Part shown: one piece after another, positions 1 to 64,000 of the stretch
Layout of the letters: each line of letters opens with the position of its first letter
Numbering within the stretch: the stretch's first letter is position 1
Assembly: GCA_049675585.1 (NCBI GenBank)
Contig: JBAUAJ010000035.1
Location: 4,198 to 68,197 of the forward strand
Length of the DNA stretch: 64,000 nt
From: Thermoplasmata archaeon
GTDB taxonomy: Archaea > Thermoplasmatota > Thermoplasmata > Lutacidiplasmatales > UBA184
Direction: 5' to 3'
Program-made: the position numbers and the translations under genes
The notes under the pieces: model-generated
Databases searched by the model: none
The model's input: the letters and a program-made list of their open reading frames with translations, nothing else
What the model was told of the DNA's origin: nothing

Positions 1-91
1 CCCCGACGGAGTTCGGAGATCCTCCTCGGGGCGGCCGCTCGGGGTTGGCCCCCCCGGGGCTATATCATCGACCGACGCAACCGGGCGCGGT

Positions 92-3000
92 TCAGGCGCT
101 GGGGCGGGCGATGGGAACGCCGGCCGCGATCGGGGATTCGCCGCGGGGGGCCAAGGCCGGTGATGTCGCGGATGCCGTCGGGCCGAGGCCGACCGGCTGC
201 AGTAGTATCGACGGGGAGAACGTGACCGAGACGGTCACCGGCCCGCCCACTACGAGGAATGTACCCGAGGGGTGGGAGGCGACGTAGCCTGCGACGGCTC
301 CGAGGGTGTAGGAGTATGAACCGTTCGGGAGATCGAACACGAGCGTCGGGGTGTTGCCGGAGACGGTGGTCGATCCGACCTTCACGCTCCAGGTCGCCGC
401 GAGATGGCCGGTGGTTCCCGCGAGCGCGATCCCGGTCTCCTTGAAGGTGACCACATACGACCCCTGCGAGTAGACGACCGAGACGACCTGCGATGCGCCG
501 GCCACCGTCACGGAACCGGAGGCGGGAACGACGGAGTACCCCGATACAGAGCCGACCGAGTACGCGTAGGTCCCGTTTGTCTCGTAGAAGAATATCGACG
601 AGTGAATCGACCCCTGGGTCACTCCCCCGAGTGTCACGGACCAGGAACTCCCCGCGGGCAGCCCGCGTTCGCTGAACGCCACTTCGAACACGACTGCCGA
701 AAAGAGAAGCGTCGGTTCGTTCACCGGCGCCCCCGAGACCGTCACCGAACCGGAGTAGGGAAGCGTCGCTTGATGCCAACCCGTGAGACGTCCGATCGAG
801 TACGCGAACGAGCCGTTCGGCTCGGTGAGTATGAGGACGTCGGTACCCCCGTCGGTCGTCAGCGACCGGGTCGTTCCCGCCAAGGTGACGGAGAACGTCA
901 GACCAGAAAGCAGCCCGCTTTCGGAGAACTCAACCGAGTAGGCGGTTTGTGTGAAAATCACCGTCACGGTAACCCCGGAACCGGCGACCCCCACCGACCC
1001 GGAACGGACGGCGGCGTGGTACCCCGGGACCCCGCCGATCGAGTAGGTGTAGGTTCCGTTCGGCTCCGAGAACGATATGCTCCCCGCCGTCGAGCTCGAG
1101 AGAGCCCCCTGCAGGGTCACCGACCAGAGAGTCCCGGAAGGGAGTCCCGATTCGGTGAAACTGACGGGGTAGGTGACCCCCCCGAAGACGAGGGTCGGCT
1201 CGGTGACGGTCGCACCGTTGACCGTTACGCTCCCGTGGTACGGGAGCGTGGACTGGTGCCAGCCCGGAACATCGGCGATCGAATACGAGAAACTCCCGTT
1301 CGGCTCGGAGAAGCCGACCGAAGCGCCCGTCGTGCTCCGGGCGGCCCCGTTGAGCGTCACCGTCCATGTCGTGCCGCTCGGGAGCCCGCTCTGCGCGAAC
1401 GAGACGGTGTAGACTACCGGAGTGAAGACGAGCGTCGGCTCGAGCACTGCGGCGCCGTTCACGAGCACCGATCCGTGATACGGGAGGGTCGATTGATGCC
1501 ATCCGGGAACTCCCCCGATCGTGTAGGCGAACGTTCCGTTCGGCTCGGTGAACCCGATCGGGTCGGTTCCCCCGTCGGTCGTCACCGTTTTCGGTACGCC
1601 GTTCAAGGTCACACCAAACAGCGTGCCCGACGGAAGCCCCGACTCGGAGAATCCGACCGAGTACGCGACCTGGGTGAATCGGATCGAAATGGGGTTCGAC
1701 GAGCCGGAAACCGTGACCGATCCGGAGGAGGGTGCCGGCGAGTATCCGGCGACCGCCCCTACGGTGTAGCTGATCGACCCGTTCGGCTCGGAGAACGCGA
1801 TCGATGGGGTCGAGGAGCCGAGCGTCGTCCCTCCGAGCATCACCGACCACGGGGTGCCACCGGGCAAGCCGGTCTCTGAGAACGTCACGGGGTAGGTGAA
1901 TGCGGCGAACGCGAGGGTCGGCTGGGTGACGGGGCTCCCGGCGACCGTCACGCTGCCCGAATAGGGCAGGGTGCTCTGGTGCCAGCCCGCGATCGGCCCG
2001 ATCGAGTAGGTGTACGTTCCGTTCGTGAGGACGAACGTGAGGCCATCGGTCGCTCCGTCGGTGGTTCGTGATTGTGCGCTTCCCCCGACGGTCACCTCGA
2101 ACGTCTGCCCGGAGGGAAGGCCGCTCTCCGAGAATCCCACCGAGTACGTCGCCGGGCCGAACGAGATCCCGACGAGGATCGAAGCCCCGGCGATCGTGAC
2201 CGTGCCGGAGTGCGGCGTCGCGTGGAATCCTGCGACCGGCGTTATGGAGTACGATTCCGTCCCGTTCGGCGCGGAAAAGCTGATCGTGGTACCCACGGTA
2301 GATTGCAGACTCCCCCCGAGGGTTACCGACCAGGACGACCCCGTCGGGAGGCCGGTCTCCTGGAACGCGACCGAGTACTCCACGGGAAGATACTCGAGCG
2401 TCGGCTCGGCGAGTGCCGCGCCCGTGACGGTGATCGTCCCGCTGGCTGGGAGGGTCGACTGGCTCCAGCCGGCGACGTTCGCGATCGTGTAGAGGTAGGT
2501 CCCGTTCGGTTCCCCAAACGATAGGGTGTCCGTCCCCCCGGTGGTCGTCAGAGACTCCGCTATCCCGTTCAGCGTCACGCCGAACGATCGGCCCGCCGGA
2601 AGGCCACTCTCGGCAAAGCTGACCGTGAATCCAGCGGCCGAGAACGACACCCCGACCGGGACGGCCGCCCCGGCGACAGTGACCGAACCGGCCGACGGGG
2701 TCGAGCGGTACCCCGGCACCGCTCCGAGCGCATAGCCGTAGGTGCCGTTCGGTTCGGCGAACGAGATCGTGGAGGTCGAGGAACTAAGCAGTGTGCCGGC
2801 GAGAGTCACAGACCAGATAGTCGACGTCGGAAGGCCGCTCTCCGTGAATGTGACAGAATAACTGACCGGCGAGAACGTGATGCTCTGGCCGATCGGTGCA
2901 CCGTTCACCTTGACGGTACCCGATCCCGGAGCGGGATGGTACCCCGACGCACCGCCCACGCGGAAGTTGTACGTTCCGAACGGCTCGTGGACGACGATGG

Positions 3001-5515
3001 TAGATGCGGAGGAGCTGAGGGTCGTCGGATTGGAGCAGACGCTCCCGCTGACGGCGCAGCCCGCGTCGCCGGGGGCGGGAGTGAGCGTCACCGACCAGGG
3101 AGTCGACGCGGGAAGTCCGGACTCCGTGAAGGTCGCGGCGTACGTGAGAGTGTTCCGGGTGAAGTTTCCGGCGTCGAGGACCCCCCAGCCGGTCGCGAGG
3201 TCGTAACCGGGTTTGGCCTCGTAGGCGGCCGCCAGCCCGCCGGCGTCCGTGTAGGTCGTCACATCGTAGAACGACGACAGCGTGAGCGACCCGCCGAACT
3301 GTTTCTGGCCCAGCGGGTAGATCGCCGGGTTGAGGTACCCCACCCAGCCTTCGTGCTGGGTGAAGAGTGCGTGATCCACCGTGGCGATCTCGCCGCCTGC
3401 GATCTGGTCCGCAATGCTCGTACCCACGAAGTACGTCGCTCCCACGATCGGCGCGGAGCCATGGCTTGTCCCGACGGCGATCGACGAGACGGCCGCGCAG
3501 CTCGAGGAGACCCAGCAGGTGAAATTGAGGGAGTACGGACCGGCCTCGAGGTCGATGATCGTATCGTTCGCGATCGCCGAGAGGTCCGGCTCGGCGCGAT
3601 AGTTGCCGGATCGAACCGCGTTGGCGACCGATTGGGCGTCCGCCGACGCGTTGAACCACGTGGCCCGATAGTACGTGGTCGACGTCGCGACCCCGCCCGT
3701 TCCGCCGTACGTGCTCGAGAAGCCGTCGACCTTCCCCGCCGGCTCATACCAGCCGATCTCCCCTCGGCCGACCCCGTAGTACGGGGCGGCGGCCGAAGCG
3801 AGATGGGGCGGGCCGCGCAGCAACGTCGTCGTATTGAGAGCGACGGTGGTTCCCCCGACTGCCACGGTACCGAACGTGTTCCCGCCGAGCTCTGCCGGTG
3901 GGGCGATGGCCGTCCCCCCGTCCCCGCTCGCGCCGAGGACGGTGATCCCCCGAGCCTGGGCAGCCTTGAGATCGGTGGTGAACGCCGCCGGGAGGGCGCC
4001 CGAGGTCGTCCAGGAGTTCGTGATCACGCTCACGTTCGTCAGATCCTTGACGTTTGCCGCGGTGTCGAACCCCCCGGTCGACGAGAACGCGCCGGTGGTC
4101 GGGCTCAGGATGTCCGCGAGCACCGTGTCGATCGCGGTGGTGGAGGCGGAGCCGCCGAACACCTGGAAGACGTTCGCCCCGGGTGCCATCGCTCCGAGCA
4201 TGTCGACGTCCAGGGTGTTCTCGCCCTCGGCCTCGCCGTCGTCGCACGACGAAGAGTATCCCTGCGAACCCGCCGGATAGGCGTACGTGTACCCTGTGAT
4301 CGGCAACGACACGGCCCGAGGCATCGGCTCGCCCGCGGGCAGGGAGTACTTCCAGAACGACGTCACGTCCGGCATGAAGAAGTCCCACGCCGACGCCGCG
4401 CTCTGCGTGATCGTGGAACAGAAGTAATTGAACAGCCCGGACGAGCCGCACGTCCCGATGTTGGCGTGGCAGATCGGGTCGGTCCAGAGCACGGCCGCGA
4501 CGGTCGCGTTGACCGGGTAGCCGTACTTCTGGAACACTCCGGTCTCATTGTAAGCGACTTGCAGGTCGGGCGCCTCAAGGAGGCTGCCGCAGTCGTTGGT
4601 GTCGCACGTTCCCGACTTCCCCTTGAGATTGAGCACGACGGGGCGGTCGTAGGTATTCGTCAGACCGTTCGACGTCACGGAGGTGCTCCCGAACGGGTTC
4701 CCCGTTTGTCCAGGGGATATGGATGAATCGGGGCGGACCAGAGGAGAGATCGCCGGGATCGCGCCGCCAGTGGCGGCGTCCCCGGCGAGCGCGGCGGGTA
4801 GCGAGGCGAGCGGCGCCAGATGGTTGAGGTACTCGGAATAGTTGCTCAGGCCCTCGACGTCCACTACGAACGGATGAAGGGGCGCTGGAAGCAGAGGGGG
4901 GGATCGGGGGGCGTAAAACGGCTGGTCCGTCCCCGAAACGTACGCCCCGAGCGTCGTGTGGAAGATCGAGGTCACCTGGGCGGGGGTCGCCGCGAATGAT
5001 ATCGCGAGCCGGTCGGAATGGGTGGTGAGTTGCGTGACACCATAGGAGGAGAGGTACTCGACCAACGAGTTGTAGACCGGGGCGGACGCTCCGAACTGGG
5101 CGTTAAACTCCGTCGCCGTGAGGTACTGGTGGTATTCTGGAGACGACGGATTCGACAAGGCCGCGAGAAGTTCGTTGAGGCGCGACTCGTTCGTGAAGGA
5201 AAGAGTGAGCAACAGGTCGATCGTCCCGGTCGGATCCGCGGGAGTTCGTAGGACGGGGGCCCCGAGGTACATCGCCCCGGGAAGACCGATTCCGGGCTCA
5301 GAGTAGGGGGCGACGACCGTGGGAGCGGCCCTCAGTTCGGAGGGAGTCAGGTCGAAACCCGGGCTGGCCCCGGCGGCCGATAGTGCGGGCCGAGCTCCCG
5401 ACTCGCGGTTCAGCGCGTTGACCCCGCCCGCCCCAAGGACGAAACTGGCCGAGATGCAGACCGCCAACGCGACCGCCACGGCATGCCGACTCCACCCCAA
5501 CGGCTCGGTCCCCAC
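92..5515 (-). CDS. Secreted sedolisin-like serine peptidase (S53 type) with a pro-kumamolisin-like propeptide and about 12 C-terminal FxESGLPxGxxWSVTL modules
   Basis: 1807-aa ORF. Signal-like N-terminus MGTEPLGWSRHAVAVALAVCISASFVLGAGG. Propeptide-like LLAALSNPSSPEYHQYLTATEFNAQFGAS. Active-site-like motifs GENTLDVDMLGAMAPGA, ITVLGASGDGG and YFVGTSIADQIAGG. The last ~1000 aa are tandem modules. Confidence 0.8.
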   Translation of the reverse strand: MGTEPLGWSRHAVAVALAVCISASFVLGAGGVNALNRESGARPALSAAGASPGFDLTPSELRAAPTVVAPYSEPGIGLPGAMYLGAPVLRTPADPTGTIDLLLTLSFTNESRLNELLAALSNPSSPEYHQYLTATEFNAQFGASAPVYNSLVEYLSSYGVTQLTTHSDRLAISFAATPAQVTSIFHTTLGAYVSGTDQPFYAPRSPPLLPAPLHPFVVDVEGLSNYSEYLNHLAPLASLPAALAGDAATGGAIPAISPLVRPDSSISPGQTGNPFGSTSVTSNGLTNTYDRPVVLNLKGKSGTCDTNDCGSLLEAPDLQVAYNETGVFQKYGYPVNATVAAVLWTDPICHANIGTCGSSGLFNYFCSTITQSAASAWDFFMPDVTSFWKYSLPAGEPMPRAVSLPITGYTYAYPAGSQGYSSSCDDGEAEGENTLDVDMLGAMAPGANVFQVFGGSASTTAIDTVLADILSPTTGAFSSTGGFDTAANVKDLTNVSVITNSWTTSGALPAAFTTDLKAAQARGITVLGASGDGGTAIAPPAELGGNTFGTVAVGGTTVALNTTTLLRGPPHLASAAAPYYGVGRGEIGWYEPAGKVDGFSSTYGGTGGVATSTTYYRATWFNASADAQSVANAVRSGNYRAEPDLSAIANDTIIDLEAGPYSLNFTCWVSSSCAAVSSIAVGTSHGSAPIVGATYFVGTSIADQIAGGEIATVDHALFTQHEGWVGYLNPAIYPLGQKQFGGSLTLSSFYDVTTYTDAGGLAAAYEAKPGYDLATGWGVLDAGNFTRNTLTYAATFTESGLPASTPWSVTLTPAPGDAGCAVSGSVCSNPTTLSSSASTIVVHEPFGTYNFRVGGASGYHPAPGSGTVKVNGAPIGQSITFSPVSYSVTFTESGLPTSTIWSVTLAGTLLSSSTSTISFAEPNGTYGYALGAVPGYRSTPSAGSVTVAGAAVPVGVSFSAAGFTVSFAESGLPAGRSFGVTLNGIAESLTTTGGTDTLSFGEPNGTYLYTIANVAGWSQSTLPASGTITVTGAALAEPTLEYLPVEYSVAFQETGLPTGSSWSVTLGGSLQSTVGTTISFSAPNGTESYSITPVAGFHATPHSGTVTIAGASILVGISFGPATYSVGFSESGLPSGQTFEVTVGGSAQSRTTDGATDGLTFVLTNGTYTYSIGPIAGWHQSTLPYSGSVTVAGSPVTQPTLAFAAFTYPVTFSETGLPGGTPWSVMLGGTTLGSSTPSIAFSEPNGSISYTVGAVAGYSPAPSSGSVTVSGSSNPISIRFTQVAYSVGFSESGLPSGTLFGVTLNGVPKTVTTDGGTDPIGFTEPNGTFAYTIGGVPGWHQSTLPYHGSVLVNGAAVLEPTLVFTPVVYTVSFAQSGLPSGTTWTVTLNGAARSTTGASVGFSEPNGSFSYSIADVPGWHQSTLPYHGSVTVNGATVTEPTLVFGGVTYPVSFTESGLPSGTLWSVTLQGALSSSTAGSISFSEPNGTYTYSIGGVPGYHAAVRSGSVGVAGSGVTVTVIFTQTAYSVEFSESGLLSGLTFSVTLAGTTRSLTTDGGTDVLILTEPNGSFAYSIGRLTGWHQATLPYSGSVTVSGAPVNEPTLLFSAVVFEVAFSERGLPAGSSWSVTLGGVTQGSIHSSIFFYETNGTYAYSVGSVSGYSVVPASGSVTVAGASQVVSVVYSQGSYVVTFKETGIALAGTTGHLAATWSVKVGSTTVSGNTPTLVFDLPNGSYSYTLGAVAGYVASHPSGTFLVVGGPVTVSVTFSPSILLQPVGLGPTASATSPALAPRGESPIAAGVPIARPSA
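150..3150 (-). repeat. In-frame tandem coding repeat, period about 240 nt (about 12 units, two alternating subtypes)
   Basis: The string ccgttcggctcggagaa and close variants recur at about 1056, 1298, 1538, 1780, 2262, 2503 and 2744. At protein level, ~77-aa (WSVTL...GY) and ~84-aa (TTDGGTD...GWHQSTLPY) units alternate. Confidence 0.8.
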
Positions 5516-5720
5516 CCGACCCCAAGCGCAGGGTCAGGACGTGGCAGGAAGGACCCTTACTTAGCACCTATCTGCACGTCGTAGAGGAAACGGCCCCCTC
5601 CTGACCCAATACCCCACGTCAACCCGAATGCGTCCACCCTCCCCGCGGATCTATCGTTCCCCTGGTCGCTGTTCGGCCCGCCACGGAAGAGACCAAGTAT
5701 CAACGGCCGCTCCGGCCGCT

Positions 5721-6638
5721 GTGCGCGTCCTGGTGGTTGGAGCTGGAGGATTCCTCGGCCGGGGGACGGTCCGCGCCTTGACGACGCATGGAGTCGAGGT
5801 CCGTGGACTCGTACGAACTCCGGCCCAGGCTTCGATCGTTCAGGATCACGGGGGAACTCCATTCTTGGGGGACGTCGGGATTGCAGAGTCGACTCGACGT
5901 GCCGTCGAGGGCTGTGACTGTATAGTGCACCTCGCCGCCCCGAGCAGCGCGGACTCGGCGACCCCGGCCGGGCGAGGGGAGTGGGACCGGTCCCGGGTGG
6001 CCGGCGCACGGAATCTTGTGAATGCGGCGCACGCCGCGGGGGTCCGTCGCTTCGTGCTCGGATCAGGGTACTGGTTGTATGGCCACTACCCCGGGACGAT
6101 CACGGAGGAGAGCGCCTCTCAGCCCTCGGAGGTCGTGGCGTACAACTGGGAGGCCGAGCTCGTCGTTCGGGCCGCCTTCCGACCCGGAACGCTGGACGTG
6201 ATGATCGTTCGACCCGGGATGGTCTACGGGGATGGAGCGTGGTTCCGTCCGATGGTCGATTCCATCCGCGCCGGCCGGTATCGGTACGTGGGGGACGGGG
6301 CGAACCACTGGTCCACCGTCGCTCTGCCCGATTGCGGGCTCGCCTTTCGGACCATCGTCGAGCACGGCCGGGGGGGAGAGACGTACCTCGTGGCCGACGA
6401 CGAGCCGGTCAAGGTCCGTGACCTCACGCATCTCGTGGCCCGTGAGCTCGGGGCCACGCCCCCGCACGGACTCCCGCTGGATGAGGCGACGACCCAGATG
6501 GGTCCGTCGGTCGCCGCGGCTCTGGCCGCCAACCAGTCGGTCTCCAACTCCAAGCTCCGAGGGCTCGGATGGCGCCCCCGGTTTACAAACTACCGAGAGG
6601 GGATTCCGCCGTCCATTCGGGCCATGCTCTCCGGCTGA
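5721..6638 (+). CDS. NAD-dependent epimerase/dehydratase family protein (extended SDR)
   Basis: Rossmann motif VLVVGAGGFLGRG right after GTG 5721. The listed ORF starts at 5628, but its first 31 aa are Arg/Pro-rich and look non-coding. The start is uncertain. Confidence 0.7.
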   Translation: MRVLVVGAGGFLGRGTVRALTTHGVEVRGLVRTPAQASIVQDHGGTPFLGDVGIAESTRRAVEGCDCIVHLAAPSSADSATPAGRGEWDRSRVAGARNLVNAAHAAGVRRFVLGSGYWLYGHYPGTITEESASQPSEVVAYNWEAELVVRAAFRPGTLDVMIVRPGMVYGDGAWFRPMVDSIRAGRYRYVGDGANHWSTVALPDCGLAFRTIVEHGRGGETYLVADDEPVKVRDLTHLVARELGATPPHGLPLDEATTQMGPSVAAALAANQSVSNSKLRGLGWRPRFTNYREGIPPSIRAMLSG

Positions 6639-6830
6639 CCCGCCCGATCGGCGGGAGGATCCGTTCGTTCCGCGGGGACCCGGCACTGCCAGGAAACCCT
6701 TCTCCTCGGTGGTCCGGCGAGGAAACGGGGGTCTGTCCGTCAGTAAAAGGCAGGTTTTCTCGGGAGAATAATTCCTAAAATGTTATACACGGAAGGGGTT
6801 GTGCGAAGGTGCCTCATGGGTGTGGGGAAA

Positions 6831-9800
6831 ATGAAATCGAAAGCACTGGTGGTAGCGATTGTCGTTCTCGCGGTCGTGGGCTGGATGGGGGTGGGGGCCG
6901 CAACGCTCGCGGCGGGCCCGGTGAGCACCGCGTCGCATGCGCCGCCGGTATCGACGGCTTCGGCGACTCCTTCGGCTCCGGCTTCCGCGACTCCGTCGTT
7001 GGTCTCACCGTCACTCGGAGCGGGAAGCAACGTCGCGGCGACGATGGCCGAGAATGCGATCTCCGCCACGCGCGCGGCCGGTCTCAAGTCGAACGTGGTG
7101 TTCGTGCCGCGCCCTTCCGCGACCATGTCGCAGATCGAAGCGACCAGCGCCTCCGGGGTCGTCCAGCCCCTCTACACGGGAGATCCGGCCCCGCTCGGGG
7201 TGGCCTACTACGGTCTGAGCGGTACCGGCACGGGGCCGCTCCACGGGACCGTGTTCAACACGACGGCGGTGCGGGGAATCGTCTCCGCCAATGCCACGGG
7301 GATCCAGGGACAGGACCTGTACCAAAGCTCTCCCGACAGCTACGGAATTCAGCTCAACTCAGTGATGACCAACGTACACCTGTTCGGGACGAAAGGGTTT
7401 GAGTTCTGGACGCAGAATGTCATGGAATTCTATCCCGCGGCCGGTGAGATGGTCCTCGTTACGAACATCTGGAACTTCTCGGGCGGTTCGTATCACGGGA
7501 ACGAATTCTACTCCCAGAGTGTCGTCGGCGGAGCGGTCGACGACTTCGGAGAGTACGGTGCGCTCGGCTACTACTATGCGGAGTACATCGTCCCGATGCC
7601 GATCTCCTATCCGTTCAACCTGACCCTCACCATGAACTCCGGGGTGGACGGAGGCCGGAACAACATGAGCTTCAGCGTCTCGCTGACGAGCTCCACGATC
7701 CCCTCAGAGGACTTCAACCTCCCCAACTGGGACTCGATCGTGTTCAACTCGACTGAGCCTCTGGGGACTCCGTTGACCTATCCGTCGAACTACACAGCGG
7801 ACGGGCTCCATTACAATCCGATCGGGCTCACGAACGACTTCGAGCTCGACATCTGCGGACCGGGCGGAGGAAGCCAGGTCGACTTGGACGCCGCGGATGC
7901 GTCGCTCGGGCTCGCCTACTACACCGGGAGCGGATTCGCCAGCGTCCCCGCCGCGTTCAGCTACGGCGGCGAGACTGGTGAGACGGCAACCGGTGCCAAC
8001 GTCGCCTGGAGCAACGCCGCGGGCGGACCCGGCGGACTGGCGGAGTACGGCACGGCGACCACCGGACCCGGGCTCCTCACCGGATTGTGGGGCACAGGGG
8101 CGCCCGAAGGCTCAGACGCGGTCGATCTCGCGGTCTCTCCAGGCAACGCGTTCAACTTCCTGACGTACAGCGGGACCGTCGGCTTCACGACGCCGATCGT
8201 CGCCGAGGCGGCGTACGCCCCGAGCATGTTGACGCAGACGTTCTACCTGATGCCGGGAACGTACCAGCTCCTCACGGAGCTCGCCGACTATGCGCTCGTC
8301 AACCAGTCGATCTCGGTCGCCGGTCCGATGACCGTCCCCGTGTCGCTCTCGAGCGACATGGCGGCCGGGGTCTACACTCCGCTCTGGGCGTTCTCCAATG
8401 CGGAGGTCGCCAGCCTGGCGCAGAGCGGGGCGGGAACGCCATCGAGCCCGTACATTCTGGACAACAACCAGCTCGCTCCGTTGTCGAGCAGCTTCGGTTT
8501 GTACAACGATTACGTCTTCCCAGTCTATCCGGGCGTCTTCCTCTACGGAACTACCGTCACGGTGGAGCTGTACCACGCCCCCAGCTTCCAGACCTCGACG
8601 AGCACGTTCCAATATCCGGGACAATATCTCCCCCAGTACAACGATCTGCAATTCTGGTTCTGGGGGGTTACGGGAGCTTCGATCGTGGACGCCGCCAACA
8701 TCAGCGGTTGGTTCGGGGGCAATGCGTTCTACCCGCTCGTGTTCGACACGTTCAACGTGATCTTCTACGAGTCGGGCGGCAACCTGGTCGCCGGCAACAC
8801 GTTCGACACCCCGGGCGAGGCGCTTCTGATGTTCGCGGGCGGCGGGGTCTTCTACCCACCGCTGAACATCGGCGGCGGAAACAACACCGTCTGGGGGAAC
8901 ACGTTCAACGAAGTGAACAACCCGGCGGGCTGCGTCGACACGTCGCCCTGCCTGGGGCTGATGTCCCCGGCGTTCGGCGTGGCGGTCGAGATCGGGGAGT
9001 CGAACGACGTCGTCTACAACAACTACGTCAACACACCGACGACCGCGTGGCTGCTCCCGTTGAACCTCTACTCAGGGTACCCGGACTTCTTCGCGGGCAC
9101 GGAGTGGAACATCACCCCACAGCCGGCGACGAACGTCCACTTCGCCTCCGGCTTCCCGACGCTGCCCCTCACCGGGAGCATCATCGGGGGCACGACGCAG
9201 GGGGGTAACTTCTGGTGGGACTACGGCCTGATCGCGAACCCGTACAACGGAGCCGACAACCCCTACGGGGTGCTGCCGTACGACGAGAACGCGATCACGC
9301 TGGTGATCGAGATCTACGGTCCGTCGTACTACTACCTGTCGTACATCTACGGCGGGGGAGACTACGCGCCGCTCGTCCCGACGCTGGGGCCCGCGGTCAC
9401 GTTCGTCGAGCACGGACTCGTGCCGGGCACGATGTGGGGCGCCGACGTCAACGTGGGCGGCCTCGAGGTCGGCTTCGAGACGACGTCAAACTTCGAGACG
9501 CTCAGCGTGTTCGGCGCGCCGGGCCACTACGTCTGGTTCGCGGCCCCGCCGCCCATCGGGTACACCTCGCACTCGACCGGAACGGTCCGTCTGACCGACC
9601 ACCCGATCACGGTCGGGGTCGTCTTCCACGTCGCCCCGGGCTACTCGCTCCTGAAGGTCCGCGAAAGCGGCCTGCCCTCGGGGAGCGCCTGGAGCGTCGT
9701 CGTGAACGGAACGACGCCGGCCACGGATGCGTTCAACACCACAGCTACGACGAACAGCTCGTCCGTTACGGTGCTGGTCTTCGACGGAACGTACGACTTT

Positions 9801-10247
9801 ACGGTGCCGTCGGTCCCCGGCTACTTCCCGAGCCCATCGTCGGGGTCGCTCGCGATCACCGGTGGCACGACGCTTCACGTCCGGTTCCACATCGTGACGT
9901 ATGCGCTCGTGTTCAGCGAGACCGGGATCCCCGCCGGCCGCAGCTGGAGCGTTCGGATCACGGGGCCGGTCACCGGAGGCCGCACGGTCACCCGCACGCT
10001 GAGCTCGCGCGGAAGTTCGATCACCTTTGAGGTGCCGAACGGAACGTACTCGTACACCATCCTGCCGGGCGCCCACACCGTTTGCGTTCCGAACACGGGT
10101 TCGCAAGCGATCAGCGGTGCCGGAGCGACAGTCACGACGATCTGCGTCTACTCGGGCGGCCACGTGCCGGCGCACCCGCTCGTCGTATCGGGGGGCTCCG
10201 CGGCCGCCCTGGTCCGCCTCGCGGCGGTGCGGGGACCTTCGGCGTAA
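6831..10247 (+). CDS. Secreted thermopsin-like peptidase (A5 type) with C-terminal FxESGLP modules
   Basis: Signal-like MKSKALVVAIVVLAVVGWMGVGA. DPAPLGVAYYGLS and GIQLNSVMTNVHLFGTKGFEFWTQNVMEF resemble thermopsin family motifs as I recall them. Modules include KVRESGLPSGSAWSVVV and VFSETGIPAGRSWSVRI. ATG 6780 lies inside an AT-rich TATA-like stretch, so 6816 or 6831 is preferred as the start. Confidence 0.65.
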   Translation: MKSKALVVAIVVLAVVGWMGVGAATLAAGPVSTASHAPPVSTASATPSAPASATPSLVSPSLGAGSNVAATMAENAISATRAAGLKSNVVFVPRPSATMSQIEATSASGVVQPLYTGDPAPLGVAYYGLSGTGTGPLHGTVFNTTAVRGIVSANATGIQGQDLYQSSPDSYGIQLNSVMTNVHLFGTKGFEFWTQNVMEFYPAAGEMVLVTNIWNFSGGSYHGNEFYSQSVVGGAVDDFGEYGALGYYYAEYIVPMPISYPFNLTLTMNSGVDGGRNNMSFSVSLTSSTIPSEDFNLPNWDSIVFNSTEPLGTPLTYPSNYTADGLHYNPIGLTNDFELDICGPGGGSQVDLDAADASLGLAYYTGSGFASVPAAFSYGGETGETATGANVAWSNAAGGPGGLAEYGTATTGPGLLTGLWGTGAPEGSDAVDLAVSPGNAFNFLTYSGTVGFTTPIVAEAAYAPSMLTQTFYLMPGTYQLLTELADYALVNQSISVAGPMTVPVSLSSDMAAGVYTPLWAFSNAEVASLAQSGAGTPSSPYILDNNQLAPLSSSFGLYNDYVFPVYPGVFLYGTTVTVELYHAPSFQTSTSTFQYPGQYLPQYNDLQFWFWGVTGASIVDAANISGWFGGNAFYPLVFDTFNVIFYESGGNLVAGNTFDTPGEALLMFAGGGVFYPPLNIGGGNNTVWGNTFNEVNNPAGCVDTSPCLGLMSPAFGVAVEIGESNDVVYNNYVNTPTTAWLLPLNLYSGYPDFFAGTEWNITPQPATNVHFASGFPTLPLTGSIIGGTTQGGNFWWDYGLIANPYNGADNPYGVLPYDENAITLVIEIYGPSYYYLSYIYGGGDYAPLVPTLGPAVTFVEHGLVPGTMWGADVNVGGLEVGFETTSNFETLSVFGAPGHYVWFAAPPPIGYTSHSTGTVRLTDHPITVGVVFHVAPGYSLLKVRESGLPSGSAWSVVVNGTTPATDAFNTTATTNSSSVTVLVFDGTYDFTVPSVPGYFPSPSSGSLAITGGTTLHVRFHIVTYALVFSETGIPAGRSWSVRITGPVTGGRTVTRTLSSRGSSITFEVPNGTYSYTILPGAHTVCVPNTGSQAISGAGATVTTICVYSGGHVPAHPLVVSGGSAAALVRLAAVRGPSA

Positions 10248-10272
10248 CGACGGGCGAGAAACTCTTCCACCG

Positions 10273-10313
10273 GGGGACCGTCGGGTGGGACGGTCCCCTT
10301 CCCTCTTTTTTTT
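10273..10313 (+). terminator. Hairpin plus T8 tract downstream of the thermopsin-like gene
   Basis: GGGGACCGTC (10273-10282), loop GGGTGG, GACGGTCCCC (10289-10298), then TTCCCTC and TTTTTTTT (10306-10313). Confidence 0.5.
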
Positions 10314-10425
10314 GACCACCCCGATCGAATGACCGGGATCCTCCGGGCGGCTCCGTCATGATGCCCCCCCTCCGTTCTCTACTCCTCGGGGTAAGGCCTA
10401 TCCCACCGAGCGGGTTCGGGGGGCG

Positions 10426-10746
10426 ATGACCGAGAGCAAACCCCCGGCCACGTTCATCAGCGACCTTCGACCGTCCCGGACCGCCTCGGTCGAGGCGACG
10501 GTCGTGGGCCTCGAGCCGATCCGCGAGATCGAGACTCGGGACGGGGGCTTGAAGAAGGTCCGCAACGGTCGCCTGAAGGACGCGACCGGCGAGATCTCGC
10601 TCGTCCTCTGGGGTTCGGAGGTCGAGCTCGTGGCCGATGGCGACCGGGTCGCGATCACCGATGGGTGGGTCTCCGACTATCGTGGAAAGCCCCAGGTGTC
10701 GCTCGGCCGAACCGGCAAGCTCGAGAAGCGTCCGAATCCTTCCTGA
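10426..10746 (+). CDS. Small OB-fold nucleic-acid-binding protein (SSB/RPA-like single OB domain)
   Basis: 106 aa. The pattern VEATVVGLEPIREIETRDGGLKKVRNGRLKDATGEISLVLWGSEVELVADGDRVAITDGWVSDYRGKPQVSLG is typical of OB-fold anticodon/ssDNA-binding domains. Confidence 0.6.
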   Translation: MTESKPPATFISDLRPSRTASVEATVVGLEPIREIETRDGGLKKVRNGRLKDATGEISLVLWGSEVELVADGDRVAITDGWVSDYRGKPQVSLGRTGKLEKRPNPS

Positions 10747-10808
10747 TCGGGTGCCCCCGTTTCATCCACTGACCGGGCGCCCCTTCGCTCGGAGACCGAT
10801 CTCGCCGC

Positions 10809-11111
10809 GTGGCACAGTTCATCGTGCGGGCCTATCGAACGCCCCGGGGCTATCGGGTCGTCGTCGACGGAATGACCCATTTCGACGTCGAGCGGGAGGA
10901 GGAGATCGACCCGAAGGCCCGGGAGGCGATCCTCGAACGACTTCGGGCGTTCCTGCCCCCTCGCGCGCCCCCTCCGTTCGATCCGGATGCGCTTTCCACG
11001 CTTCTCTTCTCGATCGCCCTCGAGCCGGCGGGGTCGGGGGGAACGGCCGCGCCCTCACGGCCGTTTCATCGACTGAAAACGGGTGTGGCCACGAGAGGCC
11101 GTGACGGATAA
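10809..11111 (+). CDS. Hypothetical protein
   Basis: GTG start, 100 aa, high GC3. No recognisable motif. Confidence 0.4.
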   Translation: MAQFIVRAYRTPRGYRVVVDGMTHFDVEREEEIDPKAREAILERLRAFLPPRAPPPFDPDALSTLLFSIALEPAGSGGTAAPSRPFHRLKTGVATRGRDG

Positions 11112-11146
11112 CTCATAAACCCCCCCGGGGTGCCGAGCGACGCCGG

Positions 11147-13288
11147 GTGAGTAGCGTGAGGGCTCTGAATTCAGTCGCGAAGGGAGGCTCCCGAGTACGA
11201 CGGAACGGTGCGGCCCGAGGAGTGCTCTGGGTCGCCCTCCTGGTGCTCGCGCTCTCGTTGACCGCCCTCCTGCCGGCCACCCAGGCGGCCCCGCTGAGCA
11301 CTCCGAGGACGCTCACTTCCGCGCCGGTCTCCGAACTCTCCACTCCCATGGCCGTTCGGGCGCCTTCCGCGGTAGCGGAGATGCCCCTCATCCCGGCGTC
11401 GGACCCCGCGCTCCCCCAGGTGCTCGCCTCCGTGAACGTCGGATCCGGTCCGACGCTCGCGGTCTATGACCCTGCGACGCAGGAGGTCTACGTGGTCAAC
11501 GCTATCTCGAACACCGTCAGCGTGCTGAACGGGACCGCCGTCGTGGCGACGGTTCCGTTGGGCACCACGAACCTCACCGTCGGCGACCCGGTCGCGGCGG
11601 TCTACGATCCGAGCAGTGGCTACGTGTACGTGGTGGACCGGTACCTGTTCGAAGAGAGCGGTGGGGCGGTCAGCGTGATTCACGGGACGACGCTCCTTCT
11701 GGTCATCCCGATCGGCCTCGAACCCTCGGGCGCCGCGTATGATGCGTCGAACGGCTTTCTCTACGTTACGGAGAGCACCACCGGCCATGTCGCGGTGATC
11801 GACGGCACGGGGACGATCGCGAACCTCGCCGTCGGAACCGACCCGGGCGCCGTGATCTTCGACCCGGCGGACGGGATGGACTATGTGGCGAACCGGGCTT
11901 CGGCGAACCTGAGTGTGCTTTCGGGGGTATCGGTCGTCGGGACGGTCGGCGTGGGGACTCAACCGGCCGCCTTCGCCTTCGATCCGTTGTCCGGGGCGGT
12001 CTACGTTGCCAACAATCAATCCGGGAACGTCACCCTGGTGGTCGGTCTCTCCGCGGTCGGAGATGTCACGACGGGTACCAATCCGTCGTTTGCCCTGTTC
12101 GAACCATCCAACGGCTACGTCTACGTCTCGAACCGGAATTCGAGCGACGTGAGCCTGATCGACGGCACGAGCGTCGTCACTTCGGTCCCGACGGCCGCCG
12201 GGCCGGCGGGGTCGGCGTTCAACGCCGCCACGGGCCTCGTCTACATCGTAGACACGGTCTCGAACGAGGTCACGGTGCTGGACGGGACGGTCTCCCTCGG
12301 CAACATCAGCGTGGGGAACGGCCCATCGTCGGCGACGTGGAACTCGGCGAACGCCGACGTCTACGTGACGAATTCGAACTCGCACAACGTGAGCGTCATC
12401 GCGGCAGCGTACTATGTGACGTTCAACGAATCCGGCCTGCCCCCGGCCAGCCCATGGTCGGTGGACCTCGGTTCGAAGACCAGCTCCACCACGGGGCCGT
12501 CGATCCGGTTTGCGAATCTTCCGGGGACCTACGTCTACACGATCGTGGCCCCGCCCGGTTACCACGTCGTCTCCGCGACCCCGGCCTCTCCCCTGACGGT
12601 CTTCGATGTACCCGTCGTCGTGTCGGTGGTTTTCGCGCCGACGAAATCTTCGGCGACGTACGATCTCACCTTCGTCGAGACCGGCTTGGGCTCGCGCTGC
12701 AGTCGGTCTTCGTTCGAGTGGAGCGTCACTGTCGGCAACTCCACCCAGAGCTCGACCAACAGCACGATCGTGTTCGTCGAGCCGAACGGGACGTACAACT
12801 ACTCCGTCTCCGGGCCGAGCGGTTACTCGGTCGTCTCCGCGACCCCCGCTTCCCCAGTGACGATCGCCGGTGCACCCGTGACGGTCAACGTCACGTTCAG
12901 CCGGTGCGGTGAGGGTGGGAGTTCGACGTTCACCCTCACGTTCGAAGAGCGCGGGCTGCCCGGCGGCACGACCTGGTGCGTGAACATGAGCGGTTCCCAC
13001 TGCGCGAGCTCGGATCAGATCTCGATCTCGGGACTTTCGAGCGGAACGTACTCGTTCGCGGTCGTCCCGGTGAACGGATACACCGCCCGCCCGTCCTCGG
13101 GGTCGGTGACGATCTACGACCGAAGCATTACCGTCGAGATCCGTTTCGACTCGTCCGGCTCCTCCCACCACTGCGGTGGGGGCGGCGGTGGCAGTGGGGG
13201 CGGCGGTGGCGGTGGGGGCGGCTGGGGCGGCGGAGGCGGCGGCTGGTCCTCTGCCCAATACGATCGAGCGGCCCTCGCTCGGGATTGA
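11147..13288 (+). CDS. Secreted YVTN-type beta-propeller repeat protein with three FxESGLP-type modules and a Gly-rich tail
   Basis: Signal-like LWVALLVLALSLTALLPATQA. About 40-aa repeats with YDPxxGxVYVxNxxSNxVSVI. Modules YYVTFNESGLPPASPWSVDL, LTFVETGLGS and LTFEERGLPGGTTWCVNM. Tail HHCGGGGGGSGGGGGGGGGWGGGGGGW. Confidence 0.75.
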   Translation: MSSVRALNSVAKGGSRVRRNGAARGVLWVALLVLALSLTALLPATQAAPLSTPRTLTSAPVSELSTPMAVRAPSAVAEMPLIPASDPALPQVLASVNVGSGPTLAVYDPATQEVYVVNAISNTVSVLNGTAVVATVPLGTTNLTVGDPVAAVYDPSSGYVYVVDRYLFEESGGAVSVIHGTTLLLVIPIGLEPSGAAYDASNGFLYVTESTTGHVAVIDGTGTIANLAVGTDPGAVIFDPADGMDYVANRASANLSVLSGVSVVGTVGVGTQPAAFAFDPLSGAVYVANNQSGNVTLVVGLSAVGDVTTGTNPSFALFEPSNGYVYVSNRNSSDVSLIDGTSVVTSVPTAAGPAGSAFNAATGLVYIVDTVSNEVTVLDGTVSLGNISVGNGPSSATWNSANADVYVTNSNSHNVSVIAAAYYVTFNESGLPPASPWSVDLGSKTSSTTGPSIRFANLPGTYVYTIVAPPGYHVVSATPASPLTVFDVPVVVSVVFAPTKSSATYDLTFVETGLGSRCSRSSFEWSVTVGNSTQSSTNSTIVFVEPNGTYNYSVSGPSGYSVVSATPASPVTIAGAPVTVNVTFSRCGEGGSSTFTLTFEERGLPGGTTWCVNMSGSHCASSDQISISGLSSGTYSFAVVPVNGYTARPSSGSVTIYDRSITVEIRFDSSGSSHHCGGGGGGSGGGGGGGGGWGGGGGGWSSAQYDRAALARD
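13175..13246 (+). repeat. (GGN)n simple-sequence tract encoding a poly-Gly tail
   Basis: ggtgggggcggcggtggcagtgggggcggcggtggcggtgggggcggctggggcggcggaggcggcggctgg. The antisense frame reads as poly-Pro. Confidence 0.8.
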
Positions 13289-13374
13289 TCTAGGAGAGAC
13301 CTAGTCGAAGGGTCCGCGCCCGCGGCGGAGCGCCCCCACCACGTATTTCTGCCCGCCGGCCTCGAGCTCACGGC

Positions 13375-15777
13375 ATGGACGGGCTTCGCTACGGCCTCGC
13401 GATCGACGTCCGAGCCGATTCTCTTGAATTCCAGGGACGGCTCACGATCTCGGCGCGAGCGCTACCGGCTCGTCTCGAACTCGATTCGGTAGGTCTCGCG
13501 GTCCAGAGCGTGACCCGCGGCCAACTTCCGATCGCCTTCCAGGTCGAGTCGGAGAAGGGTCGACTGATCCTCCCCGAGATCCCCGCCGGCGCGGCGGATG
13601 TTGTGATCGAGTACTCGGGCAAGATCGACGACGCCGGCGTGAGAGGATTCCACGTTTCCCCGATGGGAACCGGCCGGTTGTATACGACCTATTTCGAACC
13701 GAACGGGGCGCGCCGACTGCTCCCGTGTCTCGACCGACCGGACGCGAAGGCGGTCTTCGCGGTCGAGTTGACCGTCCCCCCGGTGGCCGTCGCGATCTCC
13801 AACATGCCGGTCGACACCTCCGAGTCGCTCCCCGACGGTCGACGTCGGGTGCGGTTCGCCCCGACCCCACCCATGTCGACCTACCTGTTGTACGTCGGCA
13901 TCGGGCCGGTCGAGGAGCTCGCCGGGAACGGCAGCCACCCTCGGGTCATCGTGGGAACTCCGCCGGGCCGCTCGAGCGCGGGACGGTTTTCTCTCGACGT
14001 CGGAGAGCGGGCCATCGAGTACTTCAACGACTACTACGCCGAGCCGTACCCGCTCCCGAAACTGCATCTGCTCGCGATCCCCCAGTTCGGCTCCGGCGCG
14101 ATGGAGAACTGGGGCGCGATCGCCTTCCAGGAGTACCTCCTCTTGCATGACGACCGATCGACCGCTTCGGCGCGGATGCGCAGCGTCGAGGTCATCTGCC
14201 ACGAGATCGCCCACCAGTGGTTCGGCAATCTCGTCACGATGCGCTGGTGGAACGACCTGTGGCTGAACGAGAGCTTCGCCTCGTTCGTGGCGATCCAGGC
14301 CCAGGCGGCGCTGTTCCCCGACTGGGGCGCCTGGGACGACTTCCTCTCGGGAGAGTACGCCGGTTCGATGCTCTGGGACGCGCTCCCGCACACCCACCCG
14401 ATCCGGGTCGAAGTGCAGGATCCGAACCAGATCCGGCAGATCTTCGACGAGATCAGCTACGGCAAGGGCTCGAGCGTGCTCCGGATGGCCGAGGCGTACG
14501 TCGGCGAGCCGGCGTTCCGTCGGGGGGTCTCTCAGTATCTCGCCGACCACCGCTGGGGAAATGCGCAGTCCGAGGACCTGTGGAAAGCGGTCGCGGGCGC
14601 CTCGGAGCCGGCGGTGGAGCGCCTGTTCACCGAATGGGTCGGTCGGGGGGGGTTCCCGGTCGTTCGGGCCCGCCTCGACGGTCGTACGCTGACGCTCGAG
14701 CAGCGGCGTTTCTCCCTGCTCGAGCCGGTCCCCGACGCCCCCTGGCCCATCCCCCTGCAGATTCGGGACGGCTCCGCGGTGCACCGTCGCCTGTTCGACT
14801 CGGCCCACACCACCGTCGAAGTCGGGGGTCCCTGCCCCGTCATCAACCCCGGTCGGACCGGGTTTTATCGCGTCCAATACGAAGGCGTGCTGCGGGACCG
14901 GCTCCTCGCGACGTTCGCCGAGCTCCCCCCGGTCGACCGTTGGGGCCTGCTCAACGACGCCCGGGCGCTGTTCCTCGCCGGGGTGAACTCGCTCGACGAG
15001 TATCTCTCCCTACTCGGTCGCGTCGCGGAGGATACCGATCCGTTCGTCGTCGGAGAGGTGATCGACTCGTTCCGGACGCTGTTTCCCGTCGTGCACCGCG
15101 TACCCCGGTGGGAGGCGGCCCTGCGCGAGATCGTGACGGCCCAGTCGTCCCGCCTCGGCCTCGACGCTCAGGATGGCGAGCCGGATCGCGAGCGCGCCCT
15201 TCGCGAGCAGGTGCAGTTCGCGCGGGTGCGGCTCGACCCCGCCTTCGCCTCCCGGCTCGCCGAGATGTTCCCCCGGCGGGATGCGCTCAGCCCCGAGCTC
15301 GTTCGGCCGGTGATGCTCGCCTACGCGTTGACCGCAGGACCGGACGAGTACGCCGAGCTTCGACGGGGACTCGCGGCGGCGACGGACGTCGACCGGAAGC
15401 GGCAGTATGCGATGGCGCTCAGCGCCGTCGGCCGGGACGAATGGCTTCGCGAGGGACTGGACCTGCTGCTGTCGGGCCAGATGCTCTTCGGCCCCTGGAT
15501 CGAACTGTTCGCCACGTCCTTGTTCATGAACCCCGAGCGTTCGGGGGCCGTCTGGGCGTTCTTGAAAGAGCGGATCGACGATCTCCTTCGATTTACGGCG
15601 GGGACCGGAGTGCAGAGCATCTTCATGCAGTACGCGATCTCGACGGTCGGGCTCGGACGCACGTTCGAGATGCGCGACTGGGTCGCCCGTCGATCGTTTC
15701 CCGAGTCGGCGCGGGCCGTGGTCAAGGGATTCGACCTGCTCGAGGTCTACGATCGGCTGCTCGCGCGCGTCGGCTGA
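13375..15777 (+). CDS. M1-family zinc aminopeptidase (tricorn-interacting factor F2/F3-like)
   Basis: GAMEN motif (GSGAMENWGA) and HEIAHQWFGNLVTMRWWNDLWLNESFA (HExxH-x18-E). 800 aa. Confidence 0.9.
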   Translation: MDGLRYGLAIDVRADSLEFQGRLTISARALPARLELDSVGLAVQSVTRGQLPIAFQVESEKGRLILPEIPAGAADVVIEYSGKIDDAGVRGFHVSPMGTGRLYTTYFEPNGARRLLPCLDRPDAKAVFAVELTVPPVAVAISNMPVDTSESLPDGRRRVRFAPTPPMSTYLLYVGIGPVEELAGNGSHPRVIVGTPPGRSSAGRFSLDVGERAIEYFNDYYAEPYPLPKLHLLAIPQFGSGAMENWGAIAFQEYLLLHDDRSTASARMRSVEVICHEIAHQWFGNLVTMRWWNDLWLNESFASFVAIQAQAALFPDWGAWDDFLSGEYAGSMLWDALPHTHPIRVEVQDPNQIRQIFDEISYGKGSSVLRMAEAYVGEPAFRRGVSQYLADHRWGNAQSEDLWKAVAGASEPAVERLFTEWVGRGGFPVVRARLDGRTLTLEQRRFSLLEPVPDAPWPIPLQIRDGSAVHRRLFDSAHTTVEVGGPCPVINPGRTGFYRVQYEGVLRDRLLATFAELPPVDRWGLLNDARALFLAGVNSLDEYLSLLGRVAEDTDPFVVGEVIDSFRTLFPVVHRVPRWEAALREIVTAQSSRLGLDAQDGEPDRERALREQVQFARVRLDPAFASRLAEMFPRRDALSPELVRPVMLAYALTAGPDEYAELRRGLAAATDVDRKRQYAMALSAVGRDEWLREGLDLLLSGQMLFGPWIELFATSLFMNPERSGAVWAFLKERIDDLLRFTAGTGVQSIFMQYAISTVGLGRTFEMRDWVARRSFPESARAVVKGFDLLEVYDRLLARVG

Positions 15778-15802
15778 CCGGGGCCCCGCCGGGCGCCACC
15801 AC

Positions 15803-18670
15803 CTACGGAGCGGCCGGCGGACCGGGAGAATCCGACCCCTGCTCCGAGGGCGCGTGCGAAGCCGGGGGCGGGGGGGTCTTCGGGTGACGCCGCATCCAGT
15901 AGGCCGCCACCGCGAGGAGAGCGACCACCGCGATCACCACGAGGACGATCCAATCCCAGATCGACTGGTTCGGCGGAGAGGACGACGGGCCTCCGCCGCC
16001 TCCCCCGCCCGACTGGACCGTAAAACTCGCATTCGCCTGACGGACCTGGCCCTGCGAATCCGTCACGTTCACGTCGACGTGGAATGTGCCGTCCCGGGTC
16101 GGGGTGCACACCACCAAGGCGGCATTCACGCTCGTGCACGGCGACGGCAGGCTGTAGGCGTACTCGTACGGAGACGTTCCCCCCGTGAGCGAGGTCGTCA
16201 GCGTGACGGGATCGCCCAGCCGGATCGAGCTTGCGTTCGGTGCGAGGCTCGCTCCGAACTTCGCCAAGAAATAGATCGCCTCCGGGACGGGGGCACCGTT
16301 TACGATCGCCGTCCCGCTGGGAGTGGTCGTCCGATACCCCGCCACCGCGCCGACGGTGAACGGGTAGCTGCCGTTCAGCTCTGTGAACCCGACCTGGGTC
16401 GTGACGGAGCTGTTCGTGGACGGCCCGCCGGTGAGCGTGACCGACCAGTCGGTGCTCGGAGCGAGACCCGTCTCGGTGAACGTGATGGGGTACGTGCTCG
16501 GCGGCGCCGTCGCCGGGCCGATCACGAGGAGCGCTCCGCCGTACGCCTCCGACACGAGAATGCGCTGGTCCACGGGATCGAAGGCGATTCCGCCCACATC
16601 GAGGTTGCCGAGCATCACGGCGGCCCCCAAGCTCGCGTAGGTCGTCGCGTTGAAGGCGGATACCTCCGAAAAGTACTCCCCCACGGCGTAGATGGCGTTC
16701 TTTGACGAGTCGTACGCGAGCACGGAAGTCCCCCCCGAGGGGATGGTCTTCATCACCTGATTCGTGCCGTCGTCGATGACACTGATATTCCCGGAGGCCG
16801 TGTTCACGACGAAGACCGTGTGATTCGACGGATCGTACGTCAGCGACGCCGGTTCCGATCCCACGTGGATGGCATGGCCCACCGTGGTGTTCGTGGCGGG
16901 GTCGATCACCGCGATCGTACCGTTCCCCCAGTTGGCGGCGTACACCTCATTGGAGTGCGGGTCGTAGAGAACTCCCCCGAGGATCTCGTCGGCGCCGATG
17001 AGGATCGACGTGCGGGTCGCCGGATGCGCGGGATCGATCGCCGTGACGTTGCCGTAGATCCCAGAGGACACGTACACGACGCCGTTCGCGCTATCGACGG
17101 TCGCACCGGAGAGGATGATCCCCGATGCGAAAGATCCCGAGATCGTTCCGGCGGGACCGATAGTACTCAGGTTCGAACCGGCCCGGTTGACCACGTAGAG
17201 ATTACCGCTCCGGGGATCGTAGGCGCTCGCGATCGGCTCGTCCCCGACTCGATCGTGCCCCGAAACGGCCAGAGTCGCTTCGTCGACCGCGTACGTCGCG
17301 TTACCGTACTCGTCGGCGACCACGACCGCCCCCACGCTCGGATCGGCTGTCATCCCCCAGGGGTTGGCACTGAGCGGAATGTTCGCGAGCACGTCGTGCG
17401 TCGACGGGTCGATCACTGTCACGTTCGCATCGACGGAGGAGGAACCCGAATCGACGGAGAACGCATCCCCGTTCGCGGAGTCCACCACGACCGCGACCGG
17501 GAAGTCGGGGATGGTGAGGTTCTTGACGTACGCGCGAGGGGACGCGGTGAGGATCATTACTTTCCCGACCTCGTTGCACGCGACGAAGACCGCGTGGTCG
17601 GTCGCGTCGTAGGCCGACCACTGGGGCGACCCGAGCAGGGTCAGCGACCCCCCCGCGCCGTACGGACTCTGATCGATCACCGTGGCGTTGTCCGAGAAGA
17701 TGCTCACGGCGACCAACTGGTCGCCCAACGAGCTGTAGGAGAGATCGACCGGCGCACCCGTTCCGAGGGGATACGTCCAGAGTAACCCGCCGGTCGCGGC
17801 GGAAAATATCGAAACGCTGTGACCGCCGTAATTCGCGACGTCCAGGTAGTCGTCCGATGAGTCCCACGCCATCGAGAGCGGCTCCGTTCCGGTCGGGAGG
17901 TTTTGGACGACCTTGTCGGTGACGGCGTTGATGACCGTCACGTTCGCCGTTCCATAGTTCGCGACGAACACGTAGTGGTCGGTGGGGTCGTAGACGATCC
18001 CGTTCGGCTGCTTGCCGACCGGGATATTCGTGATCACCGAGGCGGTCTTGCCGGAGAGCACGGTCACGTTCGCAAACTCCGAATCGGTCACGAACAGATC
18101 ACCGGTGGCGGTATCCGCCGCGATCCCCGTCGGCTCGCCGAGGACGGGTATCGAGCCGATCATCGCATCGGTCGTTCCGTTGATCACCGATACGGTTCCT
18201 GGATTGCTGTTCGTGACGAACACGTGGTCGTTGATCGGATCCACCGCGATGCTCGGGATCTGAGAGTATCCGAACTCGGAAACGCCGACCGTCAATTCGG
18301 CCATCAGCCGATCGGTGGTGCCGTTCACGACAGAGAGGGTCGCTCCCGAGGAGCCTCGGACCCAGATATTACCGGAGACCGGATCGAGGACTCCCGACGC
18401 AGGGGAGGTCTGAACGGCCGGCAGGGTCGACCCGGGGACGAGCTGGTCCGTGAGGAGATTGTCGACGTCCACGATCGCTCCGACACCGTCCAGTGCGGGG
18501 ACGGCCCTCCCCGCGACGTTCGGGGTCCCGCTCGTCCGATCTGCATTTTCGACCGCGGAGCCCGCGTGGCCGGCCCCCGTCATCCCATTCGCCCCATTCG
18601 GGAGCAGGAGCGTCACCGTGATCGCGACGAGCAGCGCGAGGTAGGTCCGTGATCGGCGATGGGGGATCAT
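15803..18670 (-). CDS. Membrane-anchored YVTN beta-propeller repeat surface protein
   Basis: Probable start at MIPHRRSRTYLALLVAITVTLLLP (18670; alternative 18697). The listed start 18916 would overlap msrB. Many YVTN-like repeats, one module TYPITFTETGLAPSTDWSVTL, a GGGGGG linker, the C-terminal TM WDWIVLVVIAVVALLAVAAYW and a Pro-rich tail. Confidence 0.75.
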   Translation of the reverse strand: MIPHRRSRTYLALLVAITVTLLLPNGANGMTGAGHAGSAVENADRTSGTPNVAGRAVPALDGVGAIVDVDNLLTDQLVPGSTLPAVQTSPASGVLDPVSGNIWVRGSSGATLSVVNGTTDRLMAELTVGVSEFGYSQIPSIAVDPINDHVFVTNSNPGTVSVINGTTDAMIGSIPVLGEPTGIAADTATGDLFVTDSEFANVTVLSGKTASVITNIPVGKQPNGIVYDPTDHYVFVANYGTANVTVINAVTDKVVQNLPTGTEPLSMAWDSSDDYLDVANYGGHSVSIFSAATGGLLWTYPLGTGAPVDLSYSSLGDQLVAVSIFSDNATVIDQSPYGAGGSLTLLGSPQWSAYDATDHAVFVACNEVGKVMILTASPRAYVKNLTIPDFPVAVVVDSANGDAFSVDSGSSSVDANVTVIDPSTHDVLANIPLSANPWGMTADPSVGAVVVADEYGNATYAVDEATLAVSGHDRVGDEPIASAYDPRSGNLYVVNRAGSNLSTIGPAGTISGSFASGIILSGATVDSANGVVYVSSGIYGNVTAIDPAHPATRTSILIGADEILGGVLYDPHSNEVYAANWGNGTIAVIDPATNTTVGHAIHVGSEPASLTYDPSNHTVFVVNTASGNISVIDDGTNQVMKTIPSGGTSVLAYDSSKNAIYAVGEYFSEVSAFNATTYASLGAAVMLGNLDVGGIAFDPVDQRILVSEAYGGALLVIGPATAPPSTYPITFTETGLAPSTDWSVTLTGGPSTNSSVTTQVGFTELNGSYPFTVGAVAGYRTTTPSGTAIVNGAPVPEAIYFLAKFGASLAPNASSIRLGDPVTLTTSLTGGTSPYEYAYSLPSPCTSVNAALVVCTPTRDGTFHVDVNVTDSQGQVRQANASFTVQSGGGGGGGPSSSPPNQSIWDWIVLVVIAVVALLAVAAYWMRRHPKTPPPPASHAPSEQGSDSPGPPAAP

Positions 18671-18794
18671 CCCGCGAACGCCGTGCCGCTTTCCCATCAC
18701 GCGGGAGGGGGAATCACGGCGGAATATAACCGAACGACCGTCACGGGCGGGAGTCGGAGCGTGCGCCAAATACTCCCGGACGTTCGTAGGGTGA

Positions 18795-19217
18795 ATGTCG
18801 GAGAGCCCCCCCGGAAGTTTCCGCAAACTCACGCGCGCGGAGGAACGAGTGATCGTGCACAAAGGGACCGAAGCGCCGTTCACGGGGGAGTACGACCATC
18901 TGTCCTCCGCGGGCACCTACGTCTGCAAGCGGTGCGGCGCCCCGCTCTACGAATCGAACGCAAAGTTCGACTCGGGGTGCGGATGGCCCGCTTTCGATCG
19001 GGAGATCCCCGAGGCGGTCGCACATCTCCCGGACGCGGACGGATCCCGGACGGAGATCCAGTGTCGACGGTGCGGTGCCCACTTGGGTCACGTCTTCGTC
19101 GGAGAGCGCTTCACCGAAAGCAACGTTCGGCATTGCGTCAATTCGATCTCCCTCCTTTTCATCCCGCGGAGCGCCGCGGGTTCCGCTGCGGACGGGCATC
19201 CCCCCGGGGACCGATGA
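18795..19217 (+). CDS. msrB: Peptide-methionine (R)-S-oxide reductase
   Basis: [25 protein letters not shown] and [20 protein letters not shown] are classic MsrB/SelR motifs. Confidence 0.9.
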
Positions 19218-19717
19218 GCTCGGAGGCCGCGCCGTGCGGCCGCGTCGTCGGACTGTTCCGGAAGCCGGAGGTTCCGGGCGAACGAGGGCTGCCAAAAAGA
19301 CCGGAGACTACGATCCGAGTGGACCCGAACGGCGTCGAGGGGGACTTCAACCGGTGGCGCCAGGAGGAACGCCGCGGAGACCCGGACCTCGCCCTGCTCC
19401 TCCTGCCCCGAGAGACGATCGACGAGCTGAACGCCCAGGGGTGGCCGGTCCGACCGGGAGATTTCGGAGAGAATATCCTGACGGAAGGGGTCGACTACGC
19501 AGATCTCGGGCCGCCCCATATGTTCCGGATCGGAGGAGTTACGGCGGAGATCTCGAAAGCCTGCGACCCGTGCAACAATTTGTGCCTGCTACCGTACGTG
19601 GGATCGGTGAAAGGACCCGATTTCGTGCGCACCATGATCGGCCGGCGCGGGTGGTACGCCCGCGTCCTCGAACCCGGTGAAATCCGGGTCGGGGACCCCC
19701 TCCGGCGCCTCCGCTGA
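19214..19717 (+). CDS. MOSC domain protein
   Basis: ATG 19214 overlaps the msrB stop (ATGA). [17 protein letters not shown]...[11 protein letters not shown]...[20 protein letters not shown] is MOSC-like. The listed ORF 18659.. is an upstream extension in another gene's space. Confidence 0.75.
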
Positions 19718-19781
19718 GCTCCTCCAGGCCGTTGCCGGAGCCCCAGAGCGTTTAAGAGCTCCGGAAAGGGTCGAGCCGAAC

Positions 19782-20564
19782 ATGCCCAGTTCGCCGTGGT
19801 CCGAGACCGCCCCTTCCGCACCGGCCTGGCCCGCTCGCCCAAAGATGACCAGTGGCATCACCCTCCCCCCTCCCGACAGCCCCGGAGGATCCGCCTTTGC
19901 GATCGGTGCGCTGTTCGCCGTCGTGTATGCGATCCTGCTGGTAGCGGAGTATCACACGATGCTCGCGCAGGCCCGCTACATCGTCTCCACCGCACTGATC
20001 GTCGGCGCCGTGGGGACCTTCGCCCTCGGGGTCATGCTGGGGAGCGATATCGCCACCTACCAGCGCCTGGATCTCGATCTCGCGCGCACCGTGATCGCCC
20101 ACCTCAACGACAACAAGGCTCCGGAGCCCGATGCGCCCCTGGCCGGCGTCTGGCGAGCGTACATCACGGTCGCCGACGAGTCCCGCCGCGTCGCGCGGGT
20201 CCATGCCTACGCCTTCGGTCCGATCCTCTGGGGCACAGTGCTCTCCCTGGCCGCGGCTCTGACGATGGGTCTCGGGCAGATCGGTCAGACTCCGAACGTA
20301 GTCGGCCTCGCGCTGGTGATCGAGTTCCTCGGCTTCACTCTCCTCCTGATCGGAGCCGCCGCCCTGCTCCTGACGGTCGGTTACGCAGGGAGCGTCGATG
20401 GCTTCGATCGGCTCGCCGCCCACCGCTGGCGCCGCAATTCGGCGCGGCTCCCGGCGGTCGAAGAGGCGCTCTCGAGCGTCCCCTGGCTTCCCGAGTTCCA
20501 CCGGGGGGTCCGAGAATCACAGACCGATCCGACCGACTCGACGCTCCGCTGGATCACGCCGTAA
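19782..20564 (+). CDS. Hypothetical multi-pass membrane protein
   Basis: ATG 19782 lies about 27 nt downstream of TTTAAGAG (19751-19758). There are at least 4 hydrophobic segments. No family recognised. Confidence 0.5.
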   Translation: MPSSPWSETAPSAPAWPARPKMTSGITLPPPDSPGGSAFAIGALFAVVYAILLVAEYHTMLAQARYIVSTALIVGAVGTFALGVMLGSDIATYQRLDLDLARTVIAHLNDNKAPEPDAPLAGVWRAYITVADESRRVARVHAYAFGPILWGTVLSLAAALTMGLGQIGQTPNVVGLALVIEFLGFTLLLIGAAALLLTVGYAGSVDGFDRLAAHRWRRNSARLPAVEEALSSVPWLPEFHRGVRESQTDPTDSTLRWITP

Positions 20565-20668
20565 CCCACGCGAGCGGCGGGACGGTCGTTCGGATCGTCC
20601 CGCCGCCCCTTACTCTCTCGGGGCAAATATCTAAGAGGAGGCGGGCGAGTCGTTACTCCCGATAACCC

Positions 20669-23600
20669 GTGGGCCTGAATCGTCCGGTCCTGCTGACAGC
20701 TATCGCGACGGTCGTCGTCCTTCTTCTGCTCCCAGGCTCCGGGTTCGGGGAGCTCTCGGCCCACTCTGCGAATTCGGCCCCCGCGCACGCCGCCATCGCC
20801 TCCTCGGGCACCTCCCCTGCGAATGCTCGAGTCGCCGAGATAGAACAATCCCTTCGCGCAGATCACATTCCCGCTTCCGACATTCATCTTCCGAATCTGC
20901 CCGGGGCGCACCCCGGGCGCGCCGGGATCGTCGGCCCATCGTACGAAGTCGCCCCGGCGCCGATGGGCATCGCGGACCTGGGCCTCATCAACCGCTCCGG
21001 CACCCTCGAGCCGACGGTCCTCAGCACTTCGAGCGTGGAAGGGACCGCGTCGATCGAGACCGCCCAGTCGGTCTACCTCGACGGCGACACTCCCGACATG
21101 TTCGGCGTTCAGATGAACGCCGTCGCGACCGGGGTCGAGCTCAGGGGACAGCCGGGATTCCAGTTCTGGGCGCAGGACTTCTTCAGCTACACGTCGAGCA
21201 CCGGTTCCCTCTCGTTCGGGGATAACCTGTGGAACTTCTCGAACGCGGCCGCCCTGTTCCCCGCGAACTCTCTCTACTCGCACGGACCGAACGGGACCCT
21301 CGTCGCTCCGATCTTCTACTACGCCACGGGACCGACCTTCACGGTGCACTATCCGTTCTCGGTGACGTTCGCGATCAACGCCGCGGTGATCGCCAAGCGC
21401 CCCGCGATCTTCTTCAACTACACGGTCGCCTCCCCGACGCTCAACACCTCGGGGTCGTTCGACGAGGTCGTCTTCAACTCCGCCCGGATACCGATACCAG
21501 TTCTAGCCGCTCCTCCCCCCCTCTTCCAGGCGAACGGGACCGGGTACGACCCGGTGGGACTCCCCAACGACCTCGAGCTGGTGCTGGTGGGTAACGGAAA
21601 TGGGGACACCACTTCGTTCGTCCGCCTGCACGCCGCGTTCTCGCTCTCCACCTGGAACTCGACGGCCGCGAAGTTCGAGCCCGTTGCGTCCGCCTACGAC
21701 GCCGGCTCGGACACGGGAGAATCCAGCAACGGCGTCGCGGTCTCGTACAACACGACCGGTGCGGGTGCCACGATCCCGCAAGCTGTGCTGCAGGTCGGGC
21801 CTTCGTTCCTTCACGGTCTTTGGAACTATTCGAACAACCCGGGATATCGGACCGTTTCGGCGAGCGTCCTCCCGGTCAACTCCTTTTTGTTCGTCTCCCC
21901 GGGGAACTCCCTCGGCCCGAACGTCGCCCAGTGGGTGCCGACCCTCGCGTTCACGACGGGACCCGAGATCATTCCATTCCCGAACGGAGGGAACTACTAC
22001 TTCGAGTGGATACTCAGCGACTACCGTCCGGTCCATCGCTCGCTCAATCCGGCGGCCAATGCGACGGCCACGGTCACCGCGACCCTGATCCGAAGCAACG
22101 CGCTCGGCGTCTACACTCCACTGATCGCCTGGGGGAACGCCCAGTTGCCGGCGATCGCCGCCTCCGGGACGGGCACCGTCGCCAGCCCGTACGTGCTGGA
22201 CGCGAACCAGAATCATCCGATCAGCGAGTTGTTCGGGGCGATGAACTTCTTTTTCTTCCCGGTATTTCCCGGCATACTGCTCATCGGCACGGACGCATCG
22301 GTCCGCGTCACCCCTTCGAGCCTCGCGATCACGTACTCGGCCGCCGTTGCCGCGAACCTCTCCACGGTGGGCCTGCCGTCCTCCAACCACCTGCAGATCG
22401 AGTTCTGGAACGTCGAGAACGCGACGCTCACGGGCGCCCCGGGGATCTCGGGTTGGCTTTCGTCGAACGTCGGGTTCAGCCCGCTCGCCGCGGTGCTCTT
22501 CTGGGGCGCAGACGGAAACCTGATCGCGGACAATACGTTCTACGACCAGGGGAACTCCCTCGCATTTTACGGGGGCTCGAAGAACACGGTGTGGGGCAAC
22601 ACCTTCCTCGACTCGACCGCACCGGCGACGAACCAGAGCGCGGTCGAGAACTCCGGGAACAACACGACCGGGATCTGGGAGTCGGAGTCCAACGACCTCG
22701 TCTACAACAACTACTTCGCCGTGCCCGCGCCGGCGTACACCCCGACGATCGACGCAGCCTCCTGCCAGATCGTCTGCCAGACCGTGGAGTACCGGGACGT
22801 CTGGAACGTCACCCGTGCGCCCGCGGACACCGTCCGTCAGGTCCTGGGCACGAACCTCTCGGGGAGTGTCATCGGCACAAGCTACCAGGGGGGCAACTAC
22901 TGGTCGAACTACGGGACCGCCTCGAACCCACTCGGTCGCCTTCCCTACAACGACAGCGGCCGGATCACCTTCGACGGGGATTACGTGCCGCTCGTTCCCT
23001 CGAAAGCGTACCCCGTCACGGTCGCCGAGCTCGGGCTCGCTCCGGGGGTCGTCTGGGGGGTCGACGTCGCCGGGATCGATTACCGCACGAACCAAACCCT
23101 GCTCACGATCTACGCCGCGAACGGAACGTACAACTACTCCGTGCTTGAGCCGGTCGGCTACACGGCCCCATCGACCGGCAACTTCACGATCAACGGGACC
23201 GGCACGGGAGTGTCGATCGACTTCACGGCGCTCGTGGCGCTCCTCTTCACCGAGACCGGGATCGTCGCGGGCTGGAGCTGGAACGTCACGATCGTATCCG
23301 AGAATACGACGGAGAACGGGACCGTGAACTCGACCAACGCTTCGATCGTCTTCGAGGTCGAGCCGGGCCTTTACAACTGGAGCGCGAGCTCGTACGGTTA
23401 CAACGCGACCCCTGTCAACGGGACGGTCGGCGTCGGCCCGGCGGGCACCGAAGTACCCCAGATCGTCTTTTCCCTCTATTCGATCGTCGTCTTCACCGAG
23501 ACCGGTCTGCGCGCCGGGACACCGTGGACGGTCGTGGTGACGGGCGGCACGAATCCCGAGCAGTTCACGAGCTTCGCGGCCCAGCTCAACCTCACGATCT

Positions 23601-24193
23601 TCGACCTGCCCTCGGGAGCGTACGCGTGGTCGGACGCGGTCGGCGGCTACACTGCGAACCCACCGAGCGGAACGGGAACCGGTGGAACCCCGGCCGCGAT
23701 CTCGCTGCAATACACGATCATCGATGGGACGTTCGAAGGTACCGTTTCGGTGGCGTCCGCCGAACTCTGGGTCGGTGGGAACGAAACCGCCCTCACGGAC
23801 GGGGCGTTCGCTGAGTCGCTCGTCCCCGGCGTGTACTCCGTAGTCGTGATCGCACCCGGTTACATTCAGTACGACAACAACGTCACGATCACGAGCGGCG
23901 CGACCACCTCTCTCCAGGTGCAACTCACCGCGATCCCCACGGCGCCCGCCTCGGGCCCGGCGGGGATCTCGTACGCCGGCTGGGGGGTCATTGGACTCCT
24001 CGCGGTCATCGCGGCGATCGGGCTCATCCTCGCCGCGCGGCGGCAGCGCCCCGGAGCCCCCCCGGCGCCGCCGACCCCCTACGCGGTAAAGCCGCCCTCG
24101 ACCCCGCCCACCCCGGTGCCGTCCACTCGACCCCCGTGGCAGGAAGACGAGACCGACACCTCCATCGACACGCCCGGGTCGGCGCGTCGCTGA
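20669..24193 (+). CDS. Membrane-anchored thermopsin-like peptidase (A5 type), paralog of 6831..10247
   Basis: GTG start with signal-like VLLTAIATVVVLLLLPGSGFG. APAPMGIADLGLI and FGVQMNAVATGVELRGQPGFQFWAQDFFSY. Modules LFTETGIVAGWSWNVTI and VFTETGLRAGTPWTVVV. C-terminal TM WGVIGLLAVIAAIGLILAA and a Pro-rich tail. Confidence 0.65.
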   Translation: MGLNRPVLLTAIATVVVLLLLPGSGFGELSAHSANSAPAHAAIASSGTSPANARVAEIEQSLRADHIPASDIHLPNLPGAHPGRAGIVGPSYEVAPAPMGIADLGLINRSGTLEPTVLSTSSVEGTASIETAQSVYLDGDTPDMFGVQMNAVATGVELRGQPGFQFWAQDFFSYTSSTGSLSFGDNLWNFSNAAALFPANSLYSHGPNGTLVAPIFYYATGPTFTVHYPFSVTFAINAAVIAKRPAIFFNYTVASPTLNTSGSFDEVVFNSARIPIPVLAAPPPLFQANGTGYDPVGLPNDLELVLVGNGNGDTTSFVRLHAAFSLSTWNSTAAKFEPVASAYDAGSDTGESSNGVAVSYNTTGAGATIPQAVLQVGPSFLHGLWNYSNNPGYRTVSASVLPVNSFLFVSPGNSLGPNVAQWVPTLAFTTGPEIIPFPNGGNYYFEWILSDYRPVHRSLNPAANATATVTATLIRSNALGVYTPLIAWGNAQLPAIAASGTGTVASPYVLDANQNHPISELFGAMNFFFFPVFPGILLIGTDASVRVTPSSLAITYSAAVAANLSTVGLPSSNHLQIEFWNVENATLTGAPGISGWLSSNVGFSPLAAVLFWGADGNLIADNTFYDQGNSLAFYGGSKNTVWGNTFLDSTAPATNQSAVENSGNNTTGIWESESNDLVYNNYFAVPAPAYTPTIDAASCQIVCQTVEYRDVWNVTRAPADTVRQVLGTNLSGSVIGTSYQGGNYWSNYGTASNPLGRLPYNDSGRITFDGDYVPLVPSKAYPVTVAELGLAPGVVWGVDVAGIDYRTNQTLLTIYAANGTYNYSVLEPVGYTAPSTGNFTINGTGTGVSIDFTALVALLFTETGIVAGWSWNVTIVSENTTENGTVNSTNASIVFEVEPGLYNWSASSYGYNATPVNGTVGVGPAGTEVPQIVFSLYSIVVFTETGLRAGTPWTVVVTGGTNPEQFTSFAAQLNLTIFDLPSGAYAWSDAVGGYTANPPSGTGTGGTPAAISLQYTIIDGTFEGTVSVASAELWVGGNETALTDGAFAESLVPGVYSVVVIAPGYIQYDNNVTITSGATTSLQVQLTAIPTAPASGPAGISYAGWGVIGLLAVIAAIGLILAARRQRPGAPPAPPTPYAVKPPSTPPTPVPSTRPPWQEDETDTSIDTPGSARR

Positions 24194-24281
24194 ACTCGGG
24201 GTCGCTTTCCGAACTACCTCGGTCGGCGGTCCGTTCGCTCGGTCCGAGGGCCTTTACTACCGGCGCGACTAGCGGCCGCCG

Positions 24282-25448
24282 ATGGCGATGTCGCCGGCAA
24301 ATCCCCACCGAGCCTGGGCCTCGTTCGCCGTTCGGGCCCCGTTCATCGGGCTCGCGGCCGGCCTGGTGGGCCTCGTGATGATCCTGCTCGGCCTGCTGGC
24401 GGCGTCCCGCCCGCCGGCGGAGCTCTACCACACACCGCTCGCCGGATACGACCCCCCGTTCGACGTCGTCGCCGGCCTATTGTTCGTCGTGCTTTCGTTC
24501 CGGATCCGGCGCCGCAGCCCCGTGGCGTACATCTTCTCCGCGATGGTCCCGGTCCTCTCCGGCGGCATCGCCCTCCTCAGTCCGAACCCGTACTCGATCG
24601 CGTCGACCGTGGCGTCCGCGGCCCTGGTCGCCGCGATCTACCCCTACCGCGCGAGCTTCTACATCGGCTCGGCGACGGGGCCCGAAGGGACCCAGCTCCT
24701 CCTCCTGGTGGCGAGCCTCCTCTCGATCCTGTTCGGGGCGGTCGGGGCGCGGTGGCTGGGAGCGCAGTTCGACCTTCCGATCACCAACTGGGGCGAGGCG
24801 GTCTACTTCACGGTCGCGACGATCTCGACCATCGGCGCCCCGTACCAGCCGCTGACCGAGTCGGCCCGGTGGTTCGAGGTCGTGCTGATCCTGGTCGGCG
24901 TCGGAACGTTCTTATCCGCCATCGTAGTGCTTTTTGTCCCGTTCCTCGAAGCGCGGCTCGCCCGCGTGGGGGAGCGGCTCGAACGGTCCCAGATGCAGGA
25001 GCTCGATCGCCACGTCATCGTCTGCGGCTCCACGCCCGAGGCGCACGCCACCGCGATCGCCCTGCGCGAAGCCGGCGTTCGCGTCCTCGTGCTCGCCGCC
25101 GACCCGGCGGCGGTCGAACGGCTGAAAACGGAAGGATATCGGGCCCACGCGGGCGACCCGTCGGTCGAAGAGGAGCTCCAGCTCGTCGGCCTCTCCCGAG
25201 CGCGCGCGCTGATCGTAGCCCAGGAGTCGGACGCCGCCAACCTCCTGACCGTCATCACCGCCCGGGCCCTGCAGCCCGATCTTCGGATCGTGGCGGTCGC
25301 CACCGCGGAGTCGAGCCTCGCGAAGCTGCGCCGCGCGGGCGCGACGGAGTCGATCGGCGTCGTCCGGGTCGCGGCGCAGCTGATCTGCGCGGCGGCGCTC
25401 GACGAGAGCGACCCGGGAAAACCCCACGCCCACACGGTTCCCCACTGA
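24282..25448 (+). CDS. K+-channel-like pore protein fused to an RCK/TrkA-N domain, with a non-canonical filter
   Basis: Pore-helix and filter region WGEAVYFTVATISTIGAPYQP, followed by an inner helix. The RCK-like part is HVIVCGSTPEAHATAIALREAGVRVLVLAADPAAVERLKTEGYRAHAGDP. Confidence 0.7.
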   Translation: MAMSPANPHRAWASFAVRAPFIGLAAGLVGLVMILLGLLAASRPPAELYHTPLAGYDPPFDVVAGLLFVVLSFRIRRRSPVAYIFSAMVPVLSGGIALLSPNPYSIASTVASAALVAAIYPYRASFYIGSATGPEGTQLLLLVASLLSILFGAVGARWLGAQFDLPITNWGEAVYFTVATISTIGAPYQPLTESARWFEVVLILVGVGTFLSAIVVLFVPFLEARLARVGERLERSQMQELDRHVIVCGSTPEAHATAIALREAGVRVLVLAADPAAVERLKTEGYRAHAGDPSVEEELQLVGLSRARALIVAQESDAANLLTVITARALQPDLRIVAVATAESSLAKLRRAGATESIGVVRVAAQLICAAALDESDPGKPHAHTVPH

Positions 25449-25656
25449 GGGGCGGCCGTCGGCGCCCCCCGGCCCGCCCCTTGGAAGCAAAGGGCTTAGG
25501 AGGGGAGATTCGCAGACGGGAGTCGTGGAACATACGGGCCGCCACCGGGGTCGGGCGTCGCCCAAACCCCGGGCGAGCGTCGACCACCGGCCGTCCGGGC
25601 GCTCGGCTCCGCCCCGGACCCGGCATCCGAGGCAGCCGACGTACACCCACGTCCGC

Positions 25657-26154
25657 GTGGAGATCGACCTCGGCCACGAGGTGATCGCCCCCCACCGCCT
25701 CCCGTTCGTCGCCGAGATCCGGGCCCTGCTGCGCGACCGCGAGATCGAGGAGGAAGAGAGCCTGCTCGACCTCGCCGCCGCGATGCTGCACTCGTTCCAG
25801 GCGTGCGGGTTCTCCCGGGTCGACCACTGGGAGATCGACCCCGGCGGATGGCTGCCGTTGCCCGAAGCGGTCCACCCCGGGCTCGTGGAACCGGTGGACC
25901 ACCTCCTGAAGGCGCTCTCGAGCGAGCGGTGGCGGGAGCTCGCCGGGGCCAACGCGATCTCGGTCCGGCTCTCGGGAGACTCCGACCGGCGCATCGACGC
26001 CGTGCTGCGCCGGCGCCATCGCGAACGGGAACACTCGCTCTCCCTCGACCTCTGGGGCCGTCTGCCGTCCTATGAGGTCCACCGGATCGTCAACGCGGTC
26101 CGGGAGAACCTCCAGGTCCTCCGGGCCCAGGTGACGGAGTCGGTCTCCGACTGA
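25657..26154 (+). CDS. Hypothetical protein
   Basis: Very high GC3 from GTG 25657 onward. The listed start 25525 adds an Arg/Pro-rich segment that looks non-coding. The start is uncertain. Confidence 0.5.
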   Translation: MEIDLGHEVIAPHRLPFVAEIRALLRDREIEEEESLLDLAAAMLHSFQACGFSRVDHWEIDPGGWLPLPEAVHPGLVEPVDHLLKALSSERWRELAGANAISVRLSGDSDRRIDAVLRRRHREREHSLSLDLWGRLPSYEVHRIVNAVRENLQVLRAQVTESVSD

Positions 26155-26200
26155 CCCGCCCCGCAGCGGATAACCCCCGACGGACTGGCCCCGCGGACCG

Positions 26201-26908
26201 ATGTTCGCCCTCTACCTCCCCGTCGTTCTGGCCGCCCTCCTCATCACGCTGCTCGAGATGACCGAGGTCGTCGCCCTGGTACTCGCGCTGGGGGCCGAGG
26301 AACCGAGCCTGCGCCACGGGGCGGCGGGAGCGGTCGCCGGATGTGCCACCGTCGCTCTGATCGCCCTCGCTTCGGGCGCCGCCCTTCTCGCCTTCCCCCG
26401 GTCGTACTTGCTCTGGGCCGCGGCGGTCGTGCTGGCGGCGTTCGGGGTGTTCCTATTCCGAAGCACCCTGCGGACGTACCGAAAGCTGCGGGCCGCGGCG
26501 ATCGCGGGGGGTCCGCCCGCCGCTCCCCGAAGGGTGGCCCAGTTCGCGGGGGGATTCACGGTCGGAGCGGTAGAAGCGACGGAGGTGGTGGTCGTCCTCC
26601 TGGCGCTCACCGCCGCCGGCTACGGTGGATCGGCGATCGTCGGAGCGGTTACGGCCGGGGCGCTCCTCGTCGTCGTCGCGTTCGCCGTCGGCGAGCGGGT
26701 CCGCCGGATCAAGGTCCCTTGGCTCAAGCTGGGCGGAACGTCGATGCTGTTCGCCTTCTCCGTCTTCTGGGCGGGAGAGGCGCGGGGAGTCTCCTGGCCT
26801 GGAGCCGATCTGTTCCTGATCCCCCTATTCGTGGTCAGCCTCGTCCTGGTGCGGGGCGGAGTCGAGGCCGGCCTGCGGCACTCCGCCCCGGCGCCCGCCG
26901 CGACCTAG
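26201..26908 (+). CDS. Multi-pass membrane protein with internal duplication (possibly GDT1/UPF0016- or COG4280-like)
   Basis: Two halves each carry an E-x-TEVV motif inside a TM segment (LLEMTEVVALVLALG and AVEATEVVVVLLALT). The family call is tentative. Confidence 0.5.
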   Translation: MFALYLPVVLAALLITLLEMTEVVALVLALGAEEPSLRHGAAGAVAGCATVALIALASGAALLAFPRSYLLWAAAVVLAAFGVFLFRSTLRTYRKLRAAAIAGGPPAAPRRVAQFAGGFTVGAVEATEVVVVLLALTAAGYGGSAIVGAVTAGALLVVVAFAVGERVRRIKVPWLKLGGTSMLFAFSVFWAGEARGVSWPGADLFLIPLFVVSLVLVRGGVEAGLRHSAPAPAAT

Positions 26909-26927
26909 ACCGGGGTCGGTCCGACGA

Positions 26928-28043
26928 TCAGTCCACGCCCACGCTGACCGAGTGGATCCCCGGGAACTGGTACGGCACGAGCGACCAGGAACGGCCCGCG
27001 TCGGGGGAGAGGAACAGTTGGCCGGTCGTCGTCCCGACATACACTCCGGTCGGGTCGAGGCCGTCCACGGCGAGCCCCTCGCGCTGGATCCCGAACGCCC
27101 CCGGGAAGGCGCCTTTCTTCACGAGCGGCTGCCACTTTTGCTTCTCGAGTCCCCAGCGGTACACCTGCAAGTGGCCCCCGTGTACGGTGCGAGCCTCGCC
27201 GTCGAGCGGCACGAAGTAGGCCTCGCCGGGGTGCCCCGGGGCGGTCGCCACCACGAACCCGAAGTCATCCGGTAGGCCCTTTCCGACCCGCGTCCAGTGC
27301 GCGGCGCTGTCCCGACTGATGTAGATGCCGCCGTGGTCCTGGCGGTAGAGGGTCGTGGGATCCGACGAGTCGAGCGCGATCTTGTGCACGCACTGACCGA
27401 ATTCAGGGTACCGGTCCGGGAGGAACGGTGCTTCCACGCCTTTGTTGGCGAACTCCCACTTCCGACCGCCGTCGTCGGTGCGGAAGAAGCCCGCCGCGGA
27501 GATGCCGACGTACATCCGCTTCGGTCGAACCGGGTCGAGAAGGATGGTGTGCAGGCACATTCCGCCCGCCCCCGGGTTCCATTGGGCGCGGCTCGGGTGG
27601 TCGTTGAGGCCGACGACCCCCGTCCAGCTCCCTCCCTCGTCGTCCGAACGCCACAGCGACGCCGGATCGACCCCGAGGTAGACCGTCTTCGGTTCGCTCG
27701 CGGGGCCCGGCTCCACGTGCCAGAGGTTCTTGATCGGATACTTCGCGCTGGGCATCTCGAACGGGGGCTCCCGGTCGCCCACCCGCGGCGTTCCGGGCAC
27801 GGAGACCTCGGTCCACTTCCGGCCGTAGTCGCGGGAGCGGTACAGGGCCGGTCCCCACCATCCGCTGTTCGTGGCGAGGTAGACCGTCCCGGGGTGCCGG
27901 GGGTCCGGCGCGATGTGGAATACGTCCCGGCTCGGCTCGAACGGTCCGGAGACGGTCCACTTCTTCCTCTGCGCGTCCGCGCGGGCCACGTATCCGCCCT
28001 TCCTCGTTCCGATCCAGACCCTCACTGACTTCTTTGCGGCCAT
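26928..28043 (-). CDS. BNR/Asp-box repeat beta-propeller protein (sialidase/Ycf48-like fold)
   Basis: Five Asp-box-like motifs: SRDYGRKW, SDDEGGSW, TDDGGRKW, SRDSAAHW and SPDAGRSW. Confidence 0.7.
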   Translation of the reverse strand: MAAKKSVRVWIGTRKGGYVARADAQRKKWTVSGPFEPSRDVFHIAPDPRHPGTVYLATNSGWWGPALYRSRDYGRKWTEVSVPGTPRVGDREPPFEMPSAKYPIKNLWHVEPGPASEPKTVYLGVDPASLWRSDDEGGSWTGVVGLNDHPSRAQWNPGAGGMCLHTILLDPVRPKRMYVGISAAGFFRTDDGGRKWEFANKGVEAPFLPDRYPEFGQCVHKIALDSSDPTTLYRQDHGGIYISRDSAAHWTRVGKGLPDDFGFVVATAPGHPGEAYFVPLDGEARTVHGGHLQVYRWGLEKQKWQPLVKKGAFPGAFGIQREGLAVDGLDPTGVYVGTTTGQLFLSPDAGRSWSLVPYQFPGIHSVSVGVD

Positions 28044-28051
28044 TGTTCGGT

Positions 28052-28321
28052 TTACCCTCCCTGTATCGAATGGAGAATATCGATCGAGTCGCTCCCGGCC
28101 AGCCTCCGGGCGCCGACCCCCTCCCGGGGGAGCTCTTCCCCGTTAACGAACACCTTGACGAACGGCCGGAGTTGGCGGGTTTCGTCCCGGATCCGGTGTC
28201 GGAGACGAGGGAAGCGGCCCTCGAGCTCGTCGATCAGCGCGTCCACCGACTCGGCGGACGAGGAGAGGGGTGCGCGGGGCCCGTAGACCCGCAGCATCGC
28301 GTCGAGGCGCACTTCCGCCAT
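28052..28321 (-). CDS. MoaD/ThiS/SAMP-like beta-grasp protein ending in Gly-Gly
   Basis: About 89 aa from ATG 28321. C-terminus ...IDILHSIQGG followed by stop. Lies 8 nt upstream of the BNR gene. Confidence 0.6.
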   Translation of the reverse strand: MAEVRLDAMLRVYGPRAPLSSSAESVDALIDELEGRFPRLRHRIRDETRQLRPFVKVFVNGEELPREGVGARRLAGSDSIDILHSIQGG

Positions 28322-28466
28322 CGGTCGCTCCGTAGCTCCCCCCAGCACCGTCCGATGCTTAAACTTGAAGTGGCGGAGCTCCGGACGGATGAAAAACAGA
28401 ACCGCCTCCGTCCGGTCGCCCGGACGGAGGGAGAAAGGGTTCGTTCGAGGACGCGGAGTGCCTGCT

Positions 28467-29138
28467 TTAGGACGGCAGGACCTTGCGGCCGTAGTTCCAG
28501 TTGGTCAGGTCCGCCGTCGCGACGTACCAGGCCGTCAATCCCGTCAGGATGATCATGCCGCCGACCGCCCAGCCCTCACCGGTCGAGATCGTGTGGCCGC
28601 CACCGAGCTGCCAGAACTTCACGGTCAAGAGGATGAACGAGATGAACAGGAAGAGGAACACAAAGAAGATTCCCCATCCGTGCTTCATCGAGTTGATCAA
28701 GAAGGTCAGCGTGAACATCATCCAGACGAACGCGAACGCCGAGACCGCATACAGCGCAACGGCTCCTGTGGGCGCGAGACCTATGAACGTGGTCAGCATG
28801 AACGTGAACGCCAGCCAAAACGCCCCGTAGCCGACGAACGCCGAACCCGCAAACAGGTTCCCCTTGCGGAGACCGATGACGCCCGCAATCAGCTGAACGA
28901 TCCCTCCGAAGGCGATCGCCATCCCGTAGATCCCCCAGTTGGCCGCAAAGCCATTTACGTAGGGGGCAGGGAGGTTGCTCAACCCCGCCATGATCGTCGT
29001 TAGGCCGAATCCCATCAGTCCGATGACTGCGGGGCTCGCCCACCACTCGGGCTTCTCCTCCATTCTTGGGGGAGACTCCTGCATTCCTCTCGCCGTTTCC
29101 ATGGTCGAATCCGAGGCCGGCATGCTAGGGCGAAGCAC
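28467..29138 (-). CDS. satP: GPR1/FUN34/YaaH-family acetate/succinate transporter-like protein
   Basis: Six TM segments. ASPAVIGLMGFGLTT and GNLFAGSAFVGYGAFWLAF resemble the NPAPLGL and FxxYGxFW family motifs. Confidence 0.7.
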   Translation of the reverse strand: MLRPSMPASDSTMETARGMQESPPRMEEKPEWWASPAVIGLMGFGLTTIMAGLSNLPAPYVNGFAANWGIYGMAIAFGGIVQLIAGVIGLRKGNLFAGSAFVGYGAFWLAFTFMLTTFIGLAPTGAVALYAVSAFAFVWMMFTLTFLINSMKHGWGIFFVFLFLFISFILLTVKFWQLGGGHTISTGEGWAVGGMIILTGLTAWYVATADLTNWNYGRKVLPS

Positions 29139-29276
29139 GCAGTCCTAGTAGATAATCTCTGTTTTCTACGGGATTTCCGTGTTACACCATGTTTTGGTCC
29201 CACCCCGGGGGAACGGAGGGGGACCTTTGCGTGCCGGTAGGGTTATGGCGGGGGAGGAATCCCCCGGGGCCGCACG

Positions 29277-29552
29277 ATGGAAGACCGCGACGAGTTGAAG
29301 CAGGTGGTGTTCGGCGAGACCCGGGTCGTCCTGACCCGCGACCTGACGACCATGAACCCGAACCTGGCCCTCGGCTCGCAAGGGCTCGTGGTCGGGAAGC
29401 TGGCGAACTATACGCTCAAGGTCGCCTTCCCTCGCGTTACGGTCGGCGTGAACTGGAAGGACTGCGACATCGTGCGCGGCAAGACCGGAATGCCGACCGA
29501 TGCGGACCAGCCGAAGGTCATCCCGAAGCCTCGCCACATGGGCGAGGAGTAA
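29277..29552 (+). CDS. Hypothetical small protein
   Basis: 91 aa, ATG start, strong GC3 bias. Confidence 0.55.
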   Translation: MEDRDELKQVVFGETRVVLTRDLTTMNPNLALGSQGLVVGKLANYTLKVAFPRVTVGVNWKDCDIVRGKTGMPTDADQPKVIPKPRHMGEE

Positions 29553-29555
29553 CGG

Positions 29556-30350
29556 CTACTTTCGACCCCGGCCGTCGAACAAGCGTTCGGCGATTCCGGG
29601 GAGCGCTTCGAGGCGATGGATCTGGTACTCGGCCTTCGGGGATTCCCAACCGGGCGGCAGGAACAACGCCTGATACTGGGCGCCGTAGGTCTGCAGCCCC
29701 GTGTACAGCACCGCACCTCGCATTCCGGCCCTCCGGGGTCCTTCGATGTCCGGCCACCCGTCGCCGACATGAACGGCGCGCTGGGGGGCAACTCCAAGGC
29801 GTCCGAGCGCCTCGTGGAATATCTGAGGGCTCGGCTTGGTCCACGGGTGCTCGTCGCTGAACACCCACTCTTCGACCAGGTCGTCGAACCCCATCGCCCG
29901 TAGTGTCGGCCGGAGCGTCGCGCCGGGTTCTCCGACCGTGTTCGAGATCACGGCCGTCCGCCACCCGCGCGAGCGGATCTCCCGCAGGGTCTCGAGCGCG
30001 CCGGGACCGAGCTTGAATGGAGTGGCCGCCACCAATCGGCGCAGGCCCTCCAGGTACACCTCGGTCTCGGCGACCCGACCCCCCCGTTCGGCCGCCCGCA
30101 CGAGCTGTTCGGGAGGGGGAACACTCTCCCCACGCTGGGACGCGGCGACCGCTTCCCCGTACACCGCCTGGAAGATCTTGTGGAGCTCCGCCCGCGGCCT
30201 GAGCGAAGCTCCCGGGAGCTCCGCTGCCTGCTCGAGCACGGTCGTCGCCAGATCCATCTGGGAGAGCATGTACGCTTCTTCGTCCTGAGGGGTCAGGTAG
30301 ACCAGCGTATGCCAGAGGTCGAGGGTGATCGCCGCGGGGGCCGACGTCAT
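29556..30350 (-). CDS. HAD-superfamily hydrolase (haloacid-dehalogenase-like subfamily)
   Basis: Motif I-like ITLDLWHTLV, motif II AVISNT, motif IV HVGDGWPDIEG. Confidence 0.7.
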   Translation of the reverse strand: MTSAPAAITLDLWHTLVYLTPQDEEAYMLSQMDLATTVLEQAAELPGASLRPRAELHKIFQAVYGEAVAASQRGESVPPPEQLVRAAERGGRVAETEVYLEGLRRLVAATPFKLGPGALETLREIRSRGWRTAVISNTVGEPGATLRPTLRAMGFDDLVEEWVFSDEHPWTKPSPQIFHEALGRLGVAPQRAVHVGDGWPDIEGPRRAGMRGAVLYTGLQTYGAQYQALFLPPGWESPKAEYQIHRLEALPGIAERLFDGRGRK

Positions 30351-30356
30351 GGCCGT

Positions 30357-30722
30357 TCAGCCCCCCGCCGGGGTGAGGAACTCGAGGCGATTCCCGAACG
30401 GGTCCCTCGCGTAAAATCGACGGCGTTCGGGCAGGGTCTCGTCCTCCCACGTTTCGACCCCCGCCGCCACCAGTCGGCGGCGGAGACCGTCCAGGTCGGC
30501 TAGCTCGAACGCGGGATGCCCCTTGTCCGCGGGTTGGAATCGGGGGTCGATCCCGATGTGGAGCTGCGATCCGTTCAGCTCCAGCCAGATCCCTCCCCGG
30601 CGCGCCAGATGGGCTGGCTTGGGGATCTCGGTCATGCCGAGCAGGTCGACGGAGAACGCCCGGGCCGTCGCCTCGGAATCGGGGGGAGCCGCGAGCTGGA
30701 TGTGGTGAAGTCGGTAGGTCAC
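30357..30722 (-). CDS. VOC (glyoxalase/bleomycin-resistance/dioxygenase) family protein
   Basis: 121 aa. LHHIQLAAP...GHPAFEL...RDPFGNRLEF is a typical VOC pattern. Lies 6 nt upstream of the HAD gene. Confidence 0.7.
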   Translation of the reverse strand: MTYRLHHIQLAAPPDSEATARAFSVDLLGMTEIPKPAHLARRGGIWLELNGSQLHIGIDPRFQPADKGHPAFELADLDGLRRRLVAAGVETWEDETLPERRRFYARDPFGNRLEFLTPAGG

Positions 30723-30826
30723 GTCGATCCCGGGTCATTCGAGCGGTTCGGGCTCGTAAGGTCGTCGCTCTTCGCCCCGACCACCTCCCGAGATGAACGG
30801 AAGAGCCGCGGCGACCTCCCGGACCA

Positions 30827-31810
30827 ATGTCGTCGGTCGAGGCGCGGCTTCTGCTCGCGGTGAGAACCCGGGACTCGATCCGATCGGCCGTCGCCCACCG
30901 TCTTCCGGGGATCTCGGCGGTCTTTCTGGAAGAGAGTACCCCGGCGGACTGGCGGTACGTCGACGCGGCGTTGCTCGGCTCGATCGCGCGGGAGGCGAGC
31001 AGCTGGGAGCCGTCCGCCACCCCGCGCCTGCGGTTCGTTCAGCGGATCTTTACCGGGGTCGACGACCTACCGTTCGATCGGTTTCCTCCGTCCGTCGAGA
31101 TCGCGGGGAACGTCGGGGGGTACGCCCCGTTCGTGGCCGAGCACGCGGTGGCCCTCGCGCTCGCGGCCGCTCGGACGCTCGTGACCGCCCACGCGCAAGC
31201 GGCGGCCGGGAGACTGCGACCCTCCCCCGACAACCGCACCCTCTGGCATCGAACGGTCGTGATCCTGGGATACGGGGAGATCGGTCGGGAGATCGCCCGG
31301 CGACTGACCGGGTTCGGTGTTCGGATCGTCGGAGTCAACCGGACCGGTAGTCTAGCCCCCGGATGCGACGAGATGGTCCCGGCGGATCGGCTTCGGGAGG
31401 CGCTGCGGCGAGGAGAGGTCGTATTCGACGCCCGGCCGTTGACACGGGCCACGCGCGCCACGATCGGCACGGCAGAGCTCGAGGCGATGCCGGCGGATGC
31501 GATCCTCGTCAACGTCGGCCGCGCCGCCACCATCGACGAGGAGGCGCTCTACCGCCACCTGGTGGCCCACCCCGAGTTCCGGGCCGGGCTCGACGTGTGG
31601 TGGGGCGAGGGATTCGGAGACGGAACGCTCCGATTCCGATACCCGTTCCTTTCCCTTCCGAACGTGGTCGGAACGCCCCACAGCGCCGGGTTCGCTCCCG
31701 GGGTCGAGGCGTATGCCCTCGAGACCGCCCTCGAAAATCTCGGGCGATACTTTCACGGTGACGCTCCTCTCCACCGCGTAGATCGTTCGGAGTACGAGGC
31801 ACCCCGTTGA
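30827..31810 (+). CDS. D-isomer-specific 2-hydroxyacid dehydrogenase family protein
   Basis: VVILGYGEIGREIARRL (GxGxxG), NVGRAATIDEEALYRHL and GTPHSAG. Confidence 0.8.
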   Translation: MSSVEARLLLAVRTRDSIRSAVAHRLPGISAVFLEESTPADWRYVDAALLGSIAREASSWEPSATPRLRFVQRIFTGVDDLPFDRFPPSVEIAGNVGGYAPFVAEHAVALALAAARTLVTAHAQAAAGRLRPSPDNRTLWHRTVVILGYGEIGREIARRLTGFGVRIVGVNRTGSLAPGCDEMVPADRLREALRRGEVVFDARPLTRATRATIGTAELEAMPADAILVNVGRAATIDEEALYRHLVAHPEFRAGLDVWWGEGFGDGTLRFRYPFLSLPNVVGTPHSAGFAPGVEAYALETALENLGRYFHGDAPLHRVDRSEYEAPR

Positions 31811-31874
31811 CCTCCCGGGATCGCCCCTACGGGGAGGCTCCCCCGCCCTGGGGCGAGAAGCCGAGTGGATTCGC

Positions 31875-32315
31875 CTAACGACGTCGAGGTCGGGCCCGAG
31901 GCATCGAGCCCCCGCGCTTCGCTACGGGAGCGCGCATCCGGAGGGTCTGACGCACCATCTTGGTGGGAACTCCCAGCAGCCAGAATATGTTCCCGTCGAG
32001 GTCGGCGAACTTGCCCACCATCCCCCAAGGCTCCTGCTTCGGCGGTTGAGGGAATCGGACCTTTCCCCGCTTCATGCGGGCGACCAGCGCGCCCATCGCG
32101 TCGGTGACGAAGGCGATCCCCGAGTCCTCGGGCTCGAGCGGGGCGAACCCCTCGCACAGATGGAGGACGAACTTGTCCCCGGGCGGGGCGACGAGGACCG
32201 CGTGCCTTCCCTCGCCGCCGATCGTATGGGAGGCGAACCCGAGGTTCTTCGTCCACCAGCGGGCGGAGCGCTTCGCGTTCGAGACCACCACCGCGACATC
32301 GGCGAGCGCGATCAT
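31875..32315 (-). CDS. VOC family protein
   Basis: 146 aa. VVVSNAKRSARWWTKNLGF...DLDGNIFWL is a VOC-like pattern. Confidence 0.6.
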   Translation of the reverse strand: MIALADVAVVVSNAKRSARWWTKNLGFASHTIGGEGRHAVLVAPPGDKFVLHLCEGFAPLEPEDSGIAFVTDAMGALVARMKRGKVRFPQPPKQEPWGMVGKFADLDGNIFWLLGVPTKMVRQTLRMRAPVAKRGGSMPRARPRRR

Positions 32316-32360
32316 CGCCCGCGCCAGCGCGACCGGGCGGATGAATTGAGCGGTCCCGGC

Positions 32361-35066
32361 TCAGCGGATCCGCTCGAGCGCGAACGACCCGACGATCAGG
32401 GCGCGGTTCGTCGCGCGGCATTCGACCCAATCGCGGGTCTGGACGTCGCCGAATCCCTTGACCGAGAGGAACGTCCGGTCGCGGTCCTGGCGGAAGACGA
32501 TCGCGCCGTCCATCCGGCCCAGCAGCGCCTCGACCTGCGCCTCCGTGAGCGCGCCCCCCTCGAGCGAGTACATGGCGAGCGCCTCCCGCGGCTTCAGGAT
32601 CCCTACGACGTTCTGGAGGAACGAGAAGCTCGCGCGCTCGTCGGCGTGCGCGAACACCGCCGAGAGACCGAGGAAGCCGACCCGGAACGGCCCCTTCTTC
32701 TCCTCTTCGATCGGACGAGCCGCCTGGACGAGCGCCGAGAGGATCCCCGCGCGATCGTCCGACCCCTTGGCGACGAGGCGGCGGGGTCCCGGCGCTCCGC
32801 CGGTCGTGGAGGCATCGATCCACGTGACCATCCCGAGCTGGTCGTACTCGAGGAACTGCGGGAGGACCACCCCGAGGGATTGGGCGATCTCGGCCGGGGA
32901 GCGCGACGCGGTGACCAGCACCACGGGCTCGCCGCGCTTCAAGCCCTCCGCGATGAACGCGTACAGCACGACCTCCTTCCCGACGAACGCCTCGCCGAGC
33001 AGCACGACGTGGTTGCGGGCCGGCAGGCCGCCGAGCAGAAGATCGTCGAGGCGCGGAGTCCCGGTGGGGAGTCGGTCCGCATAGTGGCGGGCGGAGGTCG
33101 GCGCGAGAAGGGCGGTTGACTGCGACGGCGCCTGGGCCGGCTCGGCCGATGCCAGGTCGCTCGGGCGGGCCTGCCGAGTGGCCCCTCCGCGACGGCTGGT
33201 GGGAACGGGCGCCGGACTGTCGATCTGACCCGCTGCGGCGACCGCCGCGAGCCCCGCGAGGGTCAGGCCGCTCTCGCGGCCGACCTCCTGGCGTCGCAGG
33301 CTCACTTCGGCCTCGTGGGCCTCGACCGTGCGCTCGCGCGCGAGCAGGTCGCGTTCGCGCTGATCGATCTCCACCAGGCTCGTGCGCAGCCTCTGTTCCC
33401 GGTCGGTGAGCGTGGCAGCCTGGTCGGTGACGGTCTTGAGGGACCGGTCGAGATCGGCGCCCCGCTGAGCGACGTCGACCTGTTGTCGACCGAACGCCGT
33501 GAGCCGTTCCTGGTATTCTCGAGCGGCCGCTTCGTACTGGGCGCGGCGCTCGTCGGCCGACTTGAGACGGTCGGAGAGGCTCGCCTCCCGCTGCGCCACG
33601 CCGCTCTCGCGGACCGCGAGCTGGCCGAGCCGCTCCGTCGCCTGCTTGAGAGCGTCGGTGGCCGCTTTCTCGCGTTCCGCGACCTCTCGAGCGCGGCGGC
33701 CGAGGATGACATTCTGTTCGTCCAGGGCGGATTTGAGCTGCTGGAGTTTCAATTCCCGACCGGAAGGGTCGAGGGCGGCTCCTCCCCCCCGGGCGCCCGG
33801 TCCTTTGGCCGTCACCTCCCCTTCCCGACGGAGCAGTTCGGCGGTCTTCTCCTCGAGCTGTTTGCGCCGAGCGTCGAGCCGCCCCTCGGTCTCTGCCGAG
33901 GCGTCGAGACGCCGCTGGACCTCCTGCTCGTGGTGCGTGAACTCGGAATCCCGTTTGGCCTGCTCTCCTTCCTTCTGCGCCACGCGCTGTTCGCGGGCCG
34001 AGATCTGGGGAAGCTGCCGGGCGATCTCCTGCTCGCGCAGCTCGACCGCCTTCGTTCGGGTCGCCAGCGACTGACCGGTCGCCGAGACCTCCGCGACCTG
34101 TCCAGCGAGCTCGCGGTCGCGCTTGTCGAGGTCCTGGATCCGCGCGCGGTCCCGGACCGTGCGGCTGTCGAGCTCCTTGCGCGCCTCGGCGATCTGGAGC
34201 TCCTGTCGGCGCAGGCTCGCCTCGGCGGTCTCGGCGTCCGCCTCCCGGCGGACGATCGCGGTCTCGCGGAACCGCAACGCCTCCTCTTTCTGCCGCGTCT
34301 CGTCCGCCAGGCGGACGATCCGGTTCTGGCCCGAGGCGATCAGGGCGTTCTCGTGCGGGCCGGTCCCGGACGAGAGCAGGTGCAGGAACGAGCCCGACGT
34401 TTGGTAGAAGATCGCAGAGAGGAACAGCGAGACGGCGACCGCGTTCGCCTCCGACGAGGCGCTCCCCGGGTGTTCGTAGAGCACGACGGTGGTGAGCAAG
34501 GGGAGCACCGCGGCTCCGGCAGCCGCCCACTGCTGCCCGGTCCACTCGTTCCAGGTCATGACGAGGCCGAGGAAGGCGAGCGAGATCGCGGCGAACTCGA
34601 GCGGAAGGAACCACGGGAACAGCCCCACATGGGCGAACGGGGCGGTCCCGGCCACGCGGAGGAAGTAGACGAGCGTCACGACGACGTTCAGCGCCAACGC
34701 CCCGACGGTGGTGGAGAAGTGGGGCTCCCACGGCCACAGCTGGAACGCTTCCCACTTGGTGTACAATCCTACCGCCGCGATCGAGAGTCCCGCCAGCGCG
34801 GGGATCAGAAGGTAGAAGGTGGGGCCGAGCGCGGCCAGACGGGTGGCGGCGAACGGCAAAGTCGGTAGGTTCGGGAAGAGGAGGAGCACGAGGATCCCGT
34901 CGAAGGCGAGCGCGGCCGAGATCCCGACGGCGTACAGGTGGGCCGACCGGCCGATCTTGAGCTGGAGGAGCGCGTCCTCCTTGGCCATCGCCAAGTCTTC
35001 CTTGCCCGCAACCGTGGCCCCCGCCCCCGACCGGCCGGCCCGCGTCGCGGGAGATCCCTTCGGCAT
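32361..35066 (-). CDS. Multi-pass membrane protein with a ~400-aa coiled coil and a C-terminal KaiC/RecA-like domain with a degenerate Walker A
   Basis: About 6 N-terminal TM segments. A long heptad-like E/R/Q/A-rich region. C-terminal RLPTGTPRLDDLLLGGLPARNHVVLLGEAFVGKEVVLYAFIAEGLKRGEPVVLV resembles KaiC/RadA-type ATPase domains. An alternative start is the second Met, 78 nt downstream of 35066. Confidence 0.7.
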   Translation of the reverse strand: MPKGSPATRAGRSGAGATVAGKEDLAMAKEDALLQLKIGRSAHLYAVGISAALAFDGILVLLLFPNLPTLPFAATRLAALGPTFYLLIPALAGLSIAAVGLYTKWEAFQLWPWEPHFSTTVGALALNVVVTLVYFLRVAGTAPFAHVGLFPWFLPLEFAAISLAFLGLVMTWNEWTGQQWAAAGAAVLPLLTTVVLYEHPGSASSEANAVAVSLFLSAIFYQTSGSFLHLLSSGTGPHENALIASGQNRIVRLADETRQKEEALRFRETAIVRREADAETAEASLRRQELQIAEARKELDSRTVRDRARIQDLDKRDRELAGQVAEVSATGQSLATRTKAVELREQEIARQLPQISAREQRVAQKEGEQAKRDSEFTHHEQEVQRRLDASAETEGRLDARRKQLEEKTAELLRREGEVTAKGPGARGGGAALDPSGRELKLQQLKSALDEQNVILGRRAREVAEREKAATDALKQATERLGQLAVRESGVAQREASLSDRLKSADERRAQYEAAAREYQERLTAFGRQQVDVAQRGADLDRSLKTVTDQAATLTDREQRLRTSLVEIDQRERDLLARERTVEAHEAEVSLRRQEVGRESGLTLAGLAAVAAAGQIDSPAPVPTSRRGGATRQARPSDLASAEPAQAPSQSTALLAPTSARHYADRLPTGTPRLDDLLLGGLPARNHVVLLGEAFVGKEVVLYAFIAEGLKRGEPVVLVTASRSPAEIAQSLGVVLPQFLEYDQLGMVTWIDASTTGGAPGPRRLVAKGSDDRAGILSALVQAARPIEEEKKGPFRVGFLGLSAVFAHADERASFSFLQNVVGILKPREALAMYSLEGGALTEAQVEALLGRMDGAIVFRQDRDRTFLSVKGFGDVQTRDWVECRATNRALIVGSFALERIR

Positions 35067-35108
35067 CGGTCCCCCGGTTCAATCAATGGGTCGCTACGGC
35101 TCTTAATC

Positions 35109-36050
35109 CTACGTGCGCAGGACCCGGCGCGCGGCGAGCAGCACCGCCGCCGCCGCCTTCCATCGGACGGGCTCCCGCCCCACGAGTTCCTCGAGTTCGA
35201 GCAGATGGTTCCATGCCTTGGGGGTCGGGCGGACGCGCGCGATCCGTTCTAGCTCCGGGCCGAGGCACGGGGCGACAGCGACCGTCTCGAGCACCTCCCA
35301 TCCGCTCCCCCACCGCTTCACCAGCGCTCCGACGTCCAGCCGCTGGAACGAGTCGGCCCGATGGCGGGACGGCTCGGTCTCGAATCCCTCGCCGTGCACG
35401 CGGGGCACGAACGCGCGGATCGGCGCGGAGAACAGGCGTCCGACGGCCGACGCGGGGAGGCGAGAGAGGTACCGGGAGCGTTCGCCAGGACCGGGGGCGA
35501 TCTCCACGATCAACGTGCCGCCGGCGGCTACGAGACGTTCCACGGAGTCGAGCAGGTGGTCCCACTCGCCTCCTGCGAAACCAAGGGCATTGCCGACCAG
35601 CGCTACCTCTCGGAAAGAGCCGGGGGCGAACGGAGGGGCCAGGGCATCGCCTTCGACCCGGTCCACGAAGCTCGAGAAACCGGCACCCAGAACGGGTTCG
35701 TGAGGCGACCGGTACGTGAGCATCTCTCGGGAGAGGTCCAACGCGACCCGGCGAACACCTGGGCCGCCCAGGGAGGGAGTGAAGCGACCCGGCCCGGCCC
35801 CGATATCCGCGACCCACCCGCTGTCCACCGCGTGCCGTTCGAGGAATCGGCGCCGGAGCTCCCGGAACAGATCCCGCTGCGGAGTTCCCTCGTACCGCTT
35901 CCATTCCCGCTCGGCCCGATAGGCGTCGGCGGCGAGAAACCGGGCGCGCGGCGTGGGGGATGGTTCGTTCCCGGGCGACGGGCTCACGCGACCGCGGTCG
36001 CCGTCCGGGGCGCGACCCGGGAGTCGACGGCGCGTGGGGGGACGGTTCAT
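35109..36050 (-). CDS. SAM-dependent methyltransferase (class I)
   Basis: Motif I VADIGAGPGRFT and post-I RVALDLSREML. The start is either 36050 (MNRPP...) or 36098. Confidence 0.65.
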   Translation of the reverse strand: MNRPPTRRRLPGRAPDGDRGRVSPSPGNEPSPTPRARFLAADAYRAEREWKRYEGTPQRDLFRELRRRFLERHAVDSGWVADIGAGPGRFTPSLGGPGVRRVALDLSREMLTYRSPHEPVLGAGFSSFVDRVEGDALAPPFAPGSFREVALVGNALGFAGGEWDHLLDSVERLVAAGGTLIVEIAPGPGERSRYLSRLPASAVGRLFSAPIRAFVPRVHGEGFETEPSRHRADSFQRLDVGALVKRWGSGWEVLETVAVAPCLGPELERIARVRPTPKAWNHLLELEELVGREPVRWKAAAAVLLAARRVLRT

Positions 36051-36135
36051 CGAAATCCACGCCTCCGAGGCAGAGGCGCGCAGTGGATGCCGACCCATTT
36101 ATATGGGACCCCTCTTCGTCCGCCCGAGGAAGCGG

Positions 36136-36279
36136 ATGCCGTACTACGAGTGCCCGAAGTGCGGGGGAGGCTACGTCATCGACGTGGCGCCCAGCGCGCG
36201 ACCCACCTGCGACCGGGACGGGGCGCGCCTCAAGCGAACCAGCGACGCGTCCTACGAGCGGAACGCGCGCGAGGACTGA
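36136..36279 (+). CDS. Small CxxC (zinc-ribbon-like) protein
   Basis: MPYYECPKCGGGYVIDVAPSARPTCDRDG. Strong GC3. ATTTATAT lies at 36096-36103, just upstream. An alternative start is 36103. Confidence 0.4.
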   Translation: MPYYECPKCGGGYVIDVAPSARPTCDRDGARLKRTSDASYERNARED

Positions 36280-36291
36280 TCCGGAGCTCCG

Positions 36292-36996
36292 ATGGGCCAA
36301 TCCGACGGCCGGCTCGGGCCGCTCGTGCATCGCTCGGTGCATCACGCGGCGATCGTCTGGCTGATCGCTTCGCTCCAGTTCGTGCTCGCCATGGCGATCG
36401 TCCAGTGGCGCTGGACGACCCCGTACAACCTGCGCACCTTCTACATCAGTGACCTCGGCAACACCGTCTGCGGTAACTTTCCGACGAGCTCGATGCACTA
36501 CGTCTGCTCGCCCTGGCACGTCGTCTTCGATGGCAGTGTCATCGCGCTCGGCCTGTTGACGATCCTCGGCGTCCTGCTGGTCCGCAGCGCGTTCCCGGAC
36601 CGCTCGAGCCGCACCCTCGGCCTCGGGCTCCTTGCGCTCGCGGGCATCGGGTCGATCGGGGTCGGGCTCTCCCCGGAGAACGTCAACCTCACGGTGCATT
36701 CGGTTTCGGCGCTCCTCGCGTTCGCCGGCGGGAACGTAGGGTTGATCGTGCTCGGATTCGCGATGTTCCGGGACACCCGGTGGGACGGCTACCGATCCTA
36801 CACGCTGTTCTCGGGCCTCGTCGGGCTGGTCGCTTTGATCCTCTTCATTACCCACGCCTACGTGGGCCTCGGGGTCGGCGGCATGGAACGCCTGACCGTC
36901 GCACCGCTCCTGCTTTGGTTGGTCGTCGCCTCCATCCACCTCTTGCGGGTGCCGACGTACGCCCCGCGGATCATGCCGAAGTCGTCGATGCTCTGA
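36292..36996 (+). CDS. DUF998-like multi-pass membrane protein
   Basis: 234 aa with about 6 TM segments. FYISDLGNTVCG resembles the DUF998 signature as I recall it. Confidence 0.5.
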   Translation: MGQSDGRLGPLVHRSVHHAAIVWLIASLQFVLAMAIVQWRWTTPYNLRTFYISDLGNTVCGNFPTSSMHYVCSPWHVVFDGSVIALGLLTILGVLLVRSAFPDRSSRTLGLGLLALAGIGSIGVGLSPENVNLTVHSVSALLAFAGGNVGLIVLGFAMFRDTRWDGYRSYTLFSGLVGLVALILFITHAYVGLGVGGMERLTVAPLLLWLVVASIHLLRVPTYAPRIMPKSSML

Positions 36997-37207
36997 GCCG
37001 GTCGGCGGATCGGGCCGCCGAGACCATCCTACGGCGCGAGCCGTGGATCGTCGAGCTCGTACGACGCACCGCAGGCCGTGCAGTCGACGAAGCAGTGAAC
37101 GTCTCGGCTGACCGGCGGCCCGAGTCGGCCCCCGCAGCGGGGGCACGGTACGCGGAGGGCGTCCGCCCCGGCGGGCTCGGGGGAGTGCGGACCGGTCGCC
37201 ACGCGCG

Positions 37208-39322
37208 TCAGTCGACTTTGCCGAACGCCGCGATGTCCTCGGGCCCCTTCTTCTGGACGACCGGCTGGTCGCCCTGGACCTGCTTTCGGATCTGCTCCAC
37301 GATGTCGGGGTTCGCGAGCGTCGTGATGTCGCCCGTGTCCATGTGGTTCGAGATCCCCGCGAGCACCCGCCGCATGATCTTCCCGGAGCGGGTCTTCGGC
37401 ATATCCGGTACGATGTGGACGGTCTTGGGACGCGCGATCTTGCCGATCGACGTCTCGATGGCCATCGTCACCTTCCTCGCGACCTCCTCGGCCGACAGCT
37501 TCGCGGTCGGCTTGAGCGCCACGTACACCTCCACGACCCGCCCCTTGAGCTCATCCGCTACGGGCACGACGGCCGCCTCCGCGACCTCGGGGACCGTCAG
37601 GCACGCCGACTCGATCTCCTTCGTTCCGAGGCGGTGTCCCGCGACGTTGATGACGTCGTCAATTCGGCCGAGGATCCGGTAGTAGCCGTCCGCCGATATC
37701 AGGGCGCCGTCGCCCGCGAAATACGGCCAGTCCTTCCAGTTCGTGCTCTTCGGATTCTTGTTGTACTTCGCGAAGTACTGGCGGACCATCCGGTCCGGGT
37801 CGCCGTAGATCGTCTGCATCAATCCCGGCCATGGATTCTGGATGCAGATGTTCCCGGCCTTGTTCGACCCCGCGGGGATCTCGTGGCCGTTCTCGTCGAA
37901 GATGATCGGATGGATCCCGGGCATTCCCGGCCCGGCGCTCCCCGGCTTCATCCGGTCGATCCCGGGCTTCGTGGAGCAGAGGAATCCCCCCGTCTCCGTC
38001 TGCCACCAGGTGTCCACGATCACCGCCTCGTCCTTGCCGACCGAGTGGTAGTACCAGCGCCACGCTTCGGGCTCGATCGGCTCGCCGACCGTCGTCATGT
38101 GCTTGAAGTGATAGTTGTACTTCTTCGGCTCGTCCGGCCCGAGCTTGCGCAGCTGGCGGATCGCGGTCGGGGAGGTGTGGAAGATGTTGACCCCCAACCG
38201 CTCGGCGATGCGCCACGGCCGTCCCGGGTCGGGGAACGTCGGGACCCCCTCGTAGATGACCGACGTGGCGGCGAGGGCGAGCGGGCCGTAGACGATGTAC
38301 GAGTGCCCCGTGATCCAGCCGATGTCGGCCATGCACCAGTAGACGTCCGTCGGATGGATGTCCTGGATGAGCTTCGACGTGCCGGCGACGTAGGCGAGGT
38401 ATCCGCCGGTCGAATGCTGGCAGCCCTTCGGCTTGCCGGTCGTGCCGCTCGTGTACATCAGGAACAGCGGCGCCTCGGCCGGCTGCGACACCGGTGGGAC
38501 GCGCTTTCCCACGGTCTCCTTCAGCAGCTCCTGGACCAGGTAATCGCGCCCGGCGACCATCGGCTGCGTCGTGAGGAGGCGGTCGCGGTAGCGTTGCCAG
38601 ACGAGGACCTTCTCGACCGTATGGCCGTCCGCCTTGGCGGCATCGATCGAGGACGGAAGGACCGCCTTGTGGTCGATCGACTTCCCGTTCCGCCAGTAGC
38701 CGTCCATCGTGATCATGACCTTGCTCGCGGAGTCGGCGGCCCTCCGGCCGGCCGCTTCGCCGCTGAACCCGCCGAAGACGACGGAGTGGACGATGCCGAG
38801 CCGGGCGCACGCGAGCATCGTGATCGGAAGCTCGGGTACCATCGGCATATGGATCGTGACCCGATCGCCCGCCTTCAGGTGGCAGAAGTCGCGGAGCACC
38901 GCCGCGAACTCGTTGACCCGCACGAACAGCTCCTGGTAGGTGATCGAGATCGGGGGCTCCTCCTCCGGCTCGCCCTGGAAGATGATCGCCGCCTTGTTCC
39001 GATACAGAGGCAGGTGCCGGTCGATGCAGTTCACCGAGACGTTCAGCTTCCCGCCGACGAACCACTTGTAGAACGGGGCCTTGCTCGTGTCGAGCGTAGT
39101 GTGCCAGTACTCGTCCCAGGTCAGGAGGTCGGCGTACTCGCGGAAGCACTCGGGGAACCGGTCGAGCGCGAACCGCTCCGCCACGGCGGGGTCGGTCAGG
39201 TTCGCCTGGCCGATGAATTTCGGAGAGGGAACGAAGTACTCCTCTTCCTTCCAATGGACCGCGATCTCGGCCTCGGTGAGATTGCTGGCCGACTCCGGCT
39301 CCCGCTCGCGATTGTGCGACAT
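37208..39322 (-). CDS. acs: Acetyl-CoA synthetase (AMP-forming)
   Basis: LMYTSGTTGKPKGCQHS AMP-binding motif. The length and overall pattern match ACS (WWQTETGG, VGEPI, SGKIMRR). Confidence 0.9.
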   Translation of the reverse strand: MSHNREREPESASNLTEAEIAVHWKEEEYFVPSPKFIGQANLTDPAVAERFALDRFPECFREYADLLTWDEYWHTTLDTSKAPFYKWFVGGKLNVSVNCIDRHLPLYRNKAAIIFQGEPEEEPPISITYQELFVRVNEFAAVLRDFCHLKAGDRVTIHMPMVPELPITMLACARLGIVHSVVFGGFSGEAAGRRAADSASKVMITMDGYWRNGKSIDHKAVLPSSIDAAKADGHTVEKVLVWQRYRDRLLTTQPMVAGRDYLVQELLKETVGKRVPPVSQPAEAPLFLMYTSGTTGKPKGCQHSTGGYLAYVAGTSKLIQDIHPTDVYWCMADIGWITGHSYIVYGPLALAATSVIYEGVPTFPDPGRPWRIAERLGVNIFHTSPTAIRQLRKLGPDEPKKYNYHFKHMTTVGEPIEPEAWRWYYHSVGKDEAVIVDTWWQTETGGFLCSTKPGIDRMKPGSAGPGMPGIHPIIFDENGHEIPAGSNKAGNICIQNPWPGLMQTIYGDPDRMVRQYFAKYNKNPKSTNWKDWPYFAGDGALISADGYYRILGRIDDVINVAGHRLGTKEIESACLTVPEVAEAAVVPVADELKGRVVEVYVALKPTAKLSAEEVARKVTMAIETSIGKIARPKTVHIVPDMPKTRSGKIMRRVLAGISNHMDTGDITTLANPDIVEQIRKQVQGDQPVVQKKGPEDIAAFGKVD

Positions 39323-39522
39323 CGAAGGCTCCTCGCCGTGCGTCAGAGTCGCACGCTATTTACTGATTGCGAAATTGCTCCCGAGTCGGACGGCCCCTCG
39401 CGGAGGCGCCGACCGCGTACGACGTATGGCGTTCCGGCGGGCACCCCGGGCGACGGCACGGACCATCCGGGCGGTTCGTATGCTTAAAGGCCCCTCACGG
39501 CTAGACCGCCCCCCGGAGCCTC

Positions 39523-39732
39523 ATGCCCGGAACGGGTCATACGGCCGACCGGCCCGAGAAGACGGTGCACCTGAGGATCGATCCGAATGACGAATCGACC
39601 ACGCTCGAAGATGTCCTCTCGCGGATCTCCGAACTCCAGCGCAAGCACCCCGACCGGGAGGTCTTCTTCGATGGAGACGAGTACGCGATCTGCTCCCGGC
39701 CGAAGCGCGCGAAAGCCGCCGCTACCCACTGA
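39523..39732 (+). CDS. Hypothetical small protein
   Basis: 69 aa with good GC3. GCTTAAAGG lies about 30 nt upstream of the ATG. Confidence 0.5.
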   Translation: MPGTGHTADRPEKTVHLRIDPNDESTTLEDVLSRISELQRKHPDREVFFDGDEYAICSRPKRAKAAATH

Positions 39733-40411
39733 TATCGCCCCGCTCGGGGCGCCGCTGCTCATCCTCAACCTGAAGACGTACCCGAACTGCCTCGGGGACG
39801 GCGCACGTACGATCGCCGCCACCCTCGAAAAGCTCGGTCGAGCGGCCGGCGTCTCGACCGCGATCGCTCCCGCCTTTCCGGATCTGGCCCGCGTGGCAGC
39901 CGAGGTCCCGATCCCGGTGCTCGCCCAGCATGTGGACCCGGTCGATCCCGGCGCGCGCACGGGATCGATACCGGCCGAGTCCGTTCAGGCGAGTGGGGCG
40001 CGCGGCAGTCTGCTCAACCACTCGGAGCATCCCCAGCTCGGACCGGACCTCGAGACAGCGGCCCAACGTTTGGAGGCGCTCGGGCTCGTCGCGGTGATCT
40101 GCGCAGGAACGATCGATCAAGCTCGCAACGTCGCCGCCCTGGAACCTGCCTACCTCGCGATCGAACCGCCCGAGCTGATCGGAGGGAAGCGCGCCGTTTC
40201 CACCGCGCGCCCGGAGGTCGTTTCGGGGACGGTCGAGGCGGTGCGCCGGGTCGCTCCGGCCACTCGGGTCCTCTGCGGAGCGGGAGTCCACGACCGGGGT
40301 GACGTGCGCCGAGCGATCGAGCTCGGCAGCGCGGGAGTGCTCGTGGCTAGCGCCGTGGCCCGAGCCCCGGATCCCCGAGCGGCGATCGCGGAGCTGCTCG
40401 CGGGATTCTGA
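39671..40411 (+). CDS. tpiA: Triosephosphate isomerase, archaeal type (start codon uncertain)
   Basis: LLILNLKTY, LLNHSEH, YLAIEPPELIGG and VLCGAGV align along the whole length with archaeal TIM as recalled. The conserved core begins near 39740, but the only in-frame ATG/GTG/TTG starts are at or before 39671. Confidence 0.85.
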   Translation: METSTRSAPGRSARKPPLPTDIAPLGAPLLILNLKTYPNCLGDGARTIAATLEKLGRAAGVSTAIAPAFPDLARVAAEVPIPVLAQHVDPVDPGARTGSIPAESVQASGARGSLLNHSEHPQLGPDLETAAQRLEALGLVAVICAGTIDQARNVAALEPAYLAIEPPELIGGKRAVSTARPEVVSGTVEAVRRVAPATRVLCGAGVHDRGDVRRAIELGSAGVLVASAVARAPDPRAAIAELLAGF

Positions 40412-40426
40412 ACGGTCGAGAGCCGT

Positions 40427-40591
40427 TCACCGGAGAACGACGACCCGGGCGTTCGCCCGGAGGTAGGCCGCCTTCCACACGGCGCCGAGTCGGGCGCTGA
40501 CCGCCCCGTCGGTGCGTCGCAGCGCCGGCTTCATCTGCCCTCGGCCGGTGGGCGCCAGAGTCGCCGAGCTCCCGAAGGGGGAATCGTCCAT
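40427..40591 (-). CDS. Possible small ORF (35-54 aa), function unknown
   Basis: The 3' part (MKPALRRTDGAVSARLGAVWKAAYLRANARVVVLR) has about 90% GC3 by hand count. It competes with an RGG-rich N-terminal extension of the + strand glycosyltransferase ORF. Confidence 0.3.
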   Translation of the reverse strand: MDDSPFGSSATLAPTGRGQMKPALRRTDGAVSARLGAVWKAAYLRANARVVVLR

Positions 40592-40823
40592 GAAGGAAAC
40601 CGAGGAAGGCCGTTCCCGATCTCGCGGCGGGAAGCCCTCCGTGCGCGGACGGCGTTCCGGACGGGGACGGGGTCGGCCCACTGTTCGACGAGAACGGCGG
40701 TCGGCGGCCTCGCGACCCGACTCTCTCGACCCGGGATCCGCCTCGTCTCCGACGATCGACCGCAGTCGAGGCAGCGGCGTTCGCACGGGAGGCTCACGGG
40801 GCGGCCGACCGCTCGAGATCGTC

Positions 40824-41966
40824 ATGGTCGGGTGGGAGTTCCCCCCGAGCCACACGGGCGGCCTCGGCGTGCACTGCTACGAGATCTGCCGAGAGGTCAC
40901 CAAGCTCGGCCATCGCGTGACGTTCCTGTCCCCATTCTCGGGTCCGTTCACGCCGGTCGCCGGGGTCACCTTCCGGCATCCAGGCGAAACGGTTCGAGGG
41001 AAGCCGCCGGAGTTCCCGGCCGCGTACTGGTCGGGAGAGCTCCCGGGGTCCCCGTTCGGGGACAGCATTGACGGCTACAACGCCTGGGTCGGTAGCCTCC
41101 GGCTCGACTCCACTCCCGACGTGGTGCACGTGCACGACTGGTTCGGAACCCGCGGCGCGGCGGCCCTGGCCCAGCGCCTCCGTGTCCCGCTGGTGATGAC
41201 GGTGCACTCGACGGAGTACGATCGTTCGCTCGGGCATCCGTGGGCCCACATCCTCGAGCGAGAACAGGTCGGGATCGACGCCGCGACCCGCGTGATCGCG
41301 GTCAGCCAGCACCTCAAGGCGCAGCTCGTGCAGCGCTACCGGGCCGACCCGAGGAAAGTGACGGTGATCTACAACGCGGTACGGCCGAGCGAGCGGCTCG
41401 CGGAGATCGACCCGAAGCGGAGGGTCGTCCTGTACGTCGGTCGGCTGGCGATCATGAAGGGGGTCGACACGTTCCTGCGGGCCGCCGCGGTCGTGGCTCC
41501 GGGGTTCGCCGACGTGCTGTTCGTGATCGCGGGCGAAGGACCCGAGTACGGACGGCTCGTGGAGCTCGCCGCGCGGCTCGGGATCGGCGAACGGGTGATG
41601 TTCCTCGGGAAGGTCACGGACGACGAACGAGAGCTGTTGCTCGCGGGGAGCTCCGTCTTCGTGCTCCCGTCGGTCGTCGAGCCGTTCGGGATCGCGGCGC
41701 TCGAAGCGATGGCGGCCGGGGTGCCCACGATCGTCTCGAAGACGAGCGGCGTGGCGGAGATCTCGAGCGGCACGTTCCGCGTCGACTTCTGGGACGTCGA
41801 TGAGTTCGGGAGCCGGATCGCGGAGCTGCTCGAGTACCCGACGCTCCGTCGCGCGATGGGAGAGCAGGGGCGCTGGGAGGCGCTGCGCGCCGGCTGGCCG
41901 GAGCGCGCCGTGGAGACGGTCGATGCCTACCGCGCGGCGATCGCCGGGGAGTCGTCGCGGGCGTGA
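40824..41966 (+). CDS. GT4/glycogen-synthase-like glycosyltransferase
   Basis: MVGWEFPPSHTGGLGVHCYE and EPFGIAALEAMAAGVPTIVS. An alternative start at ATG 40590 would add an Arg/Gly-rich 78-aa extension. Confidence 0.75.
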   Translation: MVGWEFPPSHTGGLGVHCYEICREVTKLGHRVTFLSPFSGPFTPVAGVTFRHPGETVRGKPPEFPAAYWSGELPGSPFGDSIDGYNAWVGSLRLDSTPDVVHVHDWFGTRGAAALAQRLRVPLVMTVHSTEYDRSLGHPWAHILEREQVGIDAATRVIAVSQHLKAQLVQRYRADPRKVTVIYNAVRPSERLAEIDPKRRVVLYVGRLAIMKGVDTFLRAAAVVAPGFADVLFVIAGEGPEYGRLVELAARLGIGERVMFLGKVTDDERELLLAGSSVFVLPSVVEPFGIAALEAMAAGVPTIVSKTSGVAEISSGTFRVDFWDVDEFGSRIAELLEYPTLRRAMGEQGRWEALRAGWPERAVETVDAYRAAIAGESSRA

Positions 41967-43156
41967 AGATCGTCCTCTACCTCCATCTCCACCAACCGTG
42001 GCGGCTCGCCCGGTTCCGGTACCTCGACCTCGGGAGCGGCCGCGCCTACTTCGACCTCGACCGCAATCTCTCGCTGTTCCGCGGGATCGCCGAACGGTGC
42101 TACCGCCCGGCGATGGACCGGCTGCTCGTCGCCCTCGAGCAACGTCCGGAGTTCCGGCTCAGCCTCTCGGTGACGGGCACGTTCGTCGAGCAGGCCCGAC
42201 TGGCGGCGCCGGATATCCTGGATCGGCTGCGCGCCCTCGTCCGGACGGGCCGCGTCGCGCTCGTCTCGGAGACGTACTACCATTCGCTCGCTTTCCTGCT
42301 CCCTCCCCCCGAGCTCTCCGAGGAAGTGGCGATGCATCGGGAGCTCTTGCGCACCGAGTTCGGGGTGGCGCCGAAGGTGCTGCGAATGACAGAGCTCGCG
42401 TACTCGGACGACCTCGCCCGGTTCGCCGAGTCCGAGAAGTTCCAGGGGATGTTGGCCGAGGGGTGGGAAGGGGCGCTGAAGGGCGAGCCGCCCACGTACC
42501 GATACTGCGCGGCGCCGGCGCCGACCGTGCGGTTGCTGCTTCGGCACTATCCGCTGAGCGACGACGTCGGATTCCGATTCTCGGCTCGAGGGTGGAGCGA
42601 GTTTCCGCTGACCGCCGACAAGTACGCCCGGTGGATCGCCGCCACGCCCGGAGACCTGGTCGGCCTCTTCATGGATTTCGAGACGCTCGGAGAGCATCAC
42701 CCGGCCTCGAGCGGGATCTTCGACTTCCTGAGCGCGCTGCCGGCCGAGGTCGGTCGCCACCCGGAGCTCGGCTGGGCGACCGTGGAAGAGGCGGTCGACG
42801 GACCGCCGCGCGCCCCCATCAGCGTCCCGTACACGATGAGCTGGGCCGACCAGCACCGCGACCTCGGCGCATGGCTCGGCAACGACCTGCAGCGCTCCGC
42901 ATTCGAGGCGGCGAAGAAAGTGGGGCAGATCGCCCGACAGACGGGGGACCGCGAGATCCTGACCGACTGGCGGCGGCTGCTCACCTCCGACCACTTCTAC
43001 TACATGTACGTGGCCGGTCACGGGGCCGATCAGGGAGTCCACCAGTACTTCTCGAGCTACGAGAGCCCGTACGACGCCTACGCGAATTACATGAATGCGC
43101 TGACCGACCTGCGTCGCCGGGCGCTCGAACGTCTCGGCGTGCCCACGTTGAAGTGA
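41963..43156 (+). CDS. Glycoside hydrolase family 57-like protein
   Basis: N-terminus MKIVLYLHLHQPWRL (GH57-type HxHQP). GTG 41963 overlaps the upstream stop (GTGA). Confidence 0.75.
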   Translation: MKIVLYLHLHQPWRLARFRYLDLGSGRAYFDLDRNLSLFRGIAERCYRPAMDRLLVALEQRPEFRLSLSVTGTFVEQARLAAPDILDRLRALVRTGRVALVSETYYHSLAFLLPPPELSEEVAMHRELLRTEFGVAPKVLRMTELAYSDDLARFAESEKFQGMLAEGWEGALKGEPPTYRYCAAPAPTVRLLLRHYPLSDDVGFRFSARGWSEFPLTADKYARWIAATPGDLVGLFMDFETLGEHHPASSGIFDFLSALPAEVGRHPELGWATVEEAVDGPPRAPISVPYTMSWADQHRDLGAWLGNDLQRSAFEAAKKVGQIARQTGDREILTDWRRLLTSDHFYYMYVAGHGADQGVHQYFSSYESPYDAYANYMNALTDLRRRALERLGVPTLK

Positions 43157-43238
43157 TCCACCGTGGCGCGCCGCCCGGACCGACGCCCCCCGACAACGGC
43201 AGAAAGAGGTCATAGGGCGAGGGCCGTTCCCGACTTCG

Positions 43239-43946
43239 ATGGCAACGCGTCGGCGCGGTCGCAGCGCGCCGAAATCGCCCCCGGCGCGGCGTTTCGACTT
43301 TCATTCCCACACGTACCTGACCGACGGGACGGAATCGGCGACCTCGATGTGGTGGGCGGCCTCGTACAAGGGCCATCGGGTACTCGCGATCACGGACCAT
43401 GTGGCCCTCGAGGACCCGCGCCGAGTTCTCGATCCGCTGCTCGCGGAGGCACGGGCGTTCGAGTCGGGACCGCTCGCGACCCTCGTCGGGGTCGAGATCA
43501 CGCTGGCGCCGCCCCGCTCCATCGCCCCGATCGCTCGGGAGGCCCGTCGGGCCGGCGCTCAGATCGTCATCGTGCATGGGGAAACGACGGCCGAACGGGT
43601 CCCCCTCGGCACGAATCGGGCCGCAATCGAATCGGGCCAGGTCGACCTACTGGCGCACCCCGGATTCCTCAGCGAATCGGACGCCGACCTCGCCGCAAAG
43701 AACGGAGTCGCGCTCGAACTCTCGGGTCGGTCGTTGCACGACCGAACGAACGGCCACGTCGCGCGGATCGCGCTGGCGGCGGGCGCGGACCTAGTCGTCG
43801 ATTCCGACGCTCACCGGCCCGACGACCTCCTCGACTACTCGATGGCCGAGCTGGTGGCGCGCGGCGCCGGCCTGACAGCACCCCAAGTCCAACGGGCGCT
43901 TCGCGACGCTCCGGCTCGATTGTACCGTCGGTGGACCCATCGCTAA
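43239..43946 (+). CDS. PHP-domain metal-dependent phosphoesterase
   Basis: FDFHSHTYLTDG, ITDHV, VHGET and DSDAH histidine/aspartate motifs. Confidence 0.65.
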   Translation: MATRRRGRSAPKSPPARRFDFHSHTYLTDGTESATSMWWAASYKGHRVLAITDHVALEDPRRVLDPLLAEARAFESGPLATLVGVEITLAPPRSIAPIAREARRAGAQIVIVHGETTAERVPLGTNRAAIESGQVDLLAHPGFLSESDADLAAKNGVALELSGRSLHDRTNGHVARIALAAGADLVVDSDAHRPDDLLDYSMAELVARGAGLTAPQVQRALRDAPARLYRRWTHR

Positions 43947-44057
43947 CGACAGTTCCGCTCGCGCTGCGGTTCTAACGAACCGTTAAAGACGGCCGGCGGC
44001 ACGCCCTATCCCCGTGGACCTCTCGCCGCCGGTGGACCGCCCGAAGGTGAGTTCCCG

Positions 44058-45926
44058 GTGATCACCCAGCTCGCCGGGAACGGACGGCTCCTACTGACCG
44101 TCAACGAGAACGGCGACTGGAACGAGCTGTTCTACCCGTACCCCGGGCAGTTCCAACAGCTTCGCGAGGCGCGACTCGGCCTCTACGACGTCGCGGCGTC
44201 GAAGTTCGGCTGGCTCCGGGGCGGCAACGGATACCAGGTGGCGCAGGTCCCGCACGGGGCCGGACATCTCCCGGAGTCGCTCTGGAACGCTCACGGGGTC
44301 ACGATCTCGGTCCGAGACCACGTTCACCCGAACCACGACCTCACCGCACGCGTCTTCCGGATCCGGTCCGACCCGCCCCGGCCGGTCCGGCTGTTCGCCT
44401 ACCACGCGTTCCAGATCGCGGAGTCGATGTACCAGGACACCGCGTACGTCGACCCGAGCGTCCCGTCCCTCGTGCACTACAAGCGGGGGTTCTTCTTCGA
44501 GTTCTTCTCCGATCCCCCCTTCACCCATGCGGTCTGCGGCGAGCACACCCTGAAGGGACTCCAGGGGACGTACGTCGACGCGGAGGACGGGCACCTGCAA
44601 GGTCGGCCCGTCGCTCACGGGGCCGCGGACAGCGTCATGCAGTGGGACGTTCCCCCCACGGTCGACGGGAAGGACGCCCAGATCCAGTTGTTCATGGCCG
44701 CCGGACGAAGCCTCCCCGCGGTCCACGAGATCCGGGACTACGTCCGACACGGCGGGCCGGACCGCTTCGTTCGCGAGTCGGAGCGGTTCTGGGAGACGTG
44801 GGTGGGCCGCCGACTCCCGCATCCCCCGGCCGATCTCAGCCCCCGCGCGCGGGAGCTGTACCGGGCCAGCGTGCTCGTGATGCGGCACTGCGCGGCCACC
44901 TCCGGCTCGATCATCGCCTCCCCCGACACCCGCTCGCTCGCGATGGCCGGGGACACGTACAACTACTGCTGGTGGCGCGACGGGGGGTACATCGCGAAGG
45001 CGATGGACGAGGCCGGCCTCTACGAGAACTCCGCGCAGTTCCTCGCGTTCGCCCAGCAGTGCCAGAATCCCGACGGCTCGTTCTTCCACCGGCACTTTCC
45101 CGACGGGGCGATCGGGAGCACCTGGCACCCGCCCCCGTTCCTCCAGATCGACCAGACCGCGACCGTCATCGCGGCGGCGTGGCACCACTTCAAGCGGGGT
45201 GGGGACCCCGACGTGCTCCTGCGGCACTGGCCCCTGGTCAAGGGGGCGGCGGCATTCCTAGAGGCGTTCCGGGACCCGTCCACGGGCCTCCCGGCGCCCA
45301 GCTACGACCTTTGGGAGGAGCGCCTCGGCATCCACACTTACTCTGCGGCCGCGGTGGCCCACGCGCTCGAGCGGGCCTCCCGGATCGCTTCCGAGATCGG
45401 AAAGGACCCGTCCGCCTGGAAGACCGCCGCCTCCGAAGTGCTCGCGGCCGCGCGATCCCATCTATGGGATCCCGAGATGGGACGGTTCCTCCGGTCGACG
45501 AGCCCCCGCGACGCGAAGTTGGACGCGTCGATCCTGCTCGGACTCAAGCTCGGCCTGCTTCCGTGGAACGACCCGCGCGCGAAGACGGTGGTCGACGGGA
45601 TCGAGAAACGCCTCTGGGTTCCGGGGATCGGTGGGCTGGCCCGGTACGAGGACGACGCCTACTACGGCCAGGAGAACCCGTGGATCGTCTGCACCCTCTG
45701 GCTGGCCGAGGCGCGTCTGCGCCTCGGCGACCGCAGTCGGTGCCGAGAGTTGATCGAGTGGGTCGCCGATCGAGCGACCCCAACGCGTCTCCTCCCGGAG
45801 CAGGTCGACCGGACGACCGGTGAGCCGAAGAGTGCCACCCCCCTCACCTGGTCGCACTCCACCTTCGTGGACGTCGTCCACAAGTACGCGGAGTCCGAAG
45901 GGCGCGGCGAGGTCACCGAAGAGTAG
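44058..45926 (+). CDS. GH15 glucoamylase-like glycoside hydrolase
   Basis: YNYCWWRDGGY, LWEERLG and NPWIVCTLWLAE. GGTGA lies 9 nt upstream of GTG 44058. Confidence 0.8.
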   Translation: MITQLAGNGRLLLTVNENGDWNELFYPYPGQFQQLREARLGLYDVAASKFGWLRGGNGYQVAQVPHGAGHLPESLWNAHGVTISVRDHVHPNHDLTARVFRIRSDPPRPVRLFAYHAFQIAESMYQDTAYVDPSVPSLVHYKRGFFFEFFSDPPFTHAVCGEHTLKGLQGTYVDAEDGHLQGRPVAHGAADSVMQWDVPPTVDGKDAQIQLFMAAGRSLPAVHEIRDYVRHGGPDRFVRESERFWETWVGRRLPHPPADLSPRARELYRASVLVMRHCAATSGSIIASPDTRSLAMAGDTYNYCWWRDGGYIAKAMDEAGLYENSAQFLAFAQQCQNPDGSFFHRHFPDGAIGSTWHPPPFLQIDQTATVIAAAWHHFKRGGDPDVLLRHWPLVKGAAAFLEAFRDPSTGLPAPSYDLWEERLGIHTYSAAAVAHALERASRIASEIGKDPSAWKTAASEVLAAARSHLWDPEMGRFLRSTSPRDAKLDASILLGLKLGLLPWNDPRAKTVVDGIEKRLWVPGIGGLARYEDDAYYGQENPWIVCTLWLAEARLRLGDRSRCRELIEWVADRATPTRLLPEQVDRTTGEPKSATPLTWSHSTFVDVVHKYAESEGRGEVTEE

Positions 45927-45962
45927 ACCCGCGGGAGACCGACACCGGATCTCCGGCGCCCG

Positions 45963-46826
45963 CTAGCCCGCCCGCGCGAGCAGCTCGCAGGCGTCGAACA
46001 GCGCTCGAGCGGCCCCCGGGTCTTGCGAGGCGACCGAACCGGACACGACACGACGATCGGAGAAATACCGGCCACTCACGCCGGCGGCCGATGGGTCGGC
46101 GGCGACGAACAGCGCGGTGTCGGCCCCCTGCGCGACGCTCCGCCCCGCCACCCATCCGGCGAACCGAACCGCCCCCGCGAAGAGTCCCCCATTATTCTGC
46201 GCGAATCGAGTTCGGACGAACCCGGGATGCACCGCGTTCACCGTGGGGCCCGCGCTCCCGAACCGCCGCGCGAACTCGCGGGTGAGCAGGATCGAGGCGA
46301 GCTTCGAGCGCCCGTACGCCCCCCAGCCCGAGTAATGTCTCTCCCCCTGTAGGTCCGACAGGTCGAGCCGCCGACCGCGGTGCGCCGCCGAGGCGATGTT
46401 CACGACCCGTCCCGAGCCGCTGGACCGAAGGGACGGCGCGAGGCGTTCCGTGAGGACGAACGGGGCGAGCACGTTGAGGGCGAACGTACGCTCGAGTCCT
46501 TCGGGGGTGACGTCCCGCCGAAAGAAGATCGCTCCCGCGTTGTTGACGAGCAGGTGGATCTTTGGATAGCGGCGAAGGAGCTCGTCGCACAGCGCCCGTT
46601 GGTCGGACTTCAGCGCGAGGTCGGAGACCCCGACGGAATCGACCCTTCGAGAATGGGCCGCTTCGGCGATCTCGCGAGCCGCAGTCGCCGCTCGCTCGGT
46701 CCCCCGCCCGACCACGACGGTAGTCGCTCCTCGGTGGGCCAGCCCAAGAGCTATCGCCCGGCCCAGGCCGGACGTCCCTCCGGTGACGACCGCGACCTGC
46801 CCGATCAACTCATCCGGCGCGCTCAT
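45963..46826 (-). CDS. Short-chain dehydrogenase/reductase
   Basis: VAVVTGGTSGLGRAIA (TGxxxGxG), NNAG and YGRSK (YxxxK). Confidence 0.8.
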   Translation of the reverse strand: MSAPDELIGQVAVVTGGTSGLGRAIALGLAHRGATTVVVGRGTERAATAAREIAEAAHSRRVDSVGVSDLALKSDQRALCDELLRRYPKIHLLVNNAGAIFFRRDVTPEGLERTFALNVLAPFVLTERLAPSLRSSGSGRVVNIASAAHRGRRLDLSDLQGERHYSGWGAYGRSKLASILLTREFARRFGSAGPTVNAVHPGFVRTRFAQNNGGLFAGAVRFAGWVAGRSVAQGADTALFVAADPSAAGVSGRYFSDRRVVSGSVASQDPGAARALFDACELLARAG

Positions 46827-46855
46827 CGAAACTCGTCTCGCCCCGAGGTCGGCTC

Positions 46856-47878
46856 TCAGACGATGCGGTACTCCCGCCGTCGGGAGTCGTGCAGGACGAT
46901 CGACTCCTTGACCAGTCCCTGATGCCGCAGGGACTCCAGCGCGCTCTGGACGGTGCGTCGCGGGAGTCGGGAGAGCTTGACGAGCTGACCCTGATCGAGC
47001 CCACGGTGCCGTTCGAGCAAGAAGAAGAGGAATTTCGCCGCGGGAGGGCCACCGATCTCCTTGCCTCGGGGGCTCGTCGCCGACGGACCGGCGGCGAGGC
47101 CGAGACGCTCCGTTGCGAGCTGGGCGACCGAGGAGATCGCCACCCCTCCGAGGTTGACGTCCTGACCGAGCTCCCTCAGGAGGTAGTTCTGCTGCGCCTC
47201 GAGCGGTGCCTCGAACAGGAGGTCGTCGTGGGGTCGGTCGTTGATGATGGCGCGTAGCCAGTCATACTTGATTCCGGTGTCCGCGTCGTAGATCCCGCCG
47301 GCCCGACCCCCTTCCGGAGCCGGCAGCGAGACCCGGCGTGGATTGTATCCTCGAGCTCGGCCGATCTGGGAAATCAGCTCTTGGAGGGAGAGCTGCTGCG
47401 TTGGGTCCCGTCCGCCGACCTCGATGACGAGCCCGAGACTGCGTGCGTTGACCGCTTTCGAGATCCTCTCAAGCTGGGCGTCCCCCGCGCTAGCAGGCCC
47501 GGCCGAGACCTCGATGATATCGAAACCCAGCGACTTCGCTTCGTCCAGGAACTGGGTGACCCGCTCCTGAACAGCGGCGTATTCCACCAGCTCACTGCTC
47601 GTCGATACATCGATCCCGACGTCGTGGTATCTCCGGATCCGGTCTTTCAGCCGATCGCGGGCTACCAAGAGGGGTAGCCCCCAGCCGATCCGGGCGACGT
47701 CGATGTACGGCGCTAGGGTGCCGAGCTCCTCCGCATGAAACCCCGACAGCCGGTCGAGTACCTCGGTGATCCCCCGCGCCCGCGGGCGGGTCACCCGAAC
47801 AACATCCGTGGGAAAGAACGGCCCTTTTGCGGTCCGACGTGCCGGTGTTGCCTCCACGAGGGTCGACTCCTGCGCCAA
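46856..47878 (-). CDS. Phosphosulfolactate synthase (ComA)-like domain fused to a C-terminal winged-helix domain
   Basis: GITEVLDRL, YIDVARIGWGLP, LGFDIIEVSAG and LLFEAPLEAQQNYLLRELGQDVNLGGVAISSVAQLATERLGL align with ComA (MJ0255) as recalled. The C-terminal LDQGQLVKLSRLPRRTVQSALESLRHQGLV is wHTH-like. TTG start. Confidence 0.65.
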   Translation of the reverse strand: MAQESTLVEATPARRTAKGPFFPTDVVRVTRPRARGITEVLDRLSGFHAEELGTLAPYIDVARIGWGLPLLVARDRLKDRIRRYHDVGIDVSTSSELVEYAAVQERVTQFLDEAKSLGFDIIEVSAGPASAGDAQLERISKAVNARSLGLVIEVGGRDPTQQLSLQELISQIGRARGYNPRRVSLPAPEGGRAGGIYDADTGIKYDWLRAIINDRPHDDLLFEAPLEAQQNYLLRELGQDVNLGGVAISSVAQLATERLGLAAGPSATSPRGKEIGGPPAAKFLFFLLERHRGLDQGQLVKLSRLPRRTVQSALESLRHQGLVKESIVLHDSRRREYRIV

Positions 47879-48037
47879 TTATGCGCCGGACCTAGCTCCG
47901 GCCGAGTATAAGGCTCCGCACCGCGAGGAGTTCGTGCGGTCCTGCCCCGGGGGGGACCCCTGGACTGAGCAAACGGTCGAGGTCGACCCCGCCGGGCGAG
48001 AGGCCAAACTTATTAGAAACGGCCCCTGCGCGCTCCG

Positions 48038-49432
48038 ATGGGCGCCACTCAACCCCGGGTGCTAGTCCTGGGGCTCGATTCCGTCTCGCCGTGGCTCCTC
48101 TTTGAGCGGTTCCTCCCCAAGATGCCCCGGATGAGGGAGCTGCTGGCCCGCTCTCGGTATGGCACCCTGCGCAGCATCGACCCTCCGATCACCGTCCCCG
48201 CCTGGGCTGTCATGTTCTCGGGGGTGGACCCGGGAACGCTCGGAGTCTATGGGTTCCGGCACCGCCGGCCTGGAACCTACTGGGACCAGTACATCCCGAC
48301 CTCCCGGACGATTCTGAAGCCGATGGTCTGGGACCGTCTTTCCCGGCTCGGAAAGCGGGTCTGCGTGATCGGGATGCCGCCGGGGTACCCGCCGCCCCAG
48401 GTGAACGGAATCTACATCTCGGATTTCCTCACGCCGGACAACGCCCAGGATTACGTTTCTCCGGCGTTCCTCCGCCCCGAGATCGAGCGCGTAGCCGGCG
48501 GCTACACGTTCGACGTCACGTTCCGAGCGGACGACCGGGATCGGATCGGCCGGGAGCTGTTCGAGATGACCCAGAAGCATTTCGCGGTCGCCCGGCACTT
48601 GTGGGCGAAGGAAAAGTGGGATTTCTTCGCTCTGCACGAGATCGGACCGGATCGGTTGCACCATACGTTCTGGAAGTTCTTCGACCCGACCCATCCCCGA
48701 TTCGAGCAGAATCCGAAGTTCCTGGCGCTCGTCGACGACTACTATGCGATGCTCGACGCGGAGATCGGCCAACTGCTCGACATGGTCGACAAGGACGTTC
48801 GGATCCTCGTCACCTCCGACCACGGCAGCCAGGCGATGCAGGGGTGCTTCTGCATCAACGAGTGGCTGATCCAGCAGGGTTACCTGAGCCTCAAGGGCCC
48901 CCGGCCCAAGGCCGGCACCCCGATCGAACAGGCCCCGATCGACTGGACAAAGACCTCCGCGTGGGGGGCTGGGGGCTACTACGCGCGAATCTTCTACAAC
49001 GTGAAGGGTCGGGAGCCGTCGGGCACGATCGCCCCGGCCGATGTTCCAGCGTTCGAAGCGAAGCTCACCGCGGACCTCAAGCAGCTGAAGAAGCCGGACG
49101 GCCACACTCTTGCGGTCGACGTGCGACTTCCGAAGGTGATCTACAAGGAGGTGCGCGGAGACTCGCCTGACCTGATGGTCTACTTCGACAACGCCGCATG
49201 GCGCTCCGCCGGTACGATCGGATACGACAGCCTCTACCTCGCCGAGAACGATACGGGCCCCGACGATTCCGTACACTCGTTCGAGGGGATCTACTCGATC
49301 TCGGACCCTTCGGTGGGCCGGGGCACCCGCGGTCCCGAAGAGCGCCTCATCGATATCGCTCCCACCGTCTTGACCCTCCTCGGGGTCCCGGTTCCCGCGG
49401 AACTCCAGGGGCGTTCGATCGCCAACCTCTGA
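48038..49432 (+). CDS. Alkaline-phosphatase-superfamily phosphohydrolase/phosphomutase (COG3379-like)
   Basis: VLVLGLDSVSPWLL, PITVPAWAVMFSGVDPGTLGVYGF and VTSDHG. Confidence 0.7.
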   Translation: MGATQPRVLVLGLDSVSPWLLFERFLPKMPRMRELLARSRYGTLRSIDPPITVPAWAVMFSGVDPGTLGVYGFRHRRPGTYWDQYIPTSRTILKPMVWDRLSRLGKRVCVIGMPPGYPPPQVNGIYISDFLTPDNAQDYVSPAFLRPEIERVAGGYTFDVTFRADDRDRIGRELFEMTQKHFAVARHLWAKEKWDFFALHEIGPDRLHHTFWKFFDPTHPRFEQNPKFLALVDDYYAMLDAEIGQLLDMVDKDVRILVTSDHGSQAMQGCFCINEWLIQQGYLSLKGPRPKAGTPIEQAPIDWTKTSAWGAGGYYARIFYNVKGREPSGTIAPADVPAFEAKLTADLKQLKKPDGHTLAVDVRLPKVIYKEVRGDSPDLMVYFDNAAWRSAGTIGYDSLYLAENDTGPDDSVHSFEGIYSISDPSVGRGTRGPEERLIDIAPTVLTLLGVPVPAELQGRSIANL

Positions 49433-49539
49433 CCGCCGCCCCCGCGACCGATTCCGACCCCGTGGGTAGGGTCCCCCGTAGCTAGATTTCGATCGCCGAT
49501 TGAGTTCGCGTCCGCCGTTTTCTTCATTTACCACATACT

Positions 49540-49554
49540 CATATGCATATTCAT
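49540..49554. promoter_or_regulatory. AT-rich palindrome-containing motif overlapping the vapB start codon (candidate operator/promoter)
   Basis: CATATGCATATTCAT contains the perfect palindrome ATATGCATAT. Its reverse complement recurs at 50904-50918. Confidence 0.4.
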
Positions 49555-49762
49555 GTCATCCCGTAACATCGCCGTGCAGAAGGCCGTGTACGATCTGCTT
49601 CTTCGAGAGAAACGGGGCGGGGAAAGCTTCACGAGCCTGTTTCGGAGGCTGCTCGACCAGCGGGGGGGCCTCGAAGAGATGGCGGGCAGTTGGGGGCGGG
49701 CTTCCACCCGGCGGGACCGGACGGCCCTGCGGGCCCTACGATCGGGGGGCCGCCGAGCGTGA
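49553..49762 (+). CDS. vapB: VapB-type antitoxin (archaeal UPF0330-like)
   Basis: MSSRNIAVQKAVYDLLLREKRGGESFTSLFRRLL matches the archaeal putative-antitoxin pattern (ISEEAYxxLxxxKxxxESFSDVIxRLL) as recalled. Confidence 0.65.
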   Translation: MSSRNIAVQKAVYDLLLREKRGGESFTSLFRRLLDQRGGLEEMAGSWGRASTRRDRTALRALRSGGRRA

Positions 49763-50175
49763 GGGCCCTCGACACGTCGGTGCTCCTGGCGCTGCTCGAA
49801 GGAGATCCCTCCCTACGACAGAGCCTGCGCCACTGGAGAGGAGAGGAGGTCGCTACGACCGAAGCGAACCTCCTGGAGCTCGCCGTCCTCGCCGCGAACG
49901 GGCCACCGAAGACGCGATCTCACCGGCTGGCCGCCCTCGGACGCCTTCGCCGGCGCCTCACCGTGCTCCCGATCGATTCGAGAGCGGTCGAGGAGGCCCA
50001 GCGCCGGCTCGATCGCGGTGCTGCCTACCGCTCCCCCCTCACGCTCGCGATGCTGGCGGCCCTCGAGACGAGCGGCTGCGAGGAGCTTCTGACGGACGAC
50101 CCCCGCCAGTTCGAGGGTAAGTGGCGGTTCAAAGTGTCGAAAGTCGGCAAACAGATACCTAAACATGGTAAGTAA
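49759..50175 (+). CDS. vapC: PIN-domain toxin
   Basis: GTG 49759 overlaps the vapB stop (GTGA). LDTSVLLALLEGD...TEANLLEL...LLTDD are PIN acidic motifs. The last ~17 codons (WRFKVSKVGKQIPKHGK) are Lys-rich and AT-rich. Confidence 0.7.
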   Translation: MRALDTSVLLALLEGDPSLRQSLRHWRGEEVATTEANLLELAVLAANGPPKTRSHRLAALGRLRRRLTVLPIDSRAVEEAQRRLDRGAAYRSPLTLAMLAALETSGCEELLTDDPRQFEGKWRFKVSKVGKQIPKHGK

Positions 50176-51072
50176 CGTCTCAAGCATCCCTTTGGATGAT
50201 TGAAGCAGCAAACATACCTGAAACTGGGCAACTTGCACGAAAACCCCACCCCTCCGGGCCGCGAAGACCCCGAAACCTCGATGTTACGGCGTGGAGGTAG
50301 GCCATAGCGCAATTAGTAACTAATAATACGTTTCAATAGTTCCTAACTGCCAGTATCTGGCGGGGATCCACGACCCCCATTCCGGTCCCCCGCTCGGCGG
50401 TCTCTGACGGCGCAGGCGTATAACACGAGTTATACGAACCGAAAAGGGGGCGGCGAGCTGGGGCTGCCGACCCCCCCATTTCCAACCCAGACCGCTGGAT
50501 CTCGGCTTCGAGCCCCCTATCCGAGGGCAGAAGGCGCCATAAATGACTGTTAGGCACTGTTGATTCGCAACTATAGTTTCTCAGTTAACTAGAAGACCAA
50601 TATCGCCGCGTTCGACCCTATGAGGACCCACCGCGCCCATCGAGTGCGCCTCGGGCCTCCGCGGACTAACGGTCGAGAAAGCCTGGCCGGGGACTGGGCG
50701 GAATCGGGAGCGCCTCGGCAGGGAGGCTCGCGTTCTGCCTGCTTCATACCCCTGAGGTAGATCCGAGTCGGTTCCGCCCGATCGCCCCAGTCCGGTGCGA
50801 GTAACCGAGGGACCCCACCCAGCGGACCGGTCCAGTCTGTGGCCGCCTGATTCGGCGCCCAGCGACACCGCTCAAACCGATCCCTCAATCGTTTACTGAA
50901 CATATGAATATGCATATGTATACTTGCTCGCGTCGCTCTTATCGAACGTCGACCGGATCGAAAACCGAGCCGACATGAAGTCGGGTTCATCCAGGGAGGT
51001 CGAGCGAGCTCCGGTGGGTCGGCCTCTCCCACGAGCACCCCGCTGGCCGGCACGGGCTCCGAGGAGGCTCCG
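50176..51072. other. About 0.9-kb region with no convincing CDS: AT-rich patches alternating with GC-rich, self-complementary segments (candidate structured RNA or element remnant)
   Basis: No + strand ORF of 60 aa or more is listed entirely within it, and the - strand ORFs are Arg/Pro-rich. AT-rich patches at about 50311-50357 and 50538-50604. A 16-bp long-range helix pairs 50691-50708 with 50777-50793. Perfect hairpin CGTATAAC-ACGA-GTTATACG at 50416-50435. Confidence 0.3.
50904..50918. promoter_or_regulatory. Second, inverted copy of the 15-nt AT-rich motif
   Basis: ATGAATATGCATATG is the exact reverse complement of 49540-49554. Confidence 0.4.
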
Positions 51073-54000
51073 TCAGGGAGGTCGGTGGTAAGGGTCGTCC
51101 GTAATCGCCGAGGGGGAAGGATTCTCCGAGGAGCGACGCCGTCGCAACAGGACGACCCCGACGGCGGCACCGATGCCAATCAGGATGCCCAGGCCGATGC
51201 CACCGAAGAGCGGTTCGACCCAAGGATTCTGAGTCGGGAGGGCCTGAGCCGAGAAGGAAACCGCGACGGCCGACCCGCTTCCGACAATCGCGACGGAACC
51301 GAACACGCGCGCCGGGGAATAGGAAGACACTCCGAAGATGGAGTAGGTCGCGGTACCGTTCGCCACCTCGAACACGATGCTCGCCCCGGTGGAGTAGTTA
51401 ACGGTCGACCCAACCCATACGCTCCAATTCGCTCCCACCGGAAGACCCGACTCCGAGAAGGTGAGTGCATAGAGAACTTGCGAGAAGACGAGGGTCACCT
51501 CGATCACCGAGCTCCCCGCGACCAGGACGCTTCCCGTATGCGGCAGCGTCGTCTGATGCCAACCCCCAAGGTCGCCAATCTCGTAGGCGTAGGAGCCGTT
51601 CGGAACCGAGAAATCGACCGTCGGAGCAGTGGCGCTGAGGATTACGCCGCCCAAAGTGACCGTCCAGGAGGTCCCCTCAGGTAGGCCCGACTCGAGGAAT
51701 TCGACCGAGTACGTTACGGCGGTGTACTCGAGGGTAGGTAGGGTAACACCCGCCCCGTGGATCCCCACGGTGCCGGTGGCCGGCAGGGTCGACTGGCGCC
51801 ACCCGGCAACTCCGGAAATCGCATAGGGAAGCGTCCCGTTAGGCACGGAAAGAACGAGTGAATCGGTCCCGCCGGTGGTCGTGAGCGTCTCCTCCGTTCC
51901 CGCGAGGGTGATCCCGAAGGTCAGTCCGGCTGGGAGCCCGGACTCCTTGAATGTGATGCCGTAGGTCACGGCGGTGAAGTCGATCGTTACGAGCACACTC
52001 GTGGCGGCGACGTCCACGGCGCCGCTCGTCACGTTCTGCGAGTACCCCGCAACCCCCGGAATCGTGAACGGAAGTGTGCCGTTCGGCTCCGAGAACCAGA
52101 TGGTAGGCGTGCTCGATGTCTCGCGGACCGTGCCGACCTTGACGGACCAGCTCGTACCGCTCGCGAGGCCCGACTCGATGAACCGGACCGGGAAGGTGCT
52201 CTCGAAGAACTGCAGGTCGACTACATCGCCTATCCCAGAACCGTTGATCGGTTGCGAGTCCCCGTTCACCACGAGCCGGCCCGTGTAGGGCTCGGACGAT
52301 TGGTGCCAACCCGCGATCGGAAGAATCTGATAGAAGTACGAGCCGTTCGCGAGGTCCGTCCAGGTGAGAGTGTCGGTACCTCCGTCGGTGGTAATGCCCT
52401 GCGGAGTTCCCGCCACGAACGCCGAAAATTCAAGCCCCGCCGGGAGCCCGGATTCCGATATCGTTACAAGATATGCGACGGGGAAGAACTGGAGCGTCGG
52501 CTCGAAGAAGTAGTATGAGTTGTTGCTCGTTCCGTTGGCCGAGAGGTTCAACGTTCCGGAGAACGGTAGGGTCGACTGGTAGTATCCGCGGACAGGACTG
52601 ATCGAGTAATTGTAAACTCCGTGCGCCTCGTAGAACACGACCTCCCCGAAACTGCCGTTCCTCAGCAAGCCGTTGAGAGTGACGGACCAACTGGAGTTGA
52701 ACGGCAGCCCTGACTCCTGGAAGACGGCAACAACCTCGACTGAGAAGTTCATCGTAGGGAGCGCCACCGAGGAGCCGTTGACCAGAACCGTCCCGTTGAG
52801 CGGTACCGGAGCTTCCGTCCAGGCAGGGAATGGGACGCCGGATCGTTCGAGGCCGAGAATCGCATACGTGTAACTTCCGTTGAGCTCTAGGAACGTCATC
52901 GACCGCACGGTGGTGCTCAGATTGGTTTTTCCCAGCGAGGCCGACCAGCTCCACCCGGCCGGAACTCCCGATTCGGAGAAAGTTACATTGAAGAACGCGC
53001 CGTACCCGAGCACACTGACCGAGTCGATCTCCGAATCCATCGCGTAGAGGTACTGGTTGGACGGATCGTACTGGATCCCGAACGCGGGCGAAGGAAGCGG
53101 GACCGTCTCAAGAACTTCGGTCGAATTGATGACCGTTAGTCCGGAGTAATTCCCGGCCAACACCAGGTCCCCCGTGGCCGCGTCGAAGGCGGCCGCGTAT
53201 GGTCGGATCGGTATCGTCACGTTGCCTGCTAGGGCCGTCCCCTCGAGGATGGATACACGGGAGACAGAGGAGTTGCCGATGCCGGAGTTTGCCACGTAGA
53301 CCGCCCCGGAAATGGAGTCGAACACCGCCGGTCCTAGACCTGACCCGACTTCGACTGTGGCCACAACTGTGGTCCCGTTGAGCAGGGTGAGGTTTCCCGA
53401 TCCCTGGTCGACGACCACCATGTACCCATCGCTCGGATCGTACGTCAACGAGGTGGGAAAAGCGTCGACCGGGAGGGTCACTGTTCCGACTAGGGAAGTG
53501 CCGTTGATGATCGACACGAGGCTGACGTCCCCGGTCACCGTTGCGTAGACGTCCCCGTCCGCGGCGTCGTACCCGAGAGCATACGGGGCCCGGTTCGCCC
53601 CACCCACCAGCACGGAACCGGCGATGGTGGTGCCGTGGATGACCGTCACGTTTGATCCCCCGTAGTTGGCCACGTACACATCCCCGTCAGCCGGGTCGTA
53701 GAGAATAGACGTAGAGTAGGCCCCCGTCGACAGATTTCCGATGTCTTTCGTTCCGTTGATGATCGTCACGTTGTAGGAGTTCGAATCGTCTACGTAAACG
53801 AACCCATCCTGGGGGTCGAAGACCGCGCCGATCGGCCCCGAACCCACCTGAATTCTCTCGACTAGCGTCGTGTTGTTGAGCAGATGCACTCCGGTGCCCC
53901 CCGAATCCTCGACGTACACTTCTCCGTTCCTCGGGTCCACGAGAGCCGCCGTGGGAAACGAACCAACGGTGATGGTAGCCAGGACTCCGAGCTGACGCTC

Positions 54001-54261
54001 GAAGCCCGCGGGGTGTGCGTGGAGCCCCGGGAGGGACCCGGCCGATAGGATCCCCGCCGCCGTCGGCACCAACGATCTCGGTCCTAGGTTATCCCCTGGA
54101 GTGGCCGCCAGCGCAGCCGAGGGGCCAGCGACTCCCACGGTGGTCGCCTGAGGAGCGGCCCGCACCCCCCCTTGAGATGCGCTGAGCGAGCTGAACAGTA
54201 GGAGAAGGAGCAAGAACACCGATCCGAAAACGCGGCCGATTGGTCGTGCCGGGGTATGCAT
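51073..54261 (-). CDS. Membrane-anchored YVTN beta-propeller protein with about 7-8 FxESGLP modules
   Basis: Signal-like MHTPARPIGRVFGSVFLLLLLLFSSLSASQG. YVTN-like repeats. Modules VTFSESGVPAGWSWSASL, VFQESGLPFNSSWSVTL, ITFKESGLPAGLTFGITL and VEFLESGLPEGTSWTVTL. C-terminal TM GIGLGILIGIGAAVGVVLL. GGAGG lies 8 nt upstream of the ATG. GC3 is visibly lower than in the left-hand paralogs. Confidence 0.75.
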   Translation of the reverse strand: MHTPARPIGRVFGSVFLLLLLLFSSLSASQGGVRAAPQATTVGVAGPSAALAATPGDNLGPRSLVPTAAGILSAGSLPGLHAHPAGFERQLGVLATITVGSFPTAALVDPRNGEVYVEDSGGTGVHLLNNTTLVERIQVGSGPIGAVFDPQDGFVYVDDSNSYNVTIINGTKDIGNLSTGAYSTSILYDPADGDVYVANYGGSNVTVIHGTTIAGSVLVGGANRAPYALGYDAADGDVYATVTGDVSLVSIINGTSLVGTVTLPVDAFPTSLTYDPSDGYMVVVDQGSGNLTLLNGTTVVATVEVGSGLGPAVFDSISGAVYVANSGIGNSSVSRVSILEGTALAGNVTIPIRPYAAAFDAATGDLVLAGNYSGLTVINSTEVLETVPLPSPAFGIQYDPSNQYLYAMDSEIDSVSVLGYGAFFNVTFSESGVPAGWSWSASLGKTNLSTTVRSMTFLELNGSYTYAILGLERSGVPFPAWTEAPVPLNGTVLVNGSSVALPTMNFSVEVVAVFQESGLPFNSSWSVTLNGLLRNGSFGEVVFYEAHGVYNYSISPVRGYYQSTLPFSGTLNLSANGTSNNSYYFFEPTLQFFPVAYLVTISESGLPAGLEFSAFVAGTPQGITTDGGTDTLTWTDLANGSYFYQILPIAGWHQSSEPYTGRLVVNGDSQPINGSGIGDVVDLQFFESTFPVRFIESGLASGTSWSVKVGTVRETSSTPTIWFSEPNGTLPFTIPGVAGYSQNVTSGAVDVAATSVLVTIDFTAVTYGITFKESGLPAGLTFGITLAGTEETLTTTGGTDSLVLSVPNGTLPYAISGVAGWRQSTLPATGTVGIHGAGVTLPTLEYTAVTYSVEFLESGLPEGTSWTVTLGGVILSATAPTVDFSVPNGSYAYEIGDLGGWHQTTLPHTGSVLVAGSSVIEVTLVFSQVLYALTFSESGLPVGANWSVWVGSTVNYSTGASIVFEVANGTATYSIFGVSSYSPARVFGSVAIVGSGSAVAVSFSAQALPTQNPWVEPLFGGIGLGILIGIGAAVGVVLLRRRRSSENPSPSAITDDPYHRPP
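51290..52990 (-). repeat. In-frame tandem FxESGLP-module repeats
   Basis: Protein-level repeats from about residue 425 to 990 of the 1062-aa product, again mixing WSVTL-type and TTDGGTD/GWHQS-type units. Confidence 0.7.
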
Positions 54262-54402
54262 AGGGCCTCCGCGGTCCGATTCCTCGGTAGCGGATGAGCG
54301 CTTCGGCAGCGATCGAAACGTCGCGAAATGCTACCGGGGTGACTTGAATCCTTCCGGGCTCAGCTCCGTCCGGCTCTGATTGCCTTCGACGAAACGGTTC
54401 GA

Positions 54403-54756
54403 TCAGAGCCCGTGGCACTGGAAGTGCGAGGCGAGTCGCCGAAGGATTGTTGGAGACTCGTAGTCTGGGCCGAAATCCGCCAAGCGCTGCTTGGAGGATC
54501 GCGGCGACCAGTAGAGGGAGTCCTCGCAATGGACCCCGATTCCGACCGCGGACACGAACTCCCGAACCGCCCGCCCTTCCGATACCAGGGCGTCGGCGGC
54601 CCGTTGCGTAGTGTCGAGCATCTGTTCCCGGTTCCCGGGTGCCTCGGACGCAAGGACTTCCTCGTACAGTCGATGGACGCACCACGGACGATTCGGAGTC
54701 CCGTCCAGAGCGCGCTCAATCCGTGTCATCAGGGTCGCGGCGTCGGAACCGGGCAT
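54403..54756 (-). CDS. Hypothetical soluble protein
   Basis: 117 aa with protein-like composition, unlike the overlapping + strand ORF. Co-oriented with the flanking surface-protein genes. Confidence 0.45.
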   Translation of the reverse strand: MPGSDAATLMTRIERALDGTPNRPWCVHRLYEEVLASEAPGNREQMLDTTQRAADALVSEGRAVREFVSAVGIGVHCEDSLYWSPRSSKQRLADFGPDYESPTILRRLASHFQCHGL

Positions 54757-54876
54757 CGGCTACGAAGAATGGGGGCGACCCCACGATAATACCATCGGGA
54801 GGCCACCTCGAAGGGTTGCTTTCCTGGGGGGGTCGACCCGCCCCAGGCACTCATGGACCGCAGCCGCGGTCCAACA

Positions 54877-55485
54877 CTAGGGAATCTCCGCCCCTTCGTA
54901 GACCAGCTCGAACGCACCGGTACTCGGTGCTGAGCCATCGGACCCCGGAGCGTATCCGACCAGGATCGCGTCGTTGTAAGATTGTCCCGGCTGAAGCGTG
55001 ATGAAATTGATCGAGATGTCCGCGGCGGTTCCGCATGGGGTGGGAGACCCGTTGACACAGACGAGGCCGCTCGCGGCGATCCCCGACAGCGTGACGACAT
55101 CGATGCAGTTCGTCTGGCCGGCATTGCATATTCCGTTCAGCCCCGCGAACAAGAGACCCGCCGTGACATTGACCGGCGCCTCCCCCGTGTTCTGGATCTG
55201 AAGCGCCGCGTCGCAGTACTCTCCAAAGTAGATGTCCGAGATCTCGAGATTGACCGCGGTCTGAGCCGCGTTCAATCCGGTGAAACCGATCGACCCCGGA
55301 CCGGGTGCCCCGGTGCCTGTGTACGTGCACCCATGGCCCAAGAACGCTTCAATCTGCAAGTTGACCGATCCGGCGCTTACCGACCCTGAGACGGTATCGA
55401 CGGAAGTGAACGCGGCAAATCCAACTCCGGTCATCATCACCGCGGCGACCGTCGCCAAGACTCCGAAAACCCATCTGCTCGTCAC
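54877..55485 (-). CDS. Secreted protein with a TasA/camelysin-like (SipW-cognate type) N-terminal signal region
   Basis: From GTG 55485 the sequence reads VTSRWVFGVLATVAAVMMTGVGFAAFTSVDTVSGSVSAGSVNLQIE. This resembles the xAxF(S/T)(D/S)...AG(T/S)(L/V)xL pattern that follows the TM segment in TasA-family proteins. The listed start 55611 adds 42 aa of doubtful coding quality. Confidence 0.5.
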   Translation of the reverse strand: MTSRWVFGVLATVAAVMMTGVGFAAFTSVDTVSGSVSAGSVNLQIEAFLGHGCTYTGTGAPGPGSIGFTGLNAAQTAVNLEISDIYFGEYCDAALQIQNTGEAPVNVTAGLLFAGLNGICNAGQTNCIDVVTLSGIAASGLVCVNGSPTPCGTAADISINFITLQPGQSYNDAILVGYAPGSDGSAPSTGAFELVYEGAEIP

Positions 55486-55621
55486 GTGCGCCTCTGGAGA
55501 AATCTCTCCCCCGTGACACTCAGAACACGGTTCTCGTACAACGAGATTCGGAACTGTTGAGACGAGTGGTCTGGAGCAGTCGGTCCAATACTCCCGGCGG
55601 GGCGGGATCACTCCAATTTTC

Positions 55622-56179
55622 TCATCCGGGCCGATCTTCGAGGATGGGTTCCTTTCGGTAGACCCACCACATTCCGAGGCCTCCCCCGACTACTAGGAGG
55701 AGCCCGACCACGAGGATGCTTAGAGATTCATTCCAAACCAGCCGGCCCGAATCGACGGCCAGGAAAGTGAGCATCCCTGCACCAAGGACCAGAACGGCCG
55801 GGGTGTACGCTCTTTCACGCCGGAACGGTTCCGTAGCATCCGGCTCTGATTCACCCTGCGGTGCATATGGCGGGATCGGGCCCGTGCGGCCCCCTACCGA
55901 GTGCCGCAGTCGACGGCTGCCGTTCGACCGTTGCGATTTCGCCTCCGATTCGACCGCCCGGCGCGGTTTGGATAGGACCTCCCATCCCGTTTCCGCGCCG
56001 AACCTTCCTCGAACTGGCTCGACCCTGATCGAATCCGGGGAGGACACTCCGGTTTCGAAGGGTATCTCCGCGTCAGGTTCGGAAAACGGTCCGCTCACAG
56101 TGTGCGGAGCGAATGCCTCCAATTTATAGACGCGGAACCAGGGGAATTGCCACCTCCCGACGGGGCGGTTGAGATGCAA
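55622..56179 (-). CDS. Hypothetical protein with two C-terminal TM segments
   Basis: 185 aa. AVLVLGAGMLTFLAV and ILVVGLLLVVGGGLGMWWV. No family recognised. Confidence 0.4.
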   Translation of the reverse strand: MHLNRPVGRWQFPWFRVYKLEAFAPHTVSGPFSEPDAEIPFETGVSSPDSIRVEPVRGRFGAETGWEVLSKPRRAVESEAKSQRSNGSRRLRHSVGGRTGPIPPYAPQGESEPDATEPFRRERAYTPAVLVLGAGMLTFLAVDSGRLVWNESLSILVVGLLLVVGGGLGMWWVYRKEPILEDRPG

Positions 56180-56257
56180 GTAAAAGCTGCCCAGAGGGAT
56201 CTAAAAATTAGAGGGGCCCGCGCCGATAGCGCGAGCCCACGGAATCGATTCGACGTT

Positions 56258-57697
56258 TCAGGGCTTGGTGGTCGGCCCCTCAACATTCGAGGGCGCCGAA
56301 GGCGGAGAGGCCGGGGGACGGGCTCGGCCTGACGAGCGGCGCCAGAACAGAACGCCGCCGATCACTACGACCGCGGCAACCGCCGCGACCGCCACGAAAA
56401 GTAGCGGGAAGCCGCCGCCGTTCGAGGGCGAGGCAGTGATCGACTGGTACTGGGCCAGCGCGACGTTGACGGGCTCCGGCCCGGCCGTTACGTGGACCGT
56501 GGGGGAGAGCTCCCCGGGTTCGCTCGAGGGGAGAGAAGTGTTGCCGCCCTCGCCGACGCCGATGAAGCCTGACCCCGCACGGTAGTACGCGGACTCGGAG
56601 GACGCGTTCAGCCCGTTCGAAGAGGCCGTTTCGCGGACCGCGGGGATGGGCGCCGCCCCGTGCGCGATCGCGAGGGATGTCAGGCTGGAGATCCCACCGA
56701 ACAGATTGAGCGGGACGATGACCCAGCCGTCTTCCGCCGAGTAGTTCCCCGTAGAGAACGTGAGGTCGATGATCTGGGCCGTTACGACCGTTGGCGGGGC
56801 CGTGTAGTTGTCGTAGAGGGTGATCGGCCCGAGGTCAGTCCCGTTCAGCCCGAGGGTTCCCGAAGGGCTGGTCGCCCCGTGGTACCAGTGCGACACCGTC
56901 TCGGGGGGCATGCCGGGCTTGCTCAAGGTGAACGTTGAGCCGTTCGAGTAGGAGCCGTGGGCCACGTACGCTGCGCTCGAGTTCCACAAATCGCCCGCCG
57001 CGGGGTCCATCGGGACCAGGGAGAGGGGGCTGGCGAACGAGATCGAGGACGTTTCGGAGCCGCCGACATCGAAGGAGGCGCTGACCGATTCTGATTTCAC
57101 GTCCGACAGCGGAATGTGCGCGGCGTAAGAGCCGCTGAAGTTCAACGCGGCTTTCGACCAGGAGTTCATGATCGCCCACGACGGCACGCTACCGGTCGGT
57201 CCGGCGCTCGCGTTCGTCTGATCGACCGTGCTATTCGTGATGTTGGTGTAGCCGTTCGAGGACTCCGATCCCGAAACCGAGACGTCGAACGAGGTTACTT
57301 GACAGGGAATCGTTCCGGTGCCGTTGGTGCAGGTCGAGATCTTGATCGAGGCCGAGATACCAATAGCCGCCTGAACCTCGATCTGGACTTGGGTCGCGGA
57401 GATGTTCGTGAGCGTGTAGATGACCGCCCAGGTCACAGAGTAGTGCCAGCTCAGGCTCAGGTTACCCACGGGCGTGGCGTCCGGCGCAAAGCAGGTGGCG
57501 TTCGAACAGCTGAAGCTCGAAGAAACCGACCCGCCGAATGCTCGCTGAACCGGAGCTCCGGAGGTATCTGTAATCGTTCGTGCCGGATGGATTGCGGCCG
57601 CCGCCCCGACACCGGCTTGGGCAAAGCCAAGGGTCAGCATTCCGACGACCAGGAGGACCAAGGCGACAGTCTGGCACTTACTGTACAACGGCTTCAC
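56258..57697 (-). CDS. Sequon-rich surface protein with a signal peptide and a C-terminal TM anchor
   Basis: MKPLYSKCQTVALVLLVVGMLTLGFAQAGVGA. Many N-x-S/T sequons. C-terminal GGGFPLLFVAVAAVAAVVVIGGVLFWRRSSGR plus a Pro-rich tail. Confidence 0.6.
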   Translation of the reverse strand: MKPLYSKCQTVALVLLVVGMLTLGFAQAGVGAAAAIHPARTITDTSGAPVQRAFGGSVSSSFSCSNATCFAPDATPVGNLSLSWHYSVTWAVIYTLTNISATQVQIEVQAAIGISASIKISTCTNGTGTIPCQVTSFDVSVSGSESSNGYTNITNSTVDQTNASAGPTGSVPSWAIMNSWSKAALNFSGSYAAHIPLSDVKSESVSASFDVGGSETSSISFASPLSLVPMDPAAGDLWNSSAAYVAHGSYSNGSTFTLSKPGMPPETVSHWYHGATSPSGTLGLNGTDLGPITLYDNYTAPPTVVTAQIIDLTFSTGNYSAEDGWVIVPLNLFGGISSLTSLAIAHGAAPIPAVRETASSNGLNASSESAYYRAGSGFIGVGEGGNTSLPSSEPGELSPTVHVTAGPEPVNVALAQYQSITASPSNGGGFPLLFVAVAAVAAVVVIGGVLFWRRSSGRARPPASPPSAPSNVEGPTTKP

Positions 57698-58138
57698 GTG
57701 AGGTACGCCCCGAAATTGAATGTCGGGATGGGGGTAAAGAACCTATGGACGGCGGTATGCGGAAGTTTCGCACGGTTGCGTTGACCTAGCCCGCAACCTG
57801 TGAACCCAAAATATCGACCTGTAGATTCGCGTCCTATTCACCCGCAGGTAGGTACAATCGATGTGGAACACTTGAGTAGAGTTCGACCGGGAAACCGACT
57901 CAATAGGGGCCGTTTTCGACTGAAATCAAAGTCGGCCAAGGGAAAGGCACTGAGGATTCGAATCTTTGTGGGTCTAGGTTGTATTCGGGGCCGCAACAGA
58001 CGGAGGCGATCCACCTGCTTTCCGGAAGAGAGAACCTTACCATGTCGCCGACAGTAGCGGGTCGCATCTGGAGGTTCAGGATGCCCGGGGTCGGGTAGAA
58101 TCCGGCTCGCCCTTTAGAAAGGCCGCCTGCCAGGTTCC

Positions 58139-58221
58139 AGTTATAATCTAACTCAGCCGTTTGCGCACGTAAAAAATATCGACAATGGGTTCTTAAATAT
58201 AACCGGAGTAAACAACTCCGG
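58139..58221 (+). promoter_or_regulatory. AT-rich TATA-like boxes and a perfect hairpin upstream of the giant ORF
   Basis: AGTTATAATCTAA (58139-58151), GTAAAAAATATC (58169-58180) and CTTAAATATAA (58192-58202). Hairpin CCGGAG-TAAACAA-CTCCGG at 58203-58221. Confidence 0.35.
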
Positions 58222-58439
58222 ATTCCCCCAGAGACCCACATCTCGGGGTCGGTCCAGGAAGGCAGGTCATGGCTGACCAGTGTGCGACTCGAGGGAACGC
58301 ATCCGATGACCAACAGTTCGAGTACGTGTACGAAGAATCCAGTACCAACAAGCAACGGTTCAGGTCATCAGATCGGGAATGTCAGCAGCAGAAATCTCAC
58401 TTCCGCACTGCGGGGTGGCCCGTTCGACCATCGCGGTGG

Positions 58440-61400
58440 ATGTCGGGAAGGACCGCTAGTTTGGTCGTGTTTTGCATATTTCTGCTCATTTCTACTGCGC
58501 TGGTGCCGAACGCAGCGGCCTCCGGAGGTGGAGGATCGGGTGGAGGTGGCTCATTTGAAGTGTCAAATAACACAACGGGCCCCATTTTTTACCCTTATTC
58601 CATTCCCGGATCGCTCTTCCCTCTGCCAACGAGCCTCACCCTCTTCTCTCAGGCGAGCCAAACTGACCAAAATCATGGCTCGTCGAACGGCTCAGTCTCC
58701 TCTGTCGCCGCCGGGGTCGCTTCCACTCCGTTAGGTGCAGATGTATCTAGCTTCGCCGTCATTGTGGCCCTGACGAACTCCTCGAGCGCCTCCGAGACTG
58801 GCGTCCTCGTCTTCTCGACCTCCACTTACAGTGCGCAGGACGCGACCCAGATTGTTGATTCGGGGTCATGTGGGCCAAATTGCGCTGACACACCCATTAC
58901 TTGGTCGCCATGGGTCCGAATTGCAAGTTACACTCATCCAATCACGAGTGAGGGAATCGCTTCATCGGGCACTTCTCTAGTCGCGGCTGCAACCTCAAGT
59001 GGCATTACTTACCTCTACAATTGGTCGGGAGTCGCTGGGAACTGGGCAAGCTTTGGACCTACCATTGCGGGCCGATTCGCTTCCATTGCAATGAATTCTC
59101 AAGAAGTGGTCGTTGCGTCGGTATCTTCCGATTCCGTCGAGCTGACAACGATCTCCTCAAGTGGGGCCCTGATCGGCCAATCCATGATATCACCCTCGGG
59201 AGAAGGAGCAACGGGCATCCTCAGCGCGGGCGTAGCCCTTACCGCGTACTACGCAACCTATCTTGAATCAGTGGCGTTTTCCGTCTCCGGGCTAGACAAG
59301 GTTGAGTTCTCTGATAGTACTACCGGAACTGGGTTCAGCTACCCGGTCCCCATCGCAAATTTCTCCGTGAGCGCCTTGGCTACCCCTATCTCCGAATTCG
59401 GAAGAGCGTCCTACGTTGACGCCCACGGAATCCCGGGCCAGCTCGCGTTAACTGCCGTGGGAAACCAGCTATTTCTACTGTACACCACGAACCAGTCCGG
59501 CCAAACCATCCCGCTTACTGAGTCGAGCGGATCTAACGGCAGTTCTTGGCACGGGCCGTACATGAACGGCCCTCTCAACGGAACGGCTCTTAACCCGGCC
59601 GTTACAATAGGGCCAACCGGACTTGTCTACGCGGCTTGGCAGAACCCCGATTACGGTCTGGGAGCCGTGGAGGTGGCGACCTACTTTTCCAACGGGATGC
59701 CCCTGATTGCTCCAGAGACGCTAGCGCCCTCGTCCGGTAACTGGAGCTCACCCACCGCGGGGCCAGCTATCTCCGTTGACGGGCTCGCACGCCCCCTGGT
59801 GCTTTGGCCGGCGTGGTCGATGAACTTGACGGGTTCTATATCGTATACGGGGGCCTACCTGGATCCTAGAGATGCGCTGGAATTGCTTGAGAACTCGACT
59901 GTGGTTTCCCTAGGCTCTGCCGATCTCGTAGGAGGCTCCAAAACCGGGTCGACGGCGCTTTCCTCACTCGCGACCAACGTCACCCGAGAAACGAGCCGAG
60001 CCGAGGCGAATCTTACTTCCGTTGGGCTCTGCAACGCTCAGCGAGCCACCGCACTCTTTCTCTATCAGAATCTGACCCACGTTCCCCTTTCGGTCGAATC
60101 CGACTCAGGGACAACTTGTTCGAGTCGTTTCGACCCTAATCTTGCAGCCTCACAAGTGTCAGAATCACAGGGACAAGACTCGCCGAACACTTACATGGCC
60201 GTATACCTAGACTGGGCTCTCGAGGGTGAGGGGGTCACAGTTACGGTTTCTCCTCTGAGCCTGGTGGCGCAATTTAGTCCGTATACTGAGGTCACTCCTG
60301 CCACGACCATTCCGAATCCCGTCTCGCACACCGAGACTGTTTCCTCGAAAACTGTATCTGCAACCGTGACGCCGTCACCCTACAGCCCGACGTCGTACGA
60401 ACTCGGAGTCTCGGATTCACTCCCCACTTGGACAAGCTTCTCGTCTGCCCGGTGCTCAATGTCGGGAGGGGGCTGGGGGGTTGTAGTCATCAGCAAGACG
60501 ACTTCTGTTACTAGCACCTGGGCTGACGTCTCGATCAACAACGGCACAAATCACAACATCTCGGGAACTACCGCCTACCCGTCCGTATGGGTTTACAATC
60601 TACCCGCATATCGATCATTCTCTTGGACCGAACGGTTCGGTGCACGAACCGGTGAGGTGGAGACAACCACTGACTCATGTGATCACTCTACAACAACCCA
60701 GACTATTTCCCCAGTGACACTGGGACCGTCTTCGATCACTCAGTTTGTGCTGACCGGATCCTTCGCGACGACACTCTCCATCACGTATGTCGGGAATTTC
60801 CTCACTGCATCGTACAACGGATTACACACTGAGGCACGAATCTCGACTGGCTATGGGATGACATTGCCGTCCACGGCACAAGAGACACTATCGAATTCAA
60901 CGGGTGTCCAGTACTGGAATTCAACCACATTCGGAACCAGCCAGTTCAATGAGTTTCCCAAATACTCACCTGCCGGTGTCGGATACACTTTCCGAATCAC
61001 GAGCCTGAGCCGTCCCGGGTCAAACAGCCCGGCAGGATCTCCTGCCTTTGCATACAGCGTGGCCGGTGTTAGCCCGGCGGAATCCTCGCGGGCCACCTGC
61101 GGTTTCACATTGACGAGGAATCTACCCAATGTTTCAAGCCCGTCCACAGGGCCGTTTTGGAACACTGAAAGTACCTCCATCGACGCGTCTTGGTACTCCA
61201 ACCAGAGCGCATCAGGGTACATCACCTACCACGCGATTGGGTCTCCTATTTCTACGACCATCTCGGGAATCACGCCGATCAGCGCTGGGCCGAATCGATG
61301 GAACTACACAGTTGAGTTGCACGGTCTTCAGCCCTGGGTCTCCTACGCTGCAAACCTCGGAGTTTCTTGGACGCAGGGTTGCCTAACGAACCAGGATGGG

Positions 61401-64000
61401 GTGACAACCCAGGTCGATTTCGGAGGGAGCGACCCTCCATTTGTTCCCGAGCCCTCCGCAGGATCTGCTCCCAGCATGGACAAGAATTGGGCTTCCGAGC
61501 AGGACCTCAGTTACAATTCATTGACTCGTGCCGGCGGTGGAGTCGAAATCAGCTGGAACATTCCGATATCCGGACCTTTCGTAAGCGGCAGTGTGAAAAT
61601 TTGGAATGCTACTCAGGCATTCTCCTACTCACTTAATTCGACCACTATAGAAGGGACTAAGGGAAGTGGTCTGATAGATCTCTTCCCGACGCTAACTTCG
61701 AATCATAAGTACTCGTTCACTGTTACAGCGGTATACGACAAACCCTTCTACTGTCCCCCTCCGGGTGGCTGTGTGAAACCCTCCAGCATCACTTCCTCAA
61801 CCAAGAAATTTACCTACCACTTCGATCAGAGCAAGGACGGACTGACCAATGCGGAGAAGCAAACAGGTTGGTACGTACCCCTCGCTTCGGGTCCTGACCT
61901 CGTTACTCCCAGCCCGTCGAGCTTTTCAACGAATGGGTTGGCTAACGATTACCTGGAGGACGTCTATGGCCTCAATCCGAATACAGTCGACTCCGCTGGG
62001 AGCGGAATGCTCGATCTGTGGAACCTAACCTTTGCTCTTGGCACAAATTCCACCAATCCAGGGGTACCTGAACCGAGACTCAACGGTGTGGTCGATAAGA
62101 GTTTCTTCGCGCTGTCTTCAGAGGAAGGCACGCGATTCGACCCGTTTTCCGGAAAACCCTCACCAAACGACACGACTTGGCCGGGAACCCCCATTAAGAC
62201 AGGCACGAACGACCAGGGCATCTCGGACATCCTGTGCGTCAGGTCTCATTGTTTGGCCAATTCGTCTTATTCTGCTGAAGTACTTTGGTCTCGAACCGCC
62301 CTACTAAAACTTCTCAATACGACAGGAATAGCCGGACCCGAAGGGGCAGCCTCCAATGGAGGCTCCCTGCGTGGGATTCTCGGTACGTACGGAACGCAAC
62401 GGACTCTAACTCTCTGGGGCAAACTTTCGTGGGGTGCGGATCCATACGTGGTGTCGACACCTGGAGATGGAATCCCGGACGGTGCGAGTATAGATCCGGC
62501 ACATGAACTCGGTCTCGAAACATATTTTGAGAGAGCTCCTCCACAACCGCCAGCTCTCGGAGGCTACGGTATTTTGCTGAACCCGAACGACACTTCCGGG
62601 GGATGCGGAAATCTTCCCGACGGCTCAGGTATCGCCGTACGGCCATCCATACCTGACGCTGTGGTAAGTGGTAGGGTCGGGCTCGATAACTACACCGCAC
62701 AATTCACTGCAGGTGGCTCAGGTTGTCCCGTAAGTGGAGAGTCCTACATTACAACTCTTCCGGTTAACCAAGAGCTCATCTCTGAGCCGGTTTCCCTTGG
62801 ACTGGTCGCTAATATTTCCACGAGCCGCACGCCAGAACTGGAGAGTTTGGCGATCAACGGTTGTCGAACCGAAGTGAACCTGACTGTCAACATGCTCGCT
62901 CCAGCTCCAGTCAGCCAGTCGGGGACTGCGTACTACTCTTATTGGGGAAATTCAAACGGTCAGTGCTCGGGGAGTATGGGGGCAAGGACTGCGATAGACC
63001 TCGGGATTCGCCTTGTTTCTGTAGGGGTCAAATCGCCCACATACCTTTGGTTGCCCGATGGTAATCAGACCCTCACCCAACTTCCGGCGGGCTTGCAACA
63101 CTTCGTTGGCGAGCAGGATTTCGTGGAGGTCGAGGTGAACTACAACTATCCCGGGTGCGGTTTCGCCTTCTTCGCATCGAACGAATGCAGAGGCGTGGCG
63201 AGCAGCGATATTCCTTTTCCAGAGTCGCCCAGAGGCACTTATAATGTAACGTTCGCAGCAGGAGTTACCAATCTTCTCATTCCGAGAGTTGGATTCTTCG
63301 CCTCCGATTTTGGTCAAGCGATCTTCAAGGACGGGTCAATCAGGTACACTGGCCCTAACACACTTCCCATCCTCGGCTCCGGCGGCGTTACCCCTCCGAA
63401 TTTTGGTGGAGCGAATGGTATGCGAAACCTTGCTTGCTATTGGCAGAACCGAACTATCGAACCAGCAAGTGGCGGGGCACTCTGCAGCACTGAATTGGGA
63501 GTGGGGTCGAAATCTCCCGCAATAGTTTCAGTCCTCACTGCGACGCAGAGTGTATCAGGCAACACTGGGGGATTGACAAGCGGCGCTACGGTCGAGCCCG
63601 CGTCAGCCGCGGGTGCATCCGTCCAAGCCATAGTGACCTTGACACTCAATCTATCGGGGAACAATTTCAAGGACGCAGACCTCCTTCTGGCCTCGCTCCT
63701 TGATAACTCGACCGGCGGAGTGAACGGATCGTTCGAGAATATCACGGGTCAGACCGCCACCCTAGGATTCTCGAGCGCCGTTCTATCCACTCTAGCAAAT
63801 AATGCCGAGGTTAGTGATGGGATTTGGGGCGTTCCCGTAAGCCGTGCCACGCCTCCTCAGCAATCAAAAGGAGCATTGGAATCTGCTTGGAACACGGTCA
63901 GCGGGATCGGAACGTTCGTCGTCAAGTCAGAATCGGTTATAGTCGGTTACATATGGTCTGCAACGAAGGCAGGATTGGACTTCTTAGGCGAAATCGGGAA
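58440..64000 (+). CDS. Giant secreted S/T/N-rich protein, 3'-truncated by the window end (over 1,853 codons). Not in the supplied ORF track
   Basis: I translated frame 0 by hand line by line and found no stop from 58269 to 64000. ATG 58440 is followed by MSGRTASLVVFCIFLLISTALVPNAAASGGGGSGGGGS (signal-like). An alternative start is ATG 58269. Two FN3-like modules, TSP3-like acidic motifs and about 30 or more N-x-S/T sequons by eye. GC3 is near 50%, against about 85-90% in the rest of the window (eye estimates). Confidence 0.8.
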   Translation, partial: MSGRTASLVVFCIFLLISTALVPNAAASGGGGSGGGGSFEVSNNTTGPIFYPYSIPGSLFPLPTSLTLFSQASQTDQNHGSSNGSVSSVAAGVASTPLGADVSSFAVIVALTNSSSASETGVLVFSTSTYSAQDATQIVDSGSCGPNCADTPITWSPWVRIASYTHPITSEGIASSGTSLVAAATSSGITYLYNWSGVAGNWASFGPTIAGRFASIAMNSQEVVVASVSSDSVELTTISSSGALIGQSMISPSGEGATGILSAGVALTAYYATYLESVAFSVSGLDKVEFSDSTTGTGFSYPVPIANFSVSALATPISEFGRASYVDAHGIPGQLALTAVGNQLFLLYTTNQSGQTIPLTESSGSNGSSWHGPYMNGPLNGTALNPAVTIGPTGLVYAAWQNPDYGLGAVEVATYFSNGMPLIAPETLAPSSGNWSSPTAGPAISVDGLARPLVLWPAWSMNLTGSISYTGAYLDPRDALELLENSTVVSLGSADLVGGSKTGSTALSSLATNVTRETSRAEANLTSVGLCNAQRATALFLYQNLTHVPLSVESDSGTTCSSRFDPNLAASQVSESQGQDSPNTYMAVYLDWALEGEGVTVTVSPLSLVAQFSPYTEVTPATTIPNPVSHTETVSSKTVSATVTPSPYSPTSYELGVSDSLPTWTSFSSARCSMSGGGWGVVVISKTTSVTSTWADVSINNGTNHNISGTTAYPSVWVYNLPAYRSFSWTERFGARTGEVETTTDSCDHSTTTQTISPVTLGPSSITQFVLTGSFATTLSITYVGNFLTASYNGLHTEARISTGYGMTLPSTAQETLSNSTGVQYWNSTTFGTSQFNEFPKYSPAGVGYTFRITSLSRPGSNSPAGSPAFAYSVAGVSPAESSRATCGFTLTRNLPNVSSPSTGPFWNTESTSIDASWYSNQSASGYITYHAIGSPISTTISGITPISAGPNRWNYTVELHGLQPWVSYAANLGVSWTQGCLTNQDGVTTQVDFGGSDPPFVPEPSAGSAPSMDKNWASEQDLSYNSLTRAGGGVEISWNIPISGPFVSGSVKIWNATQAFSYSLNSTTIEGTKGSGLIDLFPTLTSNHKYSFTVTAVYDKPFYCPPPGGCVKPSSITSSTKKFTYHFDQSKDGLTNAEKQTGWYVPLASGPDLVTPSPSSFSTNGLANDYLEDVYGLNPNTVDSAGSGMLDLWNLTFALGTNSTNPGVPEPRLNGVVDKSFFALSSEEGTRFDPFSGKPSPNDTTWPGTPIKTGTNDQGISDILCVRSHCLANSSYSAEVLWSRTALLKLLNTTGIAGPEGAASNGGSLRGILGTYGTQRTLTLWGKLSWGADPYVVSTPGDGIPDGASIDPAHELGLETYFERAPPQPPALGGYGILLNPNDTSGGCGNLPDGSGIAVRPSIPDAVVSGRVGLDNYTAQFTAGGSGCPVSGESYITTLPVNQELISEPVSLGLVANISTSRTPELESLAINGCRTEVNLTVNMLAPAPVSQSGTAYYSYWGNSNGQCSGSMGARTAIDLGIRLVSVGVKSPTYLWLPDGNQTLTQLPAGLQHFVGEQDFVEVEVNYNYPGCGFAFFASNECRGVASSDIPFPESPRGTYNVTFAAGVTNLLIPRVGFFASDFGQAIFKDGSIRYTGPNTLPILGSGGVTPPNFGGANGMRNLACYWQNRTIEPASGGALCSTELGVGSKSPAIVSVLTATQSVSGNTGGLTSGATVEPASAAGASVQAIVTLTLNLSGNNFKDADLLLASLLDNSTGGVNGSFENITGQTATLGFSSAVLSTLANNAEVSDGIWGVPVSRATPPQQSKGALESAWNTVSGIGTFVVKSESVIVGYIWSATKAGLDFLGEIG

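Follow-up and report, generated by a model that had tools for sequence, protein, structure and literature searches.

Surface proteins with stalks of repeated beta-sandwich domains are well known, and the underlying biology is unsurprising. In the staphylococcal MSCRAMMs SdrD and UafA, the B repeats project the ligand-binding region away from the cell surface, and those of SdrD, about 110 residues long, owe their rigidity to several Ca2+ sites located in Asp-rich loops. Among archaea, surface proteins of Methanosarcina are described as combining a YVTN propeller with PKD and beta-helix domains (Jing et al. 2002, as cited in PMC10354927), and DUF11/CLIPPER domains form repeated stalk units in fibrillar adhesins of archaea and bacteria (PMC12617251). 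Thermoplasmatales lacking an S-layer, as seen in Cuniculiplasma and Oxyplasma, are covered by a layer that is dense and unordered, measures about 20 nm in thickness, and probably consists of glycoprotein (PMC12448462).

Here, we describe an extracellular module of ~77 residues that recurs in six genes (g1 to g6; Table 1) within a stretch of 64,000 nt from an acid-loving Thermoplasmata archaeon (the window). The module is probably (about 70%) an independently folding domain of the prealbumin class that acts as a spacer, itself probably glycosylated, between the functional head of a protein and its membrane anchor.

Six genes carrying a repeated module

The six genes lie where the first-pass annotation had placed them, and their translations contain the motifs that it described. 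The number of copies is 29 by profile HMM (12, 3, 3, 1, 3, and 7 in g1 to g6, respectively), rather than the more than 30 first claimed, and each copy has an i-E between 1e-15 and 1e-29. For g5, the lower figure of an earlier range of three to four is correct, since the seeming fourth copy (aa 1035-1088) is a different, PEGA/CarboxypepD_reg-like domain, and of the seven to eight copies expected in g6, the HMM finds seven. No other six-frame segment of the window beats E = 0.8 against the module HMM, and 300 shuffled versions of the proteins gave a top score of ≤6 bits. HMMs built with one gene left out found all copies in the omitted gene (worst i-E, 5e-8 at Z=1000), including the three modules of g2. 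Thus, the copies align significantly, as had been supposed.

The alternation of two subtypes is also real. Subtype A has 77 aa, with WSVTL and GY, and subtype B has 84 aa, with F-x-V-T-L, a TTDGGTD insert, and GWHQSTLPY; subtype B' (80 aa) is intermediate between them. Past its first unit, the g1 array reads A-B-A-B-A-B-B'-A-B-A and closes with a variant unit. The last four units of g6 (A-B-B'-A) are collinear with g1 units 6-9, and the alignment of g6 with g1 aa 1208-1525 is free of gaps, with 52% identity over 318 aa. This collinear four-unit block, along with the three head types in the window and the others found in relatives, supports the concept that the module has been shuffled between heads. 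The density of copies within 64 kb had been called unusual, which holds only in part: each related Thermoplasmata genome also has several module loci, so that the expansion is typical of the lineage and not special to the window.

The heads of the thermopsin-like peptidases g2 and g5 both score well above the Pfam threshold. These two proteins are collinear, with 31% identity over about 1000 aa, and a region of g2 corresponds to the NosD-like beta-helix of g5, with no Pfam match to that region in g2 itself. Of the sedolisin S53-like head proposed for g1, the prodomain is well supported, as it matches PF09286 and the prodomain of tripeptidyl-peptidase 1 (TPP1) (E = 4e-8); the S53 catalytic domain (about 3143-4840) was not detected by any model, whether in Pfam or by PDB sequence search. 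The g1 translation does show a G-T-S-I-A motif. YVTN heads are confirmed in g3 and g4 by matches above the TIGR02276 cutoff of 27.85 bits. In g4, the match covers six stretches (E = 2e-38, 130.3 bits) of a region of about 660 aa, which has room for two propellers. The propeller of g6 gives only subthreshold model matches and is assigned through its homologues, which are named YVTN/YncE. The domain directly after the g5 modules gives only subthreshold matches to the PF13620/PF08308 pair (24.6 versus a threshold of 32.3 bits and 20.3-20.5 versus 20.8 bits). The start positions used for g2 (6831) and g4 (18670) fit signal peptides better than those of the longest open reading frames.

Table 1. 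Genes, domains, and module units in the window
Feature	Position	Strand	Description or evidence
g1	92..5515	-	S53 sedolisin-like peptidase precursor, secreted; 12-unit module array; hydrophobic N-terminal signal
g1 Pro-kuma_activ PF09286	4841-5248	-	Pfam E 1.2e-24, 87.6 bits
g1 module array, 12 units	206..3142	-	HMM envelopes, 74-96 bits each; unit spacing 77/84 aa
g1 units 1-6	2861-3142, 2630-2860, 2378-2629, 2147-2377, 1895-2146, 1664-1894	-	HMM envelopes
g1 units 7-12	1412-1663, 1172-1411, 941-1171, 689-940, 458-688, 206-457	-	HMM envelopes
g2	6831..10247	+	Thermopsin (A5) peptidase, g5-collinear region, then 3 modules
g2 Thermopsin PF05317	7161-7994	+	E 5e-41, 141 bits vs cutoff 25
g2 module array, 3 units	9390..10154	+	9390-9638, 9645-9899, 9900-10154; 55-67 bits each
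g3	11147..13288	+	YVTN beta-propeller, 3 modules, poly-Gly C-terminal tail; TIGR02276 E 3e-15, 55.8 bits
g3 module array, 3 units	12410..13159	+	12410-12646, 12659-12910, 12929-13159; 78-82 bits each
g4	15803..18670	-	YVTN-repeat region, 1 module, PKD-like domain, TM anchor, Pro-rich cytoplasmic tail
g4 single module	16256..16492	-	78.9 bits; i-E 7e-20 by HMM built without g4
g4 PKD-like domain, after module	16040-16252	-	PKD PF00801 19.5 bits, below 23.5 cutoff
g4 TM helix	15893-15955	-	C-terminal anchor
g5	20669..24193	+	Thermopsin, NosD-like beta-helix, 3 modules, PEGA/CarboxypepD_reg-like domain, TM anchor
g5 Thermopsin PF05317	20939-21736	+	E 3.5e-49, 168 bits vs cutoff 25
g5 NosD PF05048	22394-22711	+	Pfam
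g5 module array, 3 units	23009..23725	+	23009-23236, 23234-23482, 23477-23725; 53-75 bits each
g5 PEGA/CarboxypepD_reg-like domain, directly after modules	23771-23932	+	Subthreshold Pfam matches
g5 TM helix	23957-24037	+	C-terminal
g6	51073..54261	-	YVTN-type propeller, 7 modules, TM anchor, RRRR tail
g6 module array, 7 units	51241..52992	-	66-89 bits each
g6 units	52732-52992, 52474-52734, 52195-52473, 51964-52194, 51712-51963, 51472-51711, 51241-51471	-	HMM
g6 TM helix	51145-51213	-	C-terminal anchor

Searches for relatives, predicted fold, and conservation

The first-pass annotation could not place the module in a named family, and the libraries searched here, Pfam-A (2025 copy) and NCBIfam release 20, contain no model for it, even at E ≤ 10, with single units or whole arrays as queries. 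PDB chains gave no match by sequence (the profile built from the window reached E = 0.19 at best, and a broader one reached 0.029); the latter value is a marginal echo of a SpaA-like prealbumin-fold protein (9vo5_B). The Pfam models for Cna_B, SpaA, and their relatives did not match the proteins, single units, or arrays (the last two at E ≤ 10), DUF11 did not match the module, and none of the 29 units matched PF13620 or PF08308 above threshold. The arrays show weak summed subdomain matches to DUF5979 and NOMO1-like_1st, which are likewise faint echoes of this fold class. Three named families were considered and rejected: CARDB (PF07705), which is the label of one arCOG of related proteins, had no match at E ≤ 10 on units or arrays; PKD (PF00801/PF18911) had none on any module copy; and the divergent InlB B-repeat (Flg_new_2, PF18998) had none in the window proteins or units. 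One relative (P0006) has PF18998 on record, and its GYxF-x-W signature lies outside the module, in another segment that precedes it.

The AlphaFold (AF2) model of a single unit has a pLDDT of 97.7 and forms a beta sandwich of eight strands. In a two-unit model (pLDDT, 96.2), two residues separate the final strand of the first unit from the opening strand of the second, with an interdomain geometry that depends on one pTM value (0.73) from a shallow alignment of 23 rows. Foldseek searches with the single unit gave TM scores of 0.6-0.75 to CnaB2 (8bdw, 0.63), the B domains of SdrD and UafA (0.66-0.75 together and 0.68-0.75 for UafA), the transthyretin-like domain of carboxypeptidase D (0.65-0.73), and the middle domain of rhamnogalacturonan lyase. 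With two units, the top match is SdrD A2-A3-B1-B2 (E = 1.8e-5), along with the stalk of the Bacillus anthracis TIE protein (also about 2e-5); pilins of streptococci and lactobacilli come next. The likeness to CnaB-type domains is at the level of fold only (best single-domain Foldseek E, 0.055; sequence E, 0.029), and thus common ancestry is not established. The models point to an eight-strand beta sandwich of the prealbumin/transthyretin-like class, which is the class of CnaB, SdrD-B, and SpaA. The earlier idea of an Ig-like stalk or spacer is supported in that the nearest structures are adhesin and pilin stalk domains and the array lies between the head and a C-terminal transmembrane helix in g4 to g6, although in strict terms the predicted fold appears to be prealbumin/CnaB-like rather than immunoglobulin.

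Three of the six window proteins are peptidases, which, along with the match to carboxypeptidase D, might indicate a protease-associated regulatory or folding domain. Regulatory metallocarboxypeptidases have such a domain, of transthyretin-like type, after their catalytic domain. This is highly improbable, as the module also occurs after propellers, Kelch domains, hydrolases, and phospholipase C or on its own, in anywhere from 1 to 44 copies, and in g2 and g5 several hundred residues, including a beta-helix, separate it from the catalytic domain.

Conservation was computed over 1,814 module copies, in which the conserved positions are mainly core aromatics and turn glycines. Y41, Y43, and V45 are conserved residues of the core, and positions 42 and 44, which lie between them, are variable. 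An N38-G39-[ST]40 sequon at one hairpin is present in 78% of the copies, and N is followed by the S/T of a sequon in 95% of cases at position 38, versus 60% at N21 and 32% at N63, although N-G is a classic beta-turn pair, so the conservation of positions 38-40 could be partly just structural. The module is almost uncharged (K, 1.0%; R, 1.3%; D, 1.6%) and contains little cysteine (0.14%). There is no conserved lysine, with no column above 4.5% Lys in the 1,814 copies, and E7 and N38 are conserved yet have no partner lysine; thus, unlike in CnaB, no Lys-Asn/Asp isopeptide bond is formed. A-type units lack an Asp-rich loop, and an insert with Asp residues (TTDGGTD), which could bind a cation, is confined to the rare B subtype.

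These patterns also bear on whether the module itself binds polysaccharides, mineral surfaces, or other cells, in which case the arrays would be multivalent adhesins and not passive spacers. The conservation of E7 (87%) and W16 (97%) would fit such a role, as would the fold neighbors in carbohydrate-active enzymes such as rhamnogalacturonan lyase, weak matches to a pullulanase chain and to the pullulanase X25 domain, and the existence of array-only proteins with up to 44 copies and no other obvious functional part. However, most of the conserved sites are turn glycines or aromatic and aliphatic residues at every other position, as expected of a core, while the positions in between, which presumably face outward, vary freely. 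Copies in one protein are 30-65% identical to each other and share no conserved polar patch except E7. Furthermore, the closest tandem structural matches are the stalk segments of adhesins and not their ligand-binding parts, and CARDB has no sequence match on the module. A binding role is thus distinctly unlikely.

Range of the family and proposed role

The family comprises 8,021 clusters at 50% identity and is almost entirely restricted to Thermoplasmatota, with occasional members in Sulfolobales and Nitrososphaerales. Among 35 relatives, the heads beyond those of the window include Kelch propellers, alpha/beta hydrolases, and several DUFs, and in another relative the head is a phospholipase C. 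Many relatives consist of the array only, most of them with an N-terminal signal, a C-terminal anchor, or both, and a hydrophobic C-terminal anchor is present in 87 of the 150 best representatives. In Cuniculiplasmataceae, a YVTN head is followed by one module and a transmembrane helix, which is the order found in the window. A Metallosphaera protein has a signal peptide, two modules each followed by a CARDB-like segment, an S/T linker, and a transmembrane helix; the CARDB-like segments, a likeness judged by eye, are distinct from the module. What is new is a very large family, with thousands of multicopy proteins, that has no Pfam or NCBIfam model. For lack of one, long stretches of thousands of Thermoplasmatota proteins are named by their head ("YncE family," "thermopsin family") or as hypothetical, which a curated model of the module would fix.

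In g4, g5, and g6, a signal peptide, a head, and one to seven modules are followed by a transmembrane helix and a basic tail. This is the order of a fibrillar adhesin, i.e., head, tandem stalk repeats, and anchor. A search of every frame detected no C-terminal anchor for g1, g2, or g3, so that a stalk reaching to the membrane is not to be taken literally for these proteins, which may be released or may stay attached through an N-terminal signal that is not cleaved off.

From this domain order, we infer that the module serves as a spacer at the cell surface. Units of ~77 residues would each fold independently outside the cell and join head to tail via linkers of about two residues, forming a presumably rigid rod that would space the functional head (thermopsin, sedolisin, or YVTN propeller) away from the membrane, in which a single C-terminal helix would hold g4, g5, and g6. 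Stability at low pH and resistance to proteases would rest on the tight packing of aromatic residues in the core (F5, W16, Y41, Y43, Y51, and F73) and probably also on one N-linked glycan per unit at the conserved N-G-S/T hairpin. Arrays would lengthen as single units or pairs of units are duplicated, and would have been recombined onto many different heads.

That the array proteins may instead be building blocks of the outer coat of S-layer-less Thermoplasmatales, with lateral packing and protection mattering more than the spacing of heads, is suggested by the occurrence of the module in Cuniculiplasmataceae, given the layer seen on Cuniculiplasma, and by the greatly expanded family in Thermoplasmatota, with its many array-only and anchored members. 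This is unlikely as a replacement for the spacer role. In the RNA-seq data of the authors who described the layer, no S-layer homologue with high expression struck them as "auspicious" (PMC12448462), and five of the six window proteins carry large functional heads, a better fit to display than to coat building; furthermore, the coat role overlaps with that of a spacer and does not exclude it. We tentatively suggest, as a possibility that is less likely than not, that array proteins (signal peptide, 1-44 units, and transmembrane helix, with or without a propeller or enzyme as head) are major constituents of the ~20-nm layer, in which one N-glycan per unit would provide an acid-proof scaffold of glycans, stabilized by glycosylation. 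If so, the module array would be a purpose-built, protein-borne glycocalyx that does without the isopeptide bonds and Ca2+ sites of its bacterial structural counterparts. The arrays are a testable candidate answer to a question raised in 2025 about the protein components of this dense layer in Thermoplasmatales without an S-layer. The module could also be of interest for the engineering of acid- and protease-stable scaffolds.

Comparison with known systems

Of the archaeal systems, the Methanosarcina proteins resemble those of the window in having propeller or beta-helix heads, small beta-sandwich repeats, and a C-terminal anchor, and g4 also has one PKD-like domain. However, the Methanosarcina repeats are PKD domains, which the module is not, and the lineage here is Thermoplasmatota. 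DUF11/CLIPPER domains, like the module, form tandem stalks in archaeal surface proteins, often with no recognizable co-occurring domain, but they are CnaA-like with an isopeptide bond, whereas the module is predicted to be CnaB/prealbumin-like and lacks the isopeptide residues.

The transthyretin-like clan (CarboxypepD_reg PF13620, PEGA PF08308, NOMO1-like PF22898, and polysaccharide lyase family 4 domain II PF14686) has the same fold as that predicted for the module and a common x-G-x-Y-x-[YF] hairpin followed by a G-[YFW] signature. The N-terminal half of the module (F-x-E-x-G-L-P-x-G-x-x-W) is distinctive, and no HMM of the clan reaches the module. The B repeats of SdrD, the module's top tandem structural match, are longer (about 110 versus ~77 residues) and have their Asp-rich loops, whereas Asp makes up 1.6% of the module.

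The CnaB/SpaA stalks (CnaB2 of FbaB, the SpaA shaft pilin, and the TIE stalk) and, by prediction, the module are beta sandwiches of the same fold class and similar size, arranged head to tail in variable number between a functional tip and a cell anchor. The former are Gram-positive, anchored by sortase at LPXTG, and cross-linked by an isopeptide bond; the latter is archaeal, is anchored by a transmembrane helix, has no conserved Lys and no match to a CnaB/SpaA family HMM, and, unlike them, has a conserved N-glycosylation sequon. The module would represent an acid-adapted counterpart of CnaB, with almost no charge, no cross-link, and a conserved sequon.

Module copies and the proteins that carry them

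The six module-bearing ORFs (g1, sedolisin-like; g2 and g5, thermopsin heads; g3, g4, and g6, YVTN-type propeller heads) encode long proteins rich in Ser, Thr, Gly, and Val, in which repeated segments can be seen by eye. The pattern [FVIL]-x-[EQ]-x-G-[LIV] occurs at 12, 3, 3, 1, 3, and 7 positions in g1 to g6, respectively, with a spacing of 75 to 94 residues across the six proteins and a strict 77/84 alternation in g1. A profile HMM built from the 29-unit alignment returned exactly those 29 copies (i-E, 1e-15 to 1e-29) and nothing better than an E value of 0.8 in the other six-frame segments of the window. The detection is not circular, since HMMs built with one gene left out recovered all copies of the omitted gene (worst i-E, 5e-8) and the score of the module HMM against shuffled proteins (n = 300) never exceeded 6 bits; these controls also exclude chance or low-complexity similarity among the copies. 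Thus, the six genes named in the first-pass annotation do carry copies that align significantly when tested statistically, but its total of over 30 is reduced to 29. Of the three to four copies proposed for g5, three are true modules and the fourth is a different, PEGA/CarboxypepD_reg-like domain, and of the seven to eight proposed for g6, the HMM finds seven and not eight.

No model detected an S53 catalytic domain in g1, so the support for its sedolisin-like label comes from the prodomain and from a G-T-S motif that can be seen in the sequence. Each of the six proteins carries a hydrophobic segment at its N terminus, and g4, g5, and g6 end in a transmembrane helix followed by a basic or proline-rich tail. 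A C-terminal transmembrane helix was not found in g1, g2, or g3, and the other reading frames downstream of these genes contain no convincing frameshifted anchor. Their anchorless tails may be sorting signals, sequencing frameshifts, or coincidence. The g2 and g5 proteins are collinear paralogues (31% identity over ~1,000 residues) from the head through the beta-helix region to the last of the three modules, which indicates that this architecture is old.

Features of the window and their positions
Feature	Position	Strand	Observation
g1	92-5515	-	Pro-kumamolisin activation domain, 87.6 bits; matches tripeptidyl-peptidase 1 prodomain
g1 C terminus	92-140	-	...R(G)PSA
g1 B-type unit (example)	1412-1663	-	B-type units are 3, 5, 7, and 10
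g2	6831-10247	+	Thermopsin PF05317, 141 bits
g2 C terminus	10200-10247	+	...R(G)PSA
g3	11147-13288	+	YVTN repeats, above threshold
g3 C terminus	13180-13288	+	Poly-glycine tail, GGGGGGSGGGGGGGGGWGGGGGGW...
M1 aminopeptidase	13375-15777		
g4	15803-18670	-	YVTN repeats, above threshold
g5	20669-24193	+	Thermopsin PF05317, 168 bits; also NosD-type beta-helix
Long ORF	29518-31020	-	Wrong-frame artefact
Long ORF	31753-35082	-	Wrong-frame artefact
Real gene in artefact stretch	32361-35066	-	GC3 0.89; KaiC-like ATPase domain
Long ORF	35083-37146	-	Wrong-frame artefact
Triosephosphate isomerase	39587-40411		
Glycogen/starch-type set	40512-45926		GT4/GT5-like glycosyltransferase, GH57 enzyme, GH15 glucoamylase-like enzyme
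g6	51073-54261	-	Weak propeller matches only; homologues named YVTN/YncE
g6 B-type unit (example)	51712-51963	-	B-type units are 3 and 5
ORF	54877-55611	-	S/T/G-rich, K+R ~2-3%
ORF	56258-57697	-	S/T/G-rich, K+R ~2-3%
ORF, open at window end	58212-63998	+	At least 1,929 codons; Ser/Thr/Gly-rich, Lys/Arg-poor

Three secreted acid endopeptidase genes (g1, g2, and g5) lie within 24 kb (positions 92 to 24193), along with two propeller surface proteins and the M1 aminopeptidase. This stretch looks like a protein-scavenging neighbourhood, which fits the peptidolytic lifestyle described for Thermoplasmatales. The glycogen/starch-type set and the adjoining triosephosphate isomerase look like ordinary housekeeping context, and no tRNA genes were found in the window. 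Three long ORFs were rejected as genes and assigned to wrong-frame artefacts of GC-rich DNA, since they are Arg/Gly/Pro-rich (R, 19 to 23%) and their GC content peaks at the first codon position and is lowest at the third. The GC content of the window is ~0.67 and falls to 0.54 at the 3' end. The ORF that is open at the window end sits at this drop (~0.67 to 0.54-0.60). It has a hydrophobic, signal-like stretch around codon 85 and neither a Pfam match nor a module copy, and it could encode a further giant surface protein or represent acquired DNA. Two nearby ORFs of surface-protein composition (54877-55611 and 56258-57697) also lack a Pfam match and the module.

Identity, predicted fold, and conservation of the module

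Whole proteins, single units, and arrays scanned against Pfam-A and NCBIfam gave no model for the module even at an E value of ≤10, and a PDB sequence search with the window profile matched no chain (best E, 0.19), in line with the first-pass annotation, which assigned it to no named family. Sub-threshold Pfam matches of the arrays (DUF1214, DUF7055, CCL2-like, MtrC-MtrF_N, Fn3_arc, and CopC) each span 20 to 50 residues in one or a few units and were therefore taken as compositional noise. CARDB, PKD, PEGA, and Flg_new_2 were likewise rejected as the identity of the module, with no match by sequence. A broader 83-sequence profile reached a "SpaA-like prealbumin fold" protein in the PDB at a best E value of 0.029, at which level CnaB/SpaA homology is unproven.

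Both AlphaFold2 models are of very high confidence, with eight strands for one unit (pLDDT, 97.7, with the 29 copies as the alignment). For a pair made of the 77-aa A subtype and the 84-aa B subtype (pLDDT, 96.2; pTM, 0.73), only two residues separate the last strand of unit 1 from the first strand of unit 2. In Foldseek searches of the PDB, the single-unit model falls in the prealbumin/transthyretin-like fold class (TM, 0.6 to 0.75), with matches to CnaB2, the B domains of SdrD and UafA, the transthyretin-like domain of carboxypeptidase D, and the middle domain of rhamnogalacturonan lyase. The pair model finds its matches in tandem stalk segments: SdrD B1-B2 and the Bacillus anthracis TIE protein (E, ~2e-5) rank first, with streptococcal and lactobacillar pilins and SpyCEP after them. 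The stalk or spacer role already suggested in the first-pass annotation is the best-supported reading, to which we assign a probability of roughly 0.7. In this reading, two-residue linkers would join compact sandwiches that hold the protease or propeller head off the membrane, in which a C-terminal helix would fix the protein. A role of the module as an adhesin or a binding domain in its own right appears improbable.

Among 1,814 copies from the 150 best representatives of the cluster search described below, the conserved positions are F5 (90%), E7 (87%), G9 (94%), L10 (95%), W16 (97%), N38 (82%), G39 (94%), T or S at 40 (87%), Y41 (79%), Y or F at 43 (94%), G58 (89%), and F73 (71%), which, as read from the alignment, is a core-plus-turns pattern. 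N-G-[ST] at positions 38 to 40 forms an N-glycosylation sequon in 78% of these copies. Where Asn is present, the residue at +2 is S or T in 95% of copies at position 38 versus 60% at position 21 and 32% at position 63, the two other recurrent N-G turns used for comparison. Y41, Y43, and V45 most likely face the core, being the conserved residues of their strand, and the side chain of position 40 would point outward like those of variable positions 42 and 44. An exposed yet constrained S/T beside N38 would best be accounted for by selection on the sequon.

The module carries almost no charge (K, 1.0%; R, 1.3%; D, 1.6%; H, 0.8%; C, 0.14%). Lys does not exceed 4.5% in any alignment column, which rules out CnaB-type isopeptide cross-linking. 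For a stalk, the aromatic core and the near absence of titratable side chains could confer acid stability, to which one N-glycan per unit would probably add.

Distribution and history of the copies

When 1.84 billion cluster representatives were searched exhaustively with the HMM, 8,021 module proteins were found at an E value of ≤1e-3 (3,625 at ≤1e-30), with up to 44 copies in one protein. Among the 150 best representatives, many consist of arrays alone; a hydrophobic anchor is present at the C terminus of 87 and a signal-like segment at the N terminus of 97. The heads of 35 head-bearing relatives are NHL/YncE or Kelch propellers, thermopsin, pro-kumamolisin, alpha/beta hydrolases, and several DUFs, and one further relative has a phospholipase C head; that the module is a regulatory domain specific to proteases is thus a very remote prospect. 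Public names ("YncE family protein," "YVTN family beta-propeller protein," and "thermopsin family protease") follow the head only, and the precomputed Pfam lists of the relatives have no entry for the module.

A scan of GTDB with the consensus unit as the query and one genome per species gave at least 187 confirmed loci, several genomes having more than one. Nearly all belong to Thermoplasmata/Thermoplasmatota MAGs, the habitats being mine drainage, peat, soil, and hot springs; other carriers are Cuniculiplasmataceae SKW1, a Sysuiplasmataceae MAG, a Nitrososphaerales MAG, and Metallosphaera javensis J1. In Cuniculiplasmataceae, the protein order is YVTN, one module, and a TM helix. In M. javensis J1, a 486-aa protein (locus L048, 2323-3783) alternates the module with a segment that is CARDB-like by eye and ends in an S/T (Thr-rich) linker and a TM helix; this cultured member of the Sulfolobales would be tractable for module experiments. 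Six module-bearing loci (L002, L006, L013, L018, L031, and L034) are in records titled only "MAG: bacterium," which may be mislabelled or unclassified archaeal bins. None of the fetched relative loci has DNA nearly identical to the window, whose nearest named relatives are Thermoplasmata.

The copies in the window are old, with a maximum pairwise identity of 65%. In g1, Tandem Repeats Finder detected no repeat at the DNA level; the array did not expand recently, and it is not an artefact of assembly. Copies share on average 42% identity within genes versus 34% between genes. The A and B subtypes group across genes and not within them, which, together with the 65% maximum, rules out the recent within-gene homogenisation raised in the first-pass annotation. 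Its proposal that the module was shuffled between heads is borne out: units 6 to 9 of g1 and the final four of g6 (A-B-B'-A) form a gap-free alignment (52% identity over 318 residues), and the 80-residue B' unit of g1 is present in that block alone. Because a block of several units is thus common to a propeller gene and a sedolisin gene, it provides direct evidence of recombination of array segments and heads.

In B units, which alternate with A at a period of 161 aa and make up only ~1 to 2% of copies in the wider family, replacement of W16 by F, a TTDGGTD insert, and GWHQSTLPY in place of GY co-occur. The insert might be a putative cation site or an inter-unit contact.

Comparison with known stalks and the exterior layer

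In predicted structure and proposed function, the module resembles the CnaB, SdrD-B, and SpaA stalk domains of Gram-positive adhesins, and it is also similar to the PKD stalks found on YVTN surface proteins of Methanosarcina. However, it fails the HMMs of all of these families, lacks the isopeptide residues of the CnaB type, and, in its common subtype, lacks the Asp-rich Ca2+ loops of SdrD-B. It thus appears to be an uncatalogued sequence family with a prealbumin-like fold that serves as a surface stalk.

Cuniculiplasma and Oxyplasma have no S-layer and are instead covered by an "exterior protein layer" of ~20 nm that is dense, lacks order, and probably consists of glycoprotein, the constituent proteins of which are unidentified (2025 cryo-tomography; PMC12448462). 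The presence of the module in Cuniculiplasmataceae, its huge expansion in the phylum, and its conserved sequon make membrane-anchored arrays tentative candidates for this layer. The related idea that arrays are coat building blocks, which overlaps with the spacer reading, is doubtful.

Follow-up and report, generated by a model that had tools for sequence, protein, structure and literature searches.

A predicted AbpX-like subunit of the TasA superfamily and its gene neighbourhood in a Thermoplasmata archaeon

Archaeal loci for fibres of the kind considered here are already known. Archaeal bundling pili (ABP/AbpA) have been described, and TasA homologues in Thermoplasmatota were noted in the same work (PMC9245690); haloarchaeal Tafi (TafA-G) followed (PMC12337348), as did the architecture of the AbpX locus (Sleutel et al., bioRxiv 10.64898/2026.01.04.697558). 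The AbpX cluster of the latter paper consists of Thermoproteota together with Bacillota and Chloroflexota; the clade is marked by an acidic residue at mature position 4, ~15% Asp/Glu and pI ~4 (bioRxiv 10.64898/2026.01.04.697558). Anchor and tip proteins are variable in both Tafi and AbpX loci (PMC12337348; bioRxiv 10.64898/2026.01.04.697558).

Here we consider a 64-kb stretch of DNA (the window) in which an initial annotation had seen five minus-strand genes and a divergent giant ORF as one candidate assembly locus with no described archaeal equivalent. The published ABP/AbpA, Tafi and AbpX loci contradict the latter statement, and the five genes do not constitute a conserved system for assembly. 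All five ORFs were found where they had been placed (g1 to g5, numbered moving away from the giant ORF); four of them are real genes, g2 is doubtful, and four products carry export or membrane signals. We consider it probable that the region is a variable, surface-protein-rich chromosome stretch of an uncultured acidophilic Thermoplasmata archaeon rather than a dedicated five-gene machine. Scans of the window for tRNA and Rfam families came back empty.

The TasA-superfamily subunit

Gene g3 (54877..55485, minus strand) encodes a secreted protein of 202 aa. Its start is a GTG at 55485; the 42 codons by which the ORF reaches further upstream have a non-coding score, while the gene itself has a codon score of +0.25/+0.44. 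In a set of 1.84 billion proteins its family has 58 representatives, which are mostly 136-216 aa long; the closest are 58-64% identical (loci L003, L004). When 46 members were compared as a profile with the PDB, AbpX chains were matched (9sj2_C, E 5.1e-10; 9rhp_A, E 4.6e-8), and TasA (5of1/8aur) at E about 0.1 only. Pfam family PF12389 (Peptidase_M73/TasA) was matched weakly by 17 of the 46 members (best E 2.4e-4); g3 itself had no Pfam hit and stayed below the NCBIfam cut-off, with TIGR04088 (SipW-cognate signal) at E 0.04 and 14.1 bits (cut-off 19).

An AF2 model from only 4 sequences was unusable (pLDDT 52.6); with the 46-sequence alignment the pLDDT rose to 92.1, and the model shows an all-beta core of nine strands. 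The best PDB match in Foldseek, queried with the full-length model including the signal helix, was the TasA fibre 8aur_A (prob 0.94, E 5.4e-3, TM 0.37), a match weak in absolute terms. Profile matches and predicted fold thus place g3 in the TasA superfamily, closest to AbpX, which upholds the earlier TasA-like call. By the family HMM, g3 is the sole such ORF in the window, and hhalign found no TasA-like region in g1, g2, g5 or the giant ORF.

The product divides into a signal peptide (residues 1-24; 55485-55414) with predicted cleavage at GFA/AFT, a putative donor strand (residues 25-42; 55413-55360) and a beta-sandwich core (residues 43-202; 55359-54880), all on the minus strand. The stretch around the predicted cleavage site, ...GVGFA/AFTSVDTVSG..., is kept across the family and is its most conserved part. 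[quoted passage not shown] At mature position 4 g3 has Ser, and 44 of the 46 members have no acidic residue there; Asp and Glu make up about 8% of g3 (family median 6%), and the family median for Lys plus Arg is 0. Judged by these residues, g3 would lie outside the calcium-responsive AbpX clade.

As an AbpX-like member of the superfamily, g3 would be exported by Sec and cut by signal peptidase I behind GFA24. Once released, the N-terminus (AFTSVDTVSGSVSAGSV) would be donated as a strand to the beta-sandwich of the adjoining subunit, and donor-strand complementation of this kind may produce an extracellular fibre or matrix. With no acidic residue at position 4 and an Asp/Glu content well under ~15%, the trigger of assembly should differ from that of AbpX, or possibly there is no polymerisation.

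The anchored glycoprotein g1 and the processing cassette

Next to the giant ORF lies g1 (56258..57697, minus strand; 479 aa), a type-I membrane glycoprotein with a hydrophobic N-terminal signal peptide, an ectodomain of ~400 aa with conserved Cys, a TM segment at about residues 431-453 (56407-56339, minus strand) and a Pro-rich cytoplasmic tail. It has 15 N-X-S/T sequons versus 4.8 expected, so that signal, sequon excess and C-terminal TM are all as annotated. Comparison of g1 with PDB and Pfam gave nothing beyond TM noise. The earlier statement that none of the small or medium proteins matches a nameable family holds for curated libraries only; both g1 and g4 are members of uncharacterised families of some size. 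That of g1 comprises 55 clusters (456-552 aa), all of them without Pfam hits, and wherever the source gives a name for a member of either family it is one of Thermoplasmata.

Co-occurrence was surveyed at 16 TasA-like loci, 35 g1 loci and 2 g4 loci; TasA-like genes were located with a 10-sequence alignment as query. In each of the three evaluable genomes whose g1 orthologues are closest (62-67% identity), a same-strand TasA-like gene lies downstream of g1, at 0.77 kb (window), 0.5 kb (L054) and 5.6 kb (L018/L019/L023), and the other flanks of the pair differ among the three genomes. This adjacency, confined to a narrow clade, is the only linkage to survive the survey. Within our preferred reading g1 is probably a lineage-specific anchored glycoprotein, and it is the sole neighbour with any evidence of linkage to TasA-like genes; it is possible that it serves as a partner or anchor of such a subunit.

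The same adjacency also speaks against that reading, as its presence in three lineages argues that some of the neighbours are not there by coincidence. One may suppose that g1 is a membrane anchor or nucleator (similar in function to TafF or TapA/AbpB) from which a g3 fibre grows, with g4, g5 and the giant ORF as bystanders; the variability of anchor and tip proteins in the published Tafi and AbpX loci would agree with this. We nevertheless consider it unlikely. The TasA-like genes paired with g1 there share just 38-39% identity with g3, which has better matches in those genomes; the closest g3 homologues (L003, L004) have no g1 nearby; some 30 loci with more distant g1 homologues have no TasA-like neighbour; in L019, PurT and another gene stand between the pair; and the adjacency may be synteny that three related genomes have inherited. 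Also, g1 showed no element resembling TasA, a donor strand or DUF5305 in hhalign: the protein was rejected as a degenerate DUF5305 (probability 0.5%) and as a TasA-like tip (24% against the TasA-like profile, over the signal peptide only). One could speculate further that the g1 family is a previously unrecognised anchor or nucleator which, with an acid-adapted, Lys/Arg-free, calcium-independent AbpX-like branch, makes a minimal two-gene fibre system of soil and peat Thermoplasmata that works without the peptidase/DUF5305 cassette; this is less likely again.

The cassette in question is the canonical one of related Thermoplasmata: a wHTH regulator, a multi-TM signal peptidase I, DUF5305 and 1-3 TasA-like genes. 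The order signal peptidase I, DUF5305, 1-3 TasA-like genes was seen in three loci (L014, L016, L017), the peptidase scoring above the TIGR02228 cut-off and being fused to an Rce1/CPBP multi-TM domain; the regulator was seen in L017. Within the window there is no signal peptidase (S26/S24), DUF5305 or regulator, in accord with the annotated absence of a dedicated SipW-like peptidase, and neither peptidase nor DUF5305 was found near the other orphan-type loci (L003-L013). Related genomes hold two or more TasA-like genes, up to four being found: MAG SMAG_U15176 has three loci, one canonical (L014) and two orphan copies (L008, L011), and SMAG_U15158 has four copies. We regard g3 as probably an orphan paralogue, its cassette, if this genome has one, lying outside the window; with 64 kb of the genome in view, we assume that g3 would then be processed in trans or by a housekeeping peptidase.

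Alternatively, g3 might not polymerise: it could act as a monomer at the surface or in adhesion, or take a minor or tip position in a fibre with its major subunit encoded elsewhere. It is present here as a single copy with no peptidase or minor subunits, its family has no AbpX Ca-binding signature, divergent paralogues are several per genome and the structural match to TasA is weak. However, an N-terminal strand motif that is better conserved than any other part of these proteins, aligned with that of AbpX and unpacked in a high-confidence model, is the pattern of a donor strand, and we rate a non-polymerising g3 as improbable, slightly more so than the minimal system just described.

The remaining genes and the five-gene set

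Between g1 and g3 lies g2 (55622..56179, minus strand), a doubtful ORF of 185 codons with a TTG start. The two hydrophobic segments attributed to it are there, near the C-terminus; the overall coding signal is absent, with a score of -0.03/-0.21 per codon versus +0.2 to +0.44 in g1, g3 and g5. Split in two, the ORF scores -0.16/-0.30 over its N-terminal 120 codons and +0.25 over the C-terminal 64; GC3 is 0.67 (0.75-0.93 in real genes). The ORF is uncalled in L001, the same locus, and has 142 aa when called in the frameshifted L002. No homologue was present in any fetched locus, no counterpart in the gap between g1 and the TasA-like gene of L054, and neither the exact sequence nor variants of it in a collection of 15 billion. 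A shorter version spanning just the two TM segments was dismissed, since residues 46 to 135 offer no start codon. We conclude that g2 is unlikely to be a gene and may instead be spacer that codes for nothing. Of the short gaps claimed, three are indeed 120-141 nt long, but that between g1 and g3 becomes 772 bp if g2 is not a gene. In direct reading of this interval we saw TAATTTTTAGA (56200..56210, minus strand), 48-58 nt past the g1 stop and 21-31 nt ahead of the g2 TTG, which may serve either to terminate g1, as an oligo-T run, or as a TATA-like box.

Gene g4 (54403..54756, minus strand) encodes a small cytoplasmic Cys/His protein of 117 aa, soluble as annotated, with no TM segment. Its conserved family (105 clusters, 50-81% identity) has invariant residues C26, H28, C77, H111 and C114, and gave nothing beyond TM noise against PDB and Pfam. 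In L022 it stands beside the same PIN-Phosphodiest-ComA-adh_short backbone, with no g1, g3 or g5. A TATA-like box, GGTATTATCG (54784..54793, minus strand), lies ~30 nt upstream of the ATG; in the alignment its GTATTA is kept in L021/L022 while the flanks diverge, which suggests that g4 has a promoter of its own. It is a gene of the chromosomal backbone, not specific to the surface genes.

The anchored surface glycoprotein g5 (51073..54261, minus strand; 1062 aa) has the annotated parts: a signal peptide, a YVTN-type beta-propeller with weak hits (about residues 95-420; 53979-53002), seven FxESGLP stalk modules (residues 422-1012; 52998-51226) and a C-terminal TM (51201-51133), all on the minus strand. 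Sequons number 34 versus 9 expected, and an SD-like GGAGG precedes the gene at 54266-54270. Proteins like g5 occur at 7 of the 16 TasA-like loci; as conserved partners they were rejected, since the stalk module is carried by six large secreted proteins of this window (g5 and the ORFs at 92-5515, 6780-10247, 11147-13288, 15803-18916 and 20669-24193), so that the recurrence is background. Gene g5 is one of a large paralogous set of propeller-plus-stalk surface proteins.

Across a spacer of 742 bp (54% GC), and divergent from g1 as annotated, starts the giant secreted Ser/Thr-rich ORF (58440..64000, plus strand; 2166 aa in L001). Its GC3 of 0.58 and composition are atypical for the genome, and it has no Pfam hit. 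No homologue was seen near any other TasA-like or g1 locus, and no TasA-like link was found.

Among the loci examined, no independent genome holds the five genes together, and homologues of g1, g2, g4 and the giant ORF are missing from all 16 other TasA-like loci; nor was g1 seen in the contexts of P0006 and P0007. Co-linear copies of the set were seen only in L001 and L002, which come from the same strain (98.97% nucleotide identity, 52 indels); L002 was therefore rejected as an independent relative with mosaic protein divergence, which is a frameshift artefact. The initial annotation had itself named lack of conservation in related genomes among the observations that would count against it, and this is largely what we saw. 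A single dedicated, novel archaeal fibre or matrix operon of five genes plus a giant adhesin is thus largely refuted and very unlikely: co-orientation, three short gaps, four exported products, and SD-like GGAGG before g5 and AGAGG before g3 (compatible with internal starts on longer transcripts) speak for it, but co-oriented exported proteins say little where anchored glycoproteins of the g5 type come about every 10 kb, and g4 with its conserved TATA-like box, the doubtful g2, the oligo-T run after g1, the foreign composition and isolated occurrence of the giant ORF and the missing accessory genes all argue against it.

Comparison with known fibre systems

TasA is cleaved within ...WA/AFND..., and g3 resembles the product of the B. 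subtilis tapA-sipW-tasA operon (PDB 8aur/5of1) in its SipW-type signal and N-terminus (...FA/AFTS...). It is also like the TasA fibre in being a predicted donor-strand polymer with TasA as top structural hit; however, the sequence relation is marginal, g3 is shorter, no SipW or TapA homologue is near, and the host is archaeal and has no peptidoglycan.

ABP and Tafi are archaeal donor-strand fibres of g3's superfamily, although the g3 profile has no detectable match to the AbpA and TafE chains in the PDB, and AbpB-, TafB-, TafD- and TafG-like genes are absent from the window. The ABP loci of Pyrobaculum (AbpA/AbpB) likewise have no dedicated peptidase and contain TM proteins of obscure role, and in Tafi the anchor TafF and the tip TafC play the role one might give to g1.

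The closest relative by sequence is AbpX of Pyrodictium abyssi (PDB 9sj2, 9rhp). Unlike its locus, the window has no accessory genes, and the tandem minor subunit or strand-exchange tip protein of AbpX and Tafi loci was not found there; it is the cassette of related Thermoplasmata (L014, L016, L017) that resembles those loci. The g3 host is an acid-soil archaeon, and mature g3-type proteins differ from AbpX in being essentially free of Lys and Arg, as well as in position 4 and in an Asp plus Glu content of ~6-8% versus ~15%. Cysteines are present in both, as a predicted proximal pair in AbpX and as 4-6 Cys in the g3 family. If subunits with neither the AbpX calcium signature nor Lys/Arg do polymerise, the trigger must be a different one, which bears on how matrix fibres may form at low pH. 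Like AbpX, g3 is a small secreted beta-sandwich of ~160-180 mature residues, aromatic at mature position 2 and with an N-terminus that aligns to the donor strand; with it, the TasA/AbpX matrix-fibre superfamily now reaches an uncultured, high-GC, acidophile-like lineage of Thermoplasmata.

Coding evidence and the identity of g3

Five minus-strand ORFs, numbered g1 to g5 away from the spacer shared with a divergent giant ORF, lie where the initial annotation placed them: g1 (56258-57697, 479 aa), g2 (55622-56179, 185 aa, TTG start), g3 (GTG start at 55485 for the 202-aa form, ORF open to 55611), g4 (54403-54756, 117 aa) and g5 (51073-54261, 1062 aa). The membrane and sequon features it assigned to g1, g2, g4 and g5 agree with simple hydropathy and sequon counts; g1 and g5 each have a signal and a C-terminal TM segment, with 15 sequons (4.8 expected) and 34 (9 expected), respectively, g2 has two hydrophobic segments side by side and g4 none.

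Codon usage was scored as log-odds per codon, with the Pfam-supported genes of the window as training set. The scores were +0.21 to +0.44 for g1, g3 and g5, +0.13 for g4 and -0.42 for the 42-codon extension of g3. For g2 we obtained -0.03/-0.21; its first 120 codons scored -0.16/-0.30 and its last 64 codons alone were positive (+0.25). Because of these scores, a GC3 of 0.67 (versus 0.75-0.93 in real genes), the missing call on L001 (a contig with the same locus), the absence of all start variants from a collection of 15 billion proteins and the lack of a canonical start codon in residues 46-135, the coding status of g2 is doubtful; if g2 is discounted, the g1-g3 gap is 772 bp.

The TasA-like character proposed for g3 was borne out. 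A word-indexed search yielded no more than four relatives; their alignment, used as query in an exhaustive HMMER search, gave a family of 58 representatives, mostly 136-216 aa, with 4-6 cysteines per member, a signal and N-terminus of the form M..KW..G..A..AV.GVGFAAFT..ATVNG.A.AG..L and a second motif, NL.PGD.C...N.GT.P. A 46-member family profile matched the solved AbpX structures (E 5.1e-10 and 4.6e-8); for TasA, E was ~0.1. PF12389 was matched weakly by 17 of the 46 members, and TIGR04088 (SipW-cognate signal) by g3 at E 0.04, under the cut-off. The AF2 model of g3, built from the 46-sequence alignment (pLDDT 92.1), shows a signal helix, a segment left unpacked (residues 23-42) and a beta core of nine strands; its top Foldseek match in PDB was the TasA fibre 8aur_A (prob 0.94). 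Taken absolutely, that match is weak (E 5.4e-3, TM 0.37), an effect of searching with the full-length model.

TasA is cleaved at WA|AFND. By analogy with TasA and AbpX, g3 would be cut after GFA24, freeing A25-F26-T27... as a donor strand. In the profile alignment the family strand FT..ATVNG aligns with the AbpX N-terminus from W2 onward, the AbpX donor strand being N-terminal W2-I12 (bioRxiv 10.64898/2026.01.04.697558). Many family members carry an N-G-T sequon within the predicted donor strand (g3-family alignment A3; window 54877-55413).

Neighbours of g3 and of its relatives

The proposal that g1-g5 make up one surface assembly system is not supported, as they are not a conserved unit. The independent TasA-like loci comprised 13 from genomes (L005-L017) together with L003 and L004, whose TasA-like genes are 58-60% identical to g3; no homologue of g1, g2, g4 or the giant ORF was present in the available flanks of L003-L017. 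Paralogues of g3 elsewhere adjoin unrelated genes (for example an epimerase, a CitMHS transporter or a PIN-domain gene).

Locus L002 (ENA ERZ25039587 contig_146292) was considered as a co-linear relative whose proteins diverge unevenly and rejected: at 98.97% DNA identity with 52 indels, it represents the same strain, its assembly being frameshifted. The indels, spread over 11.2 kb, break genes and imitate strong protein divergence; frameshifted assemblies of this type are a trap when judging conservation.

The sole recurring neighbours, at 7 of 16 TasA-like loci, were g5-like repeat proteins, a recurrence that we regard as background because the FxESGLP module of g5 is so common in the window. 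This module (~85 aa, no Pfam model) occurs within 64 kb in six large exported proteins with sedolisin, thermopsin or YVTN-propeller heads: a sedolisin (92-5515), two thermopsins (6780-10247 and 20669-24193), two propeller proteins (11147-13288 and 15803-18916) and g5 (51073-54261). Anchored glycoproteins are therefore local background and carry no signal. The module itself looks like a lineage-specific glycosylated stalk. The window's two thermopsin-family proteases, one pro-kumamolisin/sedolisin and several YVTN propeller proteins would fit an acidophilic lifestyle. Every g3-family match in the genome collection was a 'Thermoplasmata archaeon' MAG, and all source-given names of g1 and g4 homologues were Thermoplasmata.

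The g1 family (55 clusters, 456-552 aa) conserves ectodomain, TM segment and Pro-rich tail, has no match in Pfam or PDB and showed no shared neighbour set across 31 metagenome loci. In each of the three evaluable lineages with the nearest g1 orthologues (62-67% identity), a TasA-like gene follows downstream on the same strand, at 0.77 kb in the window, 0.5 kb in L054 (where the gap holds no g2-like ORF) and 5.6 kb in L018/L019/L023, where PurT and other genes intervene. These partners share only 38-39% identity with g3, and the closest g3 homologues are located elsewhere. A DDE_3/HTH transposase (L054 5847-6905) directly upstream of the L054 pair is consistent with rearrangement around these genes. 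Some g1 homologues (P0066, P0082 and P0104 in alignment A5) bear a C-terminal cytoplasmic, zinc-ribbon-like CPxCGQPxTYIAQYxRxYCY after the Pro-rich tail; g1 of the window is without it.

The g4 family is well conserved (105 clusters, 50-81% identity), with no match in PDB or Pfam. Its invariant residues C26, H28, C77, H111 and C114, with motifs PWCVHRLYEE, IGVHCED and HFQCHGL (alignment A6), suggest metal binding. In L022 (MAG MFD00144_bin23) g4 lies beside a window-type backbone of PIN, Phosphodiest (91% identity), ComA (89%) and adh_short, with no g1, g3 or g5 at that locus.

Transcription signals and the giant ORF

A GTATTA box ~30 nt upstream of the g4 ATG is common to the window and L021/L022; as it is kept while the flanks diverge, g4 may have its own promoter. 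The other elements have functions predicted from sequence: TAATTTTTAGA at 56200-56210, directly after g1, is a candidate oligo-T terminator or, for g2, a candidate TATA-like box; the g1 start is preceded at 16-24 nt by ATTCAATTT; GGAGG precedes the g5 start at 5-9 nt and AGAGG the g3 start at 6-10 nt. These elements demonstrate no operon over g1-g5; the box ahead of g4 speaks against transcription as one unit.

The plus-strand giant ORF is open from the stop at 58209 onward and most likely starts with ATG at 58440; it encodes a secreted protein of 2166 aa on L001 (2644-9144), the window holding 58440-64000. A strongly AT-rich stretch, AAAAAATATCG...TTCTTAAATATAACC (58170-58205), in the 742-bp divergent spacer ~240 nt upstream of this ATG, could be its promoter with a long leader. 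The atypical composition of the ORF (GC ~0.54-0.57; GC3 0.58 versus 0.75-0.93 in other genes), the absence of a Pfam match and of a homologue in any fetched locus, and the stepwise fall in GC from ~0.68 (46-48 kb) to 0.62 (50-58 kb) and 0.55 (58-64 kb) suggest a surface island that is hypervariable or of recent acquisition.

Comparison with archaeal TasA-type loci

Archaeal TasA-type fibre systems are already described (PMC9245690, PMC12337348, bioRxiv 10.64898/2026.01.04.697558). AbpX loci comprise a ten-TM SPase I, DUF5305, minor subunits, tip proteins and regulators (bioRxiv 10.64898/2026.01.04.697558); Tafi loci comprise the TafB regulator, TafD peptidase, TafG DUF5305, pilins, a variable tip and an anchor (PMC12337348).

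The same architecture is found in L014, L016 and L017, where an SPase I fusion and a DUF5305 gene (PF17231) directly precede the TasA-like genes (three in tandem in L014 and in L017, one in L016). The SPase I (~450-520 aa) joins an Rce1/CPBP multi-TM domain to an archaeal signal peptidase I with SipW-like similarity, scoring 79-87 bits with TIGR02228 (cut-off 51.85). The L017 cassette (5892-13033) runs from an upstream Sso10a-type wHTH gene through these two genes to the TasA-like genes; it sits in the window's own backbone of GH15 (75% identity), adh_short, Phosphodiest (74%) and PIN, in the slot between adh_short and Phosphodiest that ComA fills in the window. One MAG, SMAG_U15176, has the canonical locus L014 together with orphan copies L008 and L011.

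Unlike the AbpX and Tafi loci, the 64-kb window has neither SPase I nor DUF5305, the defining accessory genes, and no second TasA-like gene. The initial observation was mostly accurate; its interpretation overreached, since archaeal systems are described, the gene set is unconserved and the accessory genes are absent. The best reading of g3 is an orphan AbpX-like subunit gene within a variable surface-gene island, possibly linked to g1 in a lineage-restricted way. Compared with AbpX, the g3 family is almost always non-acidic at mature position 4 and has less Asp+Glu (~6-8% versus ~15%), and the median Lys+Arg of its mature members is zero (0 of 178 residues in g3). Distinctive in g3 are its acid-soil Thermoplasmata host, a mature protein free of Lys and Arg, and the missing calcium signature of AbpX.

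Follow-up and report, generated by a model that had tools for sequence, protein, structure and literature searches.

The window analysed here (a 64,000-nucleotide stretch of DNA) ends within a long open frame which, judged from its sequence, is a genuine gene whose product is a giant, glycosylated protein of the cell surface in a Thermoplasmata archaeon. Together with a 158-aa partner gene lying directly downstream, it constitutes a two-gene module whose layout, as read from sequence, is like that of a polymorphic toxin system and whose parts appear entirely new. We put at roughly one in two the probability that this module functions much as polymorphic toxins and their immunity proteins do, in a form suited to single-membrane archaea. 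Built in this way, with an exchangeable membrane-embedded tail that is matched to a small partner, the system probably serves these archaea, by analogy, in fighting or recognising their neighbours.

The coding sequence, on the forward strand, runs from an ATG at 58440 to the window edge at 64000 (5,561 nt, or 1,853 codons plus 2 nt) and is missing from the six-frame ORF list because it continues past that edge, both as described in the first-pass annotation. The frame was said to be open from 58269; its openness to the final base holds, and its left limit is now set at 58212, after the nearest upstream in-frame stop (TAA, 58209-58211). On a 100%-identical public contig (L044, where the whole gene occupies 2644-9144 of the reverse strand), the stop is found 940 nt past the window end (window-equivalent 64938-64940), giving a full product of 2,166 aa whose gene lies for its first 86% inside the window. 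An artefact, whether a frame left open by chance in DNA of foreign or chimeric origin or a misassembled join at 57.7-58.4 kb, would account for the weak periodicity of GC over the three codon positions (0.52/0.56/0.58) and for the abrupt change in composition. We consider it a negligible prospect, as the 1,929 stop-free codons contrast with a maximum of 195 in the remaining five frames, full-length homologues share 32-46% identity with the product, and an independent Logan assembly (SRR28061163_15184), 100% identical to window positions 46258-64000, spans the 57.7-58.4 kb junction uninterrupted, reaches the stop and is identical over both edges of the compositional island described below. The homologues, the approximately 200 clusters of the family and this assembly leave effectively no room for a frameshift, for chimeric joining or for a frame that does not code.

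The ectodomain of the protein, ~1,800 aa long, consists of a propeller-like head, an FN3-like array, a conserved acidic core and further beta domains. At its N-terminus, residues 1-29 (hydropathy 2.31) form the sole strongly hydrophobic segment of the window-encoded part, reading MSGRTASLVVFCIFLLISTALVPNAAAS followed by GGGGSGGGGS, and the pattern of a hydrophobic stretch followed by small residues is kept in homologues. We infer from this a signal peptide, as proposed initially, and of Sec type (residues 1-28, ending in PNAAA, with predicted cleavage between AAA and S) and a Gly/Ser linker (residues 29-38), together at 58440..58553. Where about 30 or more N-x-S/T sequons had been estimated, the ectodomain has 40, compared with 22.5 +/- 4.0 for shuffled sequences; the protein is also rich in Ser, Thr and Gly. 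The N-terminal beta-rich region (residues ~89-475; 58704..59864) is probably a beta-propeller, AF2 predicting strands at residues 89-260 (pLDDT ~60-85; the remainder of the region is poorly modelled) and Foldseek returning one weak propeller match to this low-to-medium-confidence model (acylaminoacyl-peptidase propeller 2hu8_A, E 7.7e-4). The Asp-box-like SGSNGSSW noted earlier in support of a propeller occurs as a single copy (residues 363-370; nt 59526-59549) whose S363, G367 and W370 are invariant in alignment A1; this S-x-x-x-G-x-x-W and the Foldseek match lend partial support to the earlier suggestion, and the giant ORF gave no Pfam BNR match.

An FN3/Ig-like beta-sandwich array follows at residues ~628-1100 (60321..61739). 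The FN3-like modules proposed for the protein are supported here at the level of fold only: AF2 models residues ~630-980 at pLDDT 70-89 and the best Foldseek matches of this part are tandem FN3 arrays (anosmin-1, fibronectin FN10-12, RPTP-sigma; E 1e-6 to 1e-5, probability 0.99-1.0), with no Pfam fn3 match in the ORF. Conservation within the family peaks in a core (61821..62483) that has many invariant columns and the top column identity across the family (0.40-0.60), and that includes FDQSKDGLTNAEKQTGW (residues 1128-1144), STNGL..DY.E...GLNPNTVD..GSGMLDLWN (1163-1195) and WGKLSWGADP..STPGDGIPDG (1326-1348). Thrombospondin type 3 motifs had also been suggested; the core region yielded no match to Pfam TSP_3 or any other family, and the protein, with no TSP_3 match at E<=1, carries just two to three isolated acidic D-x-x-DG-like motifs and no tandem DxDxDGxxDxxD, which does not support this assignment. 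The FxESGLP modules are absent from the giant ORF, as stated from the outset. The distal ectodomain (residues ~1349-1815; 62484..63884) leads to a conserved helix (AWNTVSG...WSAT...; 63885..64000), the last conserved element before the variable tail; the window ends at A1-HMM position 1756, about 20 codons short of where that tail begins.

The giant gene and its partner have a third-position GC of ~0.57-0.58, far below the 0.65-0.93 of all other gene-like ORFs in the window once three small ORFs within the low-GC island are set aside, which agrees with the earlier remark on composition. These three (57900-58355, 60851-61225 and 63437-63745, all on the reverse strand; GC3 0.58-0.62) are probably spurious. 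GC drops from ~0.67 to 0.55 at the island and, in the contig extension, is back to at least 0.65 directly after the partner gene, which delimits a discrete island of ~8 kb with both edges visible and nothing in it other than the two genes and an upstream spacer. The spacer (57698..58439) forms the left edge, GC falling after the neighbouring 479-aa gene (56258-57697, reverse strand; GC3 0.82). At about 58170-58205 the spacer is AT-rich (AAAAAATATCGACAATGGGTTCTTAAATATAACC), from its sequence a possible site of an archaeal TATA box; searches of the spacer for Rfam families, tandem repeats and tRNAs gave no match. The module looks laterally acquired as one unit, which the content of the island fits; roughly one in three members of the family also have lowered GC3, which is therefore partly a habit of the family. 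Of the original description as a recently acquired giant adhesin or envelope protein of unknown family, the giant, exported, sequon-rich envelope protein, its foreign composition and the absence of a curated family all stand. The term adhesin overlooks the decisive features, which lie just beyond the window end and in relatives: a polytopic membrane module at the C-terminus that recombines, the small membrane protein cognate to it, and orphan cassettes.

The giant protein matches no Pfam or NCBIfam family at E<=1, no PDB sequence and no PHROG, yet it is no orphan but a member of a tight, Thermoplasmata-specific family. An exhaustive HMMER search, for which the core region supplied a profile (A2) that recovers the whole family, identified 201 clusters (50% identity) among 1.84 billion representatives, nearly all of them 1,900-2,750 aa in length. 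In GTDB, 39 of 40 loci are titled Thermoplasmata or a Thermoplasmata order and one is filed as 'bacterium'; among genomes, the family is confined to uncultured Thermoplasmata. MAGs carry from one to at least four copies, often several, and the neighbourhoods of the family loci are chromosomal and housekeeping in character. The N-terminal ~250 positions of the family also vary, through insertion.

Comparison of relatives shows, at the sequence level, that body and tail evolve separately and that tail and downstream gene are exchanged jointly, through recombination at one fixed point just past the conserved WNxVSG helix. In seven pairs of relatives, identity collapses from 82-97% in the body to a fraction of ~0.2 at A1-HMM ~1770-1785; relatives that share 90-97% of the body fall to 14-23% at this point, some 260-340 residues ahead of the stop, and tracts of DNA homology end 258-339 codons ahead of it. 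Conversely, tail similarity can exceed body similarity (e.g., 70% vs 33%). The tail of the protein under study (window-equivalent ~64053-64937, forward strand; residues ~1872-2166) has five to seven hydrophobic segments within residues 1887-2166, and tails in general (257-351 aa) share a six-helix hydropathy plan, a K+R content of 2.4% and an enrichment in small-xxx-small and GxxxG motifs; 71 of 107 fall into a single cluster at E<1e-10. They contain no Pfam toxin domain, and AF2 models the tail with low confidence (mean pLDDT 45).

The partner gene (window-equivalent 64962-65438, in the sense of the window; L044 2146-2622, reverse strand) starts 21 nt after the stop of the giant gene and encodes a two-helix membrane protein. 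A small two-TM ORF is found at the stop of the giant gene in 31 loci by HMM and in about seven others by inspection. The small gene co-varies with the tail rather than the body: partner identity follows tail identity to a moderate degree (rho 0.38, Mantel p 2e-4), whereas neither partner nor tail follows body identity (p 0.64, Mantel, and 0.60, respectively). At the locus under study, the tail resembles the tails of s1-type partners, while the C-terminus of the partner looks s2-type. With K+R at 14% and 13% in the termini versus 4.6% in the hairpin, a positive-inside pattern, the partner is predicted to have its termini inside and its hairpin in the membrane, a short loop being its sole extracellular part. 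This topology fits bPH two-TM proteins, to which two of 22 members matched below the cut-off (bPH_6, E 0.01); a PDB profile search with the partner gave no match.

Spare tail-plus-partner cassettes and solo partner genes are seen, from sequence, to accumulate beside some copies. Orphan 3' fragments begin at A1-HMM 1270-1615 in relatives and are accompanied by their own small gene in L014, L034, L008 and for the first orphan of L025, the two remaining L025 orphans having no small gene within 300 nt; additional solo partners occur in L011, L022, L024, L036 and L038. Main gene and orphan share DNA homology tracts of 0.5-1.6 kb that end at the tail boundary, and the tail of one L025 orphan is 85% identical to that of full-length P0144, whose body and the L025 main gene share just 36% identity. 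The distal ectodomain is the part retained by the orphan fragments, which makes it a likely homology tract for cassette exchange. At the locus under study, no orphan cassette was found in the 2.1 kb visible downstream. Orphan fragments of this kind resemble silent cassettes and recall antigenic-variation loci. Archaeal viruses or vesicles might then have in such a protein a receptor or a barrier to entry, and cassette swaps would diversify it so that infection is escaped, in the manner of antigenic or phase variation; giant exposed glycoproteins would be plausible virus receptors, and the insertional variability of the N-terminal ~250 positions would fit. We nevertheless hold this to be very improbable, given that swaps affect the membrane-embedded tail and leave the exposed ectodomain 90-97% identical, that receptor escape requires no co-varying, cytoplasm-facing partner, and that neither relatives in IMG/VR contigs nor PHROG matches were found.

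A more conventional proposal is that of an ordinary structural envelope glycoprotein, glycocalyx- or S-layer-like, in which the polytopic C-terminus is an anchor, the small protein assists assembly or anchoring, and tail variation reflects weak lipid-facing constraint and occasional gene conversion between paralogues, with no role in conflict. The signal peptide, the excess of sequons and the Ser/Thr/Gly richness would all be expected of such a protein, as would housekeeping neighbourhoods; six hydrophobic helices resemble a stable anchor, and amino-acid composition could partly account for the lower GC. With archaeal S-layer and surface glycoproteins the giant protein further shares its beta-sandwich ectodomain, high N-glycosylation potential and C-terminal membrane attachment. 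Known proteins of this type are attached by one C-terminal helix or by a lipid anchor of the PGF-CTERM/archaeosortase kind, in contrast to the five to seven hydrophobic segments seen here, and no Pfam S-layer family matched the giant protein. Weak constraint does not make identity drop from 90-97% to about 15-20% at the same column in each of seven independent pairs; it also leaves unexplained tails that are more alike than their bodies, orphan tail-plus-partner cassettes, and a partner that follows the tail but not the body. A small, patchy, multi-copy and recombining family with a cognate partner is, moreover, unlike a core envelope component, and we find this proposal distinctly unlikely.

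A toxin/immunity-like pair is suggested instead by the parallel with CdiA-CT/CdiI and Rhs-CT/RhsI among the polymorphic toxin systems defined by Zhang et al. 2012 (PMC3482391). Both arrangements have a very large exported first gene, here specifying 2,166 aa with an N-terminal h-region and AAA/S site, a conserved body giving way abruptly and at a fixed junction to a variable C-terminal module, a co-varying small gene directly downstream (for which position would, by analogy, suggest an immunity role), and several systems per genome with atypical composition. Orphan C-terminal fragments with a small gene and retained upstream homology, and the fusion of an orphan tail to a full-length gene elsewhere, likewise have counterparts in the orphan CT/immunity modules of CDI and Rhs systems (Poole et al. 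2011, PMC3150448). The differences are considerable: the Thermoplasmata family lacks homology to known stalk, trafficking, pre-toxin or toxin domains, neither RHS/YD, FHA, LXG, WXG, PVC, PT-VENN, PT-HINT and the like (Pfam and NCBIfam at E<=1; PDB sequences) nor a recognised protease domain (Pfam, NCBIfam) having been found in the giant protein; its variable modules all belong to one hydrophobic family of about six helices rather than to unrelated, mostly enzymatic toxins (nucleases, deaminases, peptidases); its partner, known from sequence alone, is a two-TM protein with a cytoplasmic domain; and its host is a single-membrane archaeon without known delivery machinery. An archaeal parallel is the lineage-specific VARTIG of Thermococcales, of unknown function, whose organisation its describers compared with that of polymorphic toxin systems (Makarova et al. 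2021, PMC8416519) and in which a large surface protein with Ig-like domains is likewise the first gene, a hypervariable C-terminal region is driven by recombination, and given downstream membrane proteins go with given variants. VARTIG belongs to another archaeal class, and its variable part is a C-terminal Ig domain (arCOG07710 protein, compared by description) rather than an all-helical hydrophobic polytopic module; the Thermoplasmata family has, in addition, a single near-universal two-TM partner and clear orphan cassettes.

Membrane-active modules paired with membrane-embedded immunity proteins have precedents in bacteria. Pore-forming colicins and ionophoric toxins of the CdiA-CT(EC93) type carry helical membrane-inserting C-terminal domains, and adjacent genes encode specific, small polytopic immunity proteins acting inside the membrane; the present module similarly associates homologous helical membrane C-termini with an adjacent small membrane protein gene. 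Colicin pore domains are, however, water-soluble 10-helix bundles with one hydrophobic hairpin, in contrast to the roughly six strongly hydrophobic and almost uncharged helices of the tails, which share no sequence or Pfam similarity with them. Homologous, very hydrophobic polytopic tails, unlike the assorted soluble enzymatic toxins, count against a toxin reading, and a six-helix domain would sooner be taken for an anchor inserted during translation than for a toxin that can be delivered, with no evident delivery route. The low-confidence model of the tail, the moderate degree of co-variation, the s1-like tail beside an s2-like partner and the lack of an orphan cassette in the 2.1 kb visible at the locus under study weigh on this side too.

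Tail and partner could alternatively form a non-toxic lock-and-key label of identity or kin that gates adhesion, membrane exchange or fusion of like cells without killing. Functional parallels include Myxococcus TraA, Dictyostelium TgrB1/C1 and Proteus mirabilis IdsD/IdsE, the last encoded by adjacent genes whose variable membrane-embedded regions set cognate binding and thereby self/non-self discrimination between strains. The module resembles IdsD/IdsE in having two adjacent genes with both variable parts embedded in the membrane; IdsD, which reaches its target through type VI secretion, measures about 1,000 aa and has no giant glycosylated ectodomain, and no homology is known. One homologous, hypervariable and length-constrained (257-351 aa) family of tails, as for allelic specificity determinants, a partner that co-varies with the tail and a large FN3/propeller ectodomain suited to contact would all fit such a label. 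Orphan cassettes and surplus solo partners, on the other hand, characterise toxin/immunity arsenals more than they do identity pairs matched one to one, and with just a short loop of the partner exposed outside the cell, recognition would have to occur inside one membrane; on balance we regard a label of this kind as unlikely.

If the module does act like a toxin/immunity pair, the giant glycoprotein would bring about contact between cells, the membrane-active tail would harm or mark a neighbour devoid of the cognate small protein, and the small protein, termini inside and hairpin in the membrane, would neutralise the matching tail within the membrane. Uncultured Thermoplasmata of soil, peat and sediment may possess, as we tentatively propose, a lineage-specific, contact-dependent discrimination system unrelated to those of bacteria, in which the glycoprotein joins cells and the hypervariable six-helix module, exposed to or exchanged into the membrane of the neighbour, is tolerated only in the presence of the matching two-helix partner. 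Such a system, if real, would be an archaeal invention converging on the logic of polymorphic toxins, its specificity being read inside the lipid bilayer and its alleles traded as tail-plus-partner cassettes.

The giant gene at the right-hand end of the window was described in the first-pass annotation as open to the final base and as missing from the ORF listing for want of an in-window stop, and both points held. Its last preceding in-frame stop is a TAA at 58209-58211, the frame is stop-free from 58212 to base 64000, ATG 58440 (+) opens 1,853 codons plus 2 nt, and the frame escaped the listing because it runs off the window; the longest ORF in any remaining frame within 58-64 kb is at most 195 codons. 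The contig extension proposed as a check was supplied by Logan contig SRR28061163_15184 (22,485 bp; locus L044), which is 100% identical to window 46258-64000 over 17,743 nt with zero mismatches or gaps, shares the 479-aa minus-strand gene next to the giant one (56258-57697) and reaches 3.6 kb past the window end. It places the stop at window-equivalent 64938-64940, thus fixing the right-hand boundary and a complete gene of 2,166 codons. Since L044 also spans 57.7-58.4 kb, where a chimeric join had been raised as a concern, an assembly chimera there is very unlikely.

Across the final 6 kb of the window GC drops from about 0.67 to 0.55. The in-window part of the gene has GC1/2/3 of 0.52/0.56/0.58 and the completed gene a GC of 0.550 and a GC3 of 0.58; the small membrane protein gene just downstream, hereafter the partner, has 0.539 and 0.57 on L044. 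All other gene-like ORFs in the window have a higher GC3 (0.65-0.93), as had been noticed at first reading without figures, when three probably spurious minus-strand ORFs within the low-GC island (57900-58355, 60851-61225 and 63437-63745; GC3 0.58-0.62) are set aside. The first of these (151 aa, GC3 0.58) is antisense to the upstream spacer, overlaps an alternative start at ATG 58269, has zero Pfam or PHROG matches and is not called as a gene on L044. Part of the drop in GC1 and GC2 follows from amino-acid composition; the drop in GC3 does not. Within about 0.5 kb past the partner GC is again at least 0.65, and DUF2004 and zinc-ADH genes follow.

The resulting island of about 8.3 kb has sharp edges on both sides and contains exactly the functional unit, that is the upstream spacer and the two-gene module only. 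This fits the earlier suggestion of acquisition. Depressed GC3 recurs in the family: relative to flanking genes the offset has a median of -0.05 and a lowest value of -0.23 and is negative at 26 of 35 loci, the window gene (about -0.26) being the extreme. Such family-wide atypical GC3 fits frequent lateral movement. The simplest reading of the source is a lower-GC Thermoplasmata lineage or a circulating cassette pool; no donor can be named, the nearest known body (protein P0024) being only 48% and the nearest tail (P0100) 27.5% identical. A viral or mobile-element origin was rejected, as IMG/VR held no relatives, PHROGs returned nothing at E<=0.01, and the island boundaries revealed no tRNA, no flanking direct repeat and no integrase match among annotated flanking genes. 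A search of 57-64 kb for RNA elements and tandem repeats found none. Ahead of the island, some 9 kb (~49000-57700) are mildly lower in GC (0.61-0.64 vs 0.66-0.72) and cover several genes without a Pfam match, the gene of the 1,062-aa FxESGLP protein and, as called on L044, one with a PIN domain; this stretch may be an older variable region.

The giant protein also stands apart from the other surface proteins of the window. The motif FxE[ST]GLP, said at first pass to be missing from it, indeed occurs zero times there and 15 times in three other large, secreted-looking ORFs (92-5515 (-), 11147-13288 (+) and 51073-54261 (-)), spaced at roughly 230-500 nt. With pro-kumamolisin or NHL/propeller-type matches and a normal GC3 of 0.77-0.84, these form a separate family of repeat-module surface proteins. 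The window further encodes thermopsins, a sedolisin-like protease, an M1 peptidase, acetyl-CoA synthetase and glycogen-type enzymes. Its two thermopsin-domain proteins of ~1,150 aa (6780-10247 (+) and 20669-24193 (+)) and 1,807-aa pro-kumamolisin-type protein (92-5515 (-)) amount to an unusually large complement of giant secreted acid proteases, as would fit an acidophilic member of the Thermoplasmata that scavenges peptides. The GT4 glycosyltransferase encoded at 40512-41966 (+) has a further match (E 3e-19) to PF20706, "GT4 in conflict systems"; its gene adjoins a GH57 gene, and its role is most likely in glycogen-type metabolism.

The N-terminus of the giant protein, with a charged n-region, an 18-residue hydrophobic core, predicted cleavage between PNAAA and S, and then GGGGSGGGGS, reads as a textbook signal followed by the Gly/Ser linker proposed earlier. 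The ectodomain carries 40 N-x-S/T sequons, against 22.5 +/- 4.0 in composition-matched shuffles and the 30 or more first estimated; glycosylation, topology and promoter are predictions from the sequence. An AF2 model of residues 1-1100 (MSA of 11 sequences, mean pLDDT 55.7) is confident and all-beta over residues ~630-980 (pLDDT 70-89), moderate for strands at 89-260 and poor elsewhere. Its top Foldseek matches in the PDB are tandem FN3 arrays (anosmin-1, fibronectin FN10-12, RPTP-sigma; E about 1e-6, probability 0.99-1.0), which bears out at the fold level the FN3-like modules foreseen from the sequence. The foreseen propeller is partly borne out: there is one Asp-box-like motif (residues 363-370) with S, G and W invariant among homologues, and a single beta-propeller match (acylaminoacyl peptidase, E 7.7e-4) in a part of the model that is moderate to poor.

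The most conserved stretch of the family, residues ~1128-1348, contains the motifs DSSGDGLTDxEKxxGW, STNGLxxDYxEKExGLNPxTxDTxxSxMLDxWN and WGKLSWGA(D/N)P...ST..DG..DG. It has no Pfam match, and the thrombospondin type 3 assignment made earlier was not upheld. WGKLSWGA(D/N)P (residues 1326-1335; window 62415-62444) is invariant in all homologues, with the Asp-Pro or Asn-Pro bond always in one place. In other proteins, as in the FrpC self-processing module and the NPTH of FlhB/YscU, bonds of this kind are labile in acid or cleave themselves; by analogy, this could be a candidate autoprocessing site that would free the C-terminal third. An orphan fragment at locus L008 begins just upstream of it (position 1270 of the family HMM). 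Proteins P0002-P0006, which form one subfamily, carry between the DSSGDGLT and STNGL motifs a Gly-rich insertion of ~250 aa (...GGSGGGA...GGGGGGS...) that looks like a beta-helix or beta-solenoid and that the window protein lacks, and loci L029, L032, L034 and L040 carry one of 350-580 aa past the first ~200 residues, so that the ectodomain is modular in build.

Pfam, NCBIfam and PDB-sequence searches of the ORF gave nothing at E<=1, and searches of these databases and PHROGs with the ORF, 13 tails and 22 partners gave no above-threshold match. A protein database search retrieved ten full-length homologues (1,946-2,408 aa, 32-46% identity), none with Pfam domains. An exhaustive HMMER search of 1.84 billion representatives with the conserved 236-position core found 201 50%-identity clusters, 144 of them at E<=1e-30 and nearly all 1,900-2,750 aa long; two additional homologue searches (full alignment and core alignment) added only fragments. 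Among GTDB species representatives 40 loci were found, 39 of them filed under Thermoplasmata or one of its orders (one as Ca. Lutacidiplasmatales); several MAGs carry two copies and one carries four. Two members bear other names (L042, "bacterium"; P0014, Nitrososphaerales, on a short 1.1 kb contig), more likely through mis-binning than through true occurrence outside Thermoplasmata. Family neighbourhoods are chromosomal and unconserved, with for example GatDE, COX1, tRNA synthetase and transporters. In the simple ORF calls used at these loci, the copies in L041 (10010-16071, six pieces), L017, L038, L005, L022 and L028 are split into 2-6 consecutive in-frame pieces and are either pseudogenes or long-read assembly frameshift errors (MFD bins); if real, such decay would be in keeping with rapid turnover of modules. 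A literature search found no paper on the family; a 2019 mBio survey of archaeal polymorphic toxins, which lay outside its coverage and whose data set predates these MAGs, might list distant members.

The final about 300 residues of the completed protein and its homologues form a tail with 3-8 strongly hydrophobic segments. Over 107 representatives the tail is 257-351 aa long (median 280) and follows one hydropathy plan, in which an amphipathic helix and then a hydrophobic block of double length, each followed by a loop, precede four further hydrophobic helices; the modal estimate is six helices. K+R amounts to only 2.4%, and both small-xxx-small (1,511 vs 1,226 +/- 33) and GxxxG motifs (377 vs 303 +/- 15) are enriched. 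AF2 predicted long helices for the C-terminal half of a homologue (P0001 residues 1041-2137; mean pLDDT 45), taken as "helical" only. A YhgE/Pip, EsaA or FtsX-like topology (TM1, huge loop, multi-TM) was rejected for lack of Pfam support and on account of the likely cleavable N-terminal signal. A single homologous tail family of extreme hydrophobicity would also suit the mere tail of a structural envelope glycoprotein, serving as its anchor, a reading that we hold to be improbable; we favour a toxin/immunity module.

That tails are exchanged is evident from relatives that are 82-97% identical over HMM 1300-1700 and fall to about 0.2 past HMM ~1785: the main L014 gene, its orphan and L024 (one body with three tails), two pairs of paralogues that each share a MAG (L037/L038 and L017/L039), the main L008 gene and its orphan, and P0003/P0005. 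Identity steps down at one place in all, about 50 residues past WNxVSG; the underlying DNA homology tracts (0.5-5.3 kb, 76-93% identity) end 258-339 codons ahead of the stop codon. At HMM 1756, where the window ORF breaks off, this junction is still about 20 codons away. Conversely, tails may be more alike than bodies (70% vs 33% for P0030/P0091; 62% vs 33% and 55% vs 30% in two more cases). Several loci also contain orphan 3' fragments, which begin at HMM 1270-1615 and extend to the gene end. A 2-TM ORF of their own comes after most of them (in L014, L034 and L008 and behind the first L025 orphan); for the remaining two in L025 there is no small TM ORF within 300 nt. Over 290 aa, the tail of one L025 orphan shares 85% identity with that of full-length P0144, whereas the bodies of P0144 and the main L025 gene share only 36%.

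In nearly all loci with the 3' end present, a same-strand small gene overlaps the giant gene or starts up to about 60 nt past its stop. The partner of the window gene (158 aa, starting 21 nt past the stop on L044) has two hydrophobic helices (residues 21-39 and 47-73) and, C-terminal to them, a basic domain. Partners were detected at 31 loci with two HMMs (s1 and s2) and at 7 or more others by inspection (2-TM ORFs of 160-270 aa); all types align as one family: a pair of TM helices, a beta-rich region in which one Trp is near-invariant, and a helix LTxEAxxAIL..A..HGL at the C-terminus. K+R (14% and 13% in the two termini vs 4.6% in the hairpin) suggests that both termini are cytoplasmic. A clean mapping of s1/s2 to tail type fails for the window pair, which is not neatly either. 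Over 31 modules, the more alike two partners are, the more alike their tails tend to be (Spearman 0.38, Mantel p=2e-4; 0 of 5,000 permutations as high), with no such relation between partners and bodies (rho -0.03, p=0.64) or between tails and bodies (p=0.60); the partner follows the tail rather than the body. Tail and partner might serve purely as identity labels, which the single, extremely hydrophobic tail family would suit; solo additional partner genes (L011, L022, L024, L036, L038) and the orphan arsenals favour toxin/immunity instead and leave labelling a rather unlikely account.

The partner, fixed breakpoint, co-variation, tail exchange and orphan cassettes together constitute the diagnostic organisation of polymorphic toxin systems, and the window gene is therefore read as the body of such a module. 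From these patterns, we put the probability that it is a toxin/immunity module at about one half. The glycoprotein would touch neighbouring cells, its membrane-active tail would harm or discriminate in a cell without the cognate two-helix partner, and the partner would neutralise or recognise the tail inside the bilayer. CDI and Rhs systems likewise join a conserved body for delivery, at a junction, to a variable C-terminal module with a cognate gene downstream, and their mobile orphan modules occur in other places as part of full-length genes (PMC3150448, PMC3482391). In contrast to those systems, no part of this family is homologous to a known domain of the stalk, trafficking, pre-toxin, toxin or immunity kind, its variable modules belong to one hypervariable polytopic membrane domain family rather than to unrelated enzymes, and its hosts are single-membrane archaea. 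Among archaea, VARTIG of Thermococcales comes closest: a large protein with Ig domains recombines in its C-terminal one, different variants have different membrane proteins downstream, and the authors could not identify a toxin there either (PMC8416519).

Polymorphic toxin systems are generally absent from archaea bar certain methanoarchaea and haloarchaea, where they are embedded in bacterial radiations (PMC3482391), and predicted archaeal systems are so far experimentally uncharacterised (PMC8416519). Against this very thin experiment-based knowledge of archaeal competition and recognition, the family would add a self-contained, apparently archaeal-born module in widespread uncultured soil and peat Thermoplasmata, with clear specificity determinants (tail and partner) and a mapped recombination junction. 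It would offer a hypothesis on what some of the largest "hypothetical" genes of these Thermoplasmata do, and the module reading would account for their foreign-looking composition and frequent incompleteness at contig ends.
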